Below, in pieces: positions 1 to 64,000 of a stretch of DNA of 64,000 nt (position 1 is its first letter; the number at the start of each line of letters is the position of its first letter). The DNA comes from Bacteroidales bacterium (lineage in GTDB: Bacteria; Bacteroidota; Bacteroidia; Bacteroidales; JAADJA01). Location of the stretch: NCBI GenBank assembly GCA_020052415.1, contig JAGVPB010000038.1, positions 3,693 to 67,692 on the forward strand. The letters run 5' to 3'. The translations under genes were made by a program, and so were the position numbers. Under the pieces are notes generated by a model. It did no database searches. It was given only the letters and a program-made list of their open reading frames with translations, and was not told the origin of the DNA.

Positions 1-3000
1 TGCAGATATGGCAAGATCAAACCCTCCGATGTCAACACCTTTCGTTTCAGAATTTGTGAGGCGTTTACAGGGTCTGAGCCCGGCCCTGGCATTTCCGTTA
101 ACATGGATCGAGCAGCGTTTATCTGAAACAAATCAGACAATAGTTCAGTTAATTCAGTACGGTAACCAGCTACAAGCTGCACACCAGGTTTCAATCAGCC
201 ACAGTATTGGAAGCCTTCGTTTTTTGGGTACTATGGATTGGCGTGAATTTGTTGAATCCATGAGCCATGTTGACCGGATTCTGCAAACCGATCCTGCCGG
301 AAGCTACTCTGCTATGGATTTTAATACACGTGACCATTATCGTCATGTGATTGAAAATATTGCGAAAAGATCCGGTTTGTCTGAAACTGAAGTGGCAAAA
401 AAATCCATTGAACTTGCTGAGAAAGGTTCTGTACTGAATGGACATGATGATCGAACAGCACATATAGGATATTACTTAATCGGGAAAGGACATCCACAGC
501 TTGAGCGCATCGCAAAAACAAAACATTCATTATTTTCAAAATTCAGACAGGCGATTTCGGGGATACCCTTGTTTTTCTTCGTGGGTTCAATCCTTGTATT
601 AACCCTCGCTTTTAGCTGGAGTCTGTTTGAAAAAGCCCAAAGTGACGGAATGGAAAGCTGGTATTTATGGACTTTTGGTATTCTCCTCTTTGTGGGTACA
701 AGTTATTTGTCAGTTGCAATTGTGAACTGGCTGGCCACTATTTTGGTAAGTCCTGAGCCATTGCCCCGGCTTGATTATTCAAAAGGGATTCCGCCGGAAT
801 CAAGATCTCTGGTAGTTGTTCCTACGATGATTTTTAATGCCCAGAATATTGAAGATCTTGCTTCGGATTTGGAAGTAAGATTTTTAGCAAATCAGGACAA
901 CAACTTACATTTTGGATTATTGACTGATTATAAAGATGCATCACAGGAAAAAATAGAAGAAGACGAATCACTTATTCAACTGGTAAGTAAAAAAATTACG
1001 GAACTAAATGATAAATATCCGGGCGAAAATAAGGATACATTTTTTCTTTTTCATCGTCCGCGAAGATGGAATCCCCACGACAGGATATGGATGGGCTATG
1101 AGCGCAAGAGAGGAAAATTGTCCGATCTGAACTCACTGCTTCGCGGTGGTGCTCAGGATAAGTTTTCGCATATCATCGGTAACCGGGCAGTGTTAAAAAA
1201 AATCAAATACGTCATAACACTTGATACGGATACTCAATTACCCCGTGATTCGGCGCGACAGTTTATCGGAGCTATGTCGCATCCTTTGAATAAACCAAAA
1301 TACGATGAAAAAAAACATCGGGTTACAGAAGGCTATAGTATTCTGCAACCCAGAGTTGCTGTGAGTTTAACGAGTACAAACCAATCGAAATATGCAAAGT
1401 TATTCGGAAGTGAGCCCGGAATAGATCCATATACCCGTGTGATTTCTGATGTTTACCAGGATCTGTTTGGAGAGGGTTCTTTTATTGGCAAGGGTATATA
1501 TGAAGTTGATTCATTTACACAAGCACTGAAGGATCATTTGCCGGAAAACAGAATATTGAGCCATGATCTTATTGAAGGTTGTTATGCCCGCTCCGGATTG
1601 TTAAGCGATGTTCTTTTATTAGAAGACTATCCAGCAAGTTACAAACTGGATGTAACCCGCCGATCGCGTTGGATAAGAGGCGACTGGCAATTGATCCCAT
1701 GGATATTACCTGTGTTACCAAAGATTAATGGCCATTCCCGAAAAAACCCCCTGTCTGTTTTATCCTGGTGGAAAATTCTTGATAATCTAAGGCGCAGTCT
1801 GGTTCCATTTGCTTTGATGTTGATCTTGTTAACCGGCTGGACCATTTTATCAACTTCCTGGTTCTGGACAATGGTTGTGATAGGAATTATATTTATCCCT
1901 TCGCTGATTAACTCCCTTGTTTTAATTTTTCAAAAACCCGGGGAAGTTCACTTTCGGCATCATCTTCTTGCAGCCGGACAATCAGCTGCCGGTCAACTGA
2001 AGCAGGCTGCATTTTTGCTTAGCAGCCTTCCGTATGAGGCACTTTATAATATGAATGCATTATTGCGGACATGCTGGAGATTAATGATTTCAAAAAAACG
2101 ACTTCTTGAATGGAATACTGCAGTAAGAAGTGAGCATCAGAGCAGGTTCAACCTTTTTGAATCATTCCGGACTATATGGATTTCTCCATTTATTGCCTCC
2201 CTAACCACGACCAATATTTTGCTTTTTTTCCCCAATACATATCCAGTTGTATGGCCAATTATATTCTTGTGGTTTGTTTTTCCCTTTATTGCCTGGTGGA
2301 TAAGCAGACCAGTTGTACCAAAAGTTGCAAGATTAACAGATAAACAGGTTCACTTTCTCAGAAATTTATCACGTAAGACCTGGTTCTTTTTTGAAACCTA
2401 TGTCGGACCAGAAGAAAATTGGTTACCCCCGGATAATTTTCAGGAATATCCCGTTTCAGTGGTTGCCCATCGAACATCGCCAACGAATATTGGTCTTTCA
2501 CTTCTTGCAAATCTGTCGGCTTATGATTTTGGTTACATTTATACACATGAGCTTCTCGAGCGTACTTCGAATACCTTCAATACGATGAAATTATTGGAAC
2601 GATACCAGGGTCATTTCTTAAACTGGTACGATACCAAATCTTTGAAGCCACTGAAGCCGTTATATGTTTCATCGGTTGATAGCGGCAATCTTGCTGCTCA
2701 TTTATTAACACTGCGACAGGGGCTTCTTTCCTTACCTGATCAAAAAATTACCGGACCCAGGCTTTTTCAGGGCATTGAGGATACATTACAAATTTTAATC
2801 GAACAAACAAATAAGCCAATTCCAAACCAGATAGTTCAATTTAGGAATTATGTGAATGAACTGATAAATGAGCCTCCGGTTACTCTCGTTGATTTTATTG
2901 ATTCTGTGAAACAATTATCAACATTTTCTACTGAAATTGTTAATGCAATGCCCCCCAATGCTGAAAAGAAATACAGAATTTGGACAAATAATCTTACACA

Positions 3001-6000
3001 GCAATGTCAGGGAGGCTTAAAAGAATTGAGCATACTGGCCGGATGGATGATAAATTCGGATACTGCTGAAATAAGGGACAAGCATCCGGTTAGTATAACC
3101 ATTCCGACATTACGGGAAATCTCCCAAACGAATGTGAGCGATTTTACATCTTCCAGCCATTTACCTTTAATTAGAAATGCTGTGGAATTTGCTAAGGAAA
3201 GGATTGATCTTATTGACGAGCTGGCTAAGGCGGCGGTAGATTTTGCAAACATGGAGTATGGCTTTTTATACAATAAAACACTGCGTTTGCAAACGATTGG
3301 ATTTAATGTTGAAGATCGCCGGCCCGATTCAAGTTATTATGATTTACTGGCTTCAGAAGCCAGATTGTCCAGTTTTGTTGCGATAGCGCAAAACAAGGTA
3401 CCACAGGAAAGCTGGTTTGCATTGGGACGCCTTCTTACCACCATAGAAGGCGAACCCGTTCTTCTTTCATGGAGTGGCTCTATGTTCGAATATCTTATGC
3501 CTCTCATCATAATGCCATCATTTGAAAATAGTTTACTGCATCAGACCTGTAAAGCAGCAGTTATCCGGCAAATCGAATATGGAAAACTCAGAGGGGTACC
3601 GTGGGGGATTTCTGAATCAGGCTACAACCGGGTTGATGTTCAGCTTAATTATCAGTATCGAGCATTTGGAGTGCCAGGCATTGGTCTCAAAAGGGGACTC
3701 TCTGAAGACCTGGTTGTAGCGCCTTATGCAACAGCCCTTGCATTGATGGTTATGCCGGAGGAAGCTTGTGCAAACCTTGAGCGTCTTGCTGATGAGGGTT
3801 TTGTAGGAAACTTCGGATTTTATGAGGCGATAGATTATACTTCCTCCCGAATACCTCGTGGTCAGTCGGAGGCTGTTGTAAAATCTTTTATGGCTCACCA
3901 TGCGGGAATGAGTCTTCTGTCTCTGGCCTATGTTTTATTAAATAGCCCGATGCAAAAGAGGTTTAATTCGGATCCATTTTTCCAGGCAACATTATTGTTG
4001 CTTAATGAAAGAATTCCCAGGACAACATCATTCTTTTCACATACTTCCGGTGCTCCTGACATTCGGGCAATTAATGATAATCAGGAGATGCCTTTGCGTG
4101 TATTTAATACACCTGATACACCCTTTCCGGAGGTCAAAATTTTATCTAACGGAAGCAGGTACCGTGTAATTATTACGAATGCAGGAGGCGGGTATAGTCA
4201 TTGGAAAAATATTGCAGTGACACGCTGGCGCGAAGACGTCACCTGCGATAATTGGGGCTCTTTTTGCTATATACGTGATACGGAAAATGGAAATTTCTGG
4301 TCAACTACATTTCAACCCACACTTAAACGTCCGGAAAAATATGAAGTCATATTTTCGGAAGGACGTGCAGAATTCCGGCGACGCGATTTTGATATTGACA
4401 CCTATACTGAAATCGTAGTTTCACCAGAGGATGACATTGAACTGCGAAGGGTACATATAACAAACCATAGCCAAACAAAAAGGATAATTGATATTACCAG
4501 CTATGCAGAAGTTGTGATTGCCCCAAATGATGCTGATTTATCACATCCTGCATTCAGTAATCTTTTTGTTCAAACAGAAATTCTCAACCAACGGCAGGCA
4601 ATTCTCTGCACCCGGCGTCCAAGGTCTGTTGATGAAAAATCCCCCTGGATGTTTCACCTTATGGCAGTTCACGGGACTGAAGTGCGGAATATCAGCTATG
4701 AAACTGACCGTATGCAATTCATTGGACGTGGAAACACGCTTGTATCGCCACATGCAATGACGAATGCCAAATCCCTCTCAGGAAGCCAGGGTTCTGTGCT
4801 GGATCCGGTTGTGGCTATTCAATATCAACTTGTACTGGCGCCTGAAGGTTCAGCAACTATTGATATAGTAACAGGAATATGTATGGCACGGGAAGAAGCA
4901 ATAAATCTTGTTGACAAATATAAGGATATGCAAATTGCAAACCGGGTTTTTGAACTTGCATGGACTCACAGCCAGGTTGTGTTGCGACAAATTAATGCAA
5001 GCGAATCGGATGCACAGTTATATGGACGCCTTGCCAGTTCTATTATTTTTAATAATTCAACGTGGCGGGCAGAACCTGGTGTCATAATGAAAAACCATCG
5101 TGGACAATCGGGTCTGTGGGGGTATTCCATTTCAGGTGATTTACCTATTGTGCTTTTACAAATTGAAGATCAGGCAAATATCAATCTGGTGCTTCAACTC
5201 GTTCAGGCACATGCCTACTGGAGATTGAAAGGACTGGCAGTAGATCTTGTAATCTGGAATGAAGATCATGCTGGATATCGTCAGCAACTCCAGGAACAAA
5301 TACTCGGATTAATTGCTGCAGGAATTGAAGCAAACATAATTGATCGTCCCGGTGGAATATTTGTCCGCTCTGCTGACCAAATTTCAAACGAGGATCGTAT
5401 TCTTTTCCAAACTGTTGCGCGCATAATTATTAGTGATTCCCATGGAGTTTTGGCAGATCAGATAAACCGGCGCGGATATAGTGAATTATCTGTTCCGCGT
5501 TTCAAACCAACCCGAATGTATAAGCCCAATCCCACTTCGGATGTTGTACTGCCCCGGAAGGACCTTATTTTTTATAATGGGCTTGGTGGATTTACAACCG
5601 ATGGACGTGAATATGTAATAACAACTTCGAAGGACAGAATAACACCGGCACCATGGGTAAATATTCTTGCAAATAAAGGATTCGGATCTGTAATTTCTGC
5701 TAACGGAAGTGCATATACCTGGGCTGAAAATTCACATGAGTATCGCCTTACACCCTGGAACAACGATACTGTAACCGATTCAGGCGGTGAAATCTTATAT
5801 TTACGGGATGAAGAAACGGGCCACTTCTGGTCTCCAACACCTCATTCCGACAGTGAATCAAAGTTATACCTAAGCCGGCATGGATTCGGTTATAGTGTAT
5901 TCGAACACAATGAGGGTGGTATTGAAACCGAACTTTGGGTTTATGTTGACTCAGATGCACCGGTAAAGTTTTTAGTATTAAAAGTGAAAAACCTATCCGG

Positions 6001-7969
6001 TAGATTATGCAAATTATCCGCTATATGCTATGTTGAGTGGGTACTAGGTGAAATGCGACACCAAACTGCTATGCATGTGAAAACAGCTTTTGACCTAAAT
6101 AGCAATGCAATATTTGCATCAAATCCCTACAGTTCGGAGTTTGCTGAACGCGTCGCTTTTCTTCAAACCGATGATTCAATACAATCATTGACGTGCGACC
6201 GTACGGAATTTCTTGGACGAAACGGTACATCAAAAAAACCGGCTGCCATGTCTCTCTCGCGGTTTTCAGGTAAAAAAGGTGTCGCTATTGATCCATGTGC
6301 CGCCATTCAGGTCCCTTTTGAAATAGCTCCAGGTCAGGAACGCGAGATCATATTCAGACTTGGTTCAGGTCGGAATATGGCCGAGGCAACAAGCCTCATT
6401 CGTCGTTTTAGTGGATCAGCTTCTGCAAGAACCGCACTGGAAACAGTATGGCAATATTGGAATAACACAATTGGCGCCGTGCAGGTAGAAACGCCCGACC
6501 TGTCAGTGAATGTCCTTGTTAATGGTTGGCTTATCTATCAAACTTTGGTTGGCCGGATATGGGCGCGAAGCGGGTATTATCAATCGTCAGGTGCTTATGG
6601 TTTTCGTGATCAGTTGCAGGATGCCATGGCTTTAATTCATACCAAACCACATCTGCTGCGGGAACATCTCCTGCTTTTTGCCAGTCGGCAATTTCAGGAA
6701 GGAGATGTACAGCACTGGTGGCATCCGCCATTTGGAAGAGGAGTTCGTACGCGTTGTTCAGACGATTATCTTTGGCTACCTTTAGCTGCTTGTCGCTATG
6801 TTTTTGGCACAGGAGATTCAGGAGTACTGGACGAGTCCGTTCATTTTCTTGAAGGACGGCCTGTAAACCCTGAAGATGATTCATATTATGATCTTCCGGC
6901 CCGGTCGGAAGAGAAAGGAACATTATACGAACATTGCAGACGTTCGATCCTGTATGGGCTTAAATTTGGCGAACACGGACTACCTCTTATGGGCACCGGC
7001 GACTGGAATGATGGTATGAACATGGTCGGGAATCAGGGCAAAGGTGAGAGCGTTTGGCTTGGCTTTTTTATTTTTGATATCCTTGGCCAATTTATCAAAA
7101 TTGCAGAAGCAAGAAATGACGTTGAATTTGTTAAAATCTGCAGAAATTCAGCCATCATATTACAACAGAATATTGAAAAAAACGCATGGGACGGTGAATG
7201 GTACCGGCGCGCATATTTTGATAATGGCTCACCCCTTGGATCATCAGGTAATGATGAATGTCAGATTGATTCTATCTCTCAAAGCTGGTCGGTGCTATCA
7301 GGAGCAGGCAGTCATGAAAGGTCGTTGAAAGCCATGGAATCTGTGAACAAAAGACTTGTTAAACATACCCATTCATTGGTTCAATTATTGGACCCGCCTT
7401 TTGATAAATCTGATCTGAATCCGGGATATATTAAAGGATATGTTCCCGGAGTGAGAGAGAATGGCGGTCAGTACACCCATGCAGCAATTTGGGCTGCTAT
7501 GGCTTTCTCTGCGTTGGGAGACAATAAAAATGCCTGGGAAATTCTTACCATGATCAATCCTATTAATCATTCCAGTTCACCCGAAGAAATTGCCCGGTAT
7601 AAAGTTGAGCCTTATGTAATGGCAGCTGATGTTTATGGTTTAGAACCCCATATTGGCAGAGGTGGATGGACCTGGTATACCGGATCAGCCGGATGGATGT
7701 TCCGTTTGATTATGGAATCGTTACTTGGATTAAGGCTTGAAACAGACAAGCTTTTTATTGAACCTTGCATTCCTTCCGACTGGGTTTCTTATAAAATCCA
7801 TTATAGATACAGGGAAACAATGTACCGGATAACCGTTACCCAGCATCATGAAGACCGGACGAATATTAAATTAATTGTAGATGGGACTGAAATTCAGGAA
7901 TCGTTTATTCGACTTGCCAACGATCATCAGGAGCATTTTGCCGAAGTAAATATTTATCGGAAAATCTGA
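1..7969 (+). CDS. Cyclic beta-1,2-glucan synthase-like giant enzyme (glycosyltransferase domain plus GH94 cellobiose-phosphorylase-like C-terminal region); probably 5'-truncated by the window edge
   Basis: The 2653-aa ORF has no in-frame stop between base 2 and the first ATG at 8. It has multi-TM segments, a glycosyltransferase DxD region (ITLDTDTQLPRD) and GH94-type stretches near the C-terminus (GYYQSSGAYGFRDQLQD, GTGDWNDGMN, GGQYTHAA). Confidence 0.85.
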   Translation, partial: ADMARSNPPMSTPFVSEFVRRLQGLSPALAFPLTWIEQRLSETNQTIVQLIQYGNQLQAAHQVSISHSIGSLRFLGTMDWREFVESMSHVDRILQTDPAGSYSAMDFNTRDHYRHVIENIAKRSGLSETEVAKKSIELAEKGSVLNGHDDRTAHIGYYLIGKGHPQLERIAKTKHSLFSKFRQAISGIPLFFFVGSILVLTLAFSWSLFEKAQSDGMESWYLWTFGILLFVGTSYLSVAIVNWLATILVSPEPLPRLDYSKGIPPESRSLVVVPTMIFNAQNIEDLASDLEVRFLANQDNNLHFGLLTDYKDASQEKIEEDESLIQLVSKKITELNDKYPGENKDTFFLFHRPRRWNPHDRIWMGYERKRGKLSDLNSLLRGGAQDKFSHIIGNRAVLKKIKYVITLDTDTQLPRDSARQFIGAMSHPLNKPKYDEKKHRVTEGYSILQPRVAVSLTSTNQSKYAKLFGSEPGIDPYTRVISDVYQDLFGEGSFIGKGIYEVDSFTQALKDHLPENRILSHDLIEGCYARSGLLSDVLLLEDYPASYKLDVTRRSRWIRGDWQLIPWILPVLPKINGHSRKNPLSVLSWWKILDNLRRSLVPFALMLILLTGWTILSTSWFWTMVVIGIIFIPSLINSLVLIFQKPGEVHFRHHLLAAGQSAAGQLKQAAFLLSSLPYEALYNMNALLRTCWRLMISKKRLLEWNTAVRSEHQSRFNLFESFRTIWISPFIASLTTTNILLFFPNTYPVVWPIIFLWFVFPFIAWWISRPVVPKVARLTDKQVHFLRNLSRKTWFFFETYVGPEENWLPPDNFQEYPVSVVAHRTSPTNIGLSLLANLSAYDFGYIYTHELLERTSNTFNTMKLLERYQGHFLNWYDTKSLKPLKPLYVSSVDSGNLAAHLLTLRQGLLSLPDQKITGPRLFQGIEDTLQILIEQTNKPIPNQIVQFRNYVNELINEPPVTLVDFIDSVKQLSTFSTEIVNAMPPNAEKKYRIWTNNLTQQCQGGLKELSILAGWMINSDTAEIRDKHPVSITIPTLREISQTNVSDFTSSSHLPLIRNAVEFAKERIDLIDELAKAAVDFANMEYGFLYNKTLRLQTIGFNVEDRRPDSSYYDLLASEARLSSFVAIAQNKVPQESWFALGRLLTTIEGEPVLLSWSGSMFEYLMPLIIMPSFENSLLHQTCKAAVIRQIEYGKLRGVPWGISESGYNRVDVQLNYQYRAFGVPGIGLKRGLSEDLVVAPYATALALMVMPEEACANLERLADEGFVGNFGFYEAIDYTSSRIPRGQSEAVVKSFMAHHAGMSLLSLAYVLLNSPMQKRFNSDPFFQATLLLLNERIPRTTSFFSHTSGAPDIRAINDNQEMPLRVFNTPDTPFPEVKILSNGSRYRVIITNAGGGYSHWKNIAVTRWREDVTCDNWGSFCYIRDTENGNFWSTTFQPTLKRPEKYEVIFSEGRAEFRRRDFDIDTYTEIVVSPEDDIELRRVHITNHSQTKRIIDITSYAEVVIAPNDADLSHPAFSNLFVQTEILNQRQAILCTRRPRSVDEKSPWMFHLMAVHGTEVRNISYETDRMQFIGRGNTLVSPHAMTNAKSLSGSQGSVLDPVVAIQYQLVLAPEGSATIDIVTGICMAREEAINLVDKYKDMQIANRVFELAWTHSQVVLRQINASESDAQLYGRLASSIIFNNSTWRAEPGVIMKNHRGQSGLWGYSISGDLPIVLLQIEDQANINLVLQLVQAHAYWRLKGLAVDLVIWNEDHAGYRQQLQEQILGLIAAGIEANIIDRPGGIFVRSADQISNEDRILFQTVARIIISDSHGVLADQINRRGYSELSVPRFKPTRMYKPNPTSDVVLPRKDLIFYNGLGGFTTDGREYVITTSKDRITPAPWVNILANKGFGSVISANGSAYTWAENSHEYRLTPWNNDTVTDSGGEILYLRDEETGHFWSPTPHSDSESKLYLSRHGFGYSVFEHNEGGIETELWVYVDSDAPVKFLVLKVKNLSGRLCKLSAICYVEWVLGEMRHQTAMHVKTAFDLNSNAIFASNPYSSEFAERVAFLQTDDSIQSLTCDRTEFLGRNGTSKKPAAMSLSRFSGKKGVAIDPCAAIQVPFEIAPGQEREIIFRLGSGRNMAEATSLIRRFSGSASARTALETVWQYWNNTIGAVQVETPDLSVNVLVNGWLIYQTLVGRIWARSGYYQSSGAYGFRDQLQDAMALIHTKPHLLREHLLLFASRQFQEGDVQHWWHPPFGRGVRTRCSDDYLWLPLAACRYVFGTGDSGVLDESVHFLEGRPVNPEDDSYYDLPARSEEKGTLYEHCRRSILYGLKFGEHGLPLMGTGDWNDGMNMVGNQGKGESVWLGFFIFDILGQFIKIAEARNDVEFVKICRNSAIILQQNIEKNAWDGEWYRRAYFDNGSPLGSSGNDECQIDSISQSWSVLSGAGSHERSLKAMESVNKRLVKHTHSLVQLLDPPFDKSDLNPGYIKGYVPGVRENGGQYTHAAIWAAMAFSALGDNKNAWEILTMINPINHSSSPEEIARYKVEPYVMAADVYGLEPHIGRGGWTWYTGSAGWMFRLIMESLLGLRLETDKLFIEPCIPSDWVSYKIHYRYRETMYRITVTQHHEDRTNIKLIVDGTEIQESFIRLANDHQEHFAEVNIYRKI

Positions 7970-8129
7970 TGCTTTTCGACAACAATTCCATTTAAATCGT
8001 TACCTTTGACATGGTTAATACTGAGCTCATTTGCTTTACCCAGGCTGTTGAACCGCATTTTTGTTGGATAGAGTTGGCCTGCACGTATTATCAGAGGCTA
8101 TGTTTTACTTATTATTAAAATCAGTGAAG

Positions 8130-8777
8130 ATGACAAAGAACCGATTGACTACCCTGCTTATCATCGCCGCATTCCTGATCATTATAAGTGTCCTGGTCAT
8201 TTATCTGACCGGAGGGGCAGGTAAAAAGAAAACGGAAATCAAATGGAACATCATGGGGCAGGAACTGAGCATCAACATGGAGGAAGACCTTATTGACCAT
8301 AAGACTTTGCTGAGTAAATTGTTTTCGGAAGACTTTTCGAAAAGCGGCGCCAAAGACTGGCTGAAGAAAAACGAGAACCTGTATGAAATTACTGACCCCG
8401 ATCTGGCGAAACAGATAGCCTTGCTGGATTATAACTCAACGGTTTCGAAAGAACTTCGGGAACTGAGCCTAAAGAGATTAGGCCCGTGGGCTTACCAGTT
8501 TGATACGGTGTTCATTGGTATTCCTGAACTGGCCGACCAGCCCCGTGAAGGGTTTGCAAGTGTCTGCAGAAACGAAAACTACCCGGGTAAAAGACTAAAG
8601 ATTTACAACCTTGATTTAACCAAATCCATTGAAGTTTTGGCAACAGGGAAATACGACTGCCCGGCAGGGCTTAAGTTTCCGGATATTCAACTTAATGTAA
8701 ATGATGCAGCTTTATTGCTTGGAACCATTAATTTTTCACAATATGAAAAGGGAATCGCTCTGGTGTTGAGTGAGTGA
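8130..8777 (+). CDS. Hypothetical membrane-anchored protein
   Basis: The ORF track starts at TTG 8061. The ATG at 8130 gives MTKNRLTTLLIIAAFLIIISVLVIYL, a typical N-terminal signal anchor. No family recognised. Confidence 0.55.
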   Translation: MTKNRLTTLLIIAAFLIIISVLVIYLTGGAGKKKTEIKWNIMGQELSINMEEDLIDHKTLLSKLFSEDFSKSGAKDWLKKNENLYEITDPDLAKQIALLDYNSTVSKELRELSLKRLGPWAYQFDTVFIGIPELADQPREGFASVCRNENYPGKRLKIYNLDLTKSIEVLATGKYDCPAGLKFPDIQLNVNDAALLLGTINFSQYEKGIALVLSE

Positions 8778-8790
8778 AGGGGAGTGCCGG

Positions 8791-8991
8791 GTTCAAGGTT
8801 TCAGGTTCAAGGTTGAGTCCAGTCCGAAAAGTAAAAATTATGCCACAAAAGCTCTAAAACACAAAATTGCACCAAAACTTTTGGTTGATTTTCAAACTTT
8901 TGTGGGATTTAGAGATTTTGTGTTTTGGTGGCGTTCTTCATCTTGTCATTTTTCGGAGTGGACTCAAGGTTCAAGGTTTCAGGTTGAAAGA
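8791..8991. repeat. Composite intergenic element: GGTTCAAGGTTTCAGG-type low-complexity flanks in direct orientation around an imperfect inverted repeat
   Basis: GGTTCAAGGTTTCAGGTTCAAGGTTGAG lies at 8791-8818 and CAAGGTTCAAGGTTTCAGGTTGAAAG at about 8966-8991. The inner arms GAGTCCAGTCCGAAAAG (8816-8832) and TTTTTCGGAGTGGACTC (8950-8966) are reverse complements at 15/17. CCACAAAAG/CACCAAAAC-type blocks lie between them. Confidence 0.8.
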
Positions 8992-9049
8992 CATTGGTCG
9001 CTGCAGCAGTAATCATTTCAGGTACGGTTAAAGTTAAAAACTCAAAGTT

Positions 9050-9092
9050 GATATTAGATATTAGATATTAGATATTAGATATTTGATATTTG
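9050..9092. repeat. Heptamer tandem array (GATATTA)n
   Basis: GATATTAGATATTAGATATTAGATATTAGATATTTGATATTTG, read directly from the sequence. Confidence 0.9.
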
Positions 9093-9232
9093 TGGTGGAA
9101 CAGATTCGGGTTGGGTATGTGTGAATGATGTAAATTATTGCTATAATTATGTAATGGTTATTGAAACAAAGTATTACATTTTTGCAGAGTAATTTAAATT
9201 AAATAATAACGGACAATTAAATTCAACAAATC

Positions 9233-10042
9233 ATGAAATTTAAAAATATAAAAAACCATTGGGTCATATTCATTTTGCTTGGTCTTATCCTGTTAGCTTC
9301 ATGCAATAAAGATAAGGATTCGGATCCTCAACCGGGCAATGCAACCATTTCTATTAAGTTAGGAGATAGTCCGGCGGGTTTTGATGCTGTGAATGTGGAA
9401 ATATTGAGGGTGAATGTAAACATCAATGGATCCTGGCATGAATATGCAGTGGCAACACCGGGTGTATATAACCTTCTGCAATTCACTAACGGAAATACAC
9501 TGTTGCTTTTAGACCAGACATCAGTTCCAAACGGGTCCATTTCTGAACTCCGGTTGATCCTTGGCGACAACAATTCCATTGTGGTTGATGGATTTACGTT
9601 AGAACTCAAAATCCCATCGGGTCAATCCAGCGGATTTAAAGTAAAAATGGGATCGCAGCCCCTATTATCAGGTGTTGCTTATAGCCTTATCCTTGACTTT
9701 GATGTGAATAAATCGGTTCATCCTGCAGGAAGTAATAAATACATTCTTAAACCGGTCGTAAGAGGCTACCTGGAAACAGCATTAGGTAAATTGTCAGGAA
9801 CCATTTCGCCCATCAACAGTGCCTACTATATAATGGCAACAAACGCTGCAGATACTGCCGGAACATACATTAACCAGGCGGATGGTTTTTTCCTGATCAC
9901 TACACTGAATCCGGGGACTTACAACGTTCACTTTTATGCCAATGCGCCGTATTTAGATAAGGATATTTTCCCTGTGGTTATAGTTGCAGGCCAAACTTTG
10001 GAACTGGGAACAATAATTATGCAACCTATTGCATTGGATTAA
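9233..10042 (+). CDS. DUF4382-like lipoprotein with C-terminal carboxypeptidase-regulatory-like beta-sandwich
   Basis: Lipobox LLASC. The region ISIKLGDSPAGFDAVNVEILRVNV...YNLLQFTNG...ISELRLILG...IPSGQSSGFKV is typical of DUF4382 proteins. Confidence 0.7.
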   Translation: MKFKNIKNHWVIFILLGLILLASCNKDKDSDPQPGNATISIKLGDSPAGFDAVNVEILRVNVNINGSWHEYAVATPGVYNLLQFTNGNTLLLLDQTSVPNGSISELRLILGDNNSIVVDGFTLELKIPSGQSSGFKVKMGSQPLLSGVAYSLILDFDVNKSVHPAGSNKYILKPVVRGYLETALGKLSGTISPINSAYYIMATNAADTAGTYINQADGFFLITTLNPGTYNVHFYANAPYLDKDIFPVVIVAGQTLELGTIIMQPIALD

Positions 10043-10079
10043 AGAAAGAGTGCATGATCGGCTAAGGCATTTTTTTGGT

Positions 10080-10116
10080 GAGAGAGGCATTTCGCCGCAG
10101 GCGAAATGCCTCTCTC
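10080..10116. terminator. Perfect 17-bp stem hairpin between convergent genes
   Basis: GAGAGAGGCATTTCGCC-GCA-GGCGAAATGCCTCTCTC, preceded by a T-run (TTTTTTTGGT). It lies 38 nt after the stop of 9233..10042. Confidence 0.75.
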
Positions 10117-10119
10117 CTT

Positions 10120-10242
10120 ATGTCACCAACGAACTTGTCATTCCGAATGGAGCGAAGCGGAATGAGGAATCTCACCCTCTCTCACAGCATCACCAATGAA
10201 ATTGTCATTCCGAAAGTAGCGAAGCGGAATGAGGAATCTCAT
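10120..10242. repeat. Two tandem copies (67-bp period) of a REP-like palindromic unit
   Basis: GTCATTCCGAATGGAGCGAAGCGGAATGAGGAATCTC lies at 10137-10173 and GTCATTCCGAAAGTAGCGAAGCGGAATGAGGAATCTC at 10204-10240. Each is preceded by TCACCAAyGAAmTT. The internal hairpin is CATTCCG/CGGAATG. Confidence 0.85.
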
Positions 10243-10295
10243 TTGATTTAGGATCATTATTGCAGTTAGGAATAACAATAGTGTTTTTGACAAGG

Positions 10296-10320
10296 GAGAT
10301 TCCTCACTGCGTTCGGAATA
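10296..10320. repeat. Inverted short copy of the same REP-like unit
   Basis: GAGATTCCTCACTGCGTTCGGAATA is the reverse complement of TATTCCGAACGCAGTGAGGAATCTC. Confidence 0.7.
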
Positions 10321-10341
10321 TGGTCCATGTTTAAAAGAGAT

Positions 10342-10728
10342 TCAAATATTTGATAACAAGTAAAACATTAAAAAGATACCGCCTAATATTATTATGAGCG
10401 TTATCAAGAGCGACAGCATTGAGGAGTAAACAAAGGAATTGTTTTTAAGTTGCTTGTAATTCTTTCTGTACTGTATAAAAGCCAGGATTGCTATGATCAC
10501 ACCAATCGCAACCATAATTACCCCAATAATTGCCGAATATTCTTTCACGGGTACATGAGTTGTTTTTAAAAGTAATGAGAGTTCTTTTAGAAATAAGGTA
10601 AACTTTACTATTACAAATCCGAAGCCCATCAAAGCAATACTAGTTCGGATCCAGGCAAGAAAAGTTCTTTCATTAGCAAGATATTCTCTGGATCTGTCAT
10701 TTGAATTTTTTTCTTTAAAATCTGTCAT
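10342..10728 (-). CDS. DUF202 (YidH-like) membrane protein
   Basis: REYLANERTFLAWIRTSIALMGFGFVIVKF followed by two further TM helices, the typical DUF202 layout. Confidence 0.75.
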   Translation of the reverse strand: MTDFKEKNSNDRSREYLANERTFLAWIRTSIALMGFGFVIVKFTLFLKELSLLLKTTHVPVKEYSAIIGVIMVAIGVIIAILAFIQYRKNYKQLKNNSFVYSSMLSLLITLIIILGGIFLMFYLLSNI

Positions 10729-11013
10729 ATAGTTTCTGACTTTATTTTATTGATTTGACGTATCTCTGTTTCAGGACTAACGCCAACACATTCTTCTCCG
10801 CTACGAAAATACTAAATCTATTGATGAAAGAAAGCACTACGGTGAAGTATTACACAGCGAAGCTTCCAGACGACAGGGTAACCGGATTCGGCAGTCGAAC
10901 GCATTTCAAAGTCTTTTGGGGAGGAGAATTTAAGGTTTAATGTTGAGTCTGTTCCTAATTGTGGCAAGGAACGTCATTGCGAAGGCCGGCATTTCCAACT
11001 GCCGGTTCCTATA

Positions 11014-11514
11014 TTAGTGAAGACTTATTACCCTCTTTATTTTCCATTCATTGTTAATGTGTTCCCATATTATAACGAATCGGCCAACCTGTGATTCAGA
11101 TCCTTCTGGTTCCTGATTATTATGAAATTTATGCAATCCAAATTCTATCGCACCAAAATCTTTGATGGGATACACTTCTACGCTCCCCTTTATTAATTCT
11201 CTTGTCACTTTACCGCAAATATTTTGTTTGGTGCCGTTAATTATATCCTGCTTTGATGTATTTAAGCCTGCCTGATCATGATAGAATTCTATATTGTCGG
11301 AGTAAAAGGATCCGTACTTCTCAAGATTGAATGAGCAAGTGTTATAGGCGGCAAAAAATATACTGTCAAGCCTGGCAATTGTATCATATAATTCCTGGTT
11401 GTCAGGTTTGTAATTTTTAGTGATACGGAATGTAATATTTTTAGCGGGAGAACAACTTATTAAAAAAATAGTGGCTAAAATAAGAATCAATAGGTGCATT
11501 TTTTTTGGTTTCAT
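11014..11514 (-). CDS. NTF2/SnoaL-like fold lipoprotein (DUF4440-like)
   Basis: Lipobox FLISC. The size and the pattern FFAAYNTC...FYSDNIEFYHDQAG...RFVIIWEHINNEWKIKRVIS are typical of NTF2-like proteins. Confidence 0.55.
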   Translation of the reverse strand: MKPKKMHLLILILATIFLISCSPAKNITFRITKNYKPDNQELYDTIARLDSIFFAAYNTCSFNLEKYGSFYSDNIEFYHDQAGLNTSKQDIINGTKQNICGKVTRELIKGSVEVYPIKDFGAIEFGLHKFHNNQEPEGSESQVGRFVIIWEHINNEWKIKRVISLH

Positions 11515-11936
11515 CTGACTTATATATTAAATTAAACTTTTCAGAGTTAGGTCAATTCATGCTCGCATTCAGCTATGCTATAACAGGAACTGATTTCCTT
11601 TTTTATTTTTAACAGGAGTGTAAACGCTAATAAAATCCGCATAACAATAAAACAATTCCAGATGCACTTGTTCATTCATGAGGTTTTCATCATCCGCACT
11701 CTTCTCTGTTACGAAAAAATTAAATCTTTCAATATTTTCCTTTCACTTGCAGGTAATTCTTTCAACTAAAATACCCTTCCATACTTACAGCAGGGTTCTG
11801 CTGAATGATCTGTTTGCATAGGTTGTAAAAATAATTTCCATTCAACGATTATTTTCATGCGTTCGTCGAAATTTTTTGCCGGTGCAGGTTTCCTGATGTT
11901 ATTTTGATTCCGGTTTTTAATTTAAATTTACAACGT

Positions 11937-12587
11937 ATGAAAACAAAAACAATCATTTTAACAGTCATGCTGGCAGTGCTGCTGAGCGGTTGCCTTGTAA
12001 AGTCGCTGCATCCATTTTACAACGAAAGCGATGTAATTTATAAACAGGAATTAACGGGTACGTGGCTGGATGAGGATTCCGCGAGATGGGTCATCAGCCG
12101 GTTTTCATTCACGCAAGGACTGTTTAAAGGAGACAGCCTGGATAATTCGTACTTTGTGGAGCTTTACGAAGACTCACTTGTCCCCTCGAAGTTCAACGTT
12201 CATTTGTTTTCGCTTGACGGCCTGCTGTATCTTGACTTTTTGCCGGTGAGGGATGACAGCGGGAAAGAGCTGTATGATATTCACCTGGTGCCGGCACACA
12301 CGCTTGCAAGGGTAAATTTCGATGACAATGACCGGATGACCATAAGCTGGTTTAATGAAGACTGGCTGAACCGGTTGTTTGAAGAGAACCGCCTGAAAAT
12401 TTCGCACGAAGTTATCAATTCTAGTGCTGAGGGATACGGAACTCAGTACGTGCTGACGGCTTCGACAGATGAGCTGAAGAAATTTATTGTCAAATACGGA
12501 AATGACCCAAACGTATTTATGTGTGATGATGATAAGAACTTTTTATGCCTGAAATTAAACAAGCAAAATGAAAATCAACCTGAATAA
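11937..12587 (+). CDS. Hypothetical lipoprotein
   Basis: The ATG at 11937 gives MKTKTIILTVMLAVLLSGC (lipobox). The ORF-track start at 11904 is a less likely TTG. It overlaps the start of the downstream sensor kinase, suggesting an operon. Confidence 0.6.
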   Translation: MKTKTIILTVMLAVLLSGCLVKSLHPFYNESDVIYKQELTGTWLDEDSARWVISRFSFTQGLFKGDSLDNSYFVELYEDSLVPSKFNVHLFSLDGLLYLDFLPVRDDSGKELYDIHLVPAHTLARVNFDDNDRMTISWFNEDWLNRLFEENRLKISHEVINSSAEGYGTQYVLTASTDELKKFIVKYGNDPNVFMCDDDKNFLCLKLNKQNENQPE

Positions 12588-13626
12588 ATTGCCGGCGGCA
12601 ATACTCCGGAATGCGTGGCTTCACCATACCGCTTTCTGGGCGCTGGCTTATTATAGCTTATTGAAAATATTTGCCGGATCCGACACTTACCGGCAAATTG
12701 ATTATATTTATACAGGCATTTTCTTATGCTCACTCTTTATCCCGGTTGCCCTTAACCTGTTCCTGTTTATTCCAAAATTGCTGAATACCGGCAGGACCAT
12801 TTTTTATGGTATTATTCTTCTTACCAACCTTTTTGCTTTCAGCCTTTTCAACCAGGTTCTGTTTGCCCATCTGATTGACTTCATCCTGCCGGGATACTAC
12901 TTTATTTCGTATTACTCGTATGGCGATCTGCTGAAGTTCTTCGGGGCATTTTTAATCCTTACCACATTGCTGAAGCTTTCGAAAGAATGGTTTGAACTTA
13001 GCAAAACGCGGCAAAGGATCATACTGCTTGAAAAAGAAAAGCTTGATGCCGAATTAAAGGCGCTGATCAACCAGGTGAATCCGCATTTCCTGTTCAACAG
13101 CCTGAACGTGTTGTATTCTCTTGCGATGAATAAGAAAGCCGAAACGCCGGATGCCATCATCAGGCTGGCGGATATCCTGCGCTATGTAATTTATGATTCG
13201 AACCGGGAAACTGTAACATTGAATTCGGAAACAGAATTGCTGAATAATTACCTACGGCTACAGCGATACCGTATTGACAAAAACGCACACATTGAATTTA
13301 TAACTGAGGTTACAGACGGGGAGATACTAATTTCACCCATGCTGCTGCTGCCCCTGGTGGAAAACAGTTTTAAACATGGGATCAAAGGCGGTACCGGTGA
13401 TACCTTTATCCGTTTAAGGCTCAGTCAGCATAAGAACCTGATTTATTTTACCATTGAAAACAATAAAGGAATTTCTGCTGAAGAACGCGGGCAGAAGTCC
13501 GGGGGAGTGGGACTGGAAAATATCCGCAGCCGGTTACAACTGATTTACCCGGATAATCATACCTTTGACGTGAAGGATGATGGTTTGACGTTCAGGGTTG
13601 AATTGAAAATAAACACTTTAGTATGA
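12568..13626 (+). CDS. LytS/YpdA-type sensor histidine kinase (5-6 TM sensor plus His_kinase/HATPase_c)
   Basis: NPHFLFNSLNVLYSL histidine box, LPLVENSFKHG N-box and GGVGLENIRSRL G-box. Confidence 0.85.
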   Translation: MKINLNKLPAAILRNAWLHHTAFWALAYYSLLKIFAGSDTYRQIDYIYTGIFLCSLFIPVALNLFLFIPKLLNTGRTIFYGIILLTNLFAFSLFNQVLFAHLIDFILPGYYFISYYSYGDLLKFFGAFLILTTLLKLSKEWFELSKTRQRIILLEKEKLDAELKALINQVNPHFLFNSLNVLYSLAMNKKAETPDAIIRLADILRYVIYDSNRETVTLNSETELLNNYLRLQRYRIDKNAHIEFITEVTDGEILISPMLLLPLVENSFKHGIKGGTGDTFIRLRLSQHKNLIYFTIENNKGISAEERGQKSGGVGLENIRSRLQLIYPDNHTFDVKDDGLTFRVELKINTLV

Positions 13627-14321
13627 CTATACATTGCATGATTGTTGAAGACGAACCCGTTTCGCAGGACATACTGAAGGCCTATATTGCTGATTGTCCG
13701 AATCTCAGCCTTGTGGTAACCTGTAAAAATGCCTTCGAAGCCAATGATGTCCTGATGAACCGGAAAGTTGACCTGATGTTTCTTGATATCAATATGCCGG
13801 GCTTGTCGGGAATGAAATTCTATCAGTCATTATCACATCCTCCATTTGTGATATTTACCACGGCTTATCCTGAGTTTGCGCTGGAAGGTTTTGAAGTGGA
13901 TGCGGTGGACTATCTTTTAAAACCTTTTCCATTCCATCGGTTTCTGAAAGCAGTGAACAGGGCGGTTGAGCGTTTGAAAGCGATGACAGGGAATCAGTTG
14001 AAGGAGGATTTCGTACTTTTTAAATCGGATAAAAAAATTCATAAAGTCTTACTTTCTGATATTTTTTACCTTGAAGCTCTGGGTGATTATGTGAAGATAC
14101 ATCTCACGGACAGGTTCATCCTTGTGCATGAGACCTTACAGAACCTGCATAGCCGGTTGCCTGAGCCGCCATTTTACAGGATCCATAAATCTTTCGTTGT
14201 ATCTGTGAACAAATTCAGTTACATGGAAGGGAACAGTCTGCAAATGGGTGATCAGTCCATTCCGATCGGGAATACTTATCGTGAGCGGTTCCGGGAAGTA
14301 ATTGGGAACAAAGAGAGGTAA
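13623..14321 (+). CDS. LytTR-family response regulator (REC + LytTR DNA-binding domain)
   Basis: IVEDEP...DLMFLDINMPGLSG receiver motifs. The C-terminal region DIFYLEALGDYVKIH...FYRIHKSFVV is typical of LytTR. There is a 4-bp overlap with the kinase gene. Confidence 0.85.
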   Translation: MTIHCMIVEDEPVSQDILKAYIADCPNLSLVVTCKNAFEANDVLMNRKVDLMFLDINMPGLSGMKFYQSLSHPPFVIFTTAYPEFALEGFEVDAVDYLLKPFPFHRFLKAVNRAVERLKAMTGNQLKEDFVLFKSDKKIHKVLLSDIFYLEALGDYVKIHLTDRFILVHETLQNLHSRLPEPPFYRIHKSFVVSVNKFSYMEGNSLQMGDQSIPIGNTYRERFREVIGNKER

Positions 14322-14339
14322 AGGAATTAAAGTATCGAA

Positions 14340-14580
14340 GTTCACTGTTTTCAGTTCCGCGTTCTGAGTTCTGAGTTCCGGGTTCTGAGTTCAGTGTTTC
14401 TTATTTGTTGGCTGCTGGTTGCCCCGAAGAGTGGGTTCTTCGCTTCGCTACGACTGGTTTCTCGTGCTGGCTGCTGGTTTCTGGTTACTGGATGCTGGTT
14501 GCTTGTTCTCACCCTATACCCATATTTCCCTTATACCTTAACAAAGTTCAGAGTTCCGTGTTCGGAGTTCTGGGTTTCAC
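14340..14580. repeat. Composite low-complexity region made of degenerate heptamer arrays
   Basis: GAGTTCN array at 14340-14398, CTGGTTN array at 14405-14508, TATACC-type units at 14511-14540, and GAGTTCN again at 14545-14578. It lies between two convergent genes. Confidence 0.85.
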
Positions 14581-14751
14581 AAAAAGGTCAGCCTCGTATA
14601 TGCGAACGTATTGAAGCTATCTGTATCATCTGACAATGAACAGATAGCTTATTCCGCTGAACGCGCGGGATCGGAATGACGTTCGACAATACTTTCCGGA
14701 ATGACTCAATATTTTAATAACAATTGCTGCAAAAAACAATTCCGTACCTGT

Positions 14752-17211
14752 TTAGTGAGGAACGGAACAATAATACTTCATTACGGGAATAGCATCCGGT
14801 ACCTGTTCGCTGTAATCTGAATTATGGATCCAGAGGTCGTTCTTATCCTGATTGTTAATATCCACATCCATATTGAAGTCGCCCGAATAATACCCGGATA
14901 ATCCGGCATAAGTCATCCATGAAAGGTTTTTGTCATCGGAATTGATTAGTCCGTTGGCATCACCATCCGCAGCAACCATTCCCCATATACCGGCGGCAAT
15001 CTCCTTATGAGCTGTAATTCCGCCGTAAACCTGGTTTACGCCGGTTGTAAAATCATAGTGATATATTCCCGATGACAGGATCAACGGAGATGCAGAGATA
15101 ATACCGAGGTGATTCCTGTGCCATATTACGACGAACAGGTTGTCAGTTACTGCAACTTCAAATTCCACCGGACCGAAACCGTCGAGGTCGCAAACTGAAC
15201 CGTTATTCAACAGGAAAACTGCCTTCCGGGCAATCATTGTTGATGAGGTAGCCGTTGAAGCATCTCCAGTGGTCTCCCTTAGCTCCATCAATACCCAGTC
15301 AACGACTGTTGTATCCGGGATTTCGAAAACCACCTCACTCCCCGAATAGTTCCATGGCGGTACATTGTAAGGTTGTGAGAGGGGGATACTATGCCTTTCA
15401 TTAATAGAAGTATTCATAGCAGCGCCGTTAAAAGGCCCTTCGAGAAATACCTTCACATCAAGGGTTGCCGATAAAAGTACCGGAGGTCCCGACCATGTTT
15501 TGTGATTCATGATTTCAGGAGCCGATTTGCCATTTGCCTCCCACAGGCTGTACATCACCTGACCCGCATCATTGGTGGTATTTTCATCTCTTAGGAACTC
15601 AATATACTCCTTGCTTGTAGTCTGGTAATAAAGAGTAACATCTACCGAATCGGGGACAAATGGCAGAGTGTAAAATGTTTCATCCCAGTACTGACCATCC
15701 GAATAAGCATAATTCACCGGGGGTGACTGAATAGAATCGAACTTAGCGTTTGTAAATCCGCGCGGTGGAATGCGGTTATCCGAATATATGGTATCATTAA
15801 GAACAAAGTGGAATGTTGGTCCTGCAGGAATGCCTGTTAGCGCAGACAACGCGGGTGTAAACCCGGGCTTTATCTCGTAAATTTTGGCACCGGTTTTATT
15901 CAGAATGCCCGTTGTATAATCATAGTGTCCCGATTCATATGTTTCGGAAGTAATTGAATTAAATGCCTTGATATTTATCCAAATCCGTCTGCCTTCAGGA
16001 TAACCCGATGGCAGTTTATGCCCGGTTTCATTCGTGATTTTTACCATCACTTCCTTGCTCATCTGGACTACTGTCAAATTCATTGTTGAGGCATGCTGTA
16101 ACATATCCTGAGCTCTTGCAATGCCCGACATGAGGGCAACGGTATTGACTTCTGCAGGATAAAGGGACTCAAGCAACGCCGGGATGAAAGTATTTCCACC
16201 GGTAAGATCATGCAGAGGCAGGTCATTCCGGATAGGAGCATAGCTTTTATTACATCCTTTGCCCGTGACATCTTTCATGTGACAATCCTGGCAGGTTGAG
16301 ACAAAAGGCTTATTCCCGCCGAACCAGGAACTGTCCACTCCCAGGGGTGTGTTGTATTCGCTTACCAGCCATTCGCTGTATGTGCGTTCGATGGGAAACA
16401 TGGAATACGGGCTGAAATCACTTGCCGGTTGATCAAAATCACCGGGCACATACCCCAGGTAATTACCGCCGGCATCTTTCACGGCTTCGTACACAGGATT
16501 GCTCACATCATGACACGTACCGCAAAGCGCTGCATCAGGATGAAACGGTGAGTAAGGAACCTCATGGTTGGCCTGAGGATCGTAATACGGACCTCTTCTC
16601 CGGTCAATATCATCGCATACATACATGCCATTGCCATTGGCACCCGGGATAAAGGGCAGCGAAGATAAATAGATCTGATCAAGGCTGTAGGTGGAAGGAT
16701 TGGTTCCGGGACCAATATTATACAACGGATCATCGGGATAGGGGTTGATACCGACAGTTGTGGGTGCAATCATCCGGTGACAAAAATGACACTGTACACT
16801 TTCCCTGTCACCGGCAAGAAGTGCAGAGCCATCTGTCGGCACCGAGCGTCCTTCGAGCCAGCCTTTCGGTGTATGGCACCGGATACAGAGATCACCCACT
16901 TCCGGTGCATCCTGGTTGGAAATCGCGAGACATGCAAGGTATAAAGGATCGCGCTGCGCATGAGCCATCATGCTGCCTCGCCAGTTGAAGGCAGGCTCCA
17001 CATTCAGATCGTATCCTCCATGACAATTGTCGCACACATCCGGATCGGAAAATGTACCTGATTCGAGTGGCTGCGAGCCGGGGAGAAAAAAATCGCTGAT
17101 GGTCGTGGGCACAATCCCTTTCTGGGGATTTAGCATCGAGCCTAAAGTAATGAGGAGCAAGACCGGTAAAAACAGAATAGCTCCTGCCTGAAATGTTCGT
17201 TGTTTTTTCAT
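14752..17211 (-). CDS. Secreted multihaem c-type cytochrome (5 CXXCH) with a large C-terminal non-haem region ending in dockerin/EF-hand-like Asp-rich repeats
   Basis: Signal peptide. Haem motifs CDNCH, CIRCH, CHFCH, CGTCH and CQDCH. C-terminal DGDANGLINSDDKN and GDFNMDVDINNQDKN. Confidence 0.75.
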   Translation of the reverse strand: MKKQRTFQAGAILFLPVLLLITLGSMLNPQKGIVPTTISDFFLPGSQPLESGTFSDPDVCDNCHGGYDLNVEPAFNWRGSMMAHAQRDPLYLACLAISNQDAPEVGDLCIRCHTPKGWLEGRSVPTDGSALLAGDRESVQCHFCHRMIAPTTVGINPYPDDPLYNIGPGTNPSTYSLDQIYLSSLPFIPGANGNGMYVCDDIDRRRGPYYDPQANHEVPYSPFHPDAALCGTCHDVSNPVYEAVKDAGGNYLGYVPGDFDQPASDFSPYSMFPIERTYSEWLVSEYNTPLGVDSSWFGGNKPFVSTCQDCHMKDVTGKGCNKSYAPIRNDLPLHDLTGGNTFIPALLESLYPAEVNTVALMSGIARAQDMLQHASTMNLTVVQMSKEVMVKITNETGHKLPSGYPEGRRIWINIKAFNSITSETYESGHYDYTTGILNKTGAKIYEIKPGFTPALSALTGIPAGPTFHFVLNDTIYSDNRIPPRGFTNAKFDSIQSPPVNYAYSDGQYWDETFYTLPFVPDSVDVTLYYQTTSKEYIEFLRDENTTNDAGQVMYSLWEANGKSAPEIMNHKTWSGPPVLLSATLDVKVFLEGPFNGAAMNTSINERHSIPLSQPYNVPPWNYSGSEVVFEIPDTTVVDWVLMELRETTGDASTATSSTMIARKAVFLLNNGSVCDLDGFGPVEFEVAVTDNLFVVIWHRNHLGIISASPLILSSGIYHYDFTTGVNQVYGGITAHKEIAAGIWGMVAADGDANGLINSDDKNLSWMTYAGLSGYYSGDFNMDVDINNQDKNDLWIHNSDYSEQVPDAIPVMKYYCSVPH

Positions 17212-17655
17212 CAGCTTATGTTTTTAATGAGATTTATTAATAATGCGCCTGAAAAAAAATGGATTTGAACCAATTCGATGAGATACCATGATATTTGAAA
17301 ATACAATTTCAATGAGCGACATGAATAAAAATTTCTTTTATTGTAAATTTTTAAGTTATAATACCCCCTTTCAGTTTAAATAAATCGTTTATATGCGTGT
17401 AAAATTATATCAAAAGGAATACAAATGTCAAGGGGGAAGCATAATTTAGACTCATTACATATAGAATGTTAAATATTTAAGCAGCCTGCGATAAGAAGAA
17501 TAATGATTTTTTTCATATTAAATTGATTTAAGGATGTAAAGATATGGGATTTTCAGGTTTCGGGCTTACTTTTTTATAGACTTCCTTTTGAACAATTGCA
17601 GGATTAAAACATTTATAGAGGCAGTATTATTTATAAATACTTGAAAGGTTTTAAT

Positions 17656-18351
17656 ATGGAAATATTTACAAGCGAAAATAAAATGGCACACATCGTCAGG
17701 CAGAATTGCCACTTGCTGCCGGTCATCAACAGGTTCGGCATCAGGCTAGGATTCAGGGATAAGACTATTGCTGCGGTGTGTGATGAATATGACATTCATG
17801 CCGAATTCTTCCTCGCAATTGTGAATACTTTCCACAATGAAAAATATTTTCCGGAAAAGGAATTGTTGTTGTTCTCTCCTGTTTTAATAATTAATTACCT
17901 CAAAAAAACCCATGTTTATTATGTTGATTATGTATTACCCAAATTAGAGAGCCTGCTGCGGCAGCTATTACAAAGCAGCCATGAAAAAAAGATGGAGCTG
18001 CAGATGATCGGCCTTTTTTATAAAAAGTATAAGGAAGAGCTGTTGCGCCACATCGGGGATGAGGAGGAAAATGTATTTCCATACGTGCTGGGCCTGGCAA
18101 TAAATAATCATGCTGAAACAAATTACAGGATTCATTCATTTGAAAAAGAACATACCAATGTGGATAACAAGCTAAATGACCTGACCAGCCTGGTTATAAA
18201 ATATATGGAGCCTGTGTATGATGAAAACGTTTGTAACGATTTTCTGGTGACCCTGTTCGGGTTCGAAAAGGACATTAAAGATCATGCCCGCATTGAAGAC
18301 AAGATACTTGTGCAGCAGGTAAGGATGATTGAAAGCAGGTTGCAGCGATGA
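17656..18351 (+). CDS. Hemerythrin-like (RIC/ScdA-like) metal-binding protein
   Basis: The N-terminal segment MAHIVRQNCHLLPVINRFGIRLGF resembles the ScdA_N region. The C-terminal half has His/Glu-rich helices (HIGDEEENVFPYV, HSFEKEHTNVDN, DHARIEDKIL). The ATG at 17656 is preferred over the TTG at 17641. Confidence 0.6.
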   Translation: MEIFTSENKMAHIVRQNCHLLPVINRFGIRLGFRDKTIAAVCDEYDIHAEFFLAIVNTFHNEKYFPEKELLLFSPVLIINYLKKTHVYYVDYVLPKLESLLRQLLQSSHEKKMELQMIGLFYKKYKEELLRHIGDEEENVFPYVLGLAINNHAETNYRIHSFEKEHTNVDNKLNDLTSLVIKYMEPVYDENVCNDFLVTLFGFEKDIKDHARIEDKILVQQVRMIESRLQR

Positions 18352-18944
18352 AGAAGAAAGTAGTCATCCTTCATTCATCCGAAACGGTGCGCAGGGGGCT
18401 TGCGGGTATCCTGCACGGATATTTTAATGCAGACATTGTCCAAATGTCTGCACCCCAAAATGTTGATACGTCATCAGGAATTTTCAATTATCCTGTAATT
18501 GTGTTTATGGAATGGCTGAGCCTGAATGATGGCGATGAACTGAATTTTCCGGGTCAAAATAAAAATATTGAGAGGGTATTGATCTTTGAAAATGATATCC
18601 GGGCATTGCCACGAGGTTGTAAATACTCCATTTCATTAAAATTTACATCATCCGAAATATATGATACAGTTAAAAAATGCTTTGACACGGGTTATGCTTC
18701 TGAAGCCGCACATGAAGGAGAAGGGCTGACAATCCGTGAAAAGGATGTGCTGAAGCTGGTAGCCATGGGATTTTCGAATAAAGAGATTGCTGACAGGTTA
18801 AGCATAAGCATACATACAGTGATATCGCACCGTAAAAACCTGACCGAGAAGTTAGGCATCAAATCCATTTCCGGATTAACAGTATATGCCATCATCAACA
18901 AACTAATTGATACTTCGAATATCAACCCTGAAGACCTGATCTGA
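18348..18944 (+). CDS. LuxR/GerE-family transcriptional regulator with receiver-like N-terminal domain
   Basis: C-terminal LTIREKDVLKLVAMGFSNKEIADRLSISIHTVISHRKNLTEKLG. There is a 4-bp overlap with the upstream gene. Confidence 0.8.
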   Translation: MKKKVVILHSSETVRRGLAGILHGYFNADIVQMSAPQNVDTSSGIFNYPVIVFMEWLSLNDGDELNFPGQNKNIERVLIFENDIRALPRGCKYSISLKFTSSEIYDTVKKCFDTGYASEAAHEGEGLTIREKDVLKLVAMGFSNKEIADRLSISIHTVISHRKNLTEKLGIKSISGLTVYAIINKLIDTSNINPEDLI

Positions 18945-19035
18945 AAAATCCCAACATCTTGGGATTTTATATGTCTTATCCGCCCTGTAGTTTTGCGCAG
19001 GATTTTTATAATTATCCATATAAAATTATAGTGAT

Positions 19036-20241
19036 ATGATCAGAAGATTTGCGCTTGCAGGATTTTTAATAATTAATGCAGTATTAACTGCTCAAATACC
19101 GGATAGCTCAGATAACATATATAATAACAGTGCCGACAAAATGCTTACAGGCGACAGAAAGCTGACAATAGGCGGTTATGGTGAGGTTCATTACAATCAA
19201 CCTGTAAATTCCGATATACGTAATAATGGTGTCCTTGATGTTCACCGTATGGTGATGCTATTCGGATATACGTTTAACAGCCGTACACAATTCTTTACAG
19301 AGCTTGAGTTTGAGCATGTAAGTGAGGTTTATGTAGAACAGGCATTTCTCCAGTACAAAATCAATAGTTTTATTAAGCTCAGGGGAGGCTTGCTATTGAT
19401 TCCGATGGGGATCATCAATGAGTTTCATGAACCGGTAACTTTCAATGGCGTGGAGCGGCCGCTGATTGATACCTACATTGTCCCGACAACATGGCGCGAA
19501 ATAGGAATCGGGCTGGTGGGTTCGTACCTTGATGCCTCCCTGAAATACCAGCTATATGTGGTAAATGGTTTTAAAAGCTATGACGGCACTGCCAGACTGA
19601 ACGGGAAAAATGGCCTTAGGGGCGGACGTCAGAGAGGCGCAGAATCATTTATGAGTTACCCCAACCTTACCGGTAAACTGGAATACTTTGGCATCAGGGG
19701 TCTGAATATCGGGTTGTCAGGCTATTACGGCAAAACACAAAGTACTTTGTATGATGGAATGAATAAGGACGATGCAGTCATGCGCTCGTTGGCAGATTCA
19801 TCTGTTGTCGGGATAGCTATGGCTGGGCTGGATATCCGGTATTCAATAAAAGGATTGCAACTGAAGGGGCAATATTATTATTCCGGTATTTCAAATACCA
19901 TTCGCTATAATGAGTTTACAGGTGAAAATGAAAAACCGAACGATCTGGGAAAAGCCCTGGCAGGATTTTATGTTGAGGCCGGTTACAATATTTTCAGACC
20001 CGCAATTAAAATTAAATCGAAACTTATCCCATTTGTTCGCTACGAATATCTTGATACGCATCATTCTGTTGATAAAAACATTGTTTTAAATAAAAATTAT
20101 GAACAAAGCATTATTACCACAGGACTGACATTGGAAATTACCAGGGGCGCAGTGGTAAAAGCCGACATGCAGTTTTCGAAACCTGCATCCACCGATAAGC
20201 TTACGAAAGTATTTAATGCCGGAATAGGAATAATGTTTTAA
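19036..20241 (+). CDS. Outer-membrane beta-barrel (porin-like) protein
   Basis: Signal peptide, alternating beta-strand pattern throughout, and C-terminal ...AGIGIMF with a terminal Phe. Confidence 0.6.
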   Translation: MIRRFALAGFLIINAVLTAQIPDSSDNIYNNSADKMLTGDRKLTIGGYGEVHYNQPVNSDIRNNGVLDVHRMVMLFGYTFNSRTQFFTELEFEHVSEVYVEQAFLQYKINSFIKLRGGLLLIPMGIINEFHEPVTFNGVERPLIDTYIVPTTWREIGIGLVGSYLDASLKYQLYVVNGFKSYDGTARLNGKNGLRGGRQRGAESFMSYPNLTGKLEYFGIRGLNIGLSGYYGKTQSTLYDGMNKDDAVMRSLADSSVVGIAMAGLDIRYSIKGLQLKGQYYYSGISNTIRYNEFTGENEKPNDLGKALAGFYVEAGYNIFRPAIKIKSKLIPFVRYEYLDTHHSVDKNIVLNKNYEQSIITTGLTLEITRGAVVKADMQFSKPASTDKLTKVFNAGIGIMF

Positions 20242-20243
20242 TC

Positions 20244-20831
20244 ATGAGGTTTTATATGCCATTACTTATAGTCCTGATATTCAACAGTGGGGTATCGGGA
20301 CAGGAAGAGATCAATTATTGTAATCGTTCTTTTTTGAAGTCACTTTCGAAAGCAGTAAATGATGAGGATGCACAATTGAAGGAAATTATTATTTCTGATC
20401 GCACGACCGAAAGATTCAGTATCACAGGTAAATACTTCAATGTTTCGACAAAAGGTGAACATTCCGATATCAGATACATATACATTGGAAGGGTTAACAG
20501 TTGCCGAGCAGGTGGCTGTTCCATTTCAGGAGAGATTCCTGCTGAAAGCGACTATGAATATTTCGACTACTCTATATTTTTTGATTCAATCTGCACTGTC
20601 CGGCAGGTTTCAGTTTTCAATTACCAGGCAACTCATGGCCATGAAATAACCGCAAAAGGTTGGTTAAGGCAATTTGGAGGGTATAACGGTGATAAAGAAA
20701 TGCAGGTAGGAAAGGAAATAGACGGAATTTCAGGTGCCACAATTTCGGTATATGGAATAACAACGGATGTTCAGCAAAAAGTGGAAATTTTAAAGATTAT
20801 TTGTCAAAATAATGATAAATCACTAAAATAG
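20244..20831 (+). CDS. FMN-binding domain protein (secreted)
   Basis: Signal peptide and the GISGATISV motif characteristic of FMN_bind domains. It starts 3 nt after the porin gene. Confidence 0.65.
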   Translation: MRFYMPLLIVLIFNSGVSGQEEINYCNRSFLKSLSKAVNDEDAQLKEIIISDRTTERFSITGKYFNVSTKGEHSDIRYIYIGRVNSCRAGGCSISGEIPAESDYEYFDYSIFFDSICTVRQVSVFNYQATHGHEITAKGWLRQFGGYNGDKEMQVGKEIDGISGATISVYGITTDVQQKVEILKIICQNNDKSLK

Positions 20832-20853
20832 GAGTCTCCTTACATAAAAACAA

Positions 20854-20879
20854 GAATACCCGAAAATGTCCGGGTATTC
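20854..20879. terminator. Hairpin after the FMN-binding gene
   Basis: GAATACCCG-AAAATGTC-CGGGTATTC, 22 nt after the stop at 20831. There is no strong T-run. Confidence 0.45.
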
Positions 20880-20959
20880 AGGAATACTTAATAATATACC
20901 TGGTTTAAAAGGCTGCGCTTTCATTTGAAAGCGGGTTAATTATAAAATATAATGAAAGG

Positions 20960-21484
20960 TTAAAACTGTCCCCTTATTTCCCCGCCGGGAAATTGCTGAG
21001 TATGCACATTTACATAGGCATTGCCATTGACCAGATGTTCGATAAGAGCCGATAAGTCCTGGCCTGCAAGGGATCCAACAAGGTTAGCACTGGTGATCAC
21101 ACCTTCCGCAAGAACTCCATCTGTCCTTCCCGGTATTAAAACTCCGGGAGGCGCTGAGGGATATAACCATACAACCACACCTCCGTTTACTCCGGCCGGT
21201 GCAATGTGAATATGTGATGCCGAAACATTATAGATGTTTGCGACAATCAGTTTATAATGGAGTTCCGTGCCATTGTTTCTCAGGTGAAAAATGGCTTGCC
21301 CATTTGCCTGCGATGCATTGGGAGGAACTTCCTGTCCGCCTGTAAGGTGAACGGAGAAATTTTTACCGGAATTACCGCTCTTAAACAGCTCATCCTGTTG
21401 TGCCGGGTTAATATTGTCTTCCTTTGAGCACGAAACAAAGACCAGGCTGATGGCAGTAGCGATTAAAAAGAACTGATTTTTCAT
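20960..21484 (-). CDS. CHRD domain lipoprotein
   Basis: Lipobox FVSC. SASHIHIAPAGVNGGVV and AYVNVHTQQFPGGEIRGQ are typical CHRD signatures. Confidence 0.75.
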   Translation of the reverse strand: MKNQFFLIATAISLVFVSCSKEDNINPAQQDELFKSGNSGKNFSVHLTGGQEVPPNASQANGQAIFHLRNNGTELHYKLIVANIYNVSASHIHIAPAGVNGGVVVWLYPSAPPGVLIPGRTDGVLAEGVITSANLVGSLAGQDLSALIEHLVNGNAYVNVHTQQFPGGEIRGQF

Positions 21485-21574
21485 AGATTGTAGATTTAAT
21501 GTTAGAAAAAGATAACATTATGGATTTTAAATAGTTTGGAGGAAACCTGTTAAGGTTTTGTTAATGGAAGCGTT

Positions 21575-21762
21575 TGGAGTTCGGAGTTTGAAGTTCCGGG
21601 TTCCGGGTTCCGGGTTCTGAGTTCAGAGTTTGAAGTTCGGAGTTCAGAGTTCCGGGTTCAGAGTTCAGAGTTTCGGGTCCAGAGTTCGGGTCTAACGATA
21701 TCTAATTTATCTGTCTCAAGTCTCTGTCTGTCACACCTCAAGTCTCAGGTCTTAAGTCTCAG
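21575..21762. repeat. Degenerate heptamer arrays (GAGTTCN then AAGTCTC-type)
   Basis: GGAGTTCGGAGTTTGAAGTTCCGGGTTCCGGGTTCCGGGTTCTGAGTTCAGAG... runs to about 21690. CTCAAGTCTCTGTCTGTCACACCTCAAGTCTCAGGTCTTAAGTCTCAG lies at 21713-21762. The array ends 9 nt from the stop codon at 21771. Confidence 0.85.
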
Positions 21763-21770
21763 TTAAGCAT

Positions 21771-24131
21771 TTACTTTTTTAGCTGCCGATTTGAATCTAT
21801 ATACTTTTCGACAGTCAACCTTGCCATCAGATAGCTTACTGTTGATTCAGCACCCTGGTTAAGGTTTACATGAGTTTCCTCCAACCCGTCGTAGCAACCG
21901 CCTGTACATGGATTGTAAATGATCTGATGAAGCCTGTTATTCCCTAAAAACCAGTTGAAGGCCGTTTCCATTTTCCTGCGATACTCTTCATTCAAAAATA
22001 CGTCATAAAACCTGCTCAGGGTCATAATGGTATAAGCAACATCTATGGGTTGTTCTCCGAAACGTTCACCTTTTTCGCCTTTTTGCAGCCAGTTCTTGTT
22101 TGAAATCACTTCTATCCCGTTTTCATTGAAGGTTTGCGACAACAGGAAATCAAAGGATGATACGGCGATGTTTTTATAAATTGTTTCCCCGGTCAGCAAC
22201 CATGCATATAACATGGCCTCAGGCAAAATGCTGTTGGCATACGTGAGATAACCCTCAAACCATTCCCATTTTCCTTCCGATTCATGCTTATACATCTGCA
22301 CCAGTCTTTTTGCCAGTATTTGTATGAGCCCAAGATGCCCTGAAAGCATGGTGGTCCGATGATAATAGTATAAACCTTTTATAGCAAAGGCCATAGCTCG
22401 AGTGGAATGCACCCTATCCAACCGGGGAATTGCTTTTTCCATGACTGTTTTCGCCACTGAAAGGATTTCCGCTGGCAACAGGTCTGACAGGGAAAATAAA
22501 AATCCCAAAGCCCACACTGCCCTTCCATTCGCATCATCCAAATTGGTCGTATAGTTTTGTTCTGTAAAATTGTTATCCTCATCCACATAATTTAAGAAAT
22601 CGCCATCGGTTTGCTGACAGAATTTAATAAAGCTGAGGTATTTTACTATGTAATCCAGCATCATTTTATCACCTGACAATTTATAAAACATACACGAAGC
22701 CACCAAAGCCCTGGCATTATCATCGAGGGTGTAACCGCTGCTGATATCCGGTTGATTTATTTTCGAAAACTGAATAAGCCCTGAACGGGTTGTCATCTGT
22801 TTCAGGTGGTTCAGGTTGATTTCCGGCGTATTATACTGTATGGGAATTTTATTACCTCCAATCTTTTCGAACAGCATAGTGTGAGCAACCGCAGAATTTT
22901 CCCAGGCGGTTGAAACGATTTTCTCCAGGGTATTTGAACTGATGTTTTTTCGTAAAGGATCATCGTTGAGCAGACGGATAACGCCATCGGCCAATTGCTG
23001 CGAGTTTCGGAAATCAAATATGATTCCTGTGTTTTCAGTAAGTACTTCCCTTGCATGAGGAATTGGTGTTGAAATGATGGGACAGGCGCAACTCATGGCA
23101 TAGGCGAATGTGCCGCTTACCGCCTGGTTGGGATCGTTGGTGGTAAACAGGTAAATGTCTGTAAGTTGAAGATATTCCAGCAATTCAGGCAATGCGACAT
23201 AACTATTGATAAAAATTACATGATTTTGGAGATTGAGGTCTTTTACTTTCTGTTCCAGGCTTGAACGATATTTTTCTCCTTCCGATTTCACTACTTCAGG
23301 ATGGGTTTTTCCGATAATCAGAAATACCACTTCCGGTTTGTGCTTTATGATGTCAGGCAATGCTTCGATGGTCGTCTCAATGCCCTTCCCGGAGCTAAGC
23401 AAGCCAAATGTTGTAAGGACTTTCCTGTCACTTAAATTATATTTCGATTTTAAAAATCTTTCGCTCAGATGGGGAACCAAATGCGTTCCGTGGGCGATCA
23501 CGGAGATTTTTTGTTCCGGCAAACCATAATCCTGGGTGAGTATTCCGGCCGAATTATGGGTCATAACTACGATTGAATCGCAGGCAGCCGCAATGTTTTT
23601 TATTTTTGATTTCAACTCCTCACCGGGATGAGGGAGAACCGTATGAAATACGATTACGACGGGTTTTGAAAGTTTATATAAAAACTGGATAAATGTTTGT
23701 TCCTGTTCCTTATAAAAGCCAAACTCATGCTGTATTAATACGATTTTGATCCGACTGTTTTTATTGATATCCAAGGCCAGTTTGTAATATTCAGAAGCCA
23801 GGGATGGTTTAAGAATATATTTTACTTCATCGGGATAGGAGTAATTTGCACCTACCGGTTCCAGTGCACATACCTTAATGGCCAGCGAATTGCTGAATTT
23901 ATTATGGACCGCCTTTATCAGATCCTGGGAATAGGTTGCAATACCACATTCTCTGGGTGGATATGAGGTAATAAACAAAATTTCAGCCACATCGGTGGTA
24001 TGATTTTTAATAAGATTTTCTTTACTTTCTTTAGAAGTAATTTGTGTTGATATTTGATTTTTTAATTCAAGCAACGCTTCCGGATAATTAAAATCAACGC
24101 CAACCGGATTATGAATAGTTTTATTTTTCAT
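21771..24131 (-). CDS. Glycosyltransferase family 4 fused to a C-terminal ~350-aa alpha-helical (possibly (alpha/alpha)6-barrel-like) domain of unknown function
   Basis: The N-terminal half has the typical GT4 layout (ILFITSYPPRECGIATYSQDL ... GKTHPEV ... FTTNDPNQAVSGTFAYAM). I do not recognise the C-terminal half (DGDFLNYVDEDNNF...DANGRAVWALG). Confidence 0.7.
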   Translation of the reverse strand: MKNKTIHNPVGVDFNYPEALLELKNQISTQITSKESKENLIKNHTTDVAEILFITSYPPRECGIATYSQDLIKAVHNKFSNSLAIKVCALEPVGANYSYPDEVKYILKPSLASEYYKLALDINKNSRIKIVLIQHEFGFYKEQEQTFIQFLYKLSKPVVIVFHTVLPHPGEELKSKIKNIAAACDSIVVMTHNSAGILTQDYGLPEQKISVIAHGTHLVPHLSERFLKSKYNLSDRKVLTTFGLLSSGKGIETTIEALPDIIKHKPEVVFLIIGKTHPEVVKSEGEKYRSSLEQKVKDLNLQNHVIFINSYVALPELLEYLQLTDIYLFTTNDPNQAVSGTFAYAMSCACPIISTPIPHAREVLTENTGIIFDFRNSQQLADGVIRLLNDDPLRKNISSNTLEKIVSTAWENSAVAHTMLFEKIGGNKIPIQYNTPEINLNHLKQMTTRSGLIQFSKINQPDISSGYTLDDNARALVASCMFYKLSGDKMMLDYIVKYLSFIKFCQQTDGDFLNYVDEDNNFTEQNYTTNLDDANGRAVWALGFLFSLSDLLPAEILSVAKTVMEKAIPRLDRVHSTRAMAFAIKGLYYYHRTTMLSGHLGLIQILAKRLVQMYKHESEGKWEWFEGYLTYANSILPEAMLYAWLLTGETIYKNIAVSSFDFLLSQTFNENGIEVISNKNWLQKGEKGERFGEQPIDVAYTIMTLSRFYDVFLNEEYRRKMETAFNWFLGNNRLHQIIYNPCTGGCYDGLEETHVNLNQGAESTVSYLMARLTVEKYIDSNRQLKK

Positions 24132-25164
24132 TTTTCCTGGAATATGTTAACAGTTCGGCCACCAGTTCTGATAATTTCACCGAAGCACAAGCGATCAGGC
24201 TATCAGCAGCACCATAATATATAAATAATGTATCTCCAAATAAAGCTGTGCCTGTAGGAAAGACTACATTATTAACTTCACCAATTAATTCCCATTCGTA
24301 TTCGGGTGAAAACAAAGCATAAGGTAATCTTGCCAATTCCAGGGAGGGATCGTTTAAATCAAGTAAGGCGGCACAGGCAGAGTACACCCTGCCTCTCTCA
24401 GTTTCTTCCACACCATGATAGATAAGCAGCCATCCGTGTTCAGTTTCGATAGGAGGGCAGCCACCGCCAATGTAGTTTGACTCATGCTTATAAATGGGAT
24501 CCATAACGATATCTTCCTCCATTTGCAGAAAATACTTTTCCCAAAATTCTTTAGTGAGATCCTTTAAACTATTCACCGAAACGATTTGAATGCCCGGCCT
24601 GATACGGTGAAGAAACACTAAATTACCATTGATTTTTCGGGGAAAGAATATTACATTTTTATCCCACAGCATTATCTTTTTTTCAGGGTCGGCTTTCTGG
24701 TAGTAAAACTTATGATTGCGGTAATAATTTTTATTTACTTTACCGTTGGATTCAGCAAGGAACACAAATTGTGCGTACGTTATAGGAGGAACGATAATTC
24801 CTTTCTTTTTAAAATGCACTAAATCTTTTGAAGTAGCTAAAGCTCCGCGGGCATTTGTCCCATCGTAACCGGTATAGGTCATGTAAAACAGGTCATCAAT
24901 CTTTACTATCCGCGCATCTTCAACGCCATGTGATTCATATTCGAATTCAGGAACCATGACAGGCTTATCCCACCGCTCGGCAATCGTCAGAGGGCCATCC
25001 AGTCTGCAATAACCAATACTTGAATAATTTCCTTTACGTACCGCCCTGTAAAAAATATGAACACTGTCGCCTATGCGAATTACGGCTGGATTCAGGACAC
25101 CATCGTTTTCAAATTCAAAATGTGTCGGTGCCAATAAGACTCCAGTTTTATTCACTTCTATCAT
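24121..25164 (-). CDS. GH130-family glycoside phosphorylase/hydrolase (beta-mannoside phosphorylase-like five-bladed propeller)
   Basis: FENDGVLNPAVIRIGD..., YRAVRKGNYSSIGY, GVEDARIVKIDDLFYMTYTGYDG and WDKNVIFFPRKING are typical GH130 blocks. It overlaps the downstream GT4 gene by 11 nt. Confidence 0.7.
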   Translation of the reverse strand: MIEVNKTGVLLAPTHFEFENDGVLNPAVIRIGDSVHIFYRAVRKGNYSSIGYCRLDGPLTIAERWDKPVMVPEFEYESHGVEDARIVKIDDLFYMTYTGYDGTNARGALATSKDLVHFKKKGIIVPPITYAQFVFLAESNGKVNKNYYRNHKFYYQKADPEKKIMLWDKNVIFFPRKINGNLVFLHRIRPGIQIVSVNSLKDLTKEFWEKYFLQMEEDIVMDPIYKHESNYIGGGCPPIETEHGWLLIYHGVEETERGRVYSACAALLDLNDPSLELARLPYALFSPEYEWELIGEVNNVVFPTGTALFGDTLFIYYGAADSLIACASVKLSELVAELLTYSRKNEK

Positions 25165-26273
25165 AAAGATTTCTTTTTCAACCGCATCATGCGAATCGGT
25201 TTAATTTTTAATATTGTTGGCATGGTATCTCCAAATAAAAATCCCCAGGGCTTTAAAGGTTCAATGTGGTCACATATTAGTTTTACAATAGCAAGAATCG
25301 GTATGGAGAGAAACATACCGGGTATGCCCCATAATGCATTCCCTACAAGTATTGCTATGATTGAGAAAAGTGCATTGATTTTTACCTTTGAAGCAACGAT
25401 TTTGGGAACAATATAATTATTGTCAATTAGTTGGATGACATAATAGATTGCCAGTACATAAAGTGCATACCAACCAGATTCTTTGGTGACCAAAGCAACC
25501 ATCATGGGCAATGCCACTGCCACAAGTCCTCCAATGTACGGAATAAGATTAAGCAGGGCGCCAATAATACCAAGAAGAATTGCGTATTCAATTCCAAGAA
25601 TTAAAAGAGTGGCGATTTGTAAAATTGCTATAATAACAGTTTCGATAACCAGTCCTAAAAGATATTGTTGAATCACAGTTTTCGTTTGGGAAACTATTTC
25701 ATTCACCTGACTATGGTTACTTTTATCAAAAACCCTCCGTATAAAATCGAGCAGCAGGGGTTGGTAGAATAATATCAAAAAGATATATACAGGAACTAAA
25801 AACAATACAACTACAATTCCACCAACAGTGACAAGTGTCTTTCCGATTGCAGCAGCGCTGCGATTGAGGAGTTCACCCTGGGTTTTTGAAATCCAGTCAT
25901 GAATTTTCTGTGGGTTTAAATCAAAATATTCGGAAGCCTCGGTGATGATTTGGTTAAGCATGACGGTAAATTTTTCGACCAGTAAGGGCCACGATTCTGT
26001 AAACCGGCTTGCCTGCGAAACTATAAGCGCGCCAAATGCCGCAATGATGAGAAAGGTAAGCAATAATGAAATTACAATCGCAACGATCCTGTTAATTTTT
26101 CTCCGTACGAAAAAATTTACCACCGGGTGGAGCAGGATAGCGATAATAATTGCAAAAACAATTGGAATAATAATAACCTTAGCGATGTACAATATCGCTA
26201 ACAAAGAAATTGTGCCAACTAAAAAAATAGTTGCCCTTGCATAAAATGGTATTTCTATTTTTTCCGGTATCAA
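25161..26273 (-). CDS. AI-2E family transporter (PerM/UPF0118)
   Basis: About 8 TM helices, with LLNLIPYIGGLVA and IVPKIVASKVKINALFSIIAILVG motifs. Confidence 0.8.
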   Translation of the reverse strand: MIPEKIEIPFYARATIFLVGTISLLAILYIAKVIIIPIVFAIIIAILLHPVVNFFVRRKINRIVAIVISLLLTFLIIAAFGALIVSQASRFTESWPLLVEKFTVMLNQIITEASEYFDLNPQKIHDWISKTQGELLNRSAAAIGKTLVTVGGIVVVLFLVPVYIFLILFYQPLLLDFIRRVFDKSNHSQVNEIVSQTKTVIQQYLLGLVIETVIIAILQIATLLILGIEYAILLGIIGALLNLIPYIGGLVAVALPMMVALVTKESGWYALYVLAIYYVIQLIDNNYIVPKIVASKVKINALFSIIAILVGNALWGIPGMFLSIPILAIVKLICDHIEPLKPWGFLFGDTMPTILKIKPIRMMRLKKKSL

Positions 26274-26668
26274 GGATTTTTAGCTTTCTTTTTCTTTTTT
26301 GTAAATATGTGTTGGATGATATACTGGCTGATTGATTTAATTGCGTCAGGATGCTGAGCTACAAGATTTGTAATGCCAAATTGTAAAACAGAGCCTATTA
26401 GCTTTCTGATAATATTGGCGGATGAACCCACAACTATCTTTTTTGAAACATAACCGGTAGCTAAACCCACGGCTGAACCTACAATATTTTCGATCATATA
26501 GGGCGATGAGGATAAATCTTTCAATGTGGCCTTAAGAAGGTTTAAAGGTTTCAAACTTTCGTAGGTAATGTAAAACTGTTCTTTCAATAGCTGCTCTTTG
26601 ACAGATTGCTCATCTTCCAATATTCGAATGGCATTTTTAAGTTCGGCGACGGTAGTAATATTTTGCAT
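26270..26668 (-). CDS. Hypothetical protein with C-terminal amphipathic/hydrophobic segment
   Basis: The ORF has a 4-bp overlap with the downstream transporter gene. No family recognised. Confidence 0.5.
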   Translation of the reverse strand: MQNITTVAELKNAIRILEDEQSVKEQLLKEQFYITYESLKPLNLLKATLKDLSSSPYMIENIVGSAVGLATGYVSKKIVVGSSANIIRKLIGSVLQFGITNLVAQHPDAIKSISQYIIQHIFTKKKKKAKNP

Positions 26669-26673
26669 TTGAT

Positions 26674-27054
26674 TTATTTAAGCAACTGTTTAACAAAATA
26701 ATTATAGATGCGCTTTTTCAGCCATTTATGCATAAAGAAATGAATAATAAGCCCGGCAACTCCATAAAAACCGGCGACTACAAAAAAGCCAAAGAAGGTA
26801 TTTCCAAGGATTTCGCCGATCCAAAAGGCCAGCCCAAGATTGACGAACAGCAGGCATGAGGCTATTAAGAAAAAAACAACCGAATGAGGTATGGATGATG
26901 AAATTACATCCGATGTTTTATCGAGGGCTTTAAGTTTTATTAACTCAAAGCTTGTTTTGCTGTAATCGGTAGCTTTTTCAAGCAGTGATTCAACCAGCTT
27001 CGCTTTTTCTTCCATATCAATAATATTGATAATGATCCGGAGGGCGCCGTTCAT
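26674..27054 (-). CDS. Phage-holin-family-like (holin-X / DUF1469-like) small membrane protein
   Basis: Amphipathic N-terminus followed by two TM helices. An alternative, perhaps better, start is the ATG at 27015 (MEEKAKLVESLLEK). Confidence 0.55.
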   Translation of the reverse strand: MNGALRIIINIIDMEEKAKLVESLLEKATDYSKTSFELIKLKALDKTSDVISSSIPHSVVFFLIASCLLFVNLGLAFWIGEILGNTFFGFFVVAGFYGVAGLIIHFFMHKWLKKRIYNYFVKQLLK

Positions 27055-27232
27055 GCGGGCTTTCGAAACGGTTTACTGCCGGACTTATATAACAATTAGT
27101 TAAATCTGTCGCACTTTCATTATGCACGTCAGCCCGCCTGGCGGTATGGCACTATTGCCTGATGGGCAATCTTTCTTATTCATTATTGCCCAATTGCTTC
27201 TTTTACAAAAACTTTGCTGACACTCCTGGTGT

Positions 27233-27409
27233 TTACTTTTTTTGCTTTCCATTTGCTTTTCCCGGATTCATGCTATTGGGATTATGTGGATTATTCGGAT
27301 TTTTGTACCATCCCTTGTGTTTTCCATTATCTGATTTAGCAACTACAACACAAGATGTCATACTAAACAAAAATCCCATGCACAATATCAGAATGACAAA
27401 TGTTTTCAT
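27233..27409 (-). CDS. Small basic lipoprotein (58 aa)
   Basis: The ATG at 27409 gives MKTFVILILCMGFLFSMTSC (lipobox), followed by a Lys/Asn/Pro-rich tail. The gene begins 2 nt after the YtxH stop. Confidence 0.6.
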   Translation of the reverse strand: MKTFVILILCMGFLFSMTSCVVVAKSDNGKHKGWYKNPNNPHNPNSMNPGKANGKQKK

Positions 27410-27410
27410 T

Positions 27411-27671
27411 TCACGTCTTTTTCGTTTCTGCCGGTTTGGTCTTAACCTGTTCAGCAAAGTCAGAAGCTTTTTCCTTTACGTCTTCAAATTTTTCGGAGAT
27501 ATCTTCAACAAAATCACTGAATTTTTCTTTTAAATCCTCCGCCATTTTTTCACCCTTTTTGGAAATTTTCCTCCTGGTTTTTGAACCCTTTGCCGGAGCA
27601 AATAATATCCCCAGCACCGCTCCGGCAGCGACGCCGGCCAATACGCCCAATAATACTTTTCCTGCGCTCAT
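27411..27671 (-). CDS. YtxH domain protein
   Basis: MSAGKVLLGVLAGVAAGAVLGILFAPAKGSKTRRKI, followed by a charged helical tail. Confidence 0.8.
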   Translation of the reverse strand: MSAGKVLLGVLAGVAAGAVLGILFAPAKGSKTRRKISKKGEKMAEDLKEKFSDFVEDISEKFEDVKEKASDFAEQVKTKPAETKKT

Positions 27672-27807
27672 AGTTTTATTTTTTAATGATTGATATAAAA
27701 GCGATAATGCAATACCGTATTTAATTCATAACTTTAAAAAGTTTAAATTTGAATGTCCCCGGTTCAGGGATAATGCCGATGGTCAGTTTATACAAAACAA
27801 ATCGGAA

Positions 27808-27963
27808 TTATATGCTTCTTCTCCCCCGGATAACCTGAAATAATATTGCAATAATTGCAATAACAAGAAGTATATGTATAATGCCACCGGCACTATATGC
27901 GAAAAATCCGACCGCCCATCCTATAATAAGAATTACTGCGATGATATAAAGTAAACTTGACAT
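27808..27963 (-). CDS. lmo0937-family small membrane protein (51 aa)
   Basis: The ATG at 27963 gives MSSLLYIIAVILIIGWAVGFFAYSAGGIIHILLVIAIIAILFQVIRGRRSI. The longer ORF-track start at 28089 would run through the promoter module. Confidence 0.7.
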   Translation of the reverse strand: MSSLLYIIAVILIIGWAVGFFAYSAGGIIHILLVIAIIAILFQVIRGRRSI

Positions 27964-28025
27964 GACTGTATATTTTTTAAGTTCCCCGCATCCTGCGGGC
28001 AGGTGTAATTTTACAATTACATGAG

Positions 28026-28094
28026 CAAAGGTCAGTCTTTTGAATCGCGAAAGCGTTACACAATTATTGAAAAGAGTTACATTATTCACACATT
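28026..28094 (-). promoter_or_regulatory. Stress-island promoter/operator module, copy A
   Basis: Plus-strand read: CAAAGG at 28026, GTTACACAATT at 28055, GTTACATTATTCACACATT at 28076-28094. It lies 63 nt upstream of the ATG at 27963. Confidence 0.7.
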
Positions 28095-28296
28095 TGAGAT
28101 CATTACCCGGAGACCATTGAAGCCATTAACGAATTTTCAAATAATAACAATTTGAAATATAGTTTGGTTCAAGACCATAAAATATTCCGTGTGTGAGATT
28201 ATGAGAGCAATTGGTAAATATTGAAAATCCCGATCAGCCGGTATAAATGTTCGATTTCGAAAATGATCTGCTTAATCATCATTAATGTAGTATAAT

Positions 28297-28326
28297 AACT
28301 AACCCCGCGAATTCGCAGGGTTAGTT
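28297..28326. terminator. 15-bp-arm palindrome 3' of the OMP gene
   Basis: AACTAACCCCGCGAA/TTCGCAGGGTTAGTT with one mismatch, followed by TTTTAAAAAA. Confidence 0.55.
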
Positions 28327-28394
28327 TTAAAAAAGTGATTCGAAAATATACATAGTACCGTCAGCCTTTTTTGACAGACGGATGTTGATTCGGC

Positions 28395-29165
28395 TTATCG
28401 AAGTGCCGTACTTGCAGGTGTTTTGAAAAGGAAGCTGGAATTTGCCAACCTGGATTTATTTCTAAGCGGTCCTCCTTTAAAAGTATTTATATAATAACTT
28501 ACACCAACACTGATATAGGTATAAAAATCGTAATCGTTATTTTTTACATAATCATCCAGCCGGTCAGTCTGGCACCGTCTCAATGCAAGGTCGGCTGTGA
28601 CACCAAAATTAGAATTCAATTTATAATATATTCCGCCTCCAAAGAAATAAACAAACTCTGGTTTAGCTGCGTCCTGTTCAAAGTTTTTATATGGTCCTTC
28701 GTTCATTACCACTTTTGTAGTACTGTAATAAAACTGTCCTGCACCTGCATAACCGACCACGCCAAAGGCATGGTACGTATCTAACATAAAAAGGTCAACA
28801 AAATCAATACGGGCATGAATGTTATATTCAAACATTTTCGTGGTAAAAGAAATATCACCATTGTTTCCTTCAAGGTTTCCGGTAATCACCTGGCCGGAAA
28901 TGCCAATAGTCTCTCTGAAGATATATTTGGAAATAATAATACTCATAGCCAGCCCGCTTTCCTGGTTGAGTTTAGCGCTAATATCGGCATCGCTGAGACT
29001 TAAATCGCCAAAGTAAGATGCCAGGCCACCGTTAATATTTACCGACCATTTGGTCAGTATAACAGGGTGACTATCTCCACCCCATTTCTGAGTATAGCAT
29101 GAGGTCGAAATGAAAATTCCGACGATCAGGTTGCTCAGGGCTATTCGGAAAATTTTTGTTTTCAT
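28395..29165 (-). CDS. Outer-membrane beta-barrel protein (OmpW/porin-fold, unknown specificity)
   Basis: Signal peptide and an alternating hydrophobic pattern with aromatic girdle residues (YFGD, YAGAGQFYY, GGGIYYKL). Confidence 0.55.
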   Translation of the reverse strand: MKTKIFRIALSNLIVGIFISTSCYTQKWGGDSHPVILTKWSVNINGGLASYFGDLSLSDADISAKLNQESGLAMSIIISKYIFRETIGISGQVITGNLEGNNGDISFTTKMFEYNIHARIDFVDLFMLDTYHAFGVVGYAGAGQFYYSTTKVVMNEGPYKNFEQDAAKPEFVYFFGGGIYYKLNSNFGVTADLALRRCQTDRLDDYVKNNDYDFYTYISVGVSYYINTFKGGPLRNKSRLANSSFLFKTPASTALR

Positions 29166-29336
29166 AGCCTGAATGTTTTAATGGTTTTACAAATACAGAT
29201 TTTTAGCATTAAAAAGGCATAGTTCAATAGTATAATTTTCATGATCTGTTTATTAATAATAAGTGATTTTAAAAGTACCGTTTCACAGGCCTTCCTCCAA
29301 ACGCTCCAAACGGTGCCTGTTACAAAAAGCAGACGA

Positions 29337-29522
29337 TTAAAGCATTGCTATAATCCTGTTCATTTCTTCCTTTGATTTACCAAGCTTGATCTGGAGTCTT
29401 CCAAACATCTGTTCCTGCCGGCCTTCTTCAAACGACAGGTCATAGTTCGTTAAATTTGCAAAATCCTTCAGCAGTTTTGCTTTTTGCTTATTCCAGTTCC
29501 CTTTTGCTTCCCTTGTGTTCAT
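29337..29522 (-). CDS. csbD: CsbD-family stress protein (61 aa)
   Basis: The ATG at 29522 gives MNTREAKGNWNKQKAKLLKDFANLTNYDL...GRLQIKLGKSKEE. It is a paralog of 35457..35642. Confidence 0.8.
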   Translation of the reverse strand: MNTREAKGNWNKQKAKLLKDFANLTNYDLSFEEGRQEQMFGRLQIKLGKSKEEMNRIIAML

Positions 29523-29559
29523 TTTTTTTAATTTTATTTGTAAATAAATTTTTACGATG

Positions 29560-29628
29560 TAAAGGTATGTCACTCAATTCCGAAAAGCATTACACAATTA
29601 AATAAAAGAGTTACATCATTCGCACATT
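29560..29628 (-). promoter_or_regulatory. Stress-island promoter/operator module, copy B
   Basis: TAAAGG at 29560, ATTACACAATT at 29589, GTTACATCATTCGCACATT at 29610-29628. It lies 38 nt upstream of the ATG at 29522. Confidence 0.7.
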
Positions 29629-29732
29629 TTTTATATCTTTTGCAGTTGCAAAAATCAGGATTAATATACTAATTTATAAATCTGCAGTTTCAATCCCAAC
29701 TGCATACCACCAGATGTATTGAGGAGGTAAAC

Positions 29733-29753
29733 AACACGATTCACAATCGTGTT
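29733..29753 (-). terminator. Hairpin directly 3' of the 32-aa ORF
   Basis: AACACGATT-CAC-AATCGTGTT, 18 nt after the stop at 29771. Confidence 0.5.
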
Positions 29754-29770
29754 ATTTGTTCCTTAATATT

Positions 29771-29869
29771 TCAGGCGAACAGGAGTAATAGAAGCAAGCC
29801 TAAAAATTGTGAGTAAAATAATATTTTCATGATGAATGCTTCATCTTTTTCAAATTGTTTTGTTTCCAT
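29771..29869 (-). CDS. Unannotated 32-aa small hydrophobic-tail peptide
   Basis: It is not in the ORF track because it is under 60 aa. My translation is METKQFEKDEAFIMKILFYSQFLGLLLLLLFA. The ATG is 37 nt downstream of module copy C and a hairpin follows the stop. Confidence 0.5.
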   Translation of the reverse strand: METKQFEKDEAFIMKILFYSQFLGLLLLLLFA

Positions 29870-29905
29870 TGTTTTTAAATTACCAATTAATAAAATAATA
29901 GGATA

Positions 29906-29974
29906 TAAAGGTGATTCTATTTATTCCGGAAAGTATTACACAATTTAAGATAAGAGTTACATGATTCACACTTT
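29906..29974 (-). promoter_or_regulatory. Stress-island promoter/operator module, copy C
   Basis: TAAAGG at 29906, ATTACACAATT at 29935, GTTACATGATTCACACTTT at 29956-29974. Confidence 0.65.
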
Positions 29975-30008
29975 ATGAATTGAAAACCAGGGAGTGAAAG
30001 CAAGGTAT

Positions 30009-31850
30009 TTACTGATATCCTACAGGTGCAGGTTTTCCAATTACAAAATCCCTGAATCCGAAATCGGTTGTTTTAAATGAATTGACTTTGAAAATATCCT
30101 GCCCTATCCCTGGTATTATGGGATAAAATGCAATGGATATTTCAAAGGTGTTCACTATAAGGTAATCATTTTTAATTAAAACACCCAACCCTATTTGCGA
30201 ATATATCGTGCTGTTATTAAAACCTGTTCCTGCATCGCCTACCATGCCTAATGAGCAAACAAGGTAGGGACCAAAACGGAATCCGATAAAATTCCACGGG
30301 GCGTATGATTGTGTTTGAAGCCTGAAAATCCAGCGGCTGGTACCGGTTAGCGTAGGACTATTAAAGCCATCTATTCCGTTTCCGTCGTTAAGTGTTAAAC
30401 TTTCGTAGGTTAGCCGGTTTAAACCGATATCAAACTGTGTTTTTACAAACTGCCTGAATTTCCATTTCCCGATCTCAAACAGTCCTGTAAAATAATTAAC
30501 GCCTGCTATTAAAACCCCCTTTTCAGCATGGGAATCATTAAAAATAGATCCGTATTCGAAGTTGGAAGTCAGGTATCCCCACGGAAAATAATGTCCCAAT
30601 GAAATACGGCCTCCAAAATATAATTGTCCCTGATTATTTTTTTCCAGGTAGCCTCCTGTCAGGCTGTAAATTTTTCCAATTGGCACATCTTCAGTGATTC
30701 CAAACTGAAAAATATATTTGTCCTGTACATATTTTCGTCTGGATATTCCAACGCTTGCCAGGTAAAAATTATCGTTGGAAAACACATGGAGGGTGTCAAT
30801 GAGTTCAATTGGTTTTTCGAGAAAGCGGATTCGCATAAAACGAACAGCAGAAATGAAGTTGGTTGTCCGGTCCTTTTCGGTATTACCTTTAAATATTCGA
30901 AAGGCATGGCCAGCCCAATAATCTTGTGAATTGAATTTAAATCTTTGAAGAATAATAAGTGAATCTGTTGTTTGAATGGAATCAGTGCGAAATTGCTGGG
31001 TAAAATTTACACCACCGGCCCACTTTGCAAAGGGAGAAAAAAACGGACGGTCAATAGACAAACTTTTGGTAAAATTTCCGAATTCATCATTGCCATAAAT
31101 GATGGTAGTATTAATATACGTATTGCGAATGTTGGGAATAAAGTATTTTGTATTGTAAGCATCATCTCCGGTGTTGGGATACCAGGTGTAGGCATTTTTA
31201 AATTCGTGTCCAAATCCCAGAAAATTTTTGTCGGTTAATTTTATTGTGGCCTGGGATGCAGACACTGTCACAACGGGCAAAATGCTCCAATTATCCAATT
31301 CGCGGATAAAAATATCCACCGAGTCAGAGTTTTTTGAAACGGCTTTCACGAAAAATGAAACATCCCGTACATAAGGCTGGTTACGTACCAGTCGTTCTGA
31401 TTCTTTAACTAGCAACGAATCGAAAGGTTGATTTTGACGGATAACCAATAGGTTCCGAATGGTGATCGGCTGGGATTTTATATGAAACTTATTACCGGTT
31501 CTTATAAGAAAGTTTCGCGATGAAATCATTGTATCGCCAATTGTATAGCCAAAGGGATCCATCGTTTCGATGTTTATTTGCCGGATAATTTTCCCTTCGA
31601 AAGTGCTGTATGGTTTTTGAATCAGCTTTTTATAAACTTTCTTTTTACCATCTTTCTTTTTTATAGCGGGGGCAACCGGTTTAAAAAACAGCCCATACAT
31701 AAACTTCGTGAATTTGCTCCGTTTGGAATAAGCTTCAATGTTCTCATAAAGACGGGTAGAATCTGTTTTAACAGCAGGTTGTTGCGCAAATGCAATATCA
31801 TAAGTTAAGACCGAAACAAATAAAAGTATGAAAATATTTTTGAATCCCAT
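30009..31850 (-). CDS. Large outer-membrane protein, possibly Omp85/BamA-TamA-like
   Basis: Signal peptide, a POTRA-like N-terminal segment (GKIIRQINIETMDPFG) and a long beta-rich C-terminus. The family call is uncertain. Confidence 0.45.
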   Translation of the reverse strand: MGFKNIFILLFVSVLTYDIAFAQQPAVKTDSTRLYENIEAYSKRSKFTKFMYGLFFKPVAPAIKKKDGKKKVYKKLIQKPYSTFEGKIIRQINIETMDPFGYTIGDTMISSRNFLIRTGNKFHIKSQPITIRNLLVIRQNQPFDSLLVKESERLVRNQPYVRDVSFFVKAVSKNSDSVDIFIRELDNWSILPVVTVSASQATIKLTDKNFLGFGHEFKNAYTWYPNTGDDAYNTKYFIPNIRNTYINTTIIYGNDEFGNFTKSLSIDRPFFSPFAKWAGGVNFTQQFRTDSIQTTDSLIILQRFKFNSQDYWAGHAFRIFKGNTEKDRTTNFISAVRFMRIRFLEKPIELIDTLHVFSNDNFYLASVGISRRKYVQDKYIFQFGITEDVPIGKIYSLTGGYLEKNNQGQLYFGGRISLGHYFPWGYLTSNFEYGSIFNDSHAEKGVLIAGVNYFTGLFEIGKWKFRQFVKTQFDIGLNRLTYESLTLNDGNGIDGFNSPTLTGTSRWIFRLQTQSYAPWNFIGFRFGPYLVCSLGMVGDAGTGFNNSTIYSQIGLGVLIKNDYLIVNTFEISIAFYPIIPGIGQDIFKVNSFKTTDFGFRDFVIGKPAPVGYQ

Positions 31851-31906
31851 GTGCTCTGAGCTGTATTGATTTTAACAATAGTCATTTTATAACCTTATTT
31901 ATTATT

Positions 31907-32716
31907 TCACAGGGCAGAAATGAAATTGGATATATGCTGATTAAATTCGTCGGGTTGTTCAAGATTCGATAAATGACCTGCTTTATCTATGCTGTATAAC
32001 CTTGAATTTAAAATGTTGCATTGTAAAAACTGAGCCTGATCCGGTGGCGTGATGGTATCTTCTTTTCCACACAGGATTAAGGAAGGAACTTTAATATCCT
32101 TAAGAGAAGAACACATTTCCCGGCGCTGAGCAATTGCAATTAGTGTCCCTGTAATTGTTTTCGTATCCGTTGATAGAATGACATTTTTTATTTTTTCAAC
32201 CAGGTCATTTTTATCATTCAAAGTTTCTTCACAAAAAATATTTTTGACAAAACCTTTGACAAAGTCTTCTAATCCGCCTGCCTCTATTTGCTGAATTGTA
32301 GTATAGCGCTTCTCTTTTGCCGCGTCCGAATCGGCAATACATTGGGTATCACTTAAAATGATGGCTTCAAATCTTTCCGGATAACGGCTTATAGCATTCA
32401 ATAAAATATATCCTCCCATTGACAGGCCGCAAACAATAGCTTTGTTTATCTGCAATGCATCTAAAAGATTAATTAAATCATCAGCAAATAAACTAATGCT
32501 CACTTCTTCTGTACCTGCAGTTGATTTTCCAAAGCCACGGATATCATAGGCAATAACACGGTGTGTCCTTCTGAAAAAGTCAAGTTGAGGTTGCCACATT
32601 GATTTGTCAAAAGGAAATCCGTGAATGAATAATATGGGTAAATGACCAATTCCCTGATCATCATAACTAAGGACTACCCCATTGACCTGAAATGTTTTAT
32701 CTTTTATGACTAACAT
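31907..32716 (-). CDS. Alpha/beta hydrolase
   Basis: HGFPFDKSMW, the nucleophile elbow GLSMGG, and a C-terminal GHLSNLEQP histidine region. Confidence 0.8.
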   Translation of the reverse strand: MLVIKDKTFQVNGVVLSYDDQGIGHLPILFIHGFPFDKSMWQPQLDFFRRTHRVIAYDIRGFGKSTAGTEEVSISLFADDLINLLDALQINKAIVCGLSMGGYILLNAISRYPERFEAIILSDTQCIADSDAAKEKRYTTIQQIEAGGLEDFVKGFVKNIFCEETLNDKNDLVEKIKNVILSTDTKTITGTLIAIAQRREMCSSLKDIKVPSLILCGKEDTITPPDQAQFLQCNILNSRLYSIDKAGHLSNLEQPDEFNQHISNFISAL

Positions 32717-32746
32717 AAATTATGTTTTTACCTGGTATTGAACTGA

Positions 32747-33691
32747 TTATTTCTTTTCTGTTTTATTTTCTTTATCCTTTGCTGCTGCTGTCTCTGCTTC
32801 TGCTTTTAATTTTTTATTATAATATCCTCTGAAAAATATATTGTGTTTGAGCGCTTCCATATTCTCATCCAAACCTTTTGTGCTGCTGTTCAGGTTTTGC
32901 ATGGTCTGGCTCAAATTTGTCGCAATGGTCGTATCCTGGATAATCTTTGTAAATGTTCCATTTTCATCATTTACCTTTAGCATTATTTCTTCAAGCTGTT
33001 GCGAAAACACTTCAGCATTACCTGTTGTTACTTTAAGGCTGCCCGTAATGGAAGATACATCCTGCCGGACTGCCCCCATAGTTTCATCTAATCCAATAGA
33101 TGTTTCTTTCAGATTCTCAATGGTCTCATATAGATTTTTCGCTATGGTTGAGTCATGGATTAATCTGCCAAGCGTGCCTTTACCGCTGTTTATTTTAATC
33201 ATAACCTCTGCGAGTTCCTGGGTAATGATTTCAGCATTACTTGCAGTTCCCTGTAAACTTGCCATGATGGCATCCGTCTCAATCGGCTCCACAGATGAAA
33301 TTTCCTGCCCTTCCTTTGCTGGTGCAGCATCGGAGCTACCCTGTGTGATAACCAATAGCCGGTCGCCTATAAGACCTTCTGAACCTATGGCCACGACACA
33401 GTCCGATTTGATAAACTGCTTAACATCTTTCTTAATCAGCATTTCAACCCTTACCATTGAATCATTGATAATATTGATATTGTCAACAGTGCCAACATTA
33501 ATTCCAGTGAACCGGATATTATTTCCAACCTGTAATCCGCTTACGTTATAGAATGTAGCAGTTAGCTTAAAAACAGGATTGAATAAATTTTTTTGTTTTC
33601 CGATGATAAATATGGCAATAACAAAAAGCGCTAATCCTCCTGCAACAAACAACCCTAACCGTATTTTAAATTTTTGTGTGTGCGTTTCCAT
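32747..33691 (-). CDS. mlaD: MlaD/MCE-family substrate-binding protein
   Basis: N-terminal TM, the MCE block VSGLQVGNNIRFTGINVGTVDNI, and a long helical repeat tail. Confidence 0.75.
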   Translation of the reverse strand: METHTQKFKIRLGLFVAGGLALFVIAIFIIGKQKNLFNPVFKLTATFYNVSGLQVGNNIRFTGINVGTVDNINIINDSMVRVEMLIKKDVKQFIKSDCVVAIGSEGLIGDRLLVITQGSSDAAPAKEGQEISSVEPIETDAIMASLQGTASNAEIITQELAEVMIKINSGKGTLGRLIHDSTIAKNLYETIENLKETSIGLDETMGAVRQDVSSITGSLKVTTGNAEVFSQQLEEIMLKVNDENGTFTKIIQDTTIATNLSQTMQNLNSSTKGLDENMEALKHNIFFRGYYNKKLKAEAETAAAKDKENKTEKK

Positions 33692-33734
33692 GGCTAATAG
33701 TGAACTTTTAATATTTAATTTTGAATTATTGATT

Positions 33735-34517
33735 TCATTTGAAAAAAGAATTAATTAATGGATCGGTTGATTCTTTAAATTCCTCAACTTTTCCTTCTTT
33801 GTACACCTCACCATCCTCTAACATGATAATCCTGTTTGCTGTGGTAAGGGCGCATTTAATATCATGGGTGATGATGATGGAAGAAGTTTTATACTTTTTC
33901 TGAACATCATTGATCAGGGCGCTTATTTCATCTGAAGTAACCGGGTCAAGCCCGGTAGTAGGTTCGTCGTACAGAATGATCATCGGATCCACAACAATGG
34001 TACGTGCCAGGCTTATTCGTTTTCGCATGCCACCCGAAAGTTGTGAGGGCATTTTATGCAGTGCATCAGCGAGACCGACATTTTCCAAAACTTCGTTTAT
34101 TTTTTCTTTAATCTCTTTTTCAGTACGTTTCTTTTTTACTCTTCGCAATGGAAATTCCAGGTTCTGTTTCACCGTCATGGAATCATACAATGCACCGCTT
34201 TGAAAAAGGAAACCTATTTTAAGTCTCAACTCACCCAATTCTTTTCTTTTTAACTGAGGCACATTTTTATCAAACACTTTAATTGTTCCGCCATCAGCAC
34301 TTAACAGGCCAACAATGCACTTTATTAAAACAGATTTGCCGGTGCCGGATTTACCAACCACCGCCAAATTTTCGCCTTTATAAAGATTTAGAGAAACATT
34401 CCTTAGTACCTCCTGGTTTCCAAATGCTTTCCTGAGATTATTTATTTCAATAACCGGTTCCTTGCTGTTCGAAATAACAGTGGCGTTCTTTATTGTATCT
34501 GTTTGAGTCGTGTTCAT
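33735..34517 (-). CDS. mlaF: ABC transporter ATP-binding protein (MlaF-like)
   Basis: Walker A GKSGTGKS, signature LSGGMRKR and Walker B ILYDEPTTGLD. Confidence 0.85.
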   Translation of the reverse strand: MNTTQTDTIKNATVISNSKEPVIEINNLRKAFGNQEVLRNVSLNLYKGENLAVVGKSGTGKSVLIKCIVGLLSADGGTIKVFDKNVPQLKRKELGELRLKIGFLFQSGALYDSMTVKQNLEFPLRRVKKKRTEKEIKEKINEVLENVGLADALHKMPSQLSGGMRKRISLARTIVVDPMIILYDEPTTGLDPVTSDEISALINDVQKKYKTSSIIITHDIKCALTTANRIIMLEDGEVYKEGKVEEFKESTDPLINSFFK

Positions 34518-35368
34518 GATATCAGCATATCGGTTATTTGTACTGCAATCATATCAACAATGATCACGAGGAGCGAGGCCAACACTACAGCGGAATTTGC
34601 AGCAATGCCTACGCTTTCTGTCCCGCGCCCGGCATGGTATCCTTTATAGCAACCCACTATTCCGATTACTGCCCCGAAAAAAAAGGTTTTTATGACAGCA
34701 GGAATAAAATCTATAAACTCTACAGGGCTGAATGCCTGTGAGAAAAACAGGGTAAATGTTACATCTCCTTTAATATTCGCACCCGCCCAGCTCCCTAATA
34801 TACCAAGTCCATCGGCATATAAAACCAATAACGGGATCATAAGTGTCGCGGCTAACACTCTTGTTACAACTAAAAACCGTATAGGATTGGTGGAAGATAC
34901 TTCCATGGCATCTATCTGTTCGGTCACTTTCATGGAACCTAACTCTGCTCCCATGCCAGAACCAATTTTCCCTGCGCATATCAGCGCTGTAATAACAGGG
35001 CCCATTTCCCTAATGAGAGATATTGCCACCATTCCAGGAAGCATCGTCACTGCTCCGAAATCAACTAATACCGGCCGGGATTGAATGGTAAGCACCAAAC
35101 CCATGATGGTACCTGTGATTGATATTAGCGGTAAGGATTTATATCCGATTTGAAAACACTGACGCAAAAATTCTTTAAATTCAAAATTGCGTGAAAATGT
35201 TTCCCGGAAAATCCGCATGATAAATAAAAAAACATCAGCAAACTCAGTTAAAAAATTGCTTGCTTGTTCAGTTTTTACCAAGGTCTTTTCGCTAAGCCTG
35301 CTCAATGATTGTGCAGTAGCATGCCGAACCTTCGGGATTACCTTAATGACAGGAATGAATTTTTTCAT
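34514..35368 (-). CDS. mlaE: ABC transporter permease (MlaE-like)
   Basis: Typical MlaE layout (FLRQCFQIGYKSLPLISITG..., MKVTEQIDAMEV). There is a 4-bp overlap with the ATPase gene. Confidence 0.8.
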   Translation of the reverse strand: MKKFIPVIKVIPKVRHATAQSLSRLSEKTLVKTEQASNFLTEFADVFLFIMRIFRETFSRNFEFKEFLRQCFQIGYKSLPLISITGTIMGLVLTIQSRPVLVDFGAVTMLPGMVAISLIREMGPVITALICAGKIGSGMGAELGSMKVTEQIDAMEVSSTNPIRFLVVTRVLAATLMIPLLVLYADGLGILGSWAGANIKGDVTFTLFFSQAFSPVEFIDFIPAVIKTFFFGAVIGIVGCYKGYHAGRGTESVGIAANSAVVLASLLVIIVDMIAVQITDMLIS

Positions 35369-35456
35369 GCAAAATGATTGATTTCACAATGATGAGATTT
35401 AAATATTCGCCGTTAATAAATGCTGCCGGCGGTTATCATTCAGTTTATATCCGTGA

Positions 35457-35642
35457 TTAAAGCGCTGCTATGATCCTTTGCAACTCTTCTTTTGTTTTGC
35501 CAAGCTTGATTTGAAGTCTTCCCAGCATCTCATCTTTCTTTCCCTTGAGAAACATCAGGTCATTATCAGTTAAGATGGCGAATTCCTGTAAAAGCTTACC
35601 TTTTTTCTCATTCCAGTTTCCTTTAACTTCTGTTGTGTTCAT
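35457..35642 (-). CDS. csbD: CsbD-family stress protein (61 aa)
   Basis: MNTTEVKGNWNEKKGKLLQEFAILTDNDL...GRLQIKLGKTKEE. Confidence 0.8.
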   Translation of the reverse strand: MNTTEVKGNWNEKKGKLLQEFAILTDNDLMFLKGKKDEMLGRLQIKLGKTKEELQRIIAAL

Positions 35643-35699
35643 TTTTTTGAGATTTAATTCCTGCGACTGGCAGGACAGGTGTGAAATTTTTTCACCTTA

Positions 35700-35768
35700 C
35701 AAAGGTGGGTTCATTTGTACCGGAAAGCATTACACAATTACAAAAAAGAGTTACATTATTCACACATT
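35700..35768 (-). promoter_or_regulatory. Stress-island promoter/operator module, copy D
   Basis: CAAAGG at 35700, ATTACACAATT at 35729, GTTACATTATTCACACATT at 35750-35768. It lies 58 nt upstream of the ATG at 35642. Confidence 0.7.
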
Positions 35769-35813
35769 AAAGTGTAATTTGCTGCTTCTTTGATTTAACA
35801 ACTTGTGAATTTT

Positions 35814-36119
35814 TCAGCCTTTTATTTTTTGAGTCTCATTAAGAATTAATTCTTTCATTCTTTTAACTTTGTGTGCTGTAAAGCCATGTACGCTTATTTT
35901 CCCTTCCCCGGTTGTTTCAATGCTAATGGAAGAAAATCCTATAAATGGGCAATCAATGGCAACAGAAGAAATTCTATTGTAAGGTATTGTTTTTTCTTTT
36001 CCGCTGAATAGTGCAGGATCTTTCAGGGTCACGCCAGGTTTATCTATAATAATTTTTGATCGGAAAACTCTGTTTCCGGCTGTCAGTCTTGATGTAAAGA
36101 ATGTTTCCATTTTATTCAA
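35814..36119 (-). CDS. Small bacterial PH-domain-like protein
   Basis: A 101-aa ORF. The pattern ...KEKTIPYNRISSVAIDCPFIGFSSISIETTG... resembles bPH/YdbT-type domains. The family call is of low certainty. Confidence 0.45.
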   Translation of the reverse strand: MNKMETFFTSRLTAGNRVFRSKIIIDKPGVTLKDPALFSGKEKTIPYNRISSVAIDCPFIGFSSISIETTGEGKISVHGFTAHKVKRMKELILNETQKIKG

Positions 36120-36175
36120 TATTAATTTCCTTTAAGGAAAAAGATAAATAATTTTTCCGTTAAAGCAATTACAGT

Positions 36176-36994
36176 CTAATTCGAACCTATATTACCATGG
36201 CAAATAATATTGCCTGAATTTACCGAAGTTTGATAAATATTGATATAACCATCGTACACCAGCCAATTATCATACGTGATGTCAATGCCACTATCAAGAT
36301 TTCGGATGTTAGTATAACCCTTTCCGGTGGTTCCGTCAACATTGTTCAGTGCCTTGACAACAGGCCCGCCACCAACAGTTTCAATTGACCCCAGGTTAAT
36401 TGTTGCAGGATATACCTCACCCGCAATAGTGCCTGTAAGTGTAATGGTTAACAAAGTATTTCCATTAATCCTTTTTTCAAATAGTGCTGTACCGGAAACA
36501 CCGAATGCATCTATAGTATCAAGAGTATAGGTTTTGTTGGTAGCAGTTATTACATTACCACCAATATCGCCTTGTACAAGAATCAAACCTGGTTCGTTTG
36601 CGCTTTTAAGCACTTGTATAAATCCGTCGTAAACAATCAACTGGCTATAGGTCATCGAAGTTACCTCTGTTGAACTTTTTCCGGTTGCATCAACAGGATT
36701 AAGGGTAATAACAACTGTTCCTCCTTCAATTGCCGAATTCATGCACAGTTCTGCAGGATGGGTTCCCGAAGGAGCGCCGGTCAGCTCTATATCTATGGTA
36801 GCAATAGCGCTGGTGGTCTCCGTAAAAATGGCTTTACCGGTTACTCCGAGCACATCTTTTACCTTCAGGATATAATTGGTTGTTCTGGCGGGAGTTGGGG
36901 TGGTTTCATCTTTATTACATCCGTTGCCTGCTACCAGCATAATTACCGCTGTAAGCATCGTTAGTACAGTAAATATATTTCTTGTTTTATTCAC
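36176..36994 (-). CDS. Lipoprotein with an internal two-fold duplication
   Basis: Lipobox VAGNGC. It has two ~120-aa repeats, each starting (V/A)xGV(T/S)G(K/T)A(I/L)F and ending (Q/H)G(D/N)IG(G/S)N. Confidence 0.55.
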   Translation of the reverse strand: MNKTRNIFTVLTMLTAVIMLVAGNGCNKDETTPTPARTTNYILKVKDVLGVTGKAIFTETTSAIATIDIELTGAPSGTHPAELCMNSAIEGGTVVITLNPVDATGKSSTEVTSMTYSQLIVYDGFIQVLKSANEPGLILVQGDIGGNVITATNKTYTLDTIDAFGVSGTALFEKRINGNTLLTITLTGTIAGEVYPATINLGSIETVGGGPVVKALNNVDGTTGKGYTNIRNLDSGIDITYDNWLVYDGYINIYQTSVNSGNIICHGNIGSN

Positions 36995-37055
36995 TTTATT
37001 TAATATTTATATTTTTCCGCTTCTGGCGGTACAGAAGTGAGATTATCTCACCATG

Positions 37056-37124
37056 CAAAGGTGGGTTCATTAATACCTGAATGCGTTACACAATTGCAGA
37101 AAAGATTTACATCATTCACACATT
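37056..37124 (-). promoter_or_regulatory. Stress-island promoter/operator module, copy E
   Basis: CAAAGG at 37056, GTTACACAATT at 37085, TTTACATCATTCACACATT at 37106-37124. It lies 62 nt upstream of the ATG at 36994. Confidence 0.7.
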
Positions 37125-37568
37125 GCATTTTAAAATGAACTTATTAAAAGACACTATTGCTTTTTAAATGCATTTCTTTACTTAGAAAGGATTTCTCTGT
37201 TTTGAACCTGCAAATACTTTGTTACTAGTGAGTCTTGTAAAAGTCCCATGGGTTTTGAGTAATTCTGTTTGTTATTCTTAATAGTTTAGTAAACACGCTT
37301 TCATCCGTCAAGTGCTCGACAAGTTGTCGGGTCTCACAGTTCGACGACACGAAACCATCTTGGGTTTTCGAATAAATCTTTTTCAAGCTGAGTTAATTCA
37401 AAACTTAAAGAATGAAATTTCTTCATTAAAGGTTTAGCTTGTCTTTTGAAGCTTTTCGAAACCCTAACTATTACTCTCATGAAAAAAATCGCACTGTTGC
37501 CGGTCATCATGAGGAAGGTACTTTATGAATGGCGGTGTGTAAGCAGTCCCTGTCTCGAAGGATAGTCC

Positions 37569-37790
37569 GGATTTAAGAATTAGGATTTGGGAATTAGGAT
37601 TTAGGAATTGGGAAGATAAAAGTAAAAAGATAAAAGTTCCGGGTTCAGTCTCGCCAACGGCGAGACGAGTTCTGAGTTTTGAGTCAGTCAGCTGACCTGC
37701 AAACCAGCCACGAGTAACCAGTTACCAGCTACCAACAACCAACAACCAGCTACCAGCTACCAGCAACCAGCTACCAGCCACAAGATAAAT
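37569..37790. repeat. Composite low-complexity region of degenerate heptamer arrays plus one hairpin
   Basis: GGATTTA/GGAATTA units at 37569-37614, GTCTCGCC-AACG-GCGAGAC hairpin at 37648-37667, GAGTTCT units at 37667-37690, and a CAACCAG/CTACCAG array at 37700-37790. The last is the reverse complement of the 14405-14508 array type. Confidence 0.85.
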
Positions 37791-37802
37791 ACCAACTGGA
37801 TT

Positions 37803-38414
37803 TTACTGAATACTTTTATGGTTAAGTGAAAGTTCCGCTTCCAGTGGCAATTCTTCCGGGCCTACATTGGTGAGCTCAACTTCACAGTTTATGATAACCT
37901 CTTCGCTTACCATCAATCCTCCGGCCTCTATAGCCGTGTTCCAGATAAGTCCCCAATCATTTCTGTTGATTTTGCCTGTAAGTGTAAATCCGGCTTTTTC
38001 ATTTCCCCAGGGGTCGCGGATAATTCCGCCGAACTGTACATCAAGCCTTATGTTATGTGTGACACCTTTCATTGTCAATTCTCCATAAAGTTCACGGTCG
38101 CCATTCTTTCCCCCATTCCCGATGGTTTTCGAAGCAAATCCGATTTGCTTGTGGTTTTTTACATCAAAAAAATCAGCGCTTCTTAAATGCTCATCACGCT
38201 TGTCATCTCCTGTATTTATAGAAGAAGCGTCAATCCACACATTGATGTCAGCAGTTGTGAAATCATTGCCTGTTGTAAATATATTTGCATTAAATGAAGT
38301 AAATACACCTTTTACATAAGCGATCATCAAATGCCTTACTTTAAACTCAATTTCACTGTGAACCGGGTCAATTGACCATTTTGTTCTTGTGGTAATTTCA
38401 GCAGGTTCCATCAT
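37803..38414 (-). CDS. yceI: YceI-family protein
   Basis: WSIDPVHSEIEFKVRHLMIAYVKGVF and the lipocalin-like length (203 aa). Confidence 0.8.
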   Translation of the reverse strand: MMEPAEITTRTKWSIDPVHSEIEFKVRHLMIAYVKGVFTSFNANIFTTGNDFTTADINVWIDASSINTGDDKRDEHLRSADFFDVKNHKQIGFASKTIGNGGKNGDRELYGELTMKGVTHNIRLDVQFGGIIRDPWGNEKAGFTLTGKINRNDWGLIWNTAIEAGGLMVSEEVIINCEVELTNVGPEELPLEAELSLNHKSIQ

Positions 38415-38458
38415 ATATTTTTATTTATAGTTTTCCTAAGATTCAATAAAATAAGGCA

Positions 38459-38526
38459 CAAAGGTGAGTACTTAAATTGCTGAAAGTATTACACAATTCC
38501 TGAAAAGAGTTACATCATTCACACAT
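38459..38526 (-). promoter_or_regulatory. Stress-island promoter/operator module, copy F
   Basis: CAAAGG at 38459, ATTACACAATT at 38488, GTTACATCATTCACACAT at 38509-38526. It lies 45 nt upstream of the ATG at 38414. Confidence 0.7.
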
Positions 38527-38532
38527 CAGGTA

Positions 38533-38910
38533 TTATTTGAAATATGCCCTGACAAAAGCATGCATTTGTGTTTCAGTCATTTTATCTGTATCCTTTATTT
38601 CGATATTTATGTTTTCAAAAAGATGGTCACCACTTAACAGGTTTAATAATTCGCTCTTGGCGCTTGTGGGTCCAAACAGAATTACCTTTTGATATTCTCT
38701 GATGGCATCGGCTATTTTTTTGTAATAGCCCGATTGCTCATGCTGTTCTTTGTTGTGCATAAGACTTTCGCTCTTGTGCAAACCCTCAACTTTATCCTGA
38801 TGTGTAAATCCGGATACTACATTGTTTGTAACGATGGTATCATTCTTTAATTCCATTAAATAAGCATTTGAATGATCCATCCAAATACCCAGGTGTTTGT
38901 TATTTTTCAT
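38533..38910 (-). CDS. Hypothetical 125-aa protein (possibly host-attachment/baeRF-like fold)
   Basis: It is the last gene of the cbpA-cbpM unit. The C-terminal pattern VILFGPTSAKSELLNLL...IEIKDTDKMTETQ recalls host-attachment/eRF1-like proteins. This is a weak call. Confidence 0.35.
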   Translation of the reverse strand: MKNNKHLGIWMDHSNAYLMELKNDTIVTNNVVSGFTHQDKVEGLHKSESLMHNKEQHEQSGYYKKIADAIREYQKVILFGPTSAKSELLNLLSGDHLFENINIEIKDTDKMTETQMHAFVRAYFK

Positions 38911-38964
38911 TATTATGATTTTAAATTTTCTATTTCTAAATCTGAAACATATAATATTAATTAT

Positions 38965-39264
38965 TTACCAATCCGATTCAAAAAAACGAAGCCTGTTTTT
39001 GAGTGAAATAATTTCATCCTGCAAGGATTTTATCCGCCCTAACAAATGATTAATGGTTTCAATACCTGCAAGGTTAATCTCCAGTTCGTAATATAACCTG
39101 ATAAACTTCTCTAATTGCTGAAGCTGGCCTGCTTCAATAAAATTAGTTTCTTTTACAGTAGTAATTTCAATCAACCCGGTTTGCTGCAGGGAACTGATAA
39201 ATGATATCTCAATATTCTGTTTGGCACAGAACTCATCTAAAGCTATTAAATATTCGGTTTGCAT
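38965..39264 (-). CDS. cbpM: Chaperone modulator CbpM-like (MerR-type HTH)
   Basis: A 99-aa protein downstream of a CbpA-type J-protein, with the pattern LDEFCAKQNIEISFISSLQQTGLIE. Confidence 0.65.
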   Translation of the reverse strand: MQTEYLIALDEFCAKQNIEISFISSLQQTGLIEITTVKETNFIEAGQLQQLEKFIRLYYELEINLAGIETINHLLGRIKSLQDEIISLKNRLRFFESDW

Positions 39265-39281
39265 AGTTAATTAATTAAATA

Positions 39282-39350
39282 GTGACTGGAGTGACTAAAG
39301 TGCCTAAATTGACTAAAGTGACCAAAGTGTCTAAAGTGCCTAAAGTGTCC
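39282..39350. repeat. Degenerate 9-mer tandem array (CTAAAGTGN)n between cbpA and cbpM
   Basis: GTGACTGGAGTGACTAAAGTGCCTAAATTGACTAAAGTGACCAAAGTGTCTAAAGTGCCTAAAGTGTCC. Confidence 0.85.
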
Positions 39351-39424
39351 CATTTTTACATATTTTAGATTACAAACTTTTTCTGCTTAAAATACTTTAG
39401 CTCACTCTAAGTACTTTAAATACT

Positions 39425-40327
39425 CTAAGTACTTTTATTACTAAGCGAGACCAATTCGTTAAATAATGCTCTTTGCTTATCCGTTAAATTTGTAGGGATT
39501 TTAATGTTCCAGGTTACTATTAAATCTCCAAAGTGGCCTTCATTTTTATAAACAGGAAATCCCTTACCCGTTAATTTTATTTTACTTCCATTTTGAGTTT
39601 CGGGACTTACTTTCAGTTTTACTTTTCCATCTAAAGTATCTATAGTAGTTTCTCCTCCCAAAACAGCAATGTATAAATCCAAATCAGCCGTGGTGTACAG
39701 ATTGTTCCCCAAACGTTTAATTTTTGGGTTGTTTGCTATTGAAAATGTCAGGTATAAATCGCCATTCGGACCGCCATTTATGCCCTGACCTCCGTGTCCG
39801 GCTATTTTTATTGTTTGGCCATTCTCAATTCCGGCGGGAATTGTAATTCTAATCTTCTTTCCGTTTACCGTTAAAGTTTGTTTGTGGGTTTTAAATGCAT
39901 CAATAAGGTCCAACTGTAATTCAGCATTATAGTCTTCACCCCTGTATCTTGCCTGCCTGCTTCTGCCTGTGGTTGTAGCTCCGCCAAACATGGATTCGAA
40001 AAAATCCGAAAAATCACTGCCCGTTTGTGCTCCTGAATATCCTGCACTCCGTGAACCTGATGTTTGCTGCTGATACTGTTTTGCCTTTTCAAATTCTTCG
40101 GCATGTTGCCAATCCTTACCGTACTGATCGTATTTTTTACGTTTTACCGGATCGCTCAATACTTCATTGGCTTCATTGATCTGCTGAAAATTCTTTTTCG
40201 CATCCTTATCGTTGGGATTTAAATCAGGATGAAACTTTCTGGCTAATTTCCTGTAGGCATTTTTAATGTCCTTTGGTGCGGCATTTTTATCAATCCCTAA
40301 GATTTTGTAATAATCAACAAATAGCAT
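39425..40327 (-). CDS. cbpA: Curved-DNA-binding J-domain protein (CbpA/DnaJ class without zinc finger)
   Basis: J domain [33 protein letters not shown], a G/S-rich linker and two C-terminal beta domains. Confidence 0.85.
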
Positions 40328-40332
40328 TTCTT

Positions 40333-40527
40333 TCAGGAAATTTCTTTATTGCGGTCATGATTATGAGCACATTGCATTAGTGTAAAATCCAAAAGTTCAT
40401 CATCATCACTCCAATACTGTACTTCAGTGCCGGGAGTTTCAGGGACGTTATACTCATTGTACGGTTTGTGATTTGACAGTTCATAGGATTGAACTTCATC
40501 AGGCTGGACATTTTGATTTGTTTTCAT
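40333..40527 (-). CDS. Small acidic hypothetical protein (64 aa)
   Basis: It is the first ORF after module copy G and lies 6 nt upstream of cbpA. Confidence 0.45.
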
Positions 40528-40560
40528 TTCTGTTATTGTTAATTACATGTTAAATTTCAG

Positions 40561-40633
40561 CAAATAAAAATAAGTTGCCCAACCACTGAAATCGTTACAT
40601 AATTTTGGAAATATTTTACATTATTCACACATT
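40561..40633 (-). promoter_or_regulatory. Stress-island promoter/operator module, copy G (variant spacing)
   Basis: GTTACATAATT at 40594 and TTTACATTATTCACACATT at 40615-40633. The -7-like CAAATA box is at 40561, giving offsets of 33/54 instead of 29/50. Confidence 0.55.
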
Positions 40634-40677
40634 TCCAAAATAATGCGCAACAAACAAATTGATGGGTCCTGATGATG

Positions 40678-41532
40678 CTAAGTTTTTTTTGCAAATTTGA
40701 TAAGCTCAGTATTAAACCTGCGGGTTTCTTCGAGGAACAGGCTGTGGCCGCTTTTCTCAAAAGCAATGATGCTTGAATTTGCTATTCCTTTTTTCATTTG
40801 TTCGGCAAGATCAAAAGAACATATTTTATCTTTCCTGCCATGCATAATCACTGTCGGAATTGTTATTTTCGCCAGATCACTCCTCAGGTCTGTATCGCGC
40901 AAAGCGATTAAACATTCTGCCATTGCATGAGAAGAAGCGCTGATCCCAATACCGTTCAGCCAACTGCCAATTCCCGCATTCAATGAGCTTTCAGTAGCAG
41001 AGAATATCTTTGCAAAATTGGATAAAAGCTTAGGGCGATCCTGGTAGTTCAATGCAATTAAGTCATCAACTGCACTTTTTGGAAGGTTATATGGAAAATC
41101 TTTACGTTGTGTCCAAACCGGTGCTGCCGCTCCGAACAAAGCCAGCCTGGATACATGAGCTCCATCATCCGACGACACATACCTGATTGCAATGGCACCG
41201 CCCATCGAAAAGCCACCAAGAACGGCATCTTCTATTTCAAGCTTACATAATATATTTTTTATGTCGAGGGCATGTACATCGTAATTGTAATTGCCGTACG
41301 GTTTATCAGATTTGCCAAAACCTCTTAAGGTAATTCCAATTACGCGGAGATTAGCATTAATCAGGTCGTTGTATTGATATTCGTACATTTCATCACTTAA
41401 AGGCCAGCCGTGTATTAGAACAACAGGCCTGCCTTCGCCGGCATCTGTAATATGAAGCCGGACATTGGGTTCTGCTTCAATATATTCTGCTCTGGCTATT
41501 CCTGGTGTTTTTTCATCTGATAGCTTTTCCAT
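40678..41532 (-). CDS. Alpha/beta hydrolase (haloperoxidase/esterase-like)
   Basis: HGWPLSDEMYEYQ, nucleophile elbow GFSMGG, and HGRKDKICSF ... GHSLFLEE. Confidence 0.8.
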   Translation of the reverse strand: MEKLSDEKTPGIARAEYIEAEPNVRLHITDAGEGRPVVLIHGWPLSDEMYEYQYNDLINANLRVIGITLRGFGKSDKPYGNYNYDVHALDIKNILCKLEIEDAVLGGFSMGGAIAIRYVSSDDGAHVSRLALFGAAAPVWTQRKDFPYNLPKSAVDDLIALNYQDRPKLLSNFAKIFSATESSLNAGIGSWLNGIGISASSHAMAECLIALRDTDLRSDLAKITIPTVIMHGRKDKICSFDLAEQMKKGIANSSIIAFEKSGHSLFLEETRRFNTELIKFAKKT

Positions 41533-41563
41533 CTTTTTAATTATTTCAGTTAAAATACTACGG

Positions 41564-41752
41564 TCAGTTCAACGGACTCTCAGTTTGACTAACCAGATAA
41601 TCCTCCATACCCATTTGGTCAATTAGTGCGCGTTGAATTTCTGCCCAATTGATATGACCTTCGTCAGAATTGTGAATCCTGCTCAACAAATCAATAGTAC
41701 CCTGATGATATATGTCGCGGGTGAGTTTATCTGTATTATTAAATTTGCGCAT
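41564..41752 (-). CDS. Small hypothetical protein (62 aa)
   Basis: An ORF lying between two co-oriented genes of the same unit. Confidence 0.4.
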   Translation of the reverse strand: MRKFNNTDKLTRDIYHQGTIDLLSRIHNSDEGHINWAEIQRALIDQMGMEDYLVSQTESPLN

Positions 41753-41849
41753 GCTTTAAGTTTTTTTGATATCTGACAATTTCCCAAATTAATTTGCATA
41801 ATTAAATGCATTGTTAACACTGTTAATTTATTTTGGATAGTCGTATGTT

Positions 41850-42380
41850 TTATAACAAATCATTTGAATTATAATTATATTGGTACTTTAAGAAATGTGT
41901 CCGTACTTTTTCACATTTCTGAATGACTTTTTCCATAAGCTTTCCTTCAGATGTATAAATTAGTATTTCATTGCTGGAATTTACGTATTTCCCTTTAAAT
42001 GTATTCTGATGTGTAATTTGTATTAATTTACTTTCGCTGTCGTATAAATATATTTTTCTGTAGTTATCTTCCCACCTGAGTTTTGCATCATTCCAATATT
42101 GTTCAAACTCTTCAATGACATGGCCGTCTTTATAATAATACGCATTAAGGTTTTTATTGACCCATAGGTCATTTTGTTTGATCTGGGTTAATTCAGAAAT
42201 AACCAGCCCATTATCGTAGGTGGTGATGATCCTGTCGAAATTTTCCCAGTCATTTGATACAATATTCCATTGACGTGTAAAGGATGTATCATAAGTAATT
42301 TGTGAATTGAGATTGTCTGAAATAATCAGACTTATTATTGCTGTGCAGATTGACCATATAGTTATAAAATTTTTTGTCAT
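41850..42380 (-). CDS. Secreted hypothetical protein (176 aa)
   Basis: An N-terminal hydrophobic signal and a Trp/Tyr/Asn-rich repeat-like sequence. Confidence 0.5.
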   Translation of the reverse strand: MTKNFITIWSICTAIISLIISDNLNSQITYDTSFTRQWNIVSNDWENFDRIITTYDNGLVISELTQIKQNDLWVNKNLNAYYYKDGHVIEEFEQYWNDAKLRWEDNYRKIYLYDSESKLIQITHQNTFKGKYVNSSNEILIYTSEGKLMEKVIQKCEKVRTHFLKYQYNYNSNDLL

Positions 42381-42410
42381 ACACCTGAATTGTCTTTATT
42401 TATCATTTTG

Positions 42411-42498
42411 CAAATGAATTTTGAGAGTACGAAATTAGGCTACCGGAGCACGGCAGGTGTTATATAACTATTAAAAAGATTTACATCATTCACACATT
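42411..42498 (-). promoter_or_regulatory. Stress-island promoter/operator module, copy H (degenerate proximal repeat)
   Basis: The distal box TTTACATCATTCACACATT at 42480-42498 is intact. The proximal repeat is degenerate (GTTATATAACTATT at 42459). The -7-like CAAATG box is at 42411. Confidence 0.5.
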
Positions 42499-42627
42499 TT
42501 CGTGTGCATTTTATAATTTAGCAGGAAATTGCTTGAAGTTATTTTGGAGGTAAGTTCTTTATTCCAGGAATCCTGTACCCACACGAAGATCAAACTATAA
42601 ATCAATAATTCAGGGTGTCGCCGGAAA

Positions 42628-43113
42628 TTATTCGTGTTTTTTAGTCGGGATGATGAACAGTGGTAAAGTAGTAAGACTTAAAACTTTTTCAGTTACACTT
42701 CCCATAAGTATATTTTTCAGCCATTTCTGACTGTGAGAGCCTATAACAATTAAATCTGCCTGAATCGCTTTTGCAGCTTTTAAAATAGATTCGGCAATAT
42801 CACCCTCTTCAACCAGGGTATGGGCAGTACTATCGCCAAGGTGCTGTCTTGTTTTATCTAAATAATTGAAGGATGCGTTTTTCAGCGTATCAAGATTATT
42901 TAATTCAATTGAACCAACTTCTCTGAAACCGGTAAATCCCATAATAGGATCATATTCTGTTGAAGAATAATAAACCATTTCTGATATTACATGCAGCAAT
43001 GTGACTTCAGCATTCATGGCTTTAGCCATTGAAAATCCAATTTCCGCCACTTTTTGTGCAGTCGGATTATAATCCAGCGCTATCAGTACTTTTTTCATTT
43101 TATTTGTTTTCAT
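42628..43113 (-). CDS. Universal stress protein (UspA family)
   Basis: KKVLIALDYNPTAQKVAE..., LIVIGSHSQKWLKNILMGSVTEKV. Confidence 0.85.
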   Translation of the reverse strand: MKTNKMKKVLIALDYNPTAQKVAEIGFSMAKAMNAEVTLLHVISEMVYYSSTEYDPIMGFTGFREVGSIELNNLDTLKNASFNYLDKTRQHLGDSTAHTLVEEGDIAESILKAAKAIQADLIVIGSHSQKWLKNILMGSVTEKVLSLTTLPLFIIPTKKHE

Positions 43114-43126
43114 ATTCTCAATTTTT

Positions 43127-44869
43127 TTAATTTAAATAATCACCTATCAATTCTAAAAATGTATCCTTTATAATGGGTTTTGAAATATAATTATCAAAAC
43201 CCGCTTCCAGCGCCTGCGATTTGGATTCACCAAGTGCATAAGCTGTTTGGGCAATCACGGGCAGTTTTGGCCTTATTTGTTTAATGAGCCGTGTAGCCTC
43301 CCAGCCATCCATGACCGGCATTTTGATATCCATTAAAACCAATGAAATATCAGCCTGTTTGGTTACCTGCTCAACGGCCTCTCTTCCATCCCATGCATGT
43401 ACCATCTTAACTTTTGTTGTGGACAGTAATTCTTCTATATAAGCGTGGTTATATATTTCATCCTCCACGATAAGAATTGTTTTTTTATTCCAGTTAATGA
43501 CCCGGTTGGTTCTGTCAGTTAATACAGAACTAACATTATTTTCTTTTTCTTTTCTATAAGGAATGACAAAATTAAAAGTTGAACCTGTCCCAAGTTCTGA
43601 ATCAACGGTAATGATGCCACCAAGCTTTTGAACCAATGCTTTTGAAATTGATAACCCCAACCCATTGCCTCCATAAACCTGACCCTCCGAACCTGCCTTC
43701 CTGAAACGCTGAAAAATTATTTCATGGTTTTCCGGCAATATACCAATGCCGGTATCTTTAACATAAAACTCAATGAAATTCTCGATAATTTTATAGCCGA
43801 ATTCAATGTTACCTTCTTTGGTGAATTTAATGGCATTATTCAGTAAGTTGCATAATACCTGCCTGATCCTGTTTCCATCTGTTTTAACCAGTATCAGGTC
43901 ATTGGGACGATCGGAGGAATATCGCAGGTCAATTTTTTTTAACTCAACCAGGTTTTTATAGGTCACAAATAATTCATTCATTAATTTATTGATATCAACC
44001 AATTCCGAATCAATGGTAATTTGACCAGCTTCAATTGAAGCAATATCTAGGATGTCACTAATTACGGACAAAAGCTGCTGGCTGCTGGCATTAATGATTT
44101 GAACATAATCTTCAAGCTTGTCATGAGATAATCCGGGTTCTGAAAGAAATCCCGAAAATCCCATTATGGCGTTCATGGGAGTGCGAATTTCATGGCTTAT
44201 ATTTGCCAGGAAAGTTGATTTAAGTTTGTCCGATTCTTCCGCCCTTGCTTTTGCAATAATAAGCTCACTATTTATATTTTTGATGCGTTTTAAGCTTTCA
44301 GTTAGTTCTTCATTAAGTTCCAAATATTCTTTATTTAATTTCAGATAATCAATGTTTTGCTTTTTCAGGCTTTGTTCACTTTCTTTCAATGCTTTTTCTG
44401 CATTTTTACGATCAGTAATATCCCTGATATTGCATTGAATCACTTTTGTATTGTTTTCCAAATAAACGTTGCTTATAAATTCCACCTCGGTTATTTTTCC
44501 ATTTCGTCGCTGAATGGGCATGTCTTCAAACCGGATATATCCGTTCTTCTTCAATTCGCTAAAAGCAAGTTCCGATTCTTCCATATTGCTGAATAGTCCG
44601 ATTTCCCATAATCTTTTCCCAAGAATTTCTTCTAACGGTAAATCTATAATTTTAACAATGAATGGATTTGCATCTGTTATATTTCCGGTTTCAAAATCAA
44701 GGATCAGGATACCGTCTTTCGCTGACTCAAATAACCGGCGGTATCGTATTTCAGATTTTTTCTGCTTTTCATCAAACAAAGCCTCTTTATTCTTGTCAAT
44801 TGCTCGCGGTATTGGTGAATCCGCCGAAAATTTTTTAACAAATTTTTTTATAGAAAAGTTCAATTTCAT
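43127..44869 (-). CDS. Hybrid sensor histidine kinase (PAS - HisKA - HATPase_c - REC)
   Basis: SEIRYRRLFESAKDGILILD (PAS), FLANISHEIRTPMNAI (H box), GGNGLGLSISK (G box), and ILIVEDE...LVLMDIKMPVMDG (receiver). Confidence 0.9.
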   Translation of the reverse strand: MKLNFSIKKFVKKFSADSPIPRAIDKNKEALFDEKQKKSEIRYRRLFESAKDGILILDFETGNITDANPFIVKIIDLPLEEILGKRLWEIGLFSNMEESELAFSELKKNGYIRFEDMPIQRRNGKITEVEFISNVYLENNTKVIQCNIRDITDRKNAEKALKESEQSLKKQNIDYLKLNKEYLELNEELTESLKRIKNINSELIIAKARAEESDKLKSTFLANISHEIRTPMNAIMGFSGFLSEPGLSHDKLEDYVQIINASSQQLLSVISDILDIASIEAGQITIDSELVDINKLMNELFVTYKNLVELKKIDLRYSSDRPNDLILVKTDGNRIRQVLCNLLNNAIKFTKEGNIEFGYKIIENFIEFYVKDTGIGILPENHEIIFQRFRKAGSEGQVYGGNGLGLSISKALVQKLGGIITVDSELGTGSTFNFVIPYRKEKENNVSSVLTDRTNRVINWNKKTILIVEDEIYNHAYIEELLSTTKVKMVHAWDGREAVEQVTKQADISLVLMDIKMPVMDGWEATRLIKQIRPKLPVIAQTAYALGESKSQALEAGFDNYISKPIIKDTFLELIGDYLN

Positions 44870-44946
44870 ATAATAATTGTTTCAGGACTATGCTCAGGAA
44901 TTAAACCTAAAATATGGATTTACCATTTAATTTTTTTTTATCAGAG

Positions 44947-46158
44947 CTATTCTTTCCTATTTTTTGGTGGTTTTTTTTGCTTGTTTTGTTTGACTTCTTT
45001 AGCTTGTTTATTCGGCTGGGTTTGTTTTGTTTGTTTTATCCCACCGCTCTTTTCCTTTGGCTTGGGCTGACTGGATTGTTTTATCCCGCTACCCTTTTCG
45101 TTTGGCTTAGATTGACCGGGTTGCTTGATTCCATCACCCTTTTTATTTGGATTGGATTGGTCGGGCTGCTTGATTCCATCACCCTTTTTATTTGGATTGG
45201 ATTGGTCGGGCTGCTTGATTCCTTCACCTTTTTTATTTGGATTGGCCTGGTTTGGCTGCTTCACACCCTCATTCCTTTTAACAGGAGTAACTTTTTTTGG
45301 TTGTGATGGTTTCTGCTCAATACCCTGATTTGTTTTTTGTGATGGAGTTTTAGTAGTTCTTTGTTCCGAAGTTTTTACATTTTTCAAATCCTCAACTTTG
45401 GAAGGGGCAGGTTTCTGTCCGTTTGAGAAATTTTTTTGCACCCGTGGTTTGTACAGCTCAAGCTGATTTTTACTTATGTTCTGACCAGGCTTATTGCTTT
45501 CTTTGATCGCAACAGGAGTAAATTTTTTCCCGGCATGTTTTTCCACTTCACTTCTGTCAGGACCTGCATTATAGGTTACATTACGCGATTTATCCACCCG
45601 TGTATTATTTATCACTGTGGAATTATTTATGATCGTCACATTGTTTGAGTTGTTGATATAGTAGTTGTTGATATTGGTTCTGCCAAAATCCCTGTCATTC
45701 ACAAAAGTCCAGTGGTTATACGGTACATTATATCCATTGCTGTAAGCGACACTTATGCTTACACCCGGTCCCATTGGAGCCCAGCCGTAATAACCTGCCG
45801 ACCTTCTCCAAACAACCCATCCCGGTCCCCATTCGTAATCCGGAACCCACATAGGTCCGTAAATATCATCTATGTACCAGCGGCCATAATGAAAAGGCGC
45901 CCATCCCCACGAATAATTAGAAACCCATGTCCATCCCTCATCGGTAAACACCCAGTAACCGTTAGTAGCATAGGGAGTAAATCCGGGCCCTGCATCGGGA
46001 ATCCAAACATAACCATAATCGGAATATTCAACCCAGGTTCCATAAGGACTTAATTCATCATAAAAGACCTGGAGACCAACCTGTGCCGAAACTTTTTGAG
46101 TTGTCAAATACAGGCTTGTAAAAAGCATAATGAGAAGAAAAATAATTTTAGTTTTCAT
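44947..46158 (-). CDS. Secreted protein with Trp/Tyr/Gly-rich N-terminal domain (YxWGW-type repeats) and Lys/Pro/Gln-rich 15-aa tandem repeats
   Basis: Signal peptide, then GYVWIPD...WTWVSNYSWGWAPFHYGRW...WGPGWVVWRR. The C-terminus carries NPNKKG(D/E)GIKQP(D/G)Q(S) repeats. Confidence 0.7.
   Translation of the reverse strand: MKTKIIFLLIMLFTSLYLTTQKVSAQVGLQVFYDELSPYGTWVEYSDYGYVWIPDAGPGFTPYATNGYWVFTDEGWTWVSNYSWGWAPFHYGRWYIDDIYGPMWVPDYEWGPGWVVWRRSAGYYGWAPMGPGVSISVAYSNGYNVPYNHWTFVNDRDFGRTNINNYYINNSNNVTIINNSTVINNTRVDKSRNVTYNAGPDRSEVEKHAGKKFTPVAIKESNKPGQNISKNQLELYKPRVQKNFSNGQKPAPSKVEDLKNVKTSEQRTTKTPSQKTNQGIEQKPSQPKKVTPVKRNEGVKQPNQANPNKKGEGIKQPDQSNPNKKGDGIKQPDQSNPNKKGDGIKQPGQSKPNEKGSGIKQSSQPKPKEKSGGIKQTKQTQPNKQAKEVKQNKQKKPPKNRKE
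45026..45255. repeat. 45-bp in-frame tandem repeat (about 5 units, 2 nearly identical)
   Basis: The units at 45121-45165 and 45166-45210 are almost identical (yTGCTTGATTCCATCACCCTTTTTATTTGGATTGGATTGGTCGGG). Flanking units are progressively diverged. Confidence 0.85.
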
Positions 46159-46191
46159 GAAATCAAAATTAATATTGTGTTAAATCATTTT

Positions 46192-46260
46192 GCAAAGTTT
46201 AATACTCTAATGATTAAAAACATTACACAATTACGGAAAAGAGTTACATGATTCACACAT
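46192..46260 (-). promoter_or_regulatory. Stress-island promoter/operator module, copy I
   Basis: CAAAGT at 46192, ATTACACAATT at 46221, GTTACATGATTCACACATT at 46242-46260. It lies 34 nt upstream of the ATG at 46158. Confidence 0.7.
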
Positions 46261-46340
46261 TTTCATCTGCGATATACTTTATAAATTAGGGCGGTTTCAG
46301 TCTGAACTTTTAGCCTGATTAATTCAACACAAACACTCAT

Positions 46341-46375
46341 GTCATTCCGATGGAGTGTAGCGACTGAGGAATCTC
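46341..46375. repeat. REP-like unit, same family as 10137-10240
   Basis: GTCATTCCGATGGAGTGTAGCGACTGAGGAATCTC. Confidence 0.75.
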
Positions 46376-46540
46376 ATTTACAATGAAATATACTGCAACT
46401 TAGGGATAATGCGAAGCACTTTTCGCTTAGTTGCAGTTATGCCGATAGGAACAATCATTAGAAATTTGCATACCTGTTCCGTAGCGGTATTAACTAACTA
46501 AGGGATTTTGTTTATGAATTATCCAGGTTCGAAAAAAAAA

Positions 46541-46668
46541 GGCTGTCTCAAAAGTAAATATAAAACGTCATTGCGAAGGCGGAGCCTGAAGCAATCTGTT
46601 GATTTACATACAACAGCAGATTGCTTCACTTCGTTCGCAATGACGATCACAAACCTTTTGAGACAGCC
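46541..46668. repeat. Nested ~128-bp imperfect palindrome 3' of the OmpA gene
   Basis: Three arm pairs are nested. GGCTGTCTCAAAAG (46541) pairs with CTTTTGAGACAGCC (46655). GTCATTGCGAA (46567) pairs with TTCGCAATGAC (46634). GAAGCAATCTGTTG (46588) pairs with CAGCAGATTGCTTC (46614). Confidence 0.8.
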
Positions 46669-46715
46669 TCATAACTTAAATGACAATCTAAATTCAGCCT
46701 AACCCTAATTTTTCA

Positions 46716-48260
46716 TCAATAAGATGTTTTTAATTCAACTCTCCTGTTTTTTGCGCGGCCTTCAGAAGTGTTATTGTCAGCAATTGGCTTGGATTCACCA
46801 TAACCTATTCCTGTCAAACGCGATTCCATAATACCCTTTGACATCAGGTATGTTTTTACCGATTCAGTGCGCTTTTGTGATAAATTAAGGTTGAAATCAT
46901 CTTCACCCTGGCTGTCGGCATGACCTTCGATAAGTAAGTTGGCTGCCTCATATTTTTTGAGAATTATTGCCAGTTCGTCTAATTGTACCAAAGATGCTAC
47001 TTTAAGTTTATCACTATTGGTTTCGAAGAAAATTTTACTTGCTATATTCGTAATCTTCTTTAAGTCTGCCTTAGCAATTTCAGGACAGCCTTTATTTGCA
47101 ATGGTACCTTTCACATCAGGACAACGGTCTTCGTTATCCGCCACACCGTCGCTATCACTATCAGGGCACCCCTTTAATGCAGCAATACCGGCTTTATCAG
47201 GACAGGCATCTTCTTCGTTAAAAATACCATCTTTGTCATTATCCATTGCACAGCCTGTTGCATCTACCTGATAACCAGCTTTTGTATTGGGACATTTATC
47301 ATCTAAATCAGCTACACCGTCTTTGTCAGCATCGGGACAGCCCTTTAATGCTTCAAGGCCTGCTAAATCGGGACAACGATCATCCATATCAGCAACTCCG
47401 TCTTCATCTTTATCAGGGCAACCTTTTAATGCTGCTGATCCTTTAACATCGGGGCAAATATCATCTTTATCAGCAATACCATCGGTATCTCTATCAGGAC
47501 AACCTTTTAATGCCTTGACTCCTGCAACATCAGGACATGCATCTAAGTAATCTGCCTCACCATCTCCATCTTTATCAAGCGGGCATCCAACTTTATCAAC
47601 TGCTATTGATACAGGAGTAGCAGGGCATTTATCCCGGTAATCAGATATACCATCACCATCCGCATCTTTTTTCTTACCAAAATTAAAAGTAATTCCAACG
47701 GTGTGAAGAAGGTACATGTCATTTGCCTGTGCAACCACTCCATCCCTGTTATCTGCCATGGAATAAAGAAAAGTTTCCTGTATATTAAGCATAACGGACG
47801 GACCCAACCTGACATTTACTCCTCCGCCAAATGAAGGGGCGATGAAATCAACTTTATTATTAGGACTAACAGGCGGATTATCTTCAAACAACATAGCGCC
47901 GGCTCCTACAAATAAATAAGGTCTTACGATGTATTTTGATTCCAGTACATTAAACCTGAAATTGATAAGGGCCGAAGTAAAATTGTCGTTAAAGGATCCG
48001 ATACTTGCCGGGCGGTTAAAACCAACCGTTCCTTTAGTAACAAAAAGATTTAAATCGAAATAATTTCCGATAAATCTTGAAACAGATACGCCACCAACAC
48101 CATACAGTGCCATGTGGGTTCTATAGAAATCTTTACCGAGGTCGCCATTGTACTGGCTTATTCCTCCATGCAGGCCAATGTTCCATTTTTTATCCTCTGT
48201 CTGAGCATTGGTAATTAATGTAAGTGCAACGCAAATACATAATAGTAATAGTTTTTTCAT
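46716..48260 (-). CDS. OmpA-family outer-membrane protein with thrombospondin type-3 (Ca-binding) repeats
   Basis: The ATG at 48260 gives MKKLLLLCICVALTLITNAQ. It has an N-terminal beta-barrel, then more than 8 DxDxDGxxDxxDxCP repeats. The C-terminal OmpA_C domain shows HADSQGEDDFNLNLSQKRTESV and NRRVEL. Confidence 0.85.
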   Translation of the reverse strand: MKKLLLLCICVALTLITNAQTEDKKWNIGLHGGISQYNGDLGKDFYRTHMALYGVGGVSVSRFIGNYFDLNLFVTKGTVGFNRPASIGSFNDNFTSALINFRFNVLESKYIVRPYLFVGAGAMLFEDNPPVSPNNKVDFIAPSFGGGVNVRLGPSVMLNIQETFLYSMADNRDGVVAQANDMYLLHTVGITFNFGKKKDADGDGISDYRDKCPATPVSIAVDKVGCPLDKDGDGEADYLDACPDVAGVKALKGCPDRDTDGIADKDDICPDVKGSAALKGCPDKDEDGVADMDDRCPDLAGLEALKGCPDADKDGVADLDDKCPNTKAGYQVDATGCAMDNDKDGIFNEEDACPDKAGIAALKGCPDSDSDGVADNEDRCPDVKGTIANKGCPEIAKADLKKITNIASKIFFETNSDKLKVASLVQLDELAIILKKYEAANLLIEGHADSQGEDDFNLNLSQKRTESVKTYLMSKGIMESRLTGIGYGESKPIADNNTSEGRAKNRRVELKTSY

Positions 48261-48287
48261 CTTATTTTTTTTAAAAATTAATAAATA

Positions 48288-48355
48288 CAAAGGTCAGATA
48301 TAGCAAGGCGGAATGTGTTACACAATTTATTAAAAAAGTTACATCTTTCACACAT
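48288..48355 (-). promoter_or_regulatory. Stress-island promoter/operator module, copy J
   Basis: CAAAGG at 48288, GTTACACAATT at 48317, GTTACATCTTTCACACAT at 48338-48355. It lies 28 nt upstream of the ATG at 48260. Confidence 0.7.
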
Positions 48356-48474
48356 ATTCAGGTAAAAATCAAAAGAAGCCATCCCGAATTGAGATGACTT
48401 CTTAAAAATTATTAATATTAACTAAGTCAAATCATTACAAATATTCTGGATAGTTCACAAGCGGTCGGAATGTT

Positions 48475-48717
48475 TAGCTTTGAAAATCCTTTAATTTTTC
48501 CATCAATTTCTTACGGCTGAAAAATATCCTGCTTTTAACCGTGCCAATGGAGAGGTTTAATGTTTCAGCGATCTCTTTATACTTATATCCCTGAAAATGC
48601 ATTTGAAAAGGGATACGGTGCTTATCAATCAGTTTATCGAGTACCTGAAAAAGATCATTTGCGTCTTCAGGATTTGAAGTAAGAGAGAAGGCAAAATATT
48701 TGAATAATGAATAAACT
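48475..48717 (-). pseudogene. 5'-truncated ECF-type sigma-70 factor remnant (region 4 only)
   Basis: It is not in the ORF track. My minus-strand translation is VYSLFKYFAFSLTSNPEDANDLFQVLDKLIDKHRIPFQMHFQGYKYKEIAETLNLSIGTVKSRIFFSRKKLMEKLKDFQS*. YKEIAETLNLSIGTVKSRIFFSRKKL is a classic sigma region-4 HTH. There is no region 2, and a stop lies directly upstream in frame. Confidence 0.6.
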
Positions 48718-48902
48718 TAAACATGTATATTCATCATGGAATCGAACAGCCCAAATACCTTGAGAAGCCAAATGATTACGGCTATCACGACCACAACATT
48801 CAGGATTCTTTTTATTTTGCCATCCATGGGGATGTACGAATTGATAAGCCATAGAAGAACACCTACAACTATTAATACAATTATTACGGTAAGTAGTGGC
48901 AT
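48717..48902 (-). CDS. Small two-TM membrane protein (61 aa)
   Basis: MPLLTVIIVLIVVGVLLWLINSYIPMDGKIKRILNVVVVIAVIIWLLKVFG. A lone proximal-type half-site GTTACACAATT lies at 48974-48984 upstream. Confidence 0.6.
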   Translation of the reverse strand: MPLLTVIIVLIVVGVLLWLINSYIPMDGKIKRILNVVVVIAVIIWLLKVFGLFDSMMNIHV

Positions 48903-48991
48903 AAATGAAGTTTTAGAAAATTTTATTAACGAAATTGCTTAATTACTTTTTGTATTGCATAACTCAAAAACACGTTACACAATTGATTTAT

Positions 48992-49519
48992 CTATTTCCT
49001 CTTACCCTTTCCGCCGTCGTGACGCTTTTTCATATCTTTATTACTCTGTCCGCCACTTTTGCCCTGACCCTGGTCGTCTTTTTTGATTCCATGTTTGGCT
49101 TCGCTGGAATTTTTCCCACCGGAGTTTCCTTTTCCCGGTTTCTCACCAATGGTTTTTTGCGCCGGACCATGGTAACCTTTTTTATATTTCGTTTTATATT
49201 CCTTAAAATACGTATAAGGAGCATCACCGCGATAGTCCGTCATCACTACCTTATATCCGCCGTATAAATCATAGCTTCTGTATCGCGAAGGAAGAGAAGC
49301 TCTGTGAATCCATGCTCCTCCGGCATAATAAATAAACATGGAAGAATGAACATCATAATAGGCTTCCACATCGGGCAGGTAGTAATATTGCACTTCGGTA
49401 TATCCTGCAGGACCCCACAGCGGAGGAGAGCCAATATTTACATTCACTGATACTTGCGCCTGCGCCGCAATTGCAGAAAACAACAACATTTTGATCATGA
49501 AAAATTTCAGAGCTTTCAT
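48992..49519 (-). CDS. Secreted protein with Tyr/Trp-rich core and highly basic Lys/Gly tail
   Basis: Signal peptide ending AQAQ, then PPLWGPAGYTEVQYYYLPDVEAYYDV. The C-terminal tail is rich in K and G. Confidence 0.6.
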   Translation of the reverse strand: MKALKFFMIKMLLFSAIAAQAQVSVNVNIGSPPLWGPAGYTEVQYYYLPDVEAYYDVHSSMFIYYAGGAWIHRASLPSRYRSYDLYGGYKVVMTDYRGDAPYTYFKEYKTKYKKGYHGPAQKTIGEKPGKGNSGGKNSSEAKHGIKKDDQGQGKSGGQSNKDMKKRHDGGKGKRK

Positions 49520-49545
49520 CTTATTTATAAATTAATTGTCAGGTA

Positions 49546-49614
49546 CAAAAGTCAGTCTGTTTATTCCGGAAAGCATTACACAATTAAAAAAAATAGTTAC
49601 ATCATTCACATATT
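49546..49614 (-). promoter_or_regulatory. Stress-island promoter/operator module, copy K
   Basis: CAAAAG at 49546, ATTACACAATT at 49575, GTTACATCATTCACATATT at 49596-49614. It lies 27 nt upstream of the ATG at 49519. Confidence 0.7.
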
Positions 49615-49646
49615 TTCAGGTATTCATACCATTCTAATATCTCAGG

Positions 49647-49672
49647 TATAGGGTATAAGGTATAAGGATAGG
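49647..49672. repeat. Short heptamer array (GGTATAA-type)
   Basis: GGTATAGGGTATAAGGTATAAGGATAGG is the reverse complement of the TATACC-type units at 14511-14540. Confidence 0.75.
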
Positions 49673-49996
49673 AAAGCAAAATTGAGTAGGCTTCCCCACC
49701 AGCTTTAGCTGACTGGGAGAACCTCCTGGCATAGCCATCCCTTTGGGACAAACCATCCCCCTTCATTTTTTTTTATTCACCATTACTTCAATTCAAACTT
49801 CTTTCCCTATCTTTGAACCTCTGGTTTGGGGGGACGGCGGATAAAACACTAAGAAGTTGCCAACAATCTGAAGGAAACTCTACCTATGATTGCTATTTTT
49901 AAATAATTTGAGAAAAATTCTCATTATTTGAACTTATTTATAAGTTTTGTGTATATATTTGCAAAATAAATGAGATTATTTCGAAATATTTAAACT

Positions 49997-51259
49997 ATGA
50001 TTATAGATTTTACAGTTGGGAATTTCCTTTCCTTTCAAGATAAAAGAACTTTGAGCTTTCAAGCAAGCGGAATATCTGAACTCCCAGAAAACATTATAAA
50101 GATTGGGAAAAATAAATTATTGCGTTCGGGTGTTGTTTATGGCGCTAATTCCAGCGGTAAAAGCAATCTTATCAAGGGAATTGACAGAATGCGTGATTTA
50201 CTTTTAAATTCTGTTAAACTAAATGATAATGATTTATTAGAATATTCTCCCTTTTTGCTATCAAATAAAGAGAATGAACCGACTTTTTTTGAAATGGAAT
50301 TTTATCATTTAAGTAAAATTTTCAGATATGGCTTCGAATATAATGAAAAGAAGATTCTAAATGAATGGTTATTTTTAAAACAAGGGACAAAGAAGGAGGC
50401 AGTGCAGTTTATTCGTACAATTGACGGTATTGGAGTTTCTCCCGAATTTGAAGAAGGAATAGGTAAAGAGAAATCGACTAATGACAATAGGCTTTTTGTT
50501 TCATTAGTTGCTCAACTAGGAGGTAAAACTTCAAAAAAAATCCTTGAATGGTTTCGTGGATACAATGTATTATCAGGTATAGAACACAAAGACTACACAG
50601 GATTTTCATTAAGAATGCTTCATAAAAAAATAAAAGGGTGCGAAGAATCTCTTTCATTATATCAAAAATTAAAACTTGGATTTACAGATATAAAAGTAAA
50701 AGAAGCTGAATTTAATACTAGTGAATTGCCCTCGAATATGCCAGATAACCTTAGGATTAAACTTGTTAAGGAGTTCCAAGGAAAAACAATGGTTTCAATA
50801 AAAACAGTACACAATAGATATGACAAAAGTGGTCAAATTATTGGTAATATTTTGTTTGATAAAGATGAGAATGAATCAGAAGGAACAAAAAAAATAATTG
50901 ATTTATCAGGGCCTATTTTTGACACCTTATTGCTTGGGAAAATTTTAATTATTGATGAACTTGATGCGAAGTTGCATCCCCTTATAACAATTCAGATAGT
51001 AAAGCTTTTTAATAACCCAGATACAAATCCCAATAATGCTCAATTGTTTTTTGCAACTCATGACACAAATCTTTTAAATTCTGAACTTTTTAGAAGAGAC
51101 CAAATATGGTTCACAGAAAAGGATGCTACCGAACAAACAGATTTATATTCTTTAATTGAATTTAAGCTACCTGATGGTTCAAAAGTTCGGAATGATAGTA
51201 ATCTTGAACGAAACTATATTCGAGGGCGATATGGTGCGATTCCTTTTATAACTTATTAA
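49997..51259 (+). CDS. AAA_21/AAA_15-type (ABC/OLD-like) ATPase, putative defence ATPase
   Basis: FTVGNFLSFQD, Walker A GANSSGKSN, Walker B ILIIDELDAKLHP, FFATHDTNLL, and a C-terminal RNYIRGRYGAIP tail typical of the COG1106-like ATPases that pair with RloB/TOPRIM proteins. Confidence 0.8.
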   Translation: MIIDFTVGNFLSFQDKRTLSFQASGISELPENIIKIGKNKLLRSGVVYGANSSGKSNLIKGIDRMRDLLLNSVKLNDNDLLEYSPFLLSNKENEPTFFEMEFYHLSKIFRYGFEYNEKKILNEWLFLKQGTKKEAVQFIRTIDGIGVSPEFEEGIGKEKSTNDNRLFVSLVAQLGGKTSKKILEWFRGYNVLSGIEHKDYTGFSLRMLHKKIKGCEESLSLYQKLKLGFTDIKVKEAEFNTSELPSNMPDNLRIKLVKEFQGKTMVSIKTVHNRYDKSGQIIGNILFDKDENESEGTKKIIDLSGPIFDTLLLGKILIIDELDAKLHPLITIQIVKLFNNPDTNPNNAQLFFATHDTNLLNSELFRRDQIWFTEKDATEQTDLYSLIEFKLPDGSKVRNDSNLERNYIRGRYGAIPFITY

Positions 51260-51269
51260 TGACTTGTTT

Positions 51270-52001
51270 ATGGCTCGCACAATAAAAATCGACAACGTTT
51301 TACAAAAACGGTTTTCAAAGATTGATAAAAAGAAAATAAAGGAAGGAACTAGAGAATTAAAAGTTTATTTCTTAATTGTTTGTGAAGGAGAAAAGACTGA
51401 ACCAAATTATTTTAAATCTTTTCCTTTGAATGTAGGTAGTTATGTATATGATTTAACATTTGATGGTGGAGGAATAAGCACAAAAAAAGTTGTTGAAAAG
51501 GCTATTGAACTAAGGGATAGTTCTACACAAAAGTATGATAGAGTCTGGGCAGTCTTCGACAAAGATAGGTTTCCTGTAAATCAATTTAATGGGGCAATTT
51601 CAAAAGCTGTTTCAAACAATATATTTTGCGCTTGGAGCAATGAAGCCTTTGAATTGTGGTATTTGCTGCATTTTTATAATCGAAATACTCCGATGTCTCG
51701 TAAAGATTACAAGAAGGCAATTGAAAGAGCCATTAATGATAAACTGGCAGGAAATAGAAGTAAAAAGACTAAGCCGTTTAAGTATTTAAAGAATAGTCAG
51801 GAAATGTATTCGATACTTCAAAAATATGGAAATCAAAATCAAGCAATAAAATGGGCAATAGCTATTGAATCTCAACATCATGGAGAAAACTATTCTTCGT
51901 ATAATCCATGTACAATGGTCTATAAATTAGTGAAAGAACTAAATGGAGATTCTCAAGATTTGAATTTTGAAATTCTTGAAAAATACAATAAAGGAGAATG
52001 A
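51270..52001 (+). CDS. RloB-like (TOPRIM-related) protein, partner of the ATPase
   Basis: YFLIVCEGEKTEPNYF, VWAVFDKDRF and CAWSNEAFELWYLLHF are the hallmark RloB blocks. The ATG at 51270 is preferred over the TTG at 51264. It starts 8 nt after the ATPase stop. Confidence 0.8.
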   Translation: MARTIKIDNVLQKRFSKIDKKKIKEGTRELKVYFLIVCEGEKTEPNYFKSFPLNVGSYVYDLTFDGGGISTKKVVEKAIELRDSSTQKYDRVWAVFDKDRFPVNQFNGAISKAVSNNIFCAWSNEAFELWYLLHFYNRNTPMSRKDYKKAIERAINDKLAGNRSKKTKPFKYLKNSQEMYSILQKYGNQNQAIKWAIAIESQHHGENYSSYNPCTMVYKLVKELNGDSQDLNFEILEKYNKGE

Positions 52002-52017
52002 AAAACAGCCAGCTGGT

Positions 52018-52056
52018 AATAAGTAAGGTTTCGTGTGGTCGAGGTACGAGACCCAA
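52018..52056. repeat. 39-bp direct repeat, copy 1
   Basis: AATAAGTAAGGTTTCGTGTGGTCGAGGTACGAGACCCAA matches 52618-52656 at 36/39, exactly 600 bp apart. Confidence 0.85.
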
Positions 52057-52126
52057 CATGAAGCTGTGTTGCACGAAAACCCGCCTTGGGAGTGCTCTGT
52101 GGAACGTTAGTTGCAAATTTTAAAGA

Positions 52127-52603
52127 ATGAAAAAACAATTGATTATAATATTACTTACAGTCTTTAGTATTCATATTAATGGACAAGAACCGGATTCGAG
52201 GAATTTTGATTCAATATTTATCCAACTTGATGAAGTAGGTGGATGTATAGCAAGAGTTGAAAGCCATTATTATTTTGAAATAAAGAAGAAAAAAGGATAC
52301 TTGAAAATAATTAGGAATAATGAGACATTGGAGACAAAATTAAAAAAAGAAGAGATTGATAAATTCCTTCCTGAATTTTTTGCTTATAATACAACAAAAA
52401 TGAAAGACTTTTATGAAATTAAAGATTCATGTTACATTCCAACTGGAGATTTTAGCGGTACGATAACATTAAAAATTCATAATAAGGACAATAAAACCGA
52501 AAAAGAGATAAAATTTAAATCAATAGTATGCTCAGACCTGGAATTCATCAAATTTAGAAATTGGATTATTTCCACAGCATCCTATATGAGTCAAATAGAA
52601 TAA
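52127..52603 (+). CDS. Secreted hypothetical protein (158 aa), cassette-like
   Basis: Signal peptide MKKQLIIILLTVFSIHINGQ. The ORF is tightly bracketed by the inverted repeat TTAGTTGCAAATTTT (52107-52121) and AAAATCTGCAACTAA (52605-52619). Confidence 0.55.
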   Translation: MKKQLIIILLTVFSIHINGQEPDSRNFDSIFIQLDEVGGCIARVESHYYFEIKKKKGYLKIIRNNETLETKLKKEEIDKFLPEFFAYNTTKMKDFYEIKDSCYIPTGDFSGTITLKIHNKDNKTEKEIKFKSIVCSDLEFIKFRNWIISTASYMSQIE

Positions 52604-52617
52604 TAAAATCTGCAACT

Positions 52618-52656
52618 AATAAGAAAGGCTTCGTGTGGTCGAGGAACGAGACCCAA
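52618..52656. repeat. 39-bp direct repeat, copy 2
   Basis: AATAAGAAAGGCTTCGTGTGGTCGAGGAACGAGACCCAA, followed by a C-rich tract CCCTCCCCTCCCCCCC. Confidence 0.85.
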
Positions 52657-52858
52657 TCCCTCCCCTCCCCCCCTTAGTCGAATATATTCAATCAGGCTAT
52701 GCCTGGCCCCTCCGTACCTTCAGATGTTCCAAAGCATCACTTGTGGGAATAAACCCCTCTACCACCAATAAGACTTTGCGGAAGCGGGCAGGTAAGCAAA
52801 GTTTGAAACTTCGCATCATGCAATCATAAATCCCAGCCGCTGATCTGTTTCTTCAGCA

Positions 52859-53290
52859 TTACATCCGCTCCATGTACCAGTTCAATTCCTTTTCTATTTT
52901 TTGGTAATGGAAAATAGTGGTGATGATTTTTTGCAGGCGCACGAAGGCGGTTTCACTTTTTACAACATAATCAAAAGCCTTGTGGTGCATACAGTTTACA
53001 GCCACTTCAATTTTATCCTGCTGCGATAACATCACAACGGGAATGTCAGGATTGAATGCTTTAATTTTGTCTAACACTTCTATTCCGTTCATCGCGTTCT
53101 TATCAATTCCAGCCAGAAAATAATCTAAAATGATCACATCAGGGTTGTGCGATAAATTTTTAACGCAAAGTTCGCCGGTTGCAAATGTTTCAATGGCTAA
53201 ATCTGCATGCTGTAGAAAATCAATTTCCAGTGACTTTAAAAATACAGCATCATCATCTACCAGGAAAAGTTTTATTTTTTGGTTGTTCAT
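52859..53290 (-). CDS. Single-domain response regulator (REC)
   Basis: LFLVDDD...VIILDYFLAG...PVVMLSQQD. There is a 4-bp overlap with the upstream kinase gene. Confidence 0.85.
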   Translation of the reverse strand: MNNQKIKLFLVDDDAVFLKSLEIDFLQHADLAIETFATGELCVKNLSHNPDVIILDYFLAGIDKNAMNGIEVLDKIKAFNPDIPVVMLSQQDKIEVAVNCMHHKAFDYVVKSETAFVRLQKIITTIFHYQKIEKELNWYMERM

Positions 53291-55956
53291 TCGTTCGTGG
53301 TTTTAAGCAAATTAAATTCTTCTTCCAATTCCGTACATGCCTGTTTACAAACGATTTCTACTTGCTGAACCATGTCGGATATTCCCTGTTTGCCCGATTG
53401 GTCGGCATTCGGTTGTTGCTGTTTGATCGCAAATTCCTGGATTGCTTTTGCCATGTTTTCAAAGTCTTTGCCGATACCCATGATTGAAAAAGAAGGTATC
53501 ATTTTGTGTACTGAAGCGTGCAATGAATTCCAATCTTTGTCGTGCATGCTTTGTTTCATTGCGCTAATTAACGGAGGGGTTTGCTCCAGATAAAGCGAAA
53601 TCATTTCCATCATCAATTCCGGATTCGACTTAGTAAGAACACTCAAATAATTCAGGTCAACGCGTTTTAATTTTTTATTCTGATTATGTCCATTCCCTTT
53701 ATCTGCATTATTTTTAATATGCACAGATTTTTTTACCACCCTGACCATTTTATGGTATAATAATCTTTCATCTATCGGCTTCGCGATGTAATCATTCATA
53801 CCAATAGCTTTACATTTTGCTAAATCTACGGTGGTCACATCTGCAGTTAAAGCAATGATTGGGATTTTGGAATTCATTTTATTACGAATGTATTCCGTAG
53901 CTTCAAACCCATTCATTTCGGGCATTTGCAAGTCCATCAAAATTACATCGTAAGAGTTGGATTGTAGTTTTTCGATGGCTATTTTTCCATTGGCGGCAAT
54001 ATCGCATTCAAATCCGAAATCATCCAACAGCGTTCTCATTAATAATTGATTAAGCGGAATGTCTTCAGCCACCAATACTTTTATGTTTTTGATTTCCGTA
54101 TCCAGTTCCACGAGCCCTGCTTCTGATTCAGCATCAGCATTTGTTTTCAGGAAACTTAAAATAAAACTAAAGGAAGAACCCTTTCCAGGTTTACTTTTTA
54201 CCCGAATACTTCCGCCCTGCGGTTCTACCAATTGTTTAACAATGGCCAGTCCCAATCCGGTTCCGCCATACAACCTTGAAGTGCCGCTGGATGCCTGCTG
54301 AAAGTTGTCAAAAATTTTTCCCATTTTTTCATCAGGTATTCCAATTCCGGTGTCAGTAACAGCAAATTCAATGGTTGCATTCTCTTCATCTTCATTCAGC
54401 AAACGAACACTTACAGTAATTTTTCCTTTTGATGTGAATTTTACTGCATTACTCACCAGATTTAAAATAATCTGGTGCAAACGCACCGGGTCGCCAACCA
54501 ATACTTCAGGAATTCTGTTGTCGTATTCTTTTACCAGTATTAAATTCTTTTCCTGAATTTTAGTCTCAAACAAATGAAGCATGGCTGCAATGGATAACTT
54601 CAATTTAAAAGGTATTTGTTCAAATATCATTTTTCCTGCTTCTACTTTTGCCAGATCAAGTATATCGTTAATGAGTACGATTAATGCATCGCCACTCATT
54701 TTTATTGCTGCCAAATATTCTTTTTGTTTTGCTGACAAATCTGTTTTCAACAGCACTTTTGTAAATCCGATAATCGCATTCATAGGGGTGCGAATTTCAT
54801 GACTCATGTTTGACAAAAATTGCTGTTTTGCTTTCACAGCGCTTTCTGCTATTCGTGTAGCATTTTCGGCTTTTATTTTTGCTTCTTCAGCAATTCCTGT
54901 TGCCAGCTCGGCAAATACTTTTGCCTCAATCAATTCGGTTGCGATTTTTTTTTGGTCGGTAATATCTCTTGCAACTATCACCACACCCAATACATTTCCT
55001 TTATCATCTTTATAAACCGATCCATTGCATAAGACATCGGTAAGCTTACCATCCATTATAGTTAGGGGATAATCTACCACAAACCCTTTTGCAAAAACCT
55101 GTTGATAACTTTCGCGTGCTTTGTCGGGGTGAGTAAAATAATTAAAAAAATCTGTGCCTATTATTTTCTCACGTGATACTCCTGTTACTTTTACTGTTGC
55201 TTCATTCATATCGGTGATTTTTCCTTCAGGGCTAATCGTAAACAACGGGTCGCGGCTCGCTTCTATCAGGCTGAGAGAATATTGAGAAGCTAATTTTGCT
55301 GAATAGCTTAATGCCTCAAGTTCTTTATTTGTAATTTCCCGTTTTTCTTTCTCCTTGTTTTGAAAGGCAAGTTCTATGTCAGCGATGACCAACTCTGCGG
55401 CACGTTTTTCTTTCTCTCCTGTTTGAAATATAAGTTCTTTGTTAGCAATAAATAACTCTGCTGCACGCTTTTCTTTCTCATCGTTTTGAAATGCAAGTTC
55501 TTTGTTGGCAATGATTAACTCTGCTGCACGTTTTTCTTTCTCATCGTTTTGAAATGCAAGTTCTTTATTGGCAATTCGTAACTCTGTCGCCCCTTTTTGA
55601 TCGGCAATGCTTCTTGCAACTACAACGGCGCCAAGCACATTTCCCTTTTCACCTTTATAAACTGAGCCGTTAAATAACACATTTGTCAGCTTACCATCCA
55701 TTATGGTTAATGGAATATTTTTTACAAATCCTTTTGCAAATACTTCCTGATATACTTCACGTGCTTTTTGCGGTTCGGTAAAATAAATACCGAAATCGGA
55801 ACCTATCAGATTTTTACGTGTAATATCTGTAATTTCAATAAATGCCTGATTCATGTCAGTAATCCTGCCTTCAGCACTAATTGTGACCAGGGGATCCAGG
55901 CTTGCTTCTATCAAACTTCTGGCGTAATTTGAATCATGTGAATTTGTCCTATCCAT
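53287..55956 (-). CDS. Hybrid sensor histidine kinase (2x PAS with coiled-coil repeat linker - HisKA - HATPase_c - REC - HPt)
   Basis: It has two PAS modules and a 21-aa repeat ELIIANKELAFQNDEKEKRAA present about 4 times. Kinase motifs are FLSNMSHEIRTPMNAI and GGTGLGLAIVK. The receiver shows VLVAEDIPLNQ...ILMDLQMPEMNG, and the C-terminal HPt shows LHASVHKMIPSFSIMG. Confidence 0.9.
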   Translation of the reverse strand: MDRTNSHDSNYARSLIEASLDPLVTISAEGRITDMNQAFIEITDITRKNLIGSDFGIYFTEPQKAREVYQEVFAKGFVKNIPLTIMDGKLTNVLFNGSVYKGEKGNVLGAVVVARSIADQKGATELRIANKELAFQNDEKEKRAAELIIANKELAFQNDEKEKRAAELFIANKELIFQTGEKEKRAAELVIADIELAFQNKEKEKREITNKELEALSYSAKLASQYSLSLIEASRDPLFTISPEGKITDMNEATVKVTGVSREKIIGTDFFNYFTHPDKARESYQQVFAKGFVVDYPLTIMDGKLTDVLCNGSVYKDDKGNVLGVVIVARDITDQKKIATELIEAKVFAELATGIAEEAKIKAENATRIAESAVKAKQQFLSNMSHEIRTPMNAIIGFTKVLLKTDLSAKQKEYLAAIKMSGDALIVLINDILDLAKVEAGKMIFEQIPFKLKLSIAAMLHLFETKIQEKNLILVKEYDNRIPEVLVGDPVRLHQIILNLVSNAVKFTSKGKITVSVRLLNEDEENATIEFAVTDTGIGIPDEKMGKIFDNFQQASSGTSRLYGGTGLGLAIVKQLVEPQGGSIRVKSKPGKGSSFSFILSFLKTNADAESEAGLVELDTEIKNIKVLVAEDIPLNQLLMRTLLDDFGFECDIAANGKIAIEKLQSNSYDVILMDLQMPEMNGFEATEYIRNKMNSKIPIIALTADVTTVDLAKCKAIGMNDYIAKPIDERLLYHKMVRVVKKSVHIKNNADKGNGHNQNKKLKRVDLNYLSVLTKSNPELMMEMISLYLEQTPPLISAMKQSMHDKDWNSLHASVHKMIPSFSIMGIGKDFENMAKAIQEFAIKQQQPNADQSGKQGISDMVQQVEIVCKQACTELEEEFNLLKTTNE
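55328..55590. repeat. 63-bp in-frame tandem repeat (about 4 units) inside the kinase gene
   Basis: Units start at 55391, 55454, 55517 and 55580 (AACTCTGCTGCACGTTTTTCTTTCTCATCGTTTTGAAATGCAAGTTCTTTGTTGGCAATGATT). Confidence 0.85.
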
Positions 55957-55986
55957 TATAATTGTTTTTTATCACCACTTAAAATA

Positions 55987-56559
55987 TTAAATCATATTGC
56001 CAATTTCTTCAATCGGACTTCGCCTTTTTTTTTTTAATTTTTTAAAATGAGAAGGTGAGAGTCCGGTAACTTTTTTAAATTGATTGGATAAATGCGCAAC
56101 ACTGTTGTAATTCATCTTCCAGGCGATCCCCGTAATACTTAATTCGTCGTAAATGATCAATTCTTTTATCCGCTCTACTTTATGATGAATAATAAATTGC
56201 TCAATGGTGGTTCCTTGTACTTCCGAAAACAGGTTTGCCAGGTAGGTATAATCGTATTTCAATTTTTCACTTAAAAAATCAGAAAAATTTATTTTAATCA
56301 TTTTATCAGAATGGTGAACCATTTCGATAATTGTATTTTTTATTCTTTCAATCAATACAGCTCTCCTGTTGTTTATTAATTCAAAACCTGATTTGAGCAA
56401 CGCAATATTAAGTTGCTCCAGCTTTTCACCCGAGAGGTTTTCCATGATCTCAACTTCACCCATATCAACAATGATAAAATGCAGTCCAAGTTTTTTCAAC
56501 TCTTCCCGAACCGCCATTTTGCAGCGATTGCTCACCATGTATTTGATGTGCAACTTCAA
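55987..56559 (-). CDS. AraC/XylS-family transcriptional regulator with a small ferredoxin-like (HMA-like) N-terminal domain, paralog 1
   Basis: The N-terminus MKLHIKYMVSNRCKMAVREELKKLGL is a beta-alpha-beta-like module. The C-terminal double HTH is YTYLANLFSEVQGTTIEQFIIHHKVERIKELI...ITGIAWKMNYNSVAHLSNQFKKVTGLSPSHF. Confidence 0.8.
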   Translation of the reverse strand: MKLHIKYMVSNRCKMAVREELKKLGLHFIIVDMGEVEIMENLSGEKLEQLNIALLKSGFELINNRRAVLIERIKNTIIEMVHHSDKMIKINFSDFLSEKLKYDYTYLANLFSEVQGTTIEQFIIHHKVERIKELIIYDELSITGIAWKMNYNSVAHLSNQFKKVTGLSPSHFKKLKKKRRSPIEEIGNMI

Positions 56560-56587
56560 ATAATTTCTATTTTATAAAAGTTATGGA

Positions 56588-56656
56588 CAAAGGTGTATGC
56601 CTTTGACTGGAAATAAGTAATTTAATTAAAAATAAAAGTCACATAATACACACATT
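56588..56656 (-). promoter_or_regulatory. Stress-island promoter/operator module, copy L (degenerate proximal repeat)
   Basis: CAAAGG at 56588, GTAATTTAATT at 56617, GTCACATAATACACACATT at 56638-56656. It lies 29 nt upstream of the ATG at 56559. Confidence 0.6.
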
Positions 56657-56694
56657 TAAGCTTAGCAAATCCGGAACTTCCATGCCATGCAGGT

Positions 56695-57033
56695 TTATTC
56701 ATAGCCGCTTTTTATCACGGTCTGTAACATTTTAAACCGCCCGTTTGGCTTTACATAATTGGATGCATGGGCCGGTATTACAATTGATTGTCCCGTCAGC
56801 AGGAAATTGGATATTCCGTTGATTACGATTTCCGCTTTGCCGTCAATAATTTGAACAAAGGTATCGAAGGCCGTGGTTTTTTCGCTTAACCCTTCACCGC
56901 TGTCAAACGATATGACGCTGACATTTCCGGTTGACTTTTTTAATATCGTTTTGATGACCACTGAGTTTGCTATATATTCAATAATTTCAACTGTAATGTG
57001 CGCTTTTGCCTTTTCAAGTTCTAAATTTTCCAT
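56695..57033 (-). CDS. Cupin domain protein
   Basis: A 112-aa ORF. VISFDSGEGLSEKTTAFDTFVQIIDGKAEIVINGISNFLLTGQSIVIPA fits the cupin beta-barrel pattern. Confidence 0.65.
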   Translation of the reverse strand: MENLELEKAKAHITVEIIEYIANSVVIKTILKKSTGNVSVISFDSGEGLSEKTTAFDTFVQIIDGKAEIVINGISNFLLTGQSIVIPAHASNYVKPNGRFKMLQTVIKSGYE

Positions 57034-57120
57034 CTTGTAAGGTCTTTAATAAATTAAACTTTAATGATAAATATCAAAGCCTGGTTGTCAACCAGACTTT
57101 GATTAAGTTGGCAATTAAGC

Positions 57121-57318
57121 CTACTTCTTGTTATTGAGGGTAAAATCCTTCAGTGCTTTTCCAAGGGCATCCATATCATGGCTGAATTCAGTCTTGAAAG
57201 ATGTCCATTTGTCTGGTCCTTCATCTTTATAATCTGCCAGTTTATTTTTCAGAACGATGTTTTTTTGTTCCAGGTCATTGACCATTTTCTGCCTGGATGT
57301 TCTGTCTGCAGCTTCCAT
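57121..57318 (-). CDS. Small charged helical protein (65 aa)
   Basis: It is the first ORF after module copy M. No family recognised. Confidence 0.5.
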   Translation of the reverse strand: MEAADRTSRQKMVNDLEQKNIVLKNKLADYKDEGPDKWTSFKTEFSHDMDALGKALKDFTLNNKK

Positions 57319-57346
57319 TTTCGATATATCTGCTTTTATTTACATA

Positions 57347-57415
57347 CAAAGGTGCGTTCCTTTCGAAGGGAAATCGTTACATAATTCCGGAATTATGTTA
57401 CATCATTCACACATT
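57347..57415 (-). promoter_or_regulatory. Stress-island promoter/operator module, copy M
   Basis: CAAAGG at 57347, GTTACATAATT at 57376, GTTACATCATTCACACATT at 57397-57415. It lies 29 nt upstream of the ATG at 57318. Confidence 0.7.
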
Positions 57416-57591
57416 TTCGAGGGTGTTTCGTCTTTTATGCTTAAGCTGCTTGAAACAGGCGGGCGATAAACACGTAAGTTCTGAAAAAAGATTGGCTAAA
57501 CAGGTGTAGTCGTAGCTGAGCTTCCCCATGAGGTAATCGGAAAAATATAATTTGCGCACTACATCTTCAATTTATTTTTTTTCAGGTTTTG

Positions 57592-59295
57592 TTACTTCTT
57601 TTGTTTTTGATCCTTTTTGTCCTGTCTCTCTAATTTTTTGTTTTTATTTGCGATGGGTGTCACAATGGAAATGATGCCGGTTTTGAGACTATTCCAAAGG
57701 TAATTTATGATAAATTTATCCTTTCTCCGTTCAAAATGAATCATCCCTGTTGTATAATTGTTGTCACCGGGAAGATTCTTATTGTTAATTAATATATTAG
57801 CGCCTGCTGATAATCCTCCTGACTTTTTATCCGGATCATTTTGCTTTGAAACATCAACCCTGAGATTTTCATAGATCAAAGTAAGTTCTCCGTCCGATAC
57901 ATCATCCGTTGCTTTGAATCTGAATTTTGCCTGTTTTATATCGCCTGAAGTTATGGTAACCGGCAATAAACCTTCCAGCATTGGATTGAATTCAGCAGCA
58001 GCAACAGGATCAAGCGTACCGGCAACAGTGAAGTATTCGTCATTCCTTTCCAGGAAGAAAATCAGATGGGCGTTCAGGTCGCTCTTACCCATTATTTTTC
58101 CACTGAAATCCATTTCGAGATTGGATTTATTTTCTGTTGTCACCAAATCATTGGTAATATTGTAGGCTGTCAAATTGAAAGGATTAAAGAAAACTTTACC
58201 TGGCTTATCTGCACCTTCAATCATTTCGCCGTAAGCTAATTTCCCATTTTTAATCTTTACAGTATCGGTGATAAATTTTCGGGAAACTTTATTTAAGCCA
58301 CCTGTGATCAATACTTTGTGTTTGAAAGGCGCATCAGGTAATCTTTTATCACGATAGATATCAACATCGGGCTTTTCAATGCGGATGCAGTTAAAATGAA
58401 TCGCATTTCCGGCAGCAAGTTCATTTGCGTTGATTCCCATAACTATAATGCTGTCAACGGATATTGAAAACAAATCAGTATTATATTTGATTTGCCTGTT
58501 AAATTCTTCTTTGCTGTACTTTGGGATAAGTTTAAATTGTTCGATAGTTAAAGAGCTATCCTGAACATCAAACCGGATACCGGAAGTCGAAAGGGTGTAA
58601 TATTTTAGGGGGGTGTAGGTGATATAACGGCTATTCATATCAATGGCTGTAAAAGTAAGCGGAACCGTTTGCTGTATGGTTGCGGAATCTACTCTGATAT
58701 TTTCAACGGCAACCGATAAAGAATCAATTATAAATAGCGGTTCCTCAGGTTTCTCAACGCTATAATAAGTTAAACCAGCCGTCAGGATTTCAAAATAATT
58801 TACATTGATCGAATAGATCTTGCCCGGGATAACCTGTTCAAGATTACCGGATAAATTTCTATCAGCGGGCTTTGCCATTGGGTTGGATAAATAGGTGATC
58901 ATGATATTCTCAACTACAATTCTATCCATGATCATCCTTTTTGTTTTAAGAAATTCCACAATTTTAAATTCTGTAACCCGAAGCAATTCCGTTTTGGCCG
59001 AAATCAAACCTCTGATGGCAGCATTTTCAAGCAGGACTTTTGCAGTGTCGCGCGGGGTAATGGTCAGATTATCAATTTTAACCCTACCAATGAATATATT
59101 CAAATCTATATCATCAAAAATGATTTCATACAATCGTTTTGGATTTTTATTTAATTCCGCACTGATTTTGTGCTTTATGTAAGGTTCAAGAATGAATGTT
59201 AATCCTGTAAAAGCCACAAGACCTATTACAAATATTGTAATCAGGAATGTTTTAAATCTTTTCCCGGCTTTTGATTTCTTCTTCTTACGAGCCAT
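57592..59295 (-). CDS. Large N-terminally anchored envelope protein (AsmA/DUF748-like)
   Basis: A basic N-terminus and a single TM (FLITIFVIGLVAFTGLTFIL), followed by a long beta-rich region and a basic tail. The family call is of low certainty. Confidence 0.5.
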   Translation of the reverse strand: MARKKKKSKAGKRFKTFLITIFVIGLVAFTGLTFILEPYIKHKISAELNKNPKRLYEIIFDDIDLNIFIGRVKIDNLTITPRDTAKVLLENAAIRGLISAKTELLRVTEFKIVEFLKTKRMIMDRIVVENIMITYLSNPMAKPADRNLSGNLEQVIPGKIYSINVNYFEILTAGLTYYSVEKPEEPLFIIDSLSVAVENIRVDSATIQQTVPLTFTAIDMNSRYITYTPLKYYTLSTSGIRFDVQDSSLTIEQFKLIPKYSKEEFNRQIKYNTDLFSISVDSIIVMGINANELAAGNAIHFNCIRIEKPDVDIYRDKRLPDAPFKHKVLITGGLNKVSRKFITDTVKIKNGKLAYGEMIEGADKPGKVFFNPFNLTAYNITNDLVTTENKSNLEMDFSGKIMGKSDLNAHLIFFLERNDEYFTVAGTLDPVAAAEFNPMLEGLLPVTITSGDIKQAKFRFKATDDVSDGELTLIYENLRVDVSKQNDPDKKSGGLSAGANILINNKNLPGDNNYTTGMIHFERRKDKFIINYLWNSLKTGIISIVTPIANKNKKLERQDKKDQKQKK

Positions 59296-59330
59296 ATAGT
59301 TAGTAAAACTGTGAGGTATCTTTCACGTTA

Positions 59331-59399
59331 CAAAGGTGATTCCATTAATTCCGGCAAACGTTACACAATTAAAGAAAAGATTTGCGTAATTCACACATT
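59331..59399 (-). promoter_or_regulatory. Stress-island promoter/operator module, copy N
   Basis: CAAAGG at 59331, GTTACACAATT at 59360, TTTGCGTAATTCACACATT at 59381-59399. It lies 36 nt upstream of the ATG at 59295. The distal box overlaps the stop codon of the AraC paralog at 59391. Confidence 0.7.
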
Positions 59400-59951
59400 T
59401 TCAAGTGTGCTGCGTTTCTTGTGTTTAAGATTTTTGAAAAAGGTAGGGGTTAACCCGGTTACCTTCCTGAACTGGTTTGATAAATGCGCAACGCTGCTGT
59501 AGTTAAGCCTGTAGGATATTTCGGTCAGAGACAGTTCATCATAGATCAGCAATTCTTTTACGCGCTCTATCTTATGCGAGATAATGTATTGTTCGATGGT
59601 CGTACCTGTAACTTCTGAAAAAAGGTTGGCAAGATAGGTATAATCGTATTTTAGTTTCCCGCTGAGGTAATCGGAAAAATTTACTTTGGGCACTTCATCT
59701 TCATAATGAACCATCTCAACAATCACATTTTTTATTCGTTCAATCAGAATGGCTTTTTTGTCATCCATTAGCTCCAGACCTGATTTCAGTAATCCAGCTT
59801 TAAACTGGACCAATTGTTCCGGTGTAATTTTTTCTTTTACATTTACTTCACCCAGTTCCACCCTGGTATAATGCAACCCAAGCTTGTCAAGTTCCGACCT
59901 CACTATCATCTTGCACCGGATCGAAACCATATATTTGATAAAGAGTTTCAC
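59391..59951 (-). CDS. AraC/XylS-family transcriptional regulator with HMA-like N-terminal domain, paralog 2
   Basis: It has the same architecture as 55987..56559 (MKLFIKYMVSIRCKMIVRSELDKLGL ... YTYLANLFSEVTGTTIEQYIISHKIERVKELL ... SVAHLSNQFRKVTGLTPTFF). Confidence 0.8.
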   Translation of the reverse strand: MKLFIKYMVSIRCKMIVRSELDKLGLHYTRVELGEVNVKEKITPEQLVQFKAGLLKSGLELMDDKKAILIERIKNVIVEMVHYEDEVPKVNFSDYLSGKLKYDYTYLANLFSEVTGTTIEQYIISHKIERVKELLIYDELSLTEISYRLNYSSVAHLSNQFRKVTGLTPTFFKNLKHKKRSTLENV

Positions 59952-60261
59952 TTATTTAACAAAATTTTAATTAGAGTTTACAGGGCAAATATATATAATA
60001 TTTTTTCTAAATTTCAACCTTTGAAAAAATTGTAAACAATATTTTTTTTTATTTTTGTCAAGTTATTGATGGCCTTATTTCCATGTAACTCATTAGCATT
60101 TACTGCCGTGTTATTTGAATTAAAAAAATTGCTAATTTTGAACTTGTCGTTTGCTGGGATTCGGATAAATTTCATCACATTTACAAAATGCCTGCAAACC
60201 AAATATAGTTTCATTAATCCGGTAAAACAAATCACTATAATCAGAAAATCTTTATACAAAT

Positions 60262-62895
60262 ATGGCCGCTTACAAAAAACATACTGCTAATAAGAACCTT
60301 AATAAAAACAAGGTTTCAAAAACAACCCATATAAAAAATCTAAAGATTTTGGTAAAAAGTGAAATTGCTATTGTTGGGATTGGCGCTTCAGCCGGCGGGC
60401 TGGAAGCACTGGAAGAGTTTTTTGGAAATTTACCTGCTGATACCGGTATGGCGTTCGTTGTTATTCAGCATCTTGACCCTAACCACAAAGGCCTTTTGCC
60501 CGAACTGCTTCAACGGGACACCTCCATGAAGGTATTTCAGGTGACCGATCGGTTGAAAGTGAAACCGAACTGTGTTTATGTTATACCCCCAAACAAAAGC
60601 ATGTCCGTTCTAGATGGAACACTGCATTTGTTTAAGCCGGTTGAACAACGTGGATTGCGTCTTCCCATTGATTTTTTCTTTCGCTCCCTGGCCGAAGACC
60701 GGCAGGAAAAGAGCATTGGAATAATTCTTTCGGGAATGGGATCCGATGGCAGCCTGGGACTTAAGGCGATCAAAGAAAAAAACGGGATAGCTCTGGTACA
60801 GGATCCGGATACATCAAAATTTGATGGTATGCCACGCAGCGCCGTTACTGCTGTAAATGCAGATATAATAGCTAATGCCAAAGAACTACCCTCCAAACTG
60901 ATCGCATTCCTGAAATTCGCTCCTAACATTAAACCCGGTACAGAAACTGACATTAAGGCGAAAAGCAATCTCGAAAAGATCATCATCCTTCTCCGGACCC
61001 AAACAGGGCATGATTTTTCATTATATAAAAAAAATACGCTGTTTCGTCGTATCGAAAGGCGAATGAATGTTCATCAAATTGACAAAATCGCTAACTACGT
61101 ACGATTTATGCAGGAAAATCCAAAAGAGTCGGAGATACTTTTCAAGGAGTTGTTGATAGGTGTAACCAGTTTTTTCCGTGATGCGGCTGTATGGAAAAAG
61201 CTGCAGGAAAGCATACTTCCCGATTTGTTTCGCCGACTGACTCCGGGTCATATTCTGAGGGCATGGATTCCTGGTTGCTCCACCGGAGAAGAAGCTTATT
61301 CCCTGGCTATAGTTTTTAAAGAAGTGGTCGAAAACCTGAAAATAAACAAGAACATTACCCTGCAGATATTTGCCACCGATCTGGATAATGATGCCATTGA
61401 AATAGCCCGAAAAGGTATTTTCTCTTCAAACATTATTGCCGATATTTCGGGTGAAAGGCTAAGCCGTTTTTTCACAAAGCAGGAGGCCGGCTTCCGCGTG
61501 AATACCTCTATACGTGAAATGGTAGTGTTTGCACCTCAGAATGTAATTAAAGATCCGCCTTTCACAAGGGTGGATTTTCTTTCGTGCCGTAATCTGCTGA
61601 TATACATGGAACCTGAACTGCAAAAAAAATTAATGAATTTGTTTCATTACAGTCTCAATCCGGGCGGAATAATGTTGCTTGGCAATGCAGAAACCATTGG
61701 TGTTCAAGGCACACAGTTTACTTTGATTGATGCAAAATTTAAACTCTACAAACGTTCTGATTCCCAATTAACATACGAACTGTTAGATCTCCCTGGTTCC
61801 CTTTCTCATAAAAAGAAATCCACAGCAGATGACATAAAACCCGCGACTGTTACCGAAAATATTCAGACGCTTGCTGATCAGATGTTGCTGCAGCGCTTTT
61901 CCCCTGCCAGTGTTCTGGTTAATGAACACGGCGATATACTTTATATCACCGGGCGGACCGGAAAGTATTTAGAACCTGCCGCTGGAAAAGCCAACATGAA
62001 TATCTATTCAATGGCAAGGGAAAGTTTGCGTCAGGAACTGCACGGAGCTTTGAATAAAGCAAAGCTGAATTATAAACCCGTAATTTTACTTAACATAAAG
62101 GTAGGGACTAACGGAGGCCATCAATTTGTAGATGTTACTGTTCAGCAAATTGAAAAACCCGATGCTATCAAAGGGAGCATTATAATTGTTTTTGCCGATG
62201 TATCAACCATTAGCAAACCAATAACTGTAAAATCGAAATCAGAAAAAAAAGTATCGCATACACGGCTTCAGGAATTGGAAATGGAACTTGAACGCCGTAA
62301 TGAAGAGCTGCAGAGCACACGCGAAGAAATGCAAACTTCGCAGGAAGAACTCAAGTCGGCAAACGAAGAACTGCAATCGGCCAACGAGGAGCTGCAATCA
62401 ACCAATGAGGAGCTTACCACCTCCAAGGAAGAGATGCAAAGCCTGAACGAAGAGCTTCAGACTCTGAATATAGAACTTCAGAGCAAGATAAATGAATATG
62501 CACGGGCAGATAACGACATGAAAAACCTTCTCAACAGCACCGATATAGCTACTTTATTTCTTGACAAAGAATTAAATATAAGGCGGTTTACCGACCAGTT
62601 AATCAAAATATTCAAACTGAGGCAGACTGATATTGGCAGGCCCTTTACCGACATTGTCAGCGATTTGCAGTACCCTGAAATAGAAAGAAATGCAAAGGAG
62701 GTATTGAAGACCCTTGTGTTTATTGAAACTTCTATAAAAACCAATGACGGAAGATGGTATAATATTCGTATTATGCCTTACAGGACATTAGATGACAGGA
62801 TTGACGGTTTGGTGATAACCTTTGTTGATATCACAGTTGCAAAAGAACTGGAAGTTAAACTAATCAAATTACACCGGTCTGATTCAGGAAAATAA
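60262..62895 (+). CDS. CheB-methylesterase / CheR-methyltransferase / PAS fusion signalling protein
   Basis: IVGIGASAGGLEAL and VVIQHLDPNH indicate CheB. FFRD...LRAWIPGCSTGEEAYSLA indicates a CheR SAM-binding site. A coiled coil EELQSANEELQSTNEEL is followed by a C-terminal PAS. Confidence 0.85.
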   Translation: MAAYKKHTANKNLNKNKVSKTTHIKNLKILVKSEIAIVGIGASAGGLEALEEFFGNLPADTGMAFVVIQHLDPNHKGLLPELLQRDTSMKVFQVTDRLKVKPNCVYVIPPNKSMSVLDGTLHLFKPVEQRGLRLPIDFFFRSLAEDRQEKSIGIILSGMGSDGSLGLKAIKEKNGIALVQDPDTSKFDGMPRSAVTAVNADIIANAKELPSKLIAFLKFAPNIKPGTETDIKAKSNLEKIIILLRTQTGHDFSLYKKNTLFRRIERRMNVHQIDKIANYVRFMQENPKESEILFKELLIGVTSFFRDAAVWKKLQESILPDLFRRLTPGHILRAWIPGCSTGEEAYSLAIVFKEVVENLKINKNITLQIFATDLDNDAIEIARKGIFSSNIIADISGERLSRFFTKQEAGFRVNTSIREMVVFAPQNVIKDPPFTRVDFLSCRNLLIYMEPELQKKLMNLFHYSLNPGGIMLLGNAETIGVQGTQFTLIDAKFKLYKRSDSQLTYELLDLPGSLSHKKKSTADDIKPATVTENIQTLADQMLLQRFSPASVLVNEHGDILYITGRTGKYLEPAAGKANMNIYSMARESLRQELHGALNKAKLNYKPVILLNIKVGTNGGHQFVDVTVQQIEKPDAIKGSIIIVFADVSTISKPITVKSKSEKKVSHTRLQELEMELERRNEELQSTREEMQTSQEELKSANEELQSANEELQSTNEELTTSKEEMQSLNEELQTLNIELQSKINEYARADNDMKNLLNSTDIATLFLDKELNIRRFTDQLIKIFKLRQTDIGRPFTDIVSDLQYPEIERNAKEVLKTLVFIETSIKTNDGRWYNIRIMPYRTLDDRIDGLVITFVDITVAKELEVKLIKLHRSDSGK

Positions 62896-62906
62896 ACTCT
62901 GAACTT

Positions 62907-63305
62907 ATGAAAAAACAAAAGAACTCCAACACAGGTGAGAAAATGCTTCGGTTTAAAGCCGAGGAACATTTGAAAAAACAACCCTCAAAATCAGCTTCAA
63001 TTCTGGTTGAAGCCGATGCGCAGAAACTCATTCATGAGCTTGAAGTACACCAGATAGAACTGGAAATGCAAAACGAAGAGCTAAAGCTGGCAACTCAGAA
63101 AGCCGAACTTGCAGAGGAAAAATATATGGAATTATTTGATTTTGCACCTTCCAGTTACCTTACACTATCAAAACAGGGTGAAATTATTGAACTGAATTTC
63201 AGTGCGGCAAACTTGCTTGGAAAGGAACGCTCACGGTTGATAAACAGCAATTTTGAGTTTTTTATTTCTGTTGAAACAAGACATATATTTAATCGCTTTT
63301 TTTAA
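62907..63305 (+). CDS. N-terminal fragment of a PAS sensor histidine kinase, ended by an in-frame TAA inside the PAS fold
   Basis: LIHELEVHQIELEMQNEELK, then the PAS start YMELFDFAPSSYLTLSKQGEIIELNFSAANLLG. The stop at 63303-63305 falls in mid-domain. Confidence 0.7.
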   Translation: MKKQKNSNTGEKMLRFKAEEHLKKQPSKSASILVEADAQKLIHELEVHQIELEMQNEELKLATQKAELAEEKYMELFDFAPSSYLTLSKQGEIIELNFSAANLLGKERSRLINSNFEFFISVETRHIFNRFF

Positions 63306-64000
63306 AAGGTTTTTAAAAGCAAAGCAAAAGAATCCTGCGAGGTGATACTGGCAAAGCATGGCCATTTGTCGAAATATGTAAATATTACAGGTACGGTGAA
63401 CAAAGATGGACAACAGTGTTTGATTATGATGAGTGATATAACCAGGAGTAAGCATACTGAAACAGATTTATTAAAAGCCAAGGAAAAAGCAGAAGAAAAT
63501 GACAGGTTAAAATCCGTATTCCTGGCCAACATAAGCCATGAGATCAGAACGCCAATGAATGGTATTTTGGGATTTGCCAAATTGTTAAAACAAAGTGACC
63601 TCACCTATGAAGAAAAACAGGAGTTTATAAATATCATTGAGGAAAGCGGTTTTCGCCTGCTCAACATCATCAATGACCTTGTAGATTTCTCGAAGGTTGA
63701 ATCGGGCCAGATGAAAATTGCAAGTGCTGCAACGAATATTAATGAACAAATTCATACCATTTATACCTTCTTTAAATATGAGGTTGAAAGAAAAGGAATG
63801 CAGTTTTCATATTTAAATTCTTTACCCGATAATGAAGCTATAATCATCACCGACCGTGAGAAAATCTATGCAATCCTTACCAATCTTGTTAAAAATGCAA
63901 TTAAGTTTAGCAATGACGGAATCGTTGAATTCGGGTACGTGAAAAAAGGTGAAAATCTTGAGTTCTTTGTGAAGGACACCGGTATTGGAATTGCCAAAGA
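63306..64000 (+). CDS. Continuation of the same kinase in the same frame (rest of PAS, HisKA, HATPase_c); runs off the window
   Basis: In the same reading frame, immediately after the TAA, the sequence reads KVFKSKAKESCEVILAKHGHLSKYVNITGTVNKDGQQCLIMMSDITRSKHTE...FLANISHEIRTPMNGILGF...ILTNLVKNAIKFS...FFVKDTGIGI. The first ATG after the stop is at 63426. There is no stop before 64000. Confidence 0.7.

Follow-up and report, generated by a model that had tools for sequence, protein, structure and literature searches.

A recurrent activator-type promoter module linked to a pair of AraC-type proteins as a candidate general-stress-like regulon in Bacteroidota

Introduction

The window analysed here is a stretch of 64,000 nucleotides from a Bacteroidales bacterium (GenBank assembly GCA_020052415.1, contig JAGVPB010000038.1, positions 3,693 to 67,692), in which a repeated module stands ahead of many genes of stress-associated families. 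This raises the question of what the module is, which protein reads it, and whether the genes behind it form a general stress regulon. A preliminary description had proposed such a regulon, concentrated in a 30-kb block under one operator, in a phylum for which no dedicated general stress regulator has been defined. Regarding the last point, full-text literature searches returned no regulator of this kind and no prior description of the system of module and AraC-type proteins presented below.

Module copies and the genes behind them

The window holds 15 module copies of about 72 nt, 14 on the minus and one on the plus strand. With a profile built from the copies, nhmmer places the 14 minus-strand copies between 28024 and 59403 (E 4e-11 to 2e-20), in agreement with the earlier observation of a module ahead of many units. 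The fifteenth (E 4e-8) lies outside the interval first described, and further copies occur in other genomes. The module is not confined to the 30-kb block. Ten copies in the window deviate by at most 3 mismatches from a consensus with 33 specified bases, which had 0 matches in 100 dinucleotide shuffles. The copies are real and far above chance (15 versus 0 expected). Each is co-directional with an ORF, whose ATG or TTG follows 26–97 nt past a -7-like box. The copies and the genes behind them are:

28024..28097 (-), module copy 1, E 8e-20, 0 mismatches to consensus; heads the lmo0937-YtxH-...-AI-2E-GH130-GT operon
27808..27963 (-), lmo0937-family/DUF5670 membrane peptide, 51 aa, DUF5670 58 bits (Pfam), lmo0937_fam_TM 65 bits (NCBIfam)
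27411..27671 (-), YtxH-like protein, 86 aa, Pfam YtxH 74 bits
21771..27054 (-), remainder of unit 1 (Pfam, NCBIfam): Holin-X-like membrane protein 26674-27054, 132-aa protein, AI-2E transporter 25161-26273, GH130 24121-25164, GT4 glycosyltransferase 21771-24131
29558..29630 (-), module copy 2; heads CsbD (29337-29522) and a 256-aa beta-barrel-like protein (28395-29165)
29904..29976 (-), module copy 3; heads only a 32-aa ORF (29771-29869)
35698..35769 (-), module copy 4; heads CsbD (35457-35642), then MlaE, MlaF, MlaD, an alpha/beta hydrolase and a 613-aa protein (30009-35368)
37053..37125 (-), module copy 5; heads a 260-aa lipoprotein (36176-36958) and a 98-aa weak bPH_2 protein (35814-36110)
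38456..38527 (-), module copy 6; heads YceI (37803-38414)
40565..40636 (-), module copy 7; heads a 64-aa acidic protein, CbpA-like DnaJ (39425-40327), CbpM-like MerR_2 (38965-39264) and a 125-aa protein (38533-38910)
42427..42502 (-), module copy 8; heads a 176-aa secreted protein, a 62-aa protein and an alpha/beta hydrolase (40678-42380)
46191..46264 (-), module copy 9; heads a DUF6600 protein (44947-46158), a PAS hybrid kinase (43127-44869) and Usp (42628-43113)
48286..48359 (-), module copy 10; heads an OmpA/TSP3 protein (46716-48260)
49543..49618 (-), module copy 11; heads a basic secreted 175-aa protein (48992-49519) and a 61-aa membrane peptide (48667-48852)
56585..56658 (-), module copy 12, weakest minus-strand copy, E 4e-11; heads the AraC-kinase-REC operon
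55987..56559 (-), AraC183, AraC paralog, 190 aa from TTG 56559, HMA-like N-domain and AraC domain (Pfam HTH_18)
52859..55956 (-), hybrid histidine kinase PAS-PAS-HisKA-HATPase-REC-Hpt (53287-55956) and single-domain REC protein (52859-53290)
57344..57419 (-), module copy 13; heads a 65-aa sll1863-like protein (57121-57318) and a cupin-like 112-aa protein (56695-57033)
57407..57570 (-), remnant of an AraC186 paralog (third AraC gene), translation ending ...LENV*, stop inside module copy 13
59329..59403 (-), module copy 14; heads a 567-aa membrane protein (57592-59295, weak DUF748)
59391..59951 (-), AraC186, 186 aa, HMA-like N-domain and AraC DNA-binding domain (Pfam)
9116..9186 (+), module copy 15, E 4e-8; heads a secreted DUF4382 protein (9233-10042, Pfam)

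Most of the stress-family calls made earlier were borne out when checked against Pfam and NCBIfam profiles. Besides lmo0937/DUF5670 and YtxH at the scores listed, this applies to CsbD at 35457-35642 (43.6 bits), YceI (147 bits), Usp (100 bits), MlaE, MlaF and MlaD, two alpha/beta hydrolases, OmpA with TSP3, REC, the AraC HTH_18 domain, and two hybrid kinases of PAS-HisKA-HATPase-REC type. The CbpA call corresponds to DnaJ plus DnaJ_C lacking the zinc finger (CbpA-like), and CbpM to MerR_2 (CbpM-like). The W/Y-rich secreted protein of the kinase-Usp unit is DUF6600. The second CsbD (29337-29522) scores 26 bits, under the cut-off of 40, yet is a clear paralog by repeat comparison. Other calls fared less well: the PH-like match is weak (E 0.008), the AsmA-like protein reaches 22.7 bits with DUF748 (cut-off 50), the supposed outer membrane barrel 28395-29165 is PorG-like at 27.6 bits only, and the large outer membrane protein 30009-31850 matched no family. 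The cupin-like protein of the window has no match, and an ortholog matches Cupin_2 at 22 bits (cut-off 27). The 65-aa protein 57121-57318 weakly matches the sll1863 family stress response protein.

Anatomy of the module

The anatomy was taken from 194 ungapped module copies in other genomes, numbered along a 78-position profile. In the module, the direct repeat AATnnTGTAAC-CTTT occurs twice, at a distance of 21 bp, with a 5' extension AAATGTGTG. The distal site, AAATGTGTGAAT-n-ATGTAAC-tcTTTT, runs from about -74 to -50. Exactly 21 bp downstream, over the place of the -33 box, lies the proximal repeat AATTnTGTAAC-acTT, which lacks the 5' GTGTG element; the repeats agree at 11–12 of 15 consensus positions with a period of 21 bp. 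At a fixed spacing of 22 bp past the proximal TGTAAC stands a Bacteroidota sigma-A -7 box ([T/C]AnCTTTG; TAnCTTTG), whose positions A68, T71 and T72 are conserved to 98–99% at fixed distance, although this box had been left out of the search pattern that found the copies in other genomes. No TTTG occurs at the spacing of a canonical -33 box in the 194 copies. The -7 box matches the published sigma-A motif TAnnTTTG (PMC7366714).

By its sequence, the module is laid out like a promoter that depends on an activator of AraC/XylS type. Sites in direct repeat with a 21-bp period are bound by AraC at araI1-I2 and by XylS at Pm. With class II activation by AraC, XylS, RhaS/RhaR and MelR, the module shares two direct repeats of about 17 bp at this distance, a strong distal and a weaker proximal site over -35/-33, a promoter devoid of a good upstream hexamer, and, in the presumed regulator, a C-terminal AraC domain with two HTH motifs. 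Here, however, the promoter carries the Bacteroidota -7 box. The earlier term "one operator" fits this less well than a complete promoter of the activator-dependent kind, made up of two direct-repeat sites and a sigma-A -7 box.

Distribution in Bacteroidota

The preliminary description had suggested looking for the same module upstream of orthologous genes in related genomes, even when dispersed. This comparison was positive in two sets covering at least five orders (Bacteroidales, Chitinophagales, Saprospirales, Cytophagales and Flavobacteriales). Set 1 comprises at least 120 genome stretches picked by a module pattern, and the 120 listed contain 217 module matches, 168 of full length; set 2 comprises 80 metagenome loci picked by the AraC186 protein alone. 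Both sets have CsbD, lmo0937/DUF5670, YtxH, OmpA-TSP3, cupin-like, basic secreted and DUF6600 proteins directly behind the module, as well as MlaEFD, CbpA/CbpM, YceI, Usp and AraC-kinase-REC. The gene census of set 1 does not represent a genome-wide regulon because its loci were picked by the module itself; the protein-seeded set 2 agrees with it. In some genomes, module-headed genes are dispersed, 16–150 kb apart on one contig.

Whole gene strings recur as well: that of unit 1 stands behind modules in loci L134, L176, L200 and L153, and that of unit 7 (acidic protein, CbpA, CbpM, 125-aa protein) in L134. Orthologs were found directly behind modules for OmpA/TSP3 (14 of 20) and the cupin-like protein (9/17 and 19/31 in two counts), and behind modules in 2 loci for the 260-aa lipoprotein. 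The 32-aa ORF of copy 3 has no homolog by phmmer in 200 loci.

Many intergenic copies of a 70–80-nt sequence would also be expected of a dispersed selfish or structural element, either REP/MITE-like or a structured RNA, that takes no part in transcription initiation. The sequence evidence contradicts this reading, which we consider hardly credible: orientation and distance to the next gene are always fixed, terminal inverted repeats are lacking, sequence between conserved blocks varies freely, and the module is kept before orthologous genes across orders. An Rfam search with the module gave no match, and the RNAalifold consensus structure was empty on either strand, on which grounds we take the module to act as DNA and not as RNA.

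AraC-type proteins linked to the module

Two AraC genes and the remnant of a third adjoin modules in the window, and the preliminary description had overlooked AraC186, the remnant, and the start of AraC183. AraC186 adjoins module copy 14 on its upstream side, and its stop codon coincides with the TGA in the module's GTGTGAAT. Of the loci picked by this protein (75 testable of 80), 42 carry a module no more than 60 nt from the stop, and in 34 independent loci the stop codon occupies the identical position inside the module. In the other 33, the gene is not immediately followed by a module; paralogs account for some of them, and in others a module stands at a distance of 90–200 nt. Upstream of AraC186, a module occurs in only 3 of 70. 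AraC186 has at least 8000 homologs, the best 120 of which are 75–88% identical, and this range also holds between Bacteroidales, Cytophagales and Saprospiraceae, in keeping with the near-invariant DNA motif.

AraC183, with its conserved TTG start, is 65% identical to AraC186, and the recognition helices of the pair are near-identical. Its orthologs stand directly behind a module in 6/10 and 7/12 cases (13/22), and the kinase follows in 15 of 17 loci. The remnant is an 82% nucleotide repeat with 59608-59703. In the AF2 model of AraC186 (pLDDT 90), compared by Foldseek, the N-terminal domain of about 65 aa is predicted to adopt an HMA-like ferredoxin fold (beta-alpha-beta-beta-alpha-beta) superposing on HMA chaperones, and the DNA-binding domain superposes on MarA/SoxS/Rob/AraC (E 2e-5 to 4e-3). 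Cys13 in the N-terminal domain is kept in 94% of diverse family members.

These data suggest AraC186 and AraC183 as likely regulators of the module promoters. The link is associative, and instead of coding for the regulators, the AraC genes might be neighbouring or target genes. The module might also be read by a different transcription factor or by an alternative sigma factor, with the AraC genes as mere regulon members or conserved neighbours; AraC183 is clearly a target, and a TGTAAC-like element could in principle serve as -35 for an ECF-type sigma factor. We consider this improbable. The downstream element is a sigma-A -7 box 22 bp from TGTAAC, versus the usual 16–17 bp at ECF promoters. 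Among labelled ORFs of 200 module or AraC loci, in a census covering ORFs with a homolog in the window, the only recurrent DNA-binding gene besides the AraCs is CbpM-like MerR_2, always with CbpA. The single fixed position of the AraC186 stop likewise argues against it, as does the finding that the AraC recognition helices, in parallel with the motif, are extremely conserved.

Proposed regulon and related systems

Based on this dataset, we hypothesize, with somewhat better than even confidence, a general-stress-like protective regulon whose module promoters are switched on by the paralogous AraC pair and not by an alternative sigma factor. AraC186 and AraC183, activators with an HMA-like N-domain, would probably bind the module sites, either as a dimer or as two monomers. 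AraC186, itself lacking an upstream module, would stand at the top, and AraC183, module-driven and co-transcribed with the PAS hybrid kinase (HK-REC-Hpt) and the stand-alone REC protein, would provide positive feedback. The kinase-REC pair may control the AraCs as a phosphorelay input, whereby any way in which the REC-only protein might act on an AraC protein is purely conjectural; the conserved Cys13 of AraC186 could be a second input. Under stress, active AraCs would bring sigma-A RNA polymerase to some 15 promoters in the window and to the same families phylum-wide. The output would comprise small protective proteins (CsbD, YtxH, lmo0937, sll1863-like), envelope proteins (OmpA-TSP3, beta-barrels, MlaEFD, YceI, DUF6600), as well as CbpA/CbpM, Usp and a glycoside module; ice-binding-like proteins would join them in other genomes.

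The label "stress" rests in part on guilt by association with families of the SigB and RpoS regulons. The earlier general-stress reading is partly supported, by the families and by comparative genomics, and the module is linked to no gene for an alternative sigma factor; a narrower response would fit the gene set equally well. The same cis-element and regulators may serve a water-activity and envelope programme (osmotic shock, drying, freezing) instead of a multi-stress or stationary-phase response, which we regard as possible, if rather unlikely. CsbD, the LEA-like YtxH and the weak sll1863 match point in this direction, as do the envelope proteins MlaEFD, OmpA, beta-barrels and YceI, ice-binding-like T9SS proteins behind 13 modules in 10 loci of other genomes, and the GH130-GT4 pair and AI-2E transporter recurring behind modules. 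A cyclic beta-1,2-glucan synthase also lies near the module units, though with no module of its own. On the other hand, CbpA/CbpM, Usp, baeRF-like proteins, hydrolases and signalling proteins are not specific to water stress, many stresses raise expression of the module-headed families in Bacillus and E. coli, and the sequence itself does not point to a signal.

The proposed regulon overlaps with those of SigB (Bacillus/Listeria), RpoS (E. coli) and EcfG-NepR-PhyR (Alphaproteobacteria) in CsbD, YtxH, lmo0937, CbpA/CbpM, Usp, YceI and OmpA-like proteins. It also shares one promoter signature ahead of many small operons, and a histidine kinase and receiver-domain proteins near the regulator (compare PhyR or RssB). 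In contrast, no alternative sigma factor is involved in the proposed system, the signature being activator sites plus a housekeeping -7 box. MarA/SoxS/Rob of E. coli resemble the proposed pair as small activators of AraC type whose specificities overlap and whose protective regulon is dispersed, with one paralog controlled mainly via its own synthesis (here AraC183) and, by the model, superposable DNA-binding domains. However, the module box is unrelated to the marbox (AYnGCACnnWnnRYYAAAYn), and there are two sites per promoter instead of one, an extra N-terminal domain, an attached phosphorelay operon and phylum-wide conservation. From AraC/XylS class II systems, the putative regulators differ by the HMA-like domain with its conserved Cys in place of a cupin sugar-binding/dimerisation domain, by dozens of stress-type operons as targets instead of one catabolic pathway, and by the paralog pair with kinase-REC operon. 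PM2 (promoter motif 2) of Bacteroides thetaiotaomicron is likewise a non-canonical promoter motif from this phylum, which its authors link to oxidative stress genes and stationary phase (PMC7366714, Ryan et al. 2020). As described there, PM2 is near-palindromic with elements centred at -10 and -30, whereas the module has direct repeats reaching to about -75 and a canonical -7 box.

The AraC pair tied to the module is very conserved and unstudied. Together, module and AraC pair may represent a concrete, testable candidate for the missing general stress system of Bacteroidota.

Repetition and orientation of the module

Repeat finding in the window returned a family of 12–14 copies of 56–79 nt, all in a single orientation, between 28026 and 59409. 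A consensus with 33 specified bases (TGTGTGAATnATGTAACTCTTTTnnnnAATTGTGTAA, up to 3 mismatches allowed) matched 10 times in the window and 0 times in 100 dinucleotide-preserving shuffles, and a profile HMM built from the copies recovered 14 of them on the minus strand (E 4e-11 to 2e-20). The repetition of this element of about 72 nt, as claimed in the preliminary description, is hence real. The profile HMM also located a fifteenth copy on the plus strand (E 4e-8), which that description had not listed. The elements discussed below are the following.

28024-59403 (-): modules 1 to 14
9116-9186 (+): module 15
59391-59951 (-): AraC186, a regulator of 186 aa
55987-56559 (-): AraC183, a module-driven paralog of AraC186
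53287-55956: hybrid kinase, downstream of AraC183
52859-53290: single-domain REC protein, forming the kinase-REC operon with the hybrid kinase

Module density amounts to 14 copies in the 31.5 kb of the block versus 1 in the other 32.5 kb of the window. Every copy in the window is followed, in gene orientation, by an ORF start 26–97 nt past the last conserved block. Within 220 nt, a co-directional ORF start is present for 15 of 15 window copies and for 211 of 217 copies in the stretches listed from other genomes. A dispersed repeat of the REP or MITE type does not account for this pattern, as the conserved blocks are direct rather than inverted and their orientation is tied to genes. It is nearly certain that the module is a genuine cis-regulatory promoter. 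A partial module-like match within a glycosyltransferase gene (23187-23225, E 0.033) was judged to be fortuitous or a remnant.

Anatomy of the module

A pattern of 21 specified bases was used to scan a genome collection, where at least 120 stretches matched; retrieval covered stretches of 8–20 kb. On the 120 stretches listed, the profile derived from the window found 217 module copies, 168 of them full length. A position-frequency table was built on 194 ungapped copies, and numbering refers to the 78-position profile.

Conserved blocks of the module (194-copy table, profile positions)
6-24: distal block, aaAtGTGTGAAT.ATGTAAc
35-45: proximal block, AaTT.TGTAAc
67-74: -7 box block, [T/C]A.cTTTg

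In the last block, A68, T71 and T72 are 98–99% conserved in the 194 copies (98% for the A, 99% for the TT) and stand at constant distance, though they lie outside the search pattern. Judged by its sequence, [T/C]AnCTTTG in the module copies, this downstream block is the sigma-A -7 box of Bacteroidota, the consensus of which is cited as TAnnTTTG in PMC7366714. No TTTG occurs at the canonical -33 spacing in the 194-copy table; the proximal repeat occupies this region. Two direct repeats (AAT..TGTAAc.cTTt, period 21 bp) occupy positions 14-30 and 35-51; the distal one has in addition a GTGTG some 10 bp upstream of its TGTAA. The module has the layout of an AraC-type class II activator-dependent promoter, with repeats at a period of about 21 bp, the proximal one over the -35/-33 region, and a weak or absent upstream hexamer. 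In sites of AraC, XylS and RhaS, the distal half-site is strong and the proximal one, over the -35 region, is weaker, a geometry that the module shares.

Other readings of the element were considered. A structured cis-regulatory RNA was rejected, since RNAalifold on 60 module copies returned an empty consensus structure for both strands and an Rfam scan of the entire window gave no match at gathering score; a permissive Rfam scan of 35600-37100 gave chance-level matches only. With neither a consensus RNA fold nor an Rfam family, the module is read as a DNA signal upstream of the transcript. A CRP/FNR-type palindrome in TGTGA-N6-TAACT was rejected, the second half being unlike TCACA and there being no linked Crp/Fnr gene. 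An ECF-type -35/-10 promoter was rejected too: its spacing does not fit that of the module, whose downstream box belongs to sigma-A. Scans for E. coli-type promoters and terminators gave shuffle-level counts, which is expected of E. coli models in Bacteroidota and thus uninformative.

Genes behind the module in the window

The preliminary description had proposed units of stress genes behind a shared module as a candidate general-stress regulon. Most of its family calls are borne out by Pfam and NCBIfam, with the PH-like, cupin, AsmA-like, OM barrel and large OMP assignments remaining weak or unsupported.

Protein families behind the module in the window (Pfam/NCBIfam)
lmo0937/DUF5670: 58 and 65 bits
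YtxH: 74 bits
CsbD (35457-35642): 43.6 bits
second CsbD: weak, 26 bits, but a paralog of the first
MlaE, MlaF and MlaD: confirmed
two alpha/beta hydrolases: confirmed
YceI: 147 bits
CbpA-like protein of 300 aa, DnaJ and DnaJ_C: confirmed
CbpM-like MerR_2 protein, adjoining the CbpA-like gene: confirmed
DUF6600: confirmed
two PAS hybrid kinases: confirmed
Usp: 100 bits
OmpA with TSP3: confirmed
stand-alone REC: confirmed
AraC: confirmed
65-aa protein (57121-57318): weak match to the sll1863 stress-protein family, 27 bits versus a cut-off of 35
PH-like protein: weak, E 0.008
cupin-like protein: only an ortholog matches Cupin_2, 22 bits
AsmA-like protein: DUF748, 22.7 bits versus a cut-off of 50
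'OM barrel': weak PorG-like match only
'large OMP': no family matched

Distribution and gene content in other genomes

The listed stretches include Bacteroidales/Marinilabiliales (Prolixibacteraceae, Draconibacterium, Maribellus, Mariniphaga, Carboxylicivirga, Paludibacter, Rikenellaceae, Lentimicrobiaceae), Chitinophagales (Ferruginibacter, Segetibacter, Puia), Saprospiraceae, Cytophagales (Emticicia, Arcicella, Roseivirgaceae), Flavobacteriales (Aequorivita, Lutibacter) and one 3.7-kb contig binned as Syntrophales. Nearest to the window is an uncultured Bacteroidales MAG, which shares 85% nucleotide identity with it over the kinase operon. The comparison with related genomes that had been proposed earlier, asking for the same module upstream of orthologous genes, turned out positive, as homologs of window proteins stand directly behind modules.

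Homologs of window proteins directly behind a module (listed stretches)
CsbD: 20 of 24
OmpA-TSP3: 14 of 20
cupin-like: 9 of 17
lmo0937: 8 of 22, with a further 9 within module-headed operons
YtxH: 6 of 17, with a further 11 within module-headed operons
basic secreted protein: 5 of 6
AraC183: 6 of 10
DUF6600: 3 of 4

Unsupervised clustering of the first ORFs behind modules recovered the same families and added ice-binding-like T9SS proteins (13 modules at 10 of the listed loci), OMP beta-barrels, baeRF family 3, DUF305 and others. Hallmark general stress proteins (CsbD, YtxH, lmo0937, CbpA/CbpM-like, Usp, YceI, OmpA-like) stand behind this single promoter signature both in the window and in other genomes. 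Several loci are separate sites on one long contig, 16–150 kb apart; therefore, the signature travels with dispersed genes. The 32-aa ORF behind module 3 has no homolog among the 200 loci (120 pattern-seeded, 80 seeded with AraC186), and this unit could yield a short transcript.

The AraC pair and its linkage to the module

Both AraC proteins carry the C-terminal double-HTH domain of about 100 aa of the AraC/XylS family (Pfam HTH_18, 62.8 and 59.3 bits; HTH_AraC). An AlphaFold2 model of AraC186 (pLDDT 90) starts with an N-domain (residues 1-62), continues with a long helix and closes with a canonical AraC DNA-binding domain, which in Foldseek matches the DNA-binding domains of MarA, SoxS, Rob, AraC and AdpA with a TM to target of 0.7–0.8. 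The classical N-terminal cupin domain for ligand binding and dimerisation is absent from the model. In its place the N-domain has a predicted beta-alpha-beta-beta-alpha-beta fold, with the HMA metallochaperones TTHA1718, Atx1 and GolB as best PDB matches (TM 0.63–0.70); Foldseek found no full-length structural relative of AraC186 in the PDB. The N-domain is confined to the N-terminus of proteins of the ~186-aa architecture (1420 clusters). Its Cys13, present in 94% of 50 diverse representatives, takes the position of the second Cys in the HMA CxxC loop.

AraC186 and AraC183 share 65% identity and have recognition helices that are almost the same; hence, by their sequences, both paralogs should read the same DNA. 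The true start of AraC183 is a TTG at 56559 (MKLHIKYMVSNRCK...). Orthologs of AraC183 start with TTG or GTG in about 19 of 21 cases, those of AraC186 mostly with ATG; the TTG start may limit translation of AraC183, the putative feedback regulator. The kinase follows AraC183 orthologs in 15 of 17 cases. Between the PAS regions of this hybrid kinase (889 aa) there are four tandem repeats of 63 nt, or 21 aa (55340-55586, minus strand), the copy number of which seems to vary in relatives, as one locus (L103) aligns at several offsets.

AraC186 ends in ...LENV*, with the TGA in the module's GTGTGAAT serving as its stop codon. This overlap recurs at the identical position in at least 12 pattern-seeded loci. 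Since the pattern-seeded set carries a selection bias, 80 metagenome loci were fetched by the AraC186 protein alone. A module lies at most 60 nt from the AraC186 stop in 42 of the 75 loci with enough downstream sequence, 34 of these 42 having the exact offset of the window, and 90–200 nt away in several more. Upstream of the AraC186 gene a module occurs in only 3 of 70 such loci. Altogether, the AraC186-seeded loci (554 kb) contain 135 modules with the same families behind them.

The core arrangement AraC186-[module]-cupin ... AraC186'-[module]-AraC183-hybrid kinase-REC recurs among these loci (L136, L141, L176). The window follows the same plan, with AraC186-[module]-567-aa protein, a decayed AraC186 paralog-[module]-sll1863-like-cupin-like, and [module]-AraC183-kinase-REC. 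The decayed paralog (57407-57570, minus strand) is 5'-truncated and has an internal deletion, and its ...LENV* end still lies inside module 13, which points to an earlier duplication of regulator and module as a unit.

Homologs of AraC186 number at least 8000. The top 120, spanning Emticicia, Saprospiraceae and Bacteroidales, are 75–88% identical over the full length, and their annotation does not go beyond 'AraC family transcriptional regulator'; neither AraC186 nor AraC183 has a dedicated NCBIfam model. The gene divergent from AraC186 encodes an 877-aa CheB-CheR-PAS fusion, followed by a PAS protein (together 59952-63305, plus strand), and this neighbour is not kept beside AraC186 in the other loci. 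Linkage and domain content make the AraC pair the probable regulators of the module.

Further features in and around the block

A subset of module-driven leaders carries a hairpin, GUGAAAAU-N3-4-UUCAC, directly past the -7 box.

27976-28024 (-): leader hairpin
35651-35699 (-): leader hairpin
37007-37055 (-): leader hairpin

It also occurs at L062, L096, L052, L003, L034, L068 and L092, and in total in 45 of 302 modules, compared with less than one in shuffles. About 15 of these hairpins are followed by ACCUGU and another hairpin, CC(C)GCCAGnnGCGG(G). Covariation is modest (double changes in 6 of 10 pairs) and no Rfam family matches. The hairpin could be a stabilising or regulatory RNA element of the 5' end, or a palindromic operator at +1.

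Intergenic DNA holds six tandem arrays with a period of 7 nt (9 nt in one) and units of differing sequence, such as GATATTA x6, GTTCGGA x17, ACCAGCT x9 and AGTGACTAA x7. Most lie just 3' of genes; the CbpA-like and CbpM-like genes flank one array, and another is just upstream of module 15.

9050-9090: tandem array
14353-14507: tandem array
21572-21689: tandem array
37569-37614: tandem array
37702-37778: tandem array
39281-39347: tandem array

The sole plus-strand block in the cluster (49997-52603) carries the genes of an abortive-infection pair, AbiLi/AbiLii (PADLOC, 307 and 106 bits), and of a 158-aa protein. Its GC content is about 30% versus 37–39% around it, and it therefore looks like a defence island inserted in the stress block. 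Upstream of the stress block, without a module, are a LytS-type His_kinase with a LytTR response regulator (12568-14321, plus strand) and a hemerythrin-domain protein with a LuxR/GerE regulator (17656-18944, plus strand). A 2653-aa protein (8-7969, plus strand; listed ORF start at position 8, with the upstream region outside the window) combines GT2 and GH94, as is typical of enzymes that make cyclic beta-1,2-glucan, an osmoregulated periplasmic glucan.

Proposed mechanism and relation to known systems

The conserved activator-type module, with conserved genes behind it, is tightly linked to the AraC pair and the kinase-REC operon. In the most likely mechanism, AraC186, produced without module control, would bind the repeats and recruit sigma-A polymerase. 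It would also switch on AraC183 and the phosphorelay partners, amounting to a feed-forward amplification that the weak TTG start of AraC183 may damp. The PAS hybrid kinase (HK-REC-Hpt) and REC, possibly together with the conserved Cys, would set AraC activity, and the output would be a set of protective proteins like the SigB and RpoS regulons.

The system would be an AraC-type activator regulon. It would work in the mode of AraC/XylS class II activation and resembles MarA/SoxS/Rob in the arrangement of paralogous activators; however, these read a single asymmetric 20-bp marbox (AYnGCACnnWnnRYYAAAYn), whereas the module has a different consensus and two sites. With the general stress responses of SigB, RpoS and EcfG it shares gene content, but not the alternative sigma factor that defines them. 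No such master regulator is apparent here, as the promoter has a housekeeping -7 box. The one sigma-related protein in the window (18348-18944, weak Sigma70_r4_2) has no match in the 200 module/AraC loci, and no other sigma-like gene occurs there among the annotated ORFs, that is, those with window homologs. PM2 of B. thetaiotaomicron, a stress-linked non-canonical promoter motif, differs from the module in being described, in PMC7366714, as near-palindromic and centred at -10/-30.

Full-text searches of the openly searchable literature found no description of the motif, the N-domain architecture, the phylum-wide regulon or the regulator; literal motif strings matched unrelated primers only, and PMC13440311 contains none of the relevant terms. 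The same searches found neither stress or stationary-phase expression data for these genes in Bacteroidota nor a general stress regulator of the phylum.

Significance

Bacteroidota are dominant members of gut, soil, sediment and marine communities, and their switch to broad protection is poorly understood. To our knowledge they have neither RpoS nor SigB, and we know of no master regulator of their general stress response. Judging from gene content, it is close to an even question, leaning slightly to the negative, whether the response is 'general' rather than specific to water or envelope stress. More tentatively, and with some doubt, we hypothesize that the general stress or dormancy programme of Bacteroidota may combine the housekeeping sigma factor with a dedicated, phylum-wide HMA-like AraC pair that would read a fixed 70-bp module and be set by a kinase/REC phosphorelay and perhaps by a thiol or metal switch at the conserved Cys. 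If true, this would be a third general-stress architecture beside alternative sigma factors and partner-switching systems.

The system is of interest because the global stress response of Bacteroidota becomes directly testable. The cis-element is precise enough to scan any genome and predict its regulon. The candidate master regulator family, so far annotated as generic AraC regulators, is 75–88% identical across orders among the best 120 homologs, and the linked kinase-REC pair offers a handle on the input module. Cultured carriers for genetics include Emticicia sp. C21, Ferruginibacter sp. SUN106, Maribellus maritimus 5E3, Maribellus sp. YY47 and Carboxylicivirga sp. RSCT41. The module, if confirmed, would provide a physiological context for DUF5670, DUF6600, DUF4382, cupin-like, basic secreted and baeRF-like proteins, as well as a stress-inducible promoter for engineering of Bacteroidota, and it would mean that a design of housekeeping sigma plus activator can stand in for an alternative sigma factor in a global stress programme.

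Follow-up and report, generated by a model that had tools for sequence, protein, structure and literature searches.

The window, the whole stretch of 64,000 nt that was analysed, contains 15 copies of a 69-bp module with the consensus architecture AATGTGTGAATnATGTAAC-N10-AATTGTGTAAy-N21-nAnnTTTG; the earlier count was 14. The copies and the genes behind them are as follows.

28026-28094, minus strand: module 1 (distal box 28076-28094, proximal box 28055-28065, -7 box 28026-28033)
27808-27963: gene behind module 1, a DUF5670/lmo0937 membrane protein (Pfam DUF5670; NCBIfam lmo0937_fam_TM)
29560-29628, minus strand: module 2, before a CsbD-like gene at 29337-29522 (CsbD match), then a 256-aa protein at 28395-29165
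29906-29974, minus strand: module 3, before a 32-aa hydrophobic ORF at 29771-29869
35700-35768, minus strand: module 4, before a CsbD-like gene at 35457-35642
32747-35368: genes after the CsbD-like gene of module 4 (Pfam), MlaE at 34514-35368, an ABC ATPase at 33735-34517 and MlaD at 32747-33691
30009-32716: further genes of the module 4 series, a hydrolase at 31907-32716 and a 613-aa protein at 30009-31850
37056-37124, minus strand: module 5, before a lipoprotein-like protein at 36176-36994 (GTG) or 36176-36958 (ATG)
38459-38527, minus strand: module 6, before a YceI-like protein at 37803-38414 (Pfam YceI)
40565-40633, minus strand: module 7, whose -7 box (TATTTTTA) is weaker, before a 64-aa ORF at 40333-40527
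38533-40327: genes after the 64-aa ORF of module 7 (Pfam), DnaJ/CbpA-like at 39425-40327, MerR_2 (CbpM-like) at 38965-39264 and a 125-aa protein at 38533-38910
42430-42498, minus strand: module 8, with proximal box AGTTATATAAC and -7 box TAATTTCG, before a 176-aa protein at 41850-42380 and then a hydrolase at 40678-41532 (Pfam)
46193-46261, minus strand: module 9, before a DUF6600 protein at 44947-46158, then a PAS hybrid histidine kinase at 43127-44869 and a Usp protein at 42628-43113 (Pfam)
48288-48356, minus strand: module 10, before an OmpA/thrombospondin-repeat outer-membrane protein at 46716-48260 (Pfam)
49546-49614, minus strand: module 11, before a 175-aa secreted Gly/Lys-rich protein at 48992-49519
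56588-56656, minus strand: module 12, with the most degenerate operator (38 bits), before the operon of A2, a hybrid kinase and a receiver
57347-57415, minus strand: module 13, before an sll1863-family stress protein at 57121-57318 (NCBIfam), then a cupin at 56695-57033
59331-59399, minus strand: module 14, before a DUF748/AsmA-like protein at 57592-59295
9116-9185, plus strand: module 15, its -7 box displaced by 1 nt, before a DUF4382 lipoprotein at 9233-10042 (Pfam)

A search of the window with TTACATNATTCACACATT, allowing up to 3 mismatches, gave 16 matches against 0.63 expected; the match at 18123 (3 mismatches) is not a module copy. With a 47-nt operator weight matrix, 15 sites scored 36-68 bits, no site in the rest of the window scored 0-30 bits, and 20 shuffles gave no match of 12 bits or more. 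This sharp gap from background confirmed the repeated three-box module described in the sequence-only reading. That reading had counted at least 14 copies; its 14 minus-strand copies were all recovered, and all 14 align without gaps over 69 columns, and the copy at 9116-9185 was added. The statement that the module always precedes minus-strand genes holds for these 14 copies but not for the added one, which precedes the plus-strand DUF4382 gene; therefore, the orientation of the module follows the gene and not the strand. Of 12 start coordinates given for exactly phased copies, 11 were exact, and the copy placed at 46192 starts at 46193. The copies regarded as variants at 40561 and 42411 in fact keep the standard phasing of distal and proximal box, with distal boxes ending at 40633 and 42498. 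The CAAATAA and CAAATGA boxes assigned to them were wrong, and the -7-like boxes at the standard offset are those at 40565-40572 (module 7) and 42430-42437 (module 8).

The gapless alignment bears out two direct repeats phased 21 bp apart (two helical turns), with the repeat unit AATnnTGTAAC-n-CTTTy. The mean pairwise identity of the copies is 0.86 and 0.84 in the two boxes and 0.70 in the -7 box, against 0.59 and 0.47 in the spacers, which agrees with the earlier description of conserved boxes and variable spacers. The presence of many copies inside 31 kb might point to a repeat of MITE or REP type that is mobile or selfish, or to a structured RNA. However, the flanks are only 0.30-0.35 identical, the level of random sequence, and therefore the module is not a mobile repeat. 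It also has no terminal inverted repeats, keeps a fixed orientation and distance to start codons, and is found at orthologous positions in many lineages and across phyla. A weight-matrix scan of related loci, in which orientation and start distance were recorded, showed no MITE-like random placement; an Rfam search gave no match to the module, and RNAalifold predicted 0 pairs on the aligned copies. Consequently, we regard the mobile-repeat or RNA explanation, which these data contradict, as extremely improbable. On this evidence, the 69-bp module is a real, conserved promoter-plus-operator. No earlier description of it was found in the searchable literature.

In the window, the start codon lies 26-62 nt from the -7 box. 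The sequence-only reading had given 27-63 nt to an ATG; the copy at 37056 fits the measured range if the GTG at 36994 is used, its first ATG being 97 nt off, and the copy at 56588 is followed by a TTG (56559) after 28 nt or by the first ATG after 49 nt. At the conserved sites across loci, the start codon follows the -7 box at a median of 40 nt, and an ATG is found 20-59 nt after the box at 68% of sites, compared with 14% of random positions. As had been noted, no -33 element was seen in the module promoters, and the proximal repeat holds its place. A second conserved element was observed at +1 in some module promoters, where a second factor may be involved. GTAAC is similar to the -35 element found in some ECF promoters, and ECF sigma genes stand behind the motif in 2 loci, so that the module could be taken for an extended promoter read directly by an alternative (ECF-type) sigma factor. 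This is very unlikely: GTAAC and TTTG are about 25 nt apart and not 16-17, the downstream element is of the sigma-A type (TAnnTTTG), 40 bp of conserved upstream sequence carrying two phased repeats is unlike a sigma factor site, and none of the sigma factor genes shows a consistent link to the motif.

The same island encodes AraC-family proteins and the products of neighbouring genes.

59391-59951, minus strand: A1, the candidate regulator, 186 aa, GTG start, HMA-fold N-domain and AraC two-HTH domain
55987-56559, minus strand: A2, a paralog of A1, TTG start, heading an operon that also contains a kinase and a receiver
53287-55956, minus strand: cytoplasmic hybrid histidine kinase downstream of A2, PAS-PAS-HisKA-HATPase-REC-Hpt (Pfam)
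52859-53290, minus strand: receiver-only response regulator, last gene of the A2 operon (Pfam)
57407-57544, minus strand: remains of a third AraC paralog that has lost an internal segment, read against the A1 alignment

The module architecture was found across Bacteroidota and into Balneolota. Among 80 genome loci seeded by the AraC protein (1.28 Mb; operator cut-off of at least 15 bits), there were 176 operator matches, compared with 0 in 5 dinucleotide shuffles. As many as 158 of the 176 were co-oriented with the AraC gene, and the matches were concentrated within 2 kb 3' of it. The metagenome sample consisted of contigs seeded by the distal box only (120 loci, 659 kb in total) and yielded 129 sites; the proximal box (up to 2 mismatches) was present at the exact offset in 118 of them and the TTT of the -7 box in 108. 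The -7 box, which was not searched for, also showed in the logo of the genome loci at a fixed offset. The earlier claim of a Bacteroidota-type -7 box at a fixed distance was thereby upheld. The sole operator variation seen was TGTAAC to TATAAC.

The AraC domain of A1 corresponds to Pfam HTH_18, the AF2 model of the protein has a pLDDT of 88 and a pTM of 0.81, and more than 8000 homologues exist. The N-domain of the HMA-AraC proteins (~65 aa) has a beta-alpha-beta-beta-alpha-beta fold with target-normalised TM-scores of 0.6-0.7 to HMA metallochaperones in Foldseek; the Pfam HMA model does not detect the A1-type N-domain. The MxCxxC site is kept as MVCIRC in 18 homologues, and its first Cys is replaced by Ser (MVSIRC) in 95. 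A2 is 65% identical to A1 with almost the same recognition helices. Throughout the phylum, these helices hardly vary, in keeping with an operator that is itself near-invariant; both are too conserved for any helix-operator co-variation to be obtained.

For A1-type genes, the motif follows closely on the 3' side in 34 of 70 cases and precedes the gene in only 2; for A2-type genes, it is found upstream in 15 of 24. The operator begins within the last A1 codons (E-N-V-stop) in 22 loci; in the window, module 14 shares its first 9 nt with the end of A1 (last codons and stop codon), and the ...TLENV-stop end of the third-paralog remnant still overlaps the module 13 operator. An A1 or A2 gene was present in 29 of the 120 metagenome loci, which makes this the most frequent neighbour family, and AraC was the only recurrent transcription factor family among 150 random ORFs within 3 kb of the motif. 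The hybrid kinase is kept beside the AraC genes in 38 of the 80 genome loci and the receiver-only protein in 26 (72% identity). Taken together, the module is most likely read by a small uncharacterised HMA-AraC protein encoded in the same island. The adjacency is ambiguous: genes of the regulon are grouped in islands, A2 itself is clearly among the targets, and the position of the AraC genes could reflect regulon membership rather than control. Another transcription factor, e.g., of the LytTR type, would then read the promoter and operator, with the AraC paralogs only as regulon members or neighbours. The window does contain a gene for a LytTR regulator (13623-14321), and LytTR sites (AgrA, ComE) are also typically direct repeats at intervals of about 21 bp, a geometry that the module shares. 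We consider this unlikely, as LytTR homologues are rare around the motif (2 of the 80 genome loci and 1 of the 120 metagenome loci), no family other than AraC recurs near the motif in the sample of 150 ORFs, and A1 has no motif upstream yet is the most tightly linked gene.

The best model overall, to which we assign a probability of about 0.65, is that A1 and/or A2 read the module as an activator-dependent sigma-A promoter, one used by the housekeeping Bacteroidota sigma factor. With the G of the -7 box (nAnnTTTG) taken as -5 (PMC9723704), the distal site AATGTGTGAATnATGTAAC would lie at about -73 to -55 and the proximal site AATTGTGTAAy at about -44 to -34, replacing the missing -33 TTG. A1 and/or A2 would bind the repeats with one two-HTH domain per repeat and recruit RNA polymerase in the manner of AraC, XylS, and RhaS at tandem repeats overlapping -35. 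The sequences themselves show the motif with its phasing, conservation and gene content, its link to the AraC genes, and the protein fold; we infer binding, activation rather than repression, the transcription start, and the inducing signal. The promoter of A1 itself is canonical (TTG-N19-TATATTTG) with no operator upstream, in contrast to the regulon promoters, which have no -33 element. The -33 element is weakly conserved in Bacteroidota generally, so that its absence is weak evidence for activator dependence. A1 would be expressed from an ordinary -33/-7 promoter, and A2 would be a target co-transcribed with the kinase and receiver, an arrangement that points to a loop combining feedback with signal input. 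A candidate thiol/metal switch is the Cys that stays invariant in the degenerate metal site of the HMA domain (SxxC, in some lineages CxxC).

Alternatively, A1 and/or A2 could act as repressors or anti-activators of a constitutive promoter that is released under stress. The -7 box is near consensus in most copies, many Bacteroidota promoters can do without a -33 element, and two paralogs allow antagonism, as in some AraC pairs. However, sites at about -73 to -34 stand where activators classically bind, repressors usually act from sites on the -10 region or the transcription start, most members of the AraC family activate, and A1 keeps the -33 TTG that the regulon promoters uniformly lack. Hence, we find repression quite improbable and prefer activation by A1 and/or A2.

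Two direct repeats with a period of ~21 bp are likewise found for AraC (I1-I2 at araBAD), XylS at Pm, RhaS/RhaR, and MelR. In AraC/XylS-type activation, the proximal site overlaps -35, as that of the module overlaps -33, and these regulators, like A1, carry a two-HTH domain after a small N-terminal domain and are encoded next to their targets. In contrast to them, A1 has an HMA (ferredoxin-like) fold instead of a cupin/sugar-binding domain, the module promoter is of the Bacteroidota -33/-7 type, the binding of the candidate reader is predicted, and there are at least 15 stress-type targets and not one catabolic operon. Foldseek matches of the A1/A2 AraC domain included MarA, SoxS, Rob, AdpA, AraC, AraT, and YesN, with MarA/SoxS/Rob ranking after 3mkl, AraT, and YesN. 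The MarA/SoxS/Rob regulon also combines an AraC-type domain with a multi-promoter stress regulon (here proposed from sequence), and the 19-bp distal box has a marbox-like geometry of two conserved blocks ~10 bp apart. However, marboxes are single monomer sites in either orientation and at variable distances, whereas the module has two rigidly phased sites in one orientation and of unrelated sequence.

GadX and GadW are two paralogous AraC-family regulators in a stress island, the E. coli acid fitness island. They resemble A1/A2 as a paralog pair that likely shares the same sites, with one member under circuit control, but the N-domain, operator, and phylum all differ. In both sequence and structure, the A1/A2 DNA-binding domain is matched best by the YesN/AraT-type response regulators. 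A further likeness is that A2 is co-transcribed with a kinase and a separate receiver protein. The REC domain of YesN/AraT is fused to the AraC domain, whereas A1 and A2 have no fused receiver; a functional link of the separate receiver protein to A1/A2 is speculation. The HMA metallochaperones Atx1, CopZ, GolB, and HAH1 have the fold of the A1-type N-domain. Their MxCxxC site is kept in some A1 homologues and has Ser for the first Cys in others, and unlike them, A1 carries this domain fused to a DNA-binding domain.

The genes behind the motif include CsbD, YtxH, DUF5670/lmo0937, YceI, Usp, OmpA, MlaE, and cupin genes, as well as Dps, DJ-1, CbpA/CbpM-like, and ice-binding proteins. The same families were found in the AraC-seeded and motif-seeded samples. 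MlaE stands directly behind the motif in 7 metagenome loci, the cupin of module 13 is kept in 39 of 80 genome and 18 of 120 metagenome loci, and orthologues of the 175-aa Gly/Lys-rich protein lie behind the motif in loci L001, L014, and L015. The gene content overlaps with the SigB (Bacillus/Listeria), RpoS, and EcfG-PhyR regulons in CsbD, YtxH, lmo0937-family, Dps, Usp, CbpA/CbpM-like, YceI, and OmpA-like genes. Unlike those regulons, the module is a putative transcription factor operator on a sigma-A type promoter and not an alternative -35/-10 pair. We infer that the targets form a general-stress-like regulon, with about 15 stress-type genes here, and the same kinds of stress-type genes stand behind the module across Bacteroidota.

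The 69-bp module, a promoter with a putative operator made of a distal box, an 11-bp proximal box and a -7 box, was searched for with a 47-nt weight matrix built from 12 phased copies, in which both boxes and the spacer were included and the -7 box was left out. The matrix gave 15 sites in the window at 36-68 bits. Apart from these, no score between 0 and 30 bits occurred in the window, and 20 shuffles of it contained no match of 12 bits or more. With the 18-mer core of the distal box, 16 matches at three or fewer mismatches were obtained against 0.63 expected; a match to this core at 18123 was rejected as a copy. The sequence-only reading had placed the module always upstream of minus-strand genes. 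Fourteen sites indeed face such genes, but the fifteenth (9116-9185) lies on the opposite strand, ahead of a plus-strand DUF4382 gene (9233-10042), and module orientation therefore follows the gene. The copy listed at 46192 was off by one. The two copies described as variants do have weaker -7 boxes, TATTTTTA at 40565-40572 in module 7 and TAATTTCG at 42430-42437 in module 8; both boxes stand at the standard offset, and these copies are not out of phase.

All 14 minus-strand copies were aligned without gaps over 69 columns. The mean pairwise identity was 0.86 in the distal box, 0.84 in the proximal box, 0.70 in the -7 box, 0.59 and 0.47 in the spacers, and 0.30-0.35 in the 40-nt flanks. The possibility that the module is a mobile repeat of the MITE or REP type is contradicted because the flanks are at random identity; copies of such elements are conserved over their full length, whereas the spacers here are variable, inverted arms are missing, and the position ahead of start codons is fixed. 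A structured RNA is likewise contradicted, since RNAalifold predicted no pairs on the 14 aligned modules; the window also has no Rfam match. The end of the proximal box lies 21 nt ahead of the -7 box, and there is no TTG at 19-21 nt. With a putative start position taken from the -7 box as placed in PMC9723704, this geometry would fit a proximal site that touches or covers the -35/-33 element. The distance from this box to the start codon is 26-62 nt in the window copies. The copy at 37056 fits this range only with a GTG at 36994, its first ATG being 97 nt away, and the copy at 56588 lies 28 nt from a TTG at 56559 or 49 nt from the first ATG. A lone perfect proximal-type box, AATTGTGTAAC, was seen at 48974-48984 (minus strand), just past the stop codon of the gene 48992-49519. 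No distal partner accompanies this box, which may be a chance match or a remnant.

The genes found behind the modules in the window are as follows.

Genes behind the modules
DUF5670/lmo0937-family membrane protein, first gene behind a module
Two CsbD-like proteins, one of them followed by MlaE, MlaF, MlaD, a hydrolase and a 613-aa protein
YceI-like protein, first gene behind a module
Small ORF, then DnaJ/CbpA-like and MerR_2/CbpM-like genes, behind one module
DUF6600 protein, then a hybrid kinase and a Usp protein, behind one module
OmpA/thrombospondin-repeat protein, behind one module
sll1863-family stress protein, then a cupin, behind one module
DUF748-like protein and DUF4382 protein, each behind a module
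Several unannotated small or secreted proteins, behind modules
A2 operon: AraC-family gene 55987-56559, PAS hybrid histidine kinase 53287-55956, receiver-only protein 52859-53290

Families of the general-stress type with matches among the targets were CsbD, YtxH, DUF5670/lmo0937, YceI, Usp and the sll1863-family protein, to which Dps, DJ-1, OmpA and CbpA/CbpM-like proteins are added. Several other features of the region were recorded.

Other features of the window
53287-55956 (minus): hybrid kinase, with four tandem 22-aa coiled-coil units AELxIANKELAFQNDEKEKRA between two PAS domains (residues ~125-215)
49997-52001 (plus): AAA_21 ATPase and RloB-like gene pair, on the opposite strand, interrupting the stress island; a candidate defence module without homologues in any related locus
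60262-63305 (plus): CheB-CheR-PAS fusion protein, then a PAS protein; divergent from A1 and kept beside the AraC genes in 5-6 loci
21771-27054 (minus): operon of two small membrane proteins, an AI-2E-family transporter, a GH130 phosphorylase and a 786-aa GT4 glycosyltransferase; directly downstream of the module 1 DUF5670 gene, kept near the AraC genes in 8-14 loci; its product may be a compatible solute or a polysaccharide
8-7969 (plus): 2653-aa ORF, outside the island and unrelated to the motif
14752-17211 (minus): 819-aa multihaem-cytochrome-like protein, outside the island and unrelated to the motif

Conservation was followed in two samples. Homologues of A1 (59391-59951, minus strand), which with its paralog A2 is the candidate regulator, number more than 8000; the best 120 of these show 75-88% identity, and their sources are named Emticicia, Saprospiraceae and Bacteroidota. 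The protein-seeded sample consisted of 80 genome loci (1.28 Mb) collected by protein alignment from environmental Bacteroidales, Prolixibacteraceae, Chitinophagaceae, Flavobacteriia, Saprospiraceae, Cytophagales and Balneolales, the last belonging to a separate phylum, Balneolota. The operator matrix gave 176 matches of at least 15 bits in these loci and none in five dinucleotide shuffles. The motif was carried by 68 of the 80 AraC-seeded loci, and the matches cluster within 2 kb 3' of the AraC gene, 158 of the 176 being in the same orientation as that gene. The -7 box, which is outside the matrix, re-emerges in the logo at an unchanged offset, and an ATG-led ORF begins 20-59 nt past it at 68% of the sites, compared with 14% of random positions. 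Loci without an above-threshold match, e.g., those of Flavobacterium and Balneolaceae, carry diverged copies at equivalent positions, and the apparent motif-free loci were rejected as such.

The motif-seeded sample was obtained independently by scanning metagenome contigs with the distal box alone (129 sites in 120 loci, 659 kb in total). The proximal box, at two or fewer mismatches, was found at the exact offset in 118 of the 129 sites, and the TTT of the -7 box in 108. The TGTAAC sequence recurs at a 21-bp period in 15/15 window copies and 118/129 independent sites. The gene families behind the motif agree between the two samples.

Gene families behind the motif, with counts
Protein-seeded loci: AraC 16, CsbD 10, YtxH 8, ice-binding 7, OMP beta-barrel 6, OmpA 5, DUF6600 4, DUF5670 4, PAP2 3, ferritin/Dps 2, DJ-1 2
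Motif-seeded loci: CsbD 11, cupin 8, MlaE 7, AraC 5, DUF5670 5, OmpA 3, others

The motif and the genes of the candidate regulator are linked in the genomes. An A1/A2 homologue is encoded in 29 of the 120 motif-seeded loci and is the commonest neighbour among the window genes tested; the rough chance expectation, which assumes about two A1/A2-type genes per 5-Mb genome, is well under one locus. In a census of 150 ORFs taken at random no further than 3 kb from the motif, no transcription-factor family other than AraC HTH_18 was recurrent. Another transcription factor, such as a LytTR regulator, might read the module instead: LytTR sites are direct 9-bp repeats with a spacer of ~12 bp, with which the 21-bp period of the module is compatible. 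The repeat unit of the module is longer (~17 bp), and its distal unit has an extra TGTGTG block. The LytTR regulator encoded in the window was rejected for lack of conservation near the motif, as LytTR homologues occur in only 2 of the 80 protein-seeded and 1 of the 120 motif-seeded loci. Two other regulators of the window were rejected as candidates. The GerE-type (LuxR/GerE) regulator has no homologue in any locus, and the MerR_2 gene (38965-39264), which lies within the operon behind module 7, has homologues in only 4/80 and 1/120 loci. An ECF-type sigma promoter is contradicted by the spacing, as its -35 and -10 elements are 16-17 nt apart whereas GTAAC and TTTG of the module are ~25 nt apart, and by the downstream element, which is a sigma-A -7 box. 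In addition, no sigma factor gene was linked to the motif in the 80 protein-seeded loci, the 120 motif-seeded loci or the ORF census.

The position of the motif depends on the type of AraC gene. It was found just 3' of A1-type genes in 34 of 70 cases and upstream in only 2. Of 24 A2-type genes, 15 are preceded by the motif and none has it downstream. Behind A2 come the hybrid kinase (38 loci) and the receiver protein (26 loci). The upstream region of A1 has a canonical TTG-N19-TATATTTG promoter; in the regulon promoters, the proximal repeat takes the place of TTG. In the window, A1 ends within the module 14 operator, and its last codons, GAA AAT GTG TGA, provide the first bases of the distal box. 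An overlap of operator and A1 stop codon in this register was seen in 22 loci.

Overlap of the A1 end with the operator
59391-59402 (window): last codons of A1 (E-N-V-stop) doubling as the start of the distal box, as in 22 loci
Position 10532 (related loci collected for comparison): the same E-N-V-stop/operator overlap in L001-L004, L007, L010, L015-L017, L019, L038, L055, L071 and others
57407-57544 (minus): decayed third AraC paralog with an internal deletion, whose ...TLENV-stop end is still inside the module 13 operator

The A1 tail is disordered in the model (pLDDT <50) yet conserved, so that the DNA site may be what keeps it unchanged.

A1, a protein of 186 aa, and A2 share 65% identity. 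Their two-HTH DNA-binding domain has Pfam HTH_18 and HTH_AraC matches, and the recognition helices YDYTYLANLFSE and YSSVAHLSNQFKK are near-invariant throughout the phylum and between A1 and A2. In this, the helices parallel the near-invariant operator. We looked for co-variation between the two; the operator varies only from TGTAAC to TATAAC and the helices hardly at all, leaving little to compare. A conserved KL[FYH]IKY peptide precedes the first Met in both proteins, and the true starts are therefore GTG 59951 (A1) and TTG 56559 (A2).

Non-ATG starts, seven codons before the first Met
59931-59951 (minus): A1, GTG
56539-56559 (minus): A2, TTG

In the HMA fold this peptide is strand beta-1, and many 179-aa database entries of the family are probably annotated too short. 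A model started from the internal Met had an incomplete N-domain, which improved once the KLFIKY extension was included. The AF2 model of extended A1 (pLDDT 88, pTM 0.81) shows a beta-alpha-beta-beta-alpha-beta N-domain, a linker helix and a seven-helix AraC domain. Foldseek matched the DNA-binding domain to MarA, SoxS, Rob, AdpA, AraC, AraT and YesN, and the N-domain to the HMA metallochaperones Atx1, GolB, HAH1 and TTHA1718, with target-normalised TM-scores of 0.6-0.7. At the HMA MxCxxC site, 95 homologues have MVSIRC and 18, mostly Chitinophagaceae, have MVCIRC (L021, L022, L026, L032, L034, L042, L075 and others are loci with intact MVCIRC); the second Cys is invariant. This division resembles the 2-Cys versus 1-Cys split of thiol-switch regulators.

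A palindrome, GTGA-N7-9-TCAC, was found just past the -7 box in 40 of 297 operator promoters and in none of the shuffles. About three-quarters of all GTGA/TCAC palindromes in 2 Mb of loci sit at operator promoters. The spacer is N8 in 35 of 39 tabulated cases, and the start lies exactly 4 nt past the -7 box in 30 cases and 7 nt past it in 9, i.e., at about +1.

Occurrences of the palindrome
Window: ~27985-28021, 35654-35696, 37013-37052, 59311-59327
Other loci: L009, L048, L060, L066, L089, L098, L127 and others

It is often followed by a second, co-varying hairpin (CCGCCAGnnGCGG and variants), mostly ahead of CsbD genes. Two readings of the GTGA-N8-TCAC palindrome are considered, a stem-loop at the 5' terminus of the mRNA and a site for a second factor.

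With the sigma-A -7 box at -12 to -5 (PMC9723704), the distal site falls between about -73 and -55 and the proximal site between about -44 and -34. The 19-bp distal box contains two conserved blocks one helical turn apart, the spacing expected for one two-HTH domain. AraC, XylS and RhaS act at tandem direct repeats overlapping -35, and the geometry of the module is alike. On the basis of this likeness and of the block spacing, class II-type activation by A1 and/or A2 is proposed. A1 and/or A2 would bind the repeats; here, we infer the binding, the sign of regulation and the start site, and repression rather than activation at the module is a less probable alternative. Under the proposed activation, A1 would be a constitutively made sensor, and A2, together with the kinase and the receiver, would serve as an inducible module for feedback and for the input of a presumed signal. 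In kind, the module would belong to the AraC-type operator-promoters, its regulator subfamily and its regulon both being new. A wider reading, which we put forward tentatively at a probability of about 0.4, is that a general stress response common to Bacteroidota and Balneolota has its missing master switch in the modules and the HMA-AraC pair A1/A2. The response would operate through a transcription activator on housekeeping-sigma promoters rather than an alternative sigma factor, with input by a thiol/metal switch in the degenerate HMA domain and by a phosphorelay (hybrid kinase, free receiver) on A2.

We know of no described counterpart of RpoS, SigB or EcfG in Bacteroidota, and none was found in the searchable literature. 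The operator, the protein subfamily and a Bacteroidota general stress regulator of such a kind are likewise undescribed there, subscription journals not being covered, so that absence is not proof; the F. psychrophilum promoter study gives sigma motifs only. A sharply defined, phylum-wide operator leads to an in-silico regulon of stress genes and a specific candidate regulator, and it gives an experimental handle in the form of reporter fusions, knockout and DAP-seq. Genetic work in environmental Bacteroidota could also use the module as a putative stress-responsive promoter part. If the proposal is true, an HMA-fold sensor domain would be added to the AraC family.

Follow-up and report, generated by a model that had tools for sequence, protein, structure and literature searches.

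Among described regulators, those closest to the proteins of this locus are the class II activators of the AraC/XylS family, such as AraC at araI1-araI2 (Escherichia coli araBAD) and XylS at Pm (TOL plasmid). The two systems have in common a C-terminal DNA-binding domain with two helix-turn-helix (HTH) motifs, as judged by Pfam and by fold, a pair of direct-repeat sites ∼21 bp apart, a promoter-proximal site that is the weaker of the two and overlaps the −35/−33 region, and an N-terminal companion domain for dimerisation or signal input. In contrast to AraC and XylS, the proteins described here are small (186-190 aa), are 75 to 88% identical phylum-wide, and have a 62-residue ferredoxin-like (HMA-like) N-terminus in place of a cupin/ligand-binding domain; their predicted target is a multi-promoter stress regulon rather than a catabolic operon, and a linked phosphorelay appears to supply their signal input. 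The enterobacterial proteins MarA, SoxS, and Rob also belong to the AraC family, match in DNA-binding fold, and activate dispersed stress genes via a conserved box in class I or class II positions. MarA and SoxS bind one asymmetric 20-bp box as monomers, and control is exerted through the amount of protein synthesized, whereas this locus has tandem repeats, an extra N-terminal domain, and a linked kinase-receiver pair.

General stress responses elsewhere depend on alternative sigma factors, with SigB as master regulator in Firmicutes (with RsbK/RsbY in Bacillus cereus), RpoS in Gamma-/Betaproteobacteria (with RssB in E. coli), and EcfG in Alphaproteobacteria (EcfG-NepR-PhyR). The locus resembles these systems in regulon content (CsbD, YtxH, Dps, BON/OsmY, Usp, and CbpA), in the proposed hybrid/PAS kinase input via a receiver that lacks a DNA-binding output, and in the predicted positive autoregulation of the regulatory operon. 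It differs in that the proposed specificity factor is an activator of AraC type that would act together with the housekeeping sigma factor, and in that anti-sigma and partner-switching proteins are absent from this window (by which we mean the whole 64,000-nt stretch of DNA analyzed). No general stress master regulator is known to us, or was found in the searchable literature, for the Bacteroidota, a phylum dominant in soils, sediments, oceans, and wastewater.

Results

Two old AraC subtypes in one island

Two AraC-family ORFs were verified in the window, which comes from an uncultured Bacteroidales genome (Table 1). Their ungapped alignment of 186 residues shows 66% identity, in agreement with the original prediction of closely similar paralogs, and they represent two old subtypes. 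Type A (paralog 2) stands at the head of the island; type B (paralog 1) is module-driven and lies in an operon with a kinase and a receiver. A recent local duplication was considered as the origin of the pair and was rejected in favor of two ancient subtypes. The final codons of paralog 2 (GAA AAT GTG TGA, encoding the tail ...LENV and the stop) are at the same time the first nucleotides of the copy N distal box, at position 59399; this overlap had been predicted, and the arrangement is kept phylum-wide. Also as predicted, paralog 2 has no full module upstream, the top score of the position weight matrix (PWM) between 59900 and 60320 being −2.1. The sequence TATATTTG found there is an ordinary Bacteroidota housekeeping-type −7 box by the consensus TAnnTTTG. 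A third AraC gene, absent from the original prediction, survives as a type-A remnant that likewise ends LENV-TGA within the distal box of module M.

Table 1. Features of the island between positions 52859 and 59993 of the window.
Feature	Position	Strand	Description
−7 box of paralog 2, TATATTTG	59986..59993	-	∼35 nt upstream of GTG start; sequence reading
AraC paralog 2, type A, island head	59391..59951	-	186 aa, GTG start; N-terminal ferredoxin-like domain and AraC DNA-binding domain
Module copy N	59331..59399	-	PWM score 51.6; distal box 59399-59381, proximal box ∼59371-59360
Copy N −7 box, CACCTTTG	59338-59331	-	Followed by GTGAAAGATACCTCAC
567-aa protein	57592..59295	-	Module N-driven; profile matches: DUF748 alone, sub-threshold
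Third AraC gene, type-A remnant	57407..57568	-	In-frame pieces equivalent to residues ∼84-115 and 167-186
Module copy M	57347..57415	-	PWM score 56.2
65-aa protein	57121..57318	-	Module M-driven; weak match to sll1863 stress-protein family
Terminator-like hairpin	57103-57073		After the 65-aa protein gene
Small cupin-like protein	56695..57033	-	112 aa; most conserved neighbor other than AraC
Module copy L	56588..56656	-	PWM score 19.7, lowest of the copies; degenerate proximal box AATTAAATTAC
AraC paralog 1, type B	55987..56559	-	190 aa, TTG start, tail ...SPIEEIGNMI; module-driven; first gene of AraC-kinase-receiver operon
Hybrid histidine kinase	53287..55956	-	889 aa; Pfam PAS, HisKA, HATPase_c, REC; weak C-terminal Hpt match
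Stand-alone receiver	52859..53290	-	143 aa; DD pair, D56, S89, and K residues

Domain structure of the AraC proteins

Both paralogs exceeded the Pfam cut-offs for HTH_18 (59.2 and 62.8 bits versus 33.6) and HTH_AraC (32.3 and 42.3 bits versus 26.6), and both are AraC/XylS family members by Pfam and by fold. None of the named AraC equivalogs (AraC, MelR, RhaS/R, SoxS, GadX, and others) was reached, the best score being at most 45.8 bits against NCBIfam cut-offs of 174 to 900, so the paralogs belong to a subfamily without a name. The AF2 model had a mean pLDDT of 92.4 over its whole length, with helices at residues 65 to 184, and a Foldseek search retrieved, for the DNA-binding fold, GadX (3mkl), MarA (1bl0 and 1xs9), SoxS (7w5w), and Rob (1d5y) with TM scores by target of 0.74 to 0.82 for single-domain chains.

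The N-terminal domain was predicted with high confidence as β-α-β-β-α-β (DSSP strands at residues 2-6, 28-32, 35-38, and 60-62, and helices at 11-23 and 44-56), the same fold as the HMA domains of CopZ, Atx1, and GolB, and gave weak Foldseek matches to the HMA proteins 4a47, 2roe, and 4y2i (TM 0.61-0.70). It differs from these domains in being fused to a DNA-binding domain and in lacking any Pfam HMA match at E ≤ 0.01, and the first Cys of the HMA motif is Ser in nearly all members: GMxCxxC reads YMVSxRC, with S10 near-invariant and C13 invariant, and a few relatives have NMVCIRC. Thus, the HMA-like ferredoxin N-terminus originally proposed stands as a fold (AF2 and Foldseek), whereas membership in the HMA family, with neither CxxC nor a Pfam match, does not. 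Sequence identity in the AraC family is 75 to 88% across orders; helices 104-115 and 154-165 are nearly invariant family-wide and near-identical between the window paralogs. Judging from the alignments, conservation of the putative recognition helices parallels that of the boxes in the module.

A rigid promoter module

With a PWM derived from the copies in the window, we located 14 minus-strand modules (28094 to 59399) and a single copy on the plus strand, at 9116. The scores were bimodal, with 15 sites at ≥15 and just 4 further sites at ≥5. Copy L is the weakest of the copies and precedes paralog 1, ending 28 nt upstream of its start, which agrees with the placement of that gene directly behind copy L in the original prediction. 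The consensus from 204 copies across the phylum was rigid, comprising a 12-bp direct repeat spaced at 21 bp, followed at constant distance by a CTTTG box, and its distal half was more conserved than its proximal half. The 69-bp module contains a strong distal site, AATGTGTGAATnATGTAAC, and 21 bp on a weaker proximal site, AATTGTGTAAC, at the position expected for the −33 element, together with a third conserved block, ACCTTTG, that lies at a fixed distance from the repeats and matches the housekeeping −7 box. Of 210 copies, 26 have a GTGAA..TTCAC hairpin that begins exactly 4 nt past this block, which would fit transcription starting there; metatranscriptome contigs on two relatives were too sparse for placing 5′ ends.

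Linkage of AraC genes and modules in both directions

We assembled 80 AraC-anchored loci (1.3 Mb) from Bacteroidota and Balneolota, and the module was present in 76 of them. These loci held 198 modules co-oriented with the AraC gene and 18 in the opposite orientation, compared to at most one in shuffled sequence. The type-A stop codon fell within a distal box in 37 of 72 genes, and a module lay within 150 nt of the stop in 51 of the 72. Among the 39 loci with full flanks, most modules were situated either at the AraC stop or beyond it: 76 followed the stop, 24 lay at it or immediately ahead of it, and 19 were >1.5 kb upstream. In the wider set, the AraC gene itself was module-driven in 15 loci. 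The widely conserved neighbors in the 80 loci were the cupin, the receiver, and the hybrid kinase alone, with no second transcription factor among them. The cupin-like protein was such a neighbor in 35 loci (40 by tblastn) and its gene is module-driven in 15 loci, not in the window; the receiver was a neighbor in 25 loci and the hybrid kinase in 22. Receiver relatives in 20 loci reached up to 86% identity.

A reverse set of 120 metagenome loci was retrieved by the module pattern alone. AraC was the commonest neighbor family (17 loci, followed by CsbD with 16), and the 22 most frequent clusters contained no DNA-binding family besides AraC. An AraC gene was present in 17% of the module-selected loci, many on short contigs, and in 27% of loci of 10 to 20 kb. 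The link between module bearers and this AraC subfamily, which the original prediction had named as a check, therefore held per locus in both directions. Physical linkage by itself does not distinguish a regulator from a mere regulon member.

The kinase-receiver operon

Paralog 1 is separated from the kinase gene by 30 nt (55987 to 55956), and the kinase and receiver genes overlap by 4 nt (53287/53290), values identical to those given originally. This tightly spaced AraC-kinase-receiver order, also part of that prediction, was found again in 14 loci. Parts of a phosphorelay are present, namely HisKA, HATPase_c, and REC domains in the kinase and a separate receiver with an acidic pocket (DD12-13, D56, S89, and K). 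The Hpt match in the kinase (residues 784-867, E 0.0029) reached 18.3 bits against a Pfam cut-off of 24.6, a weak assignment; the PAS domains, the hybrid architecture, and the stand-alone receiver of the earlier description are retained. In some relatives, the kinase carries an RsbW-like domain.

Discussion

The two small, highly conserved AraC regulators are the best candidates for switching on the module, and the comparison across loci lends support to their original nomination as activators. From these sequence comparisons we consider it likely that they activate the module as an activator-dependent promoter of the housekeeping sigma factor, with input from a phosphorelay. The 69-bp module would be such a promoter, with ACCTTTG as its −7 box. 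Both AraC proteins would read the repeat GAATnnTGTAAC, probably as a dimer joined via the N-terminal ferredoxin-like domain, and would bring in RNA polymerase in the manner of AraC at araI1-I2 or of XylS at Pm. As the head gene of the island, paralog 2 would have an ordinary promoter, and the first module begins within its stop codon; paralog 1 would be co-transcribed with the cytoplasmic PAS hybrid kinase and the single-domain receiver; because paralog 1 is module-driven, the circuit would include feedback. The AraC regulators themselves have no receiver domain, and the kinase-receiver pair may pass a stress signal to them, the simplest route being binding by the phosphorylated receiver. Because the paralogs read DNA with the same helices, their sites should also be the same, and they would either share these or compete for them. 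The module-driven genes look like a general stress regulon (CsbD, YtxH, Dps, BON/OsmY-like, Usp, YceI, CbpA/CbpM, small membrane proteins, an OmpA-like protein, and an Mla-like transporter), and the recurrence of the regulator-plus-module arrangement across Bacteroidota points the same way. No description of such a regulon was found in the searchable literature.

One alternative is that the AraC proteins merely belong to the regulon or regulate it secondarily, and that the reader of the module is a different DNA-binding protein whose gene lies elsewhere in the genome. Regulon members are often clustered, the type-B gene is itself module-driven, and 83% of the module-selected loci had no AraC gene in the DNA fetched. 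We nevertheless regard this explanation as unlikely, since neither locus set conserves any other DNA-binding family, the fusion of the type-A stop to the box of the first module is kept across orders, the repeat geometry suits AraC/XylS dimers, and the conservation of the recognition helices matches that of the boxes.

Two further explanations fare worse than activation by the AraC proteins. The module could be a promoter of an ECF-type sigma factor, with the distal TGTAAC as −35 and the proximal TGTAAC region as −10, and with AraC an accessory at most. TGTAAC is indeed similar to the −35 sequence that certain ECF sigma factors use, the GTAAC boxes are separated by 16 nt, and the closest relative has a module-driven ECF sigma gene. 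We consider it improbable because both boxes are copies of one 12-mer, the hallmark of a repeat-binding factor, whereas −35 and −10 elements are read by different sigma domains, and because the constant position of ACCTTTG fits a housekeeping −7 box, as does the hairpin that follows it. Moreover, the island ECF gene was found in 4 of the 80 loci and is a deletion remnant in the window (regions 3/4 alone are left, ∼48475-48717), where the 14 modules are intact. The LytTR response regulator at 13623..14321 was a competing candidate in the original prediction, as LytTR proteins bind direct repeats of ∼21-bp phasing like that of the module. That it reads the module is very hard to credit: the regulator sits 14 kb outside the island, paired in the ordinary way with ORF 12568..13626, which overlaps it on the upstream side and is presumably its kinase, and searches of the 80 loci by tblastn and phmmer found no LytTR domain linked to islands, giving one weak tblastn match and phmmer matches that were all receiver domains of other proteins.

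With activation by the AraC pair as the preferred reading, a wider scheme may be sketched, which we put forward tentatively and think somewhat doubtful as a whole. Bacteroidota (and Balneolota) might mount a general stress response with no alternative sigma factor, through an AraC pair that redirects the housekeeping polymerase to a single, rigid class of promoter. A PAS (or RsbW-like) hybrid kinase would act via a phosphorelay on a single-domain receiver that docks on the ferredoxin-like domain, Cys13 might provide a thiol/redox input, and a 5′-terminal GUGAA..UUCAC hairpin might stabilize some of the mRNAs.

The analysis offers a candidate regulator of ∼186 aa with a fixed DNA motif that is directly testable. 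If the proposal is true, the stress regulon would be predictable from sequence alone in any Bacteroidota genome, the module would supply a stress-inducible promoter for Bacteroidota genetic tools, and the family would illustrate how an AraC-type protein can be connected to a phosphorelay via a new N-terminal domain.

The AraC paralogs and the module in the window

The two AraC-family proteins (paralog 1, type B; paralog 2, type A) both matched Pfam HTH_18 and HTH_AraC above the gathering scores and aligned over 186 residues, gap-free, with 66% identity, in agreement with the close similarity that the original prediction had noted by eye. Both open with non-ATG codons (GTG at 59931-59951 and TTG at 56539-56559, minus strand); the database entry for paralog 2 (P0001, 179 aa) begins at Met8 and thus lacks the conserved first β-strand MKLxIKY. 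The coordinates bear out the proposed order of paralog 1, kinase, and receiver, with the kinase 30 nt 3' of paralog 1 and the receiver overlapping the kinase by 4 nt. The PAS and hybrid REC domains ascribed to the kinase were recovered, but its HPt domain was represented by a sub-threshold match (18.3 bits versus 24.6 for Pfam).

A position weight matrix was made from 13 window copies of the module, which has the consensus AATGTGTGAATnATGTAAC - N9 - AATTGTGTAAC - N22 - ACCTTTG and copies of which contain GAATnnTGTAAC. Scanning the window with this matrix gave 14 copies on the minus strand, from 28094 to 59399, plus a single one on the plus strand at 9116, with a bimodal distribution of scores. 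Copy L, the weakest, lies directly before paralog 1 as had been described, with 28 nt separating them. The stop codon of paralog 2 does fall in the distal box of copy N, which opens with the last codons of the gene, GAA AAT GTG TGA. Nothing resembling a module was found 5' of paralog 2 (best matrix score of -2.1), again as anticipated; an ordinary TATATTTG box is located ∼35 nt 5' of its GTG start. The third, type-A AraC remnant lacks the N-terminal 83 residues and residues ∼116-166 and terminates as LENV-TGA within the distal box of copy M. Because this remnant still ends in the module, AraC gene and module must have been duplicated as one unit, one AraC gene having decayed while its module stayed intact. 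A search of Rfam yielded no match at the gathering score for the window and none at E ≤ 1 for the island; the module and the hairpin described below are not known RNA motifs. A generic sigma-70 scan is unsuited to Bacteroidota promoters, and only its terminator output was used.

Coordinates of AraC-related genes, selected module copies, stems, and gene remnants in the window
Feature	Position	Strand	Description
AraC paralog 1	55987..56559	-	190 aa; TTG start
AraC paralog 2	59391..59951	-	186 aa; GTG start
Hybrid kinase	53287..55956	-	889 aa; PAS domains, HisKA, HATPase_c, REC
Stand-alone receiver	52859..53290	-	143 aa; acidic pocket complete
Module copy L	56656..56588	-	Score 19.7; degenerate proximal box
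Module copy N	from 59399	-	Distal box overlaps end of paralog 2
Plus-strand module	9116-9164	+	Score 36.5; 19 kb outside minus-strand island; 5' of 269-aa ORF 9233..10042
Third AraC remnant	57407..57568	-	Type A, in frame; equivalents of residues ∼84-115 and 167-186
ECF sigma remnant	∼48475-48717	-	Internally deleted, regions 3/4 only; orthologous to gene 11662-12168 of closest relative, L001
GTGAA..TTCAC stems	59326-59311, 35703-35689, 37059-37045	-	23 more copies in loci L001-L076 from other genomes

Predicted fold and subtypes of the AraC proteins

An AlphaFold model built from a 65-sequence AraC alignment (mean pLDDT of 92.4) predicted a β-α-β-β-α-β domain at residues 2-62, a helix at residues 65-83, and then the AraC DNA-binding domain. 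Foldseek matched the C-terminal part to GadX, MarA, SoxS, AdpA, and Rob (TM 0.74-0.82 for single-domain chains) and the N-terminal part weakly to the HMA proteins 4a47, 2roe, and 4y2i (TM 0.61-0.70). The ferredoxin-like, HMA-like N-terminal domain of the original prediction is thus present as a fold in the model, but membership in the HMA family does not hold: neither paralog had a Pfam HMA match, and the metal motif position reads YMVSxRC, with Cys13 as the sole invariant Cys in the alignment. None of the NCBIfam equivalogs claims the AraC protein.

The maximum-likelihood tree placed paralog 2 within the type-A backbone and paralog 1 in a clade of 14 rows (support 99/97) that takes in Prolixibacteraceae, Emticicia, Chitinophagaceae, and Flavobacteriaceae and consists of 12 proteins with an ..IEEIG.. 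tail plus two sister proteins with ..IEDI/..IDDI tails. Types A and B are two old subtypes. Their structured parts are nearly alike, differing just by L/I at positions 135 and 183 besides the tail, and the LENV-stop tail of type A is set by the overlapping distal box. The helices predicted to recognize DNA (104-115 and 154-165) hardly vary within the family, with one conservative difference per helix between the paralogs, so both paralogs should read the same DNA; the idea that the subtypes read different DNA was dropped, given the near absence of subtype-specific residues in the structured parts. Type-B genes often have a module 5', and in 14 loci a hybrid kinase and receiver follow paralog-1-type genes with tight gaps. 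The type-B-linked kinase often carries an N-terminal RsbW-like HATPase_c_2 domain and two receiver domains in place of the PAS domains (∼22 loci; e.g., L034 at 935-3214), and these kinases of relatives echo the partner-switching kinases of SigB systems.

Linkage of module and AraC genes across genomes

The original prediction tied its proposal to the occurrence of this AraC subfamily in module-bearing genomes, which we looked at by locus and in both directions. When 120 metagenome loci were fetched by a pattern for part of both boxes, without AraC codons, AraC was the commonest gene family (17 loci, followed by CsbD in 16), and no other DNA-binding family was found among the 22 most frequent clusters. 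AraC genes were present on 17% of these loci, mostly short contigs, and on 27% of those of 10-20 kb; the linkage is therefore strong but not obligatory, as fits a regulon of many promoters.

For the reverse direction, the AraC family proved very large and unusually conserved (at least 8000 matches, the best 120 at 75-88% identity). Scanning one genome per species gave 80 AraC-anchored loci (1.3 Mb in total) from Bacteroidales, Cytophagales, Chitinophagales, Saprospirales, Flavobacteriales, Kapaibacteria, and Balneolota. At least one module was found in 76 of the 80, with 198 modules co-stranded with AraC and 18 on the opposite strand, compared to ≤1 in shuffled sequence. In 37/72 type-A genes, exactly as in paralog 2, the stop codon ends 8 nt after the module start; in 51/72, a module is no more than 150 nt from the stop. 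On its 5' side, type-A AraC has different, unrelated genes from locus to locus, whereas its 3' side is occupied by a series of module-driven genes running in the same direction. In the 39 full-flank loci, 76 modules followed the stop, 24 were at it or shortly ahead of it, and 19 were located >1.5 kb upstream. Type A therefore heads the island, as does paralog 2 in the window. One locus, L042, a MAG contig labelled Cyanobium sp. NIES-981, carried a typical Bacteroidota type-A AraC with one same-strand module upstream and is probably mis-binned.

The genes driven by the module across loci include CsbD (26 copies), AraC itself (15 loci), a small cupin (15), lmo0937/DUF5670-like small membrane proteins, YtxH, BON, Dps, outer-membrane β-barrels, and Usp; YceI, CbpA/CbpM, an Mla-like ABC transporter, an OmpA-like protein, and α/β hydrolases are module-driven in the window as well. 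The small cupin-like protein (56695-57033, minus strand), a single-domain protein of ∼112-130 aa that is often module-driven, is the most conserved non-AraC neighbor (35-40 of 80 loci); it had no family match above the cut-off and could be a co-regulator or small-molecule binder. In the literature on Bacteroidetes stress, AraC, and promoter motifs we found no earlier description of the regulon or module; one candidate, PMC11109978, was unrelated.

Candidate readers of the module

In 26 of 210 modules (0.19 expected from shuffles), a GTGAA-N4-6-TTCAC stem begins exactly 4 nt past the -7 box TTTG; it has compensatory variants (GTGGA/TCCAC, GTGAG/CTCAC, and GTGAC/GTCAC). This stem is probably an mRNA-stabilizing hairpin at the transcript 5' end; an operator is less likely. 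Generic stems of ≥6 bp after the -7 box were in modest excess (48 versus 36 ± 3.6) and were rejected as a module feature, strong enrichment being confined to the GTGAA..TTCAC class. Among RNA runs, none was found to contain the window. For the relatives L025 and L018, wastewater metatranscriptome contigs were sparse, lacked direction, and had adapter junctions inside genes as well, which precluded the calling of 5' ends.

The sequences show the anatomy, linkage, and conservation described above, from which we consider these AraC proteins the likely readers of the module. The original prediction named two competitors, and both lost ground. The LytTR regulator (13623..14321) resembles BtsR/LytR and is preceded by an overlapping ORF (12568..13626), presumably its kinase. 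The regulator gene lies outside the island, and no LytTR domain was found in the 80 loci. Alternatively, the TGTAAC of the distal and proximal boxes could form the -35/-10 pair of an ECF sigma factor, and L001, the closest relative, carries an intact ECF sigma gene driven by a module. Both boxes, however, copy one 12-mer, a third block at fixed distance matches the housekeeping -7 box, and the stem is placed as for a hairpin at the transcript 5' end, making this reading less economical than a repeat-binding factor. Moreover, the ECF sigma gene occurs in just 4/80 loci, and the window retains a remnant of it while all 14 modules are intact. An ECF sigma or other factor encoded elsewhere is a less likely reader of the module.

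If the AraC proteins are the readers, they would bind as dimers to the distal site, which is strong, and the proximal site, which is weak, and, acting from a class II position, would activate the housekeeping polymerase. Synthesis of type A would be constitutive, and type B, its kinase, and the receiver would together make up an autoregulated sensory loop in which the receiver hands the signal on to the AraC proteins; we hold this path from kinase through receiver to AraC with far less confidence than the reading of the module itself. In content, the module-driven gene set resembles a general stress regulon.
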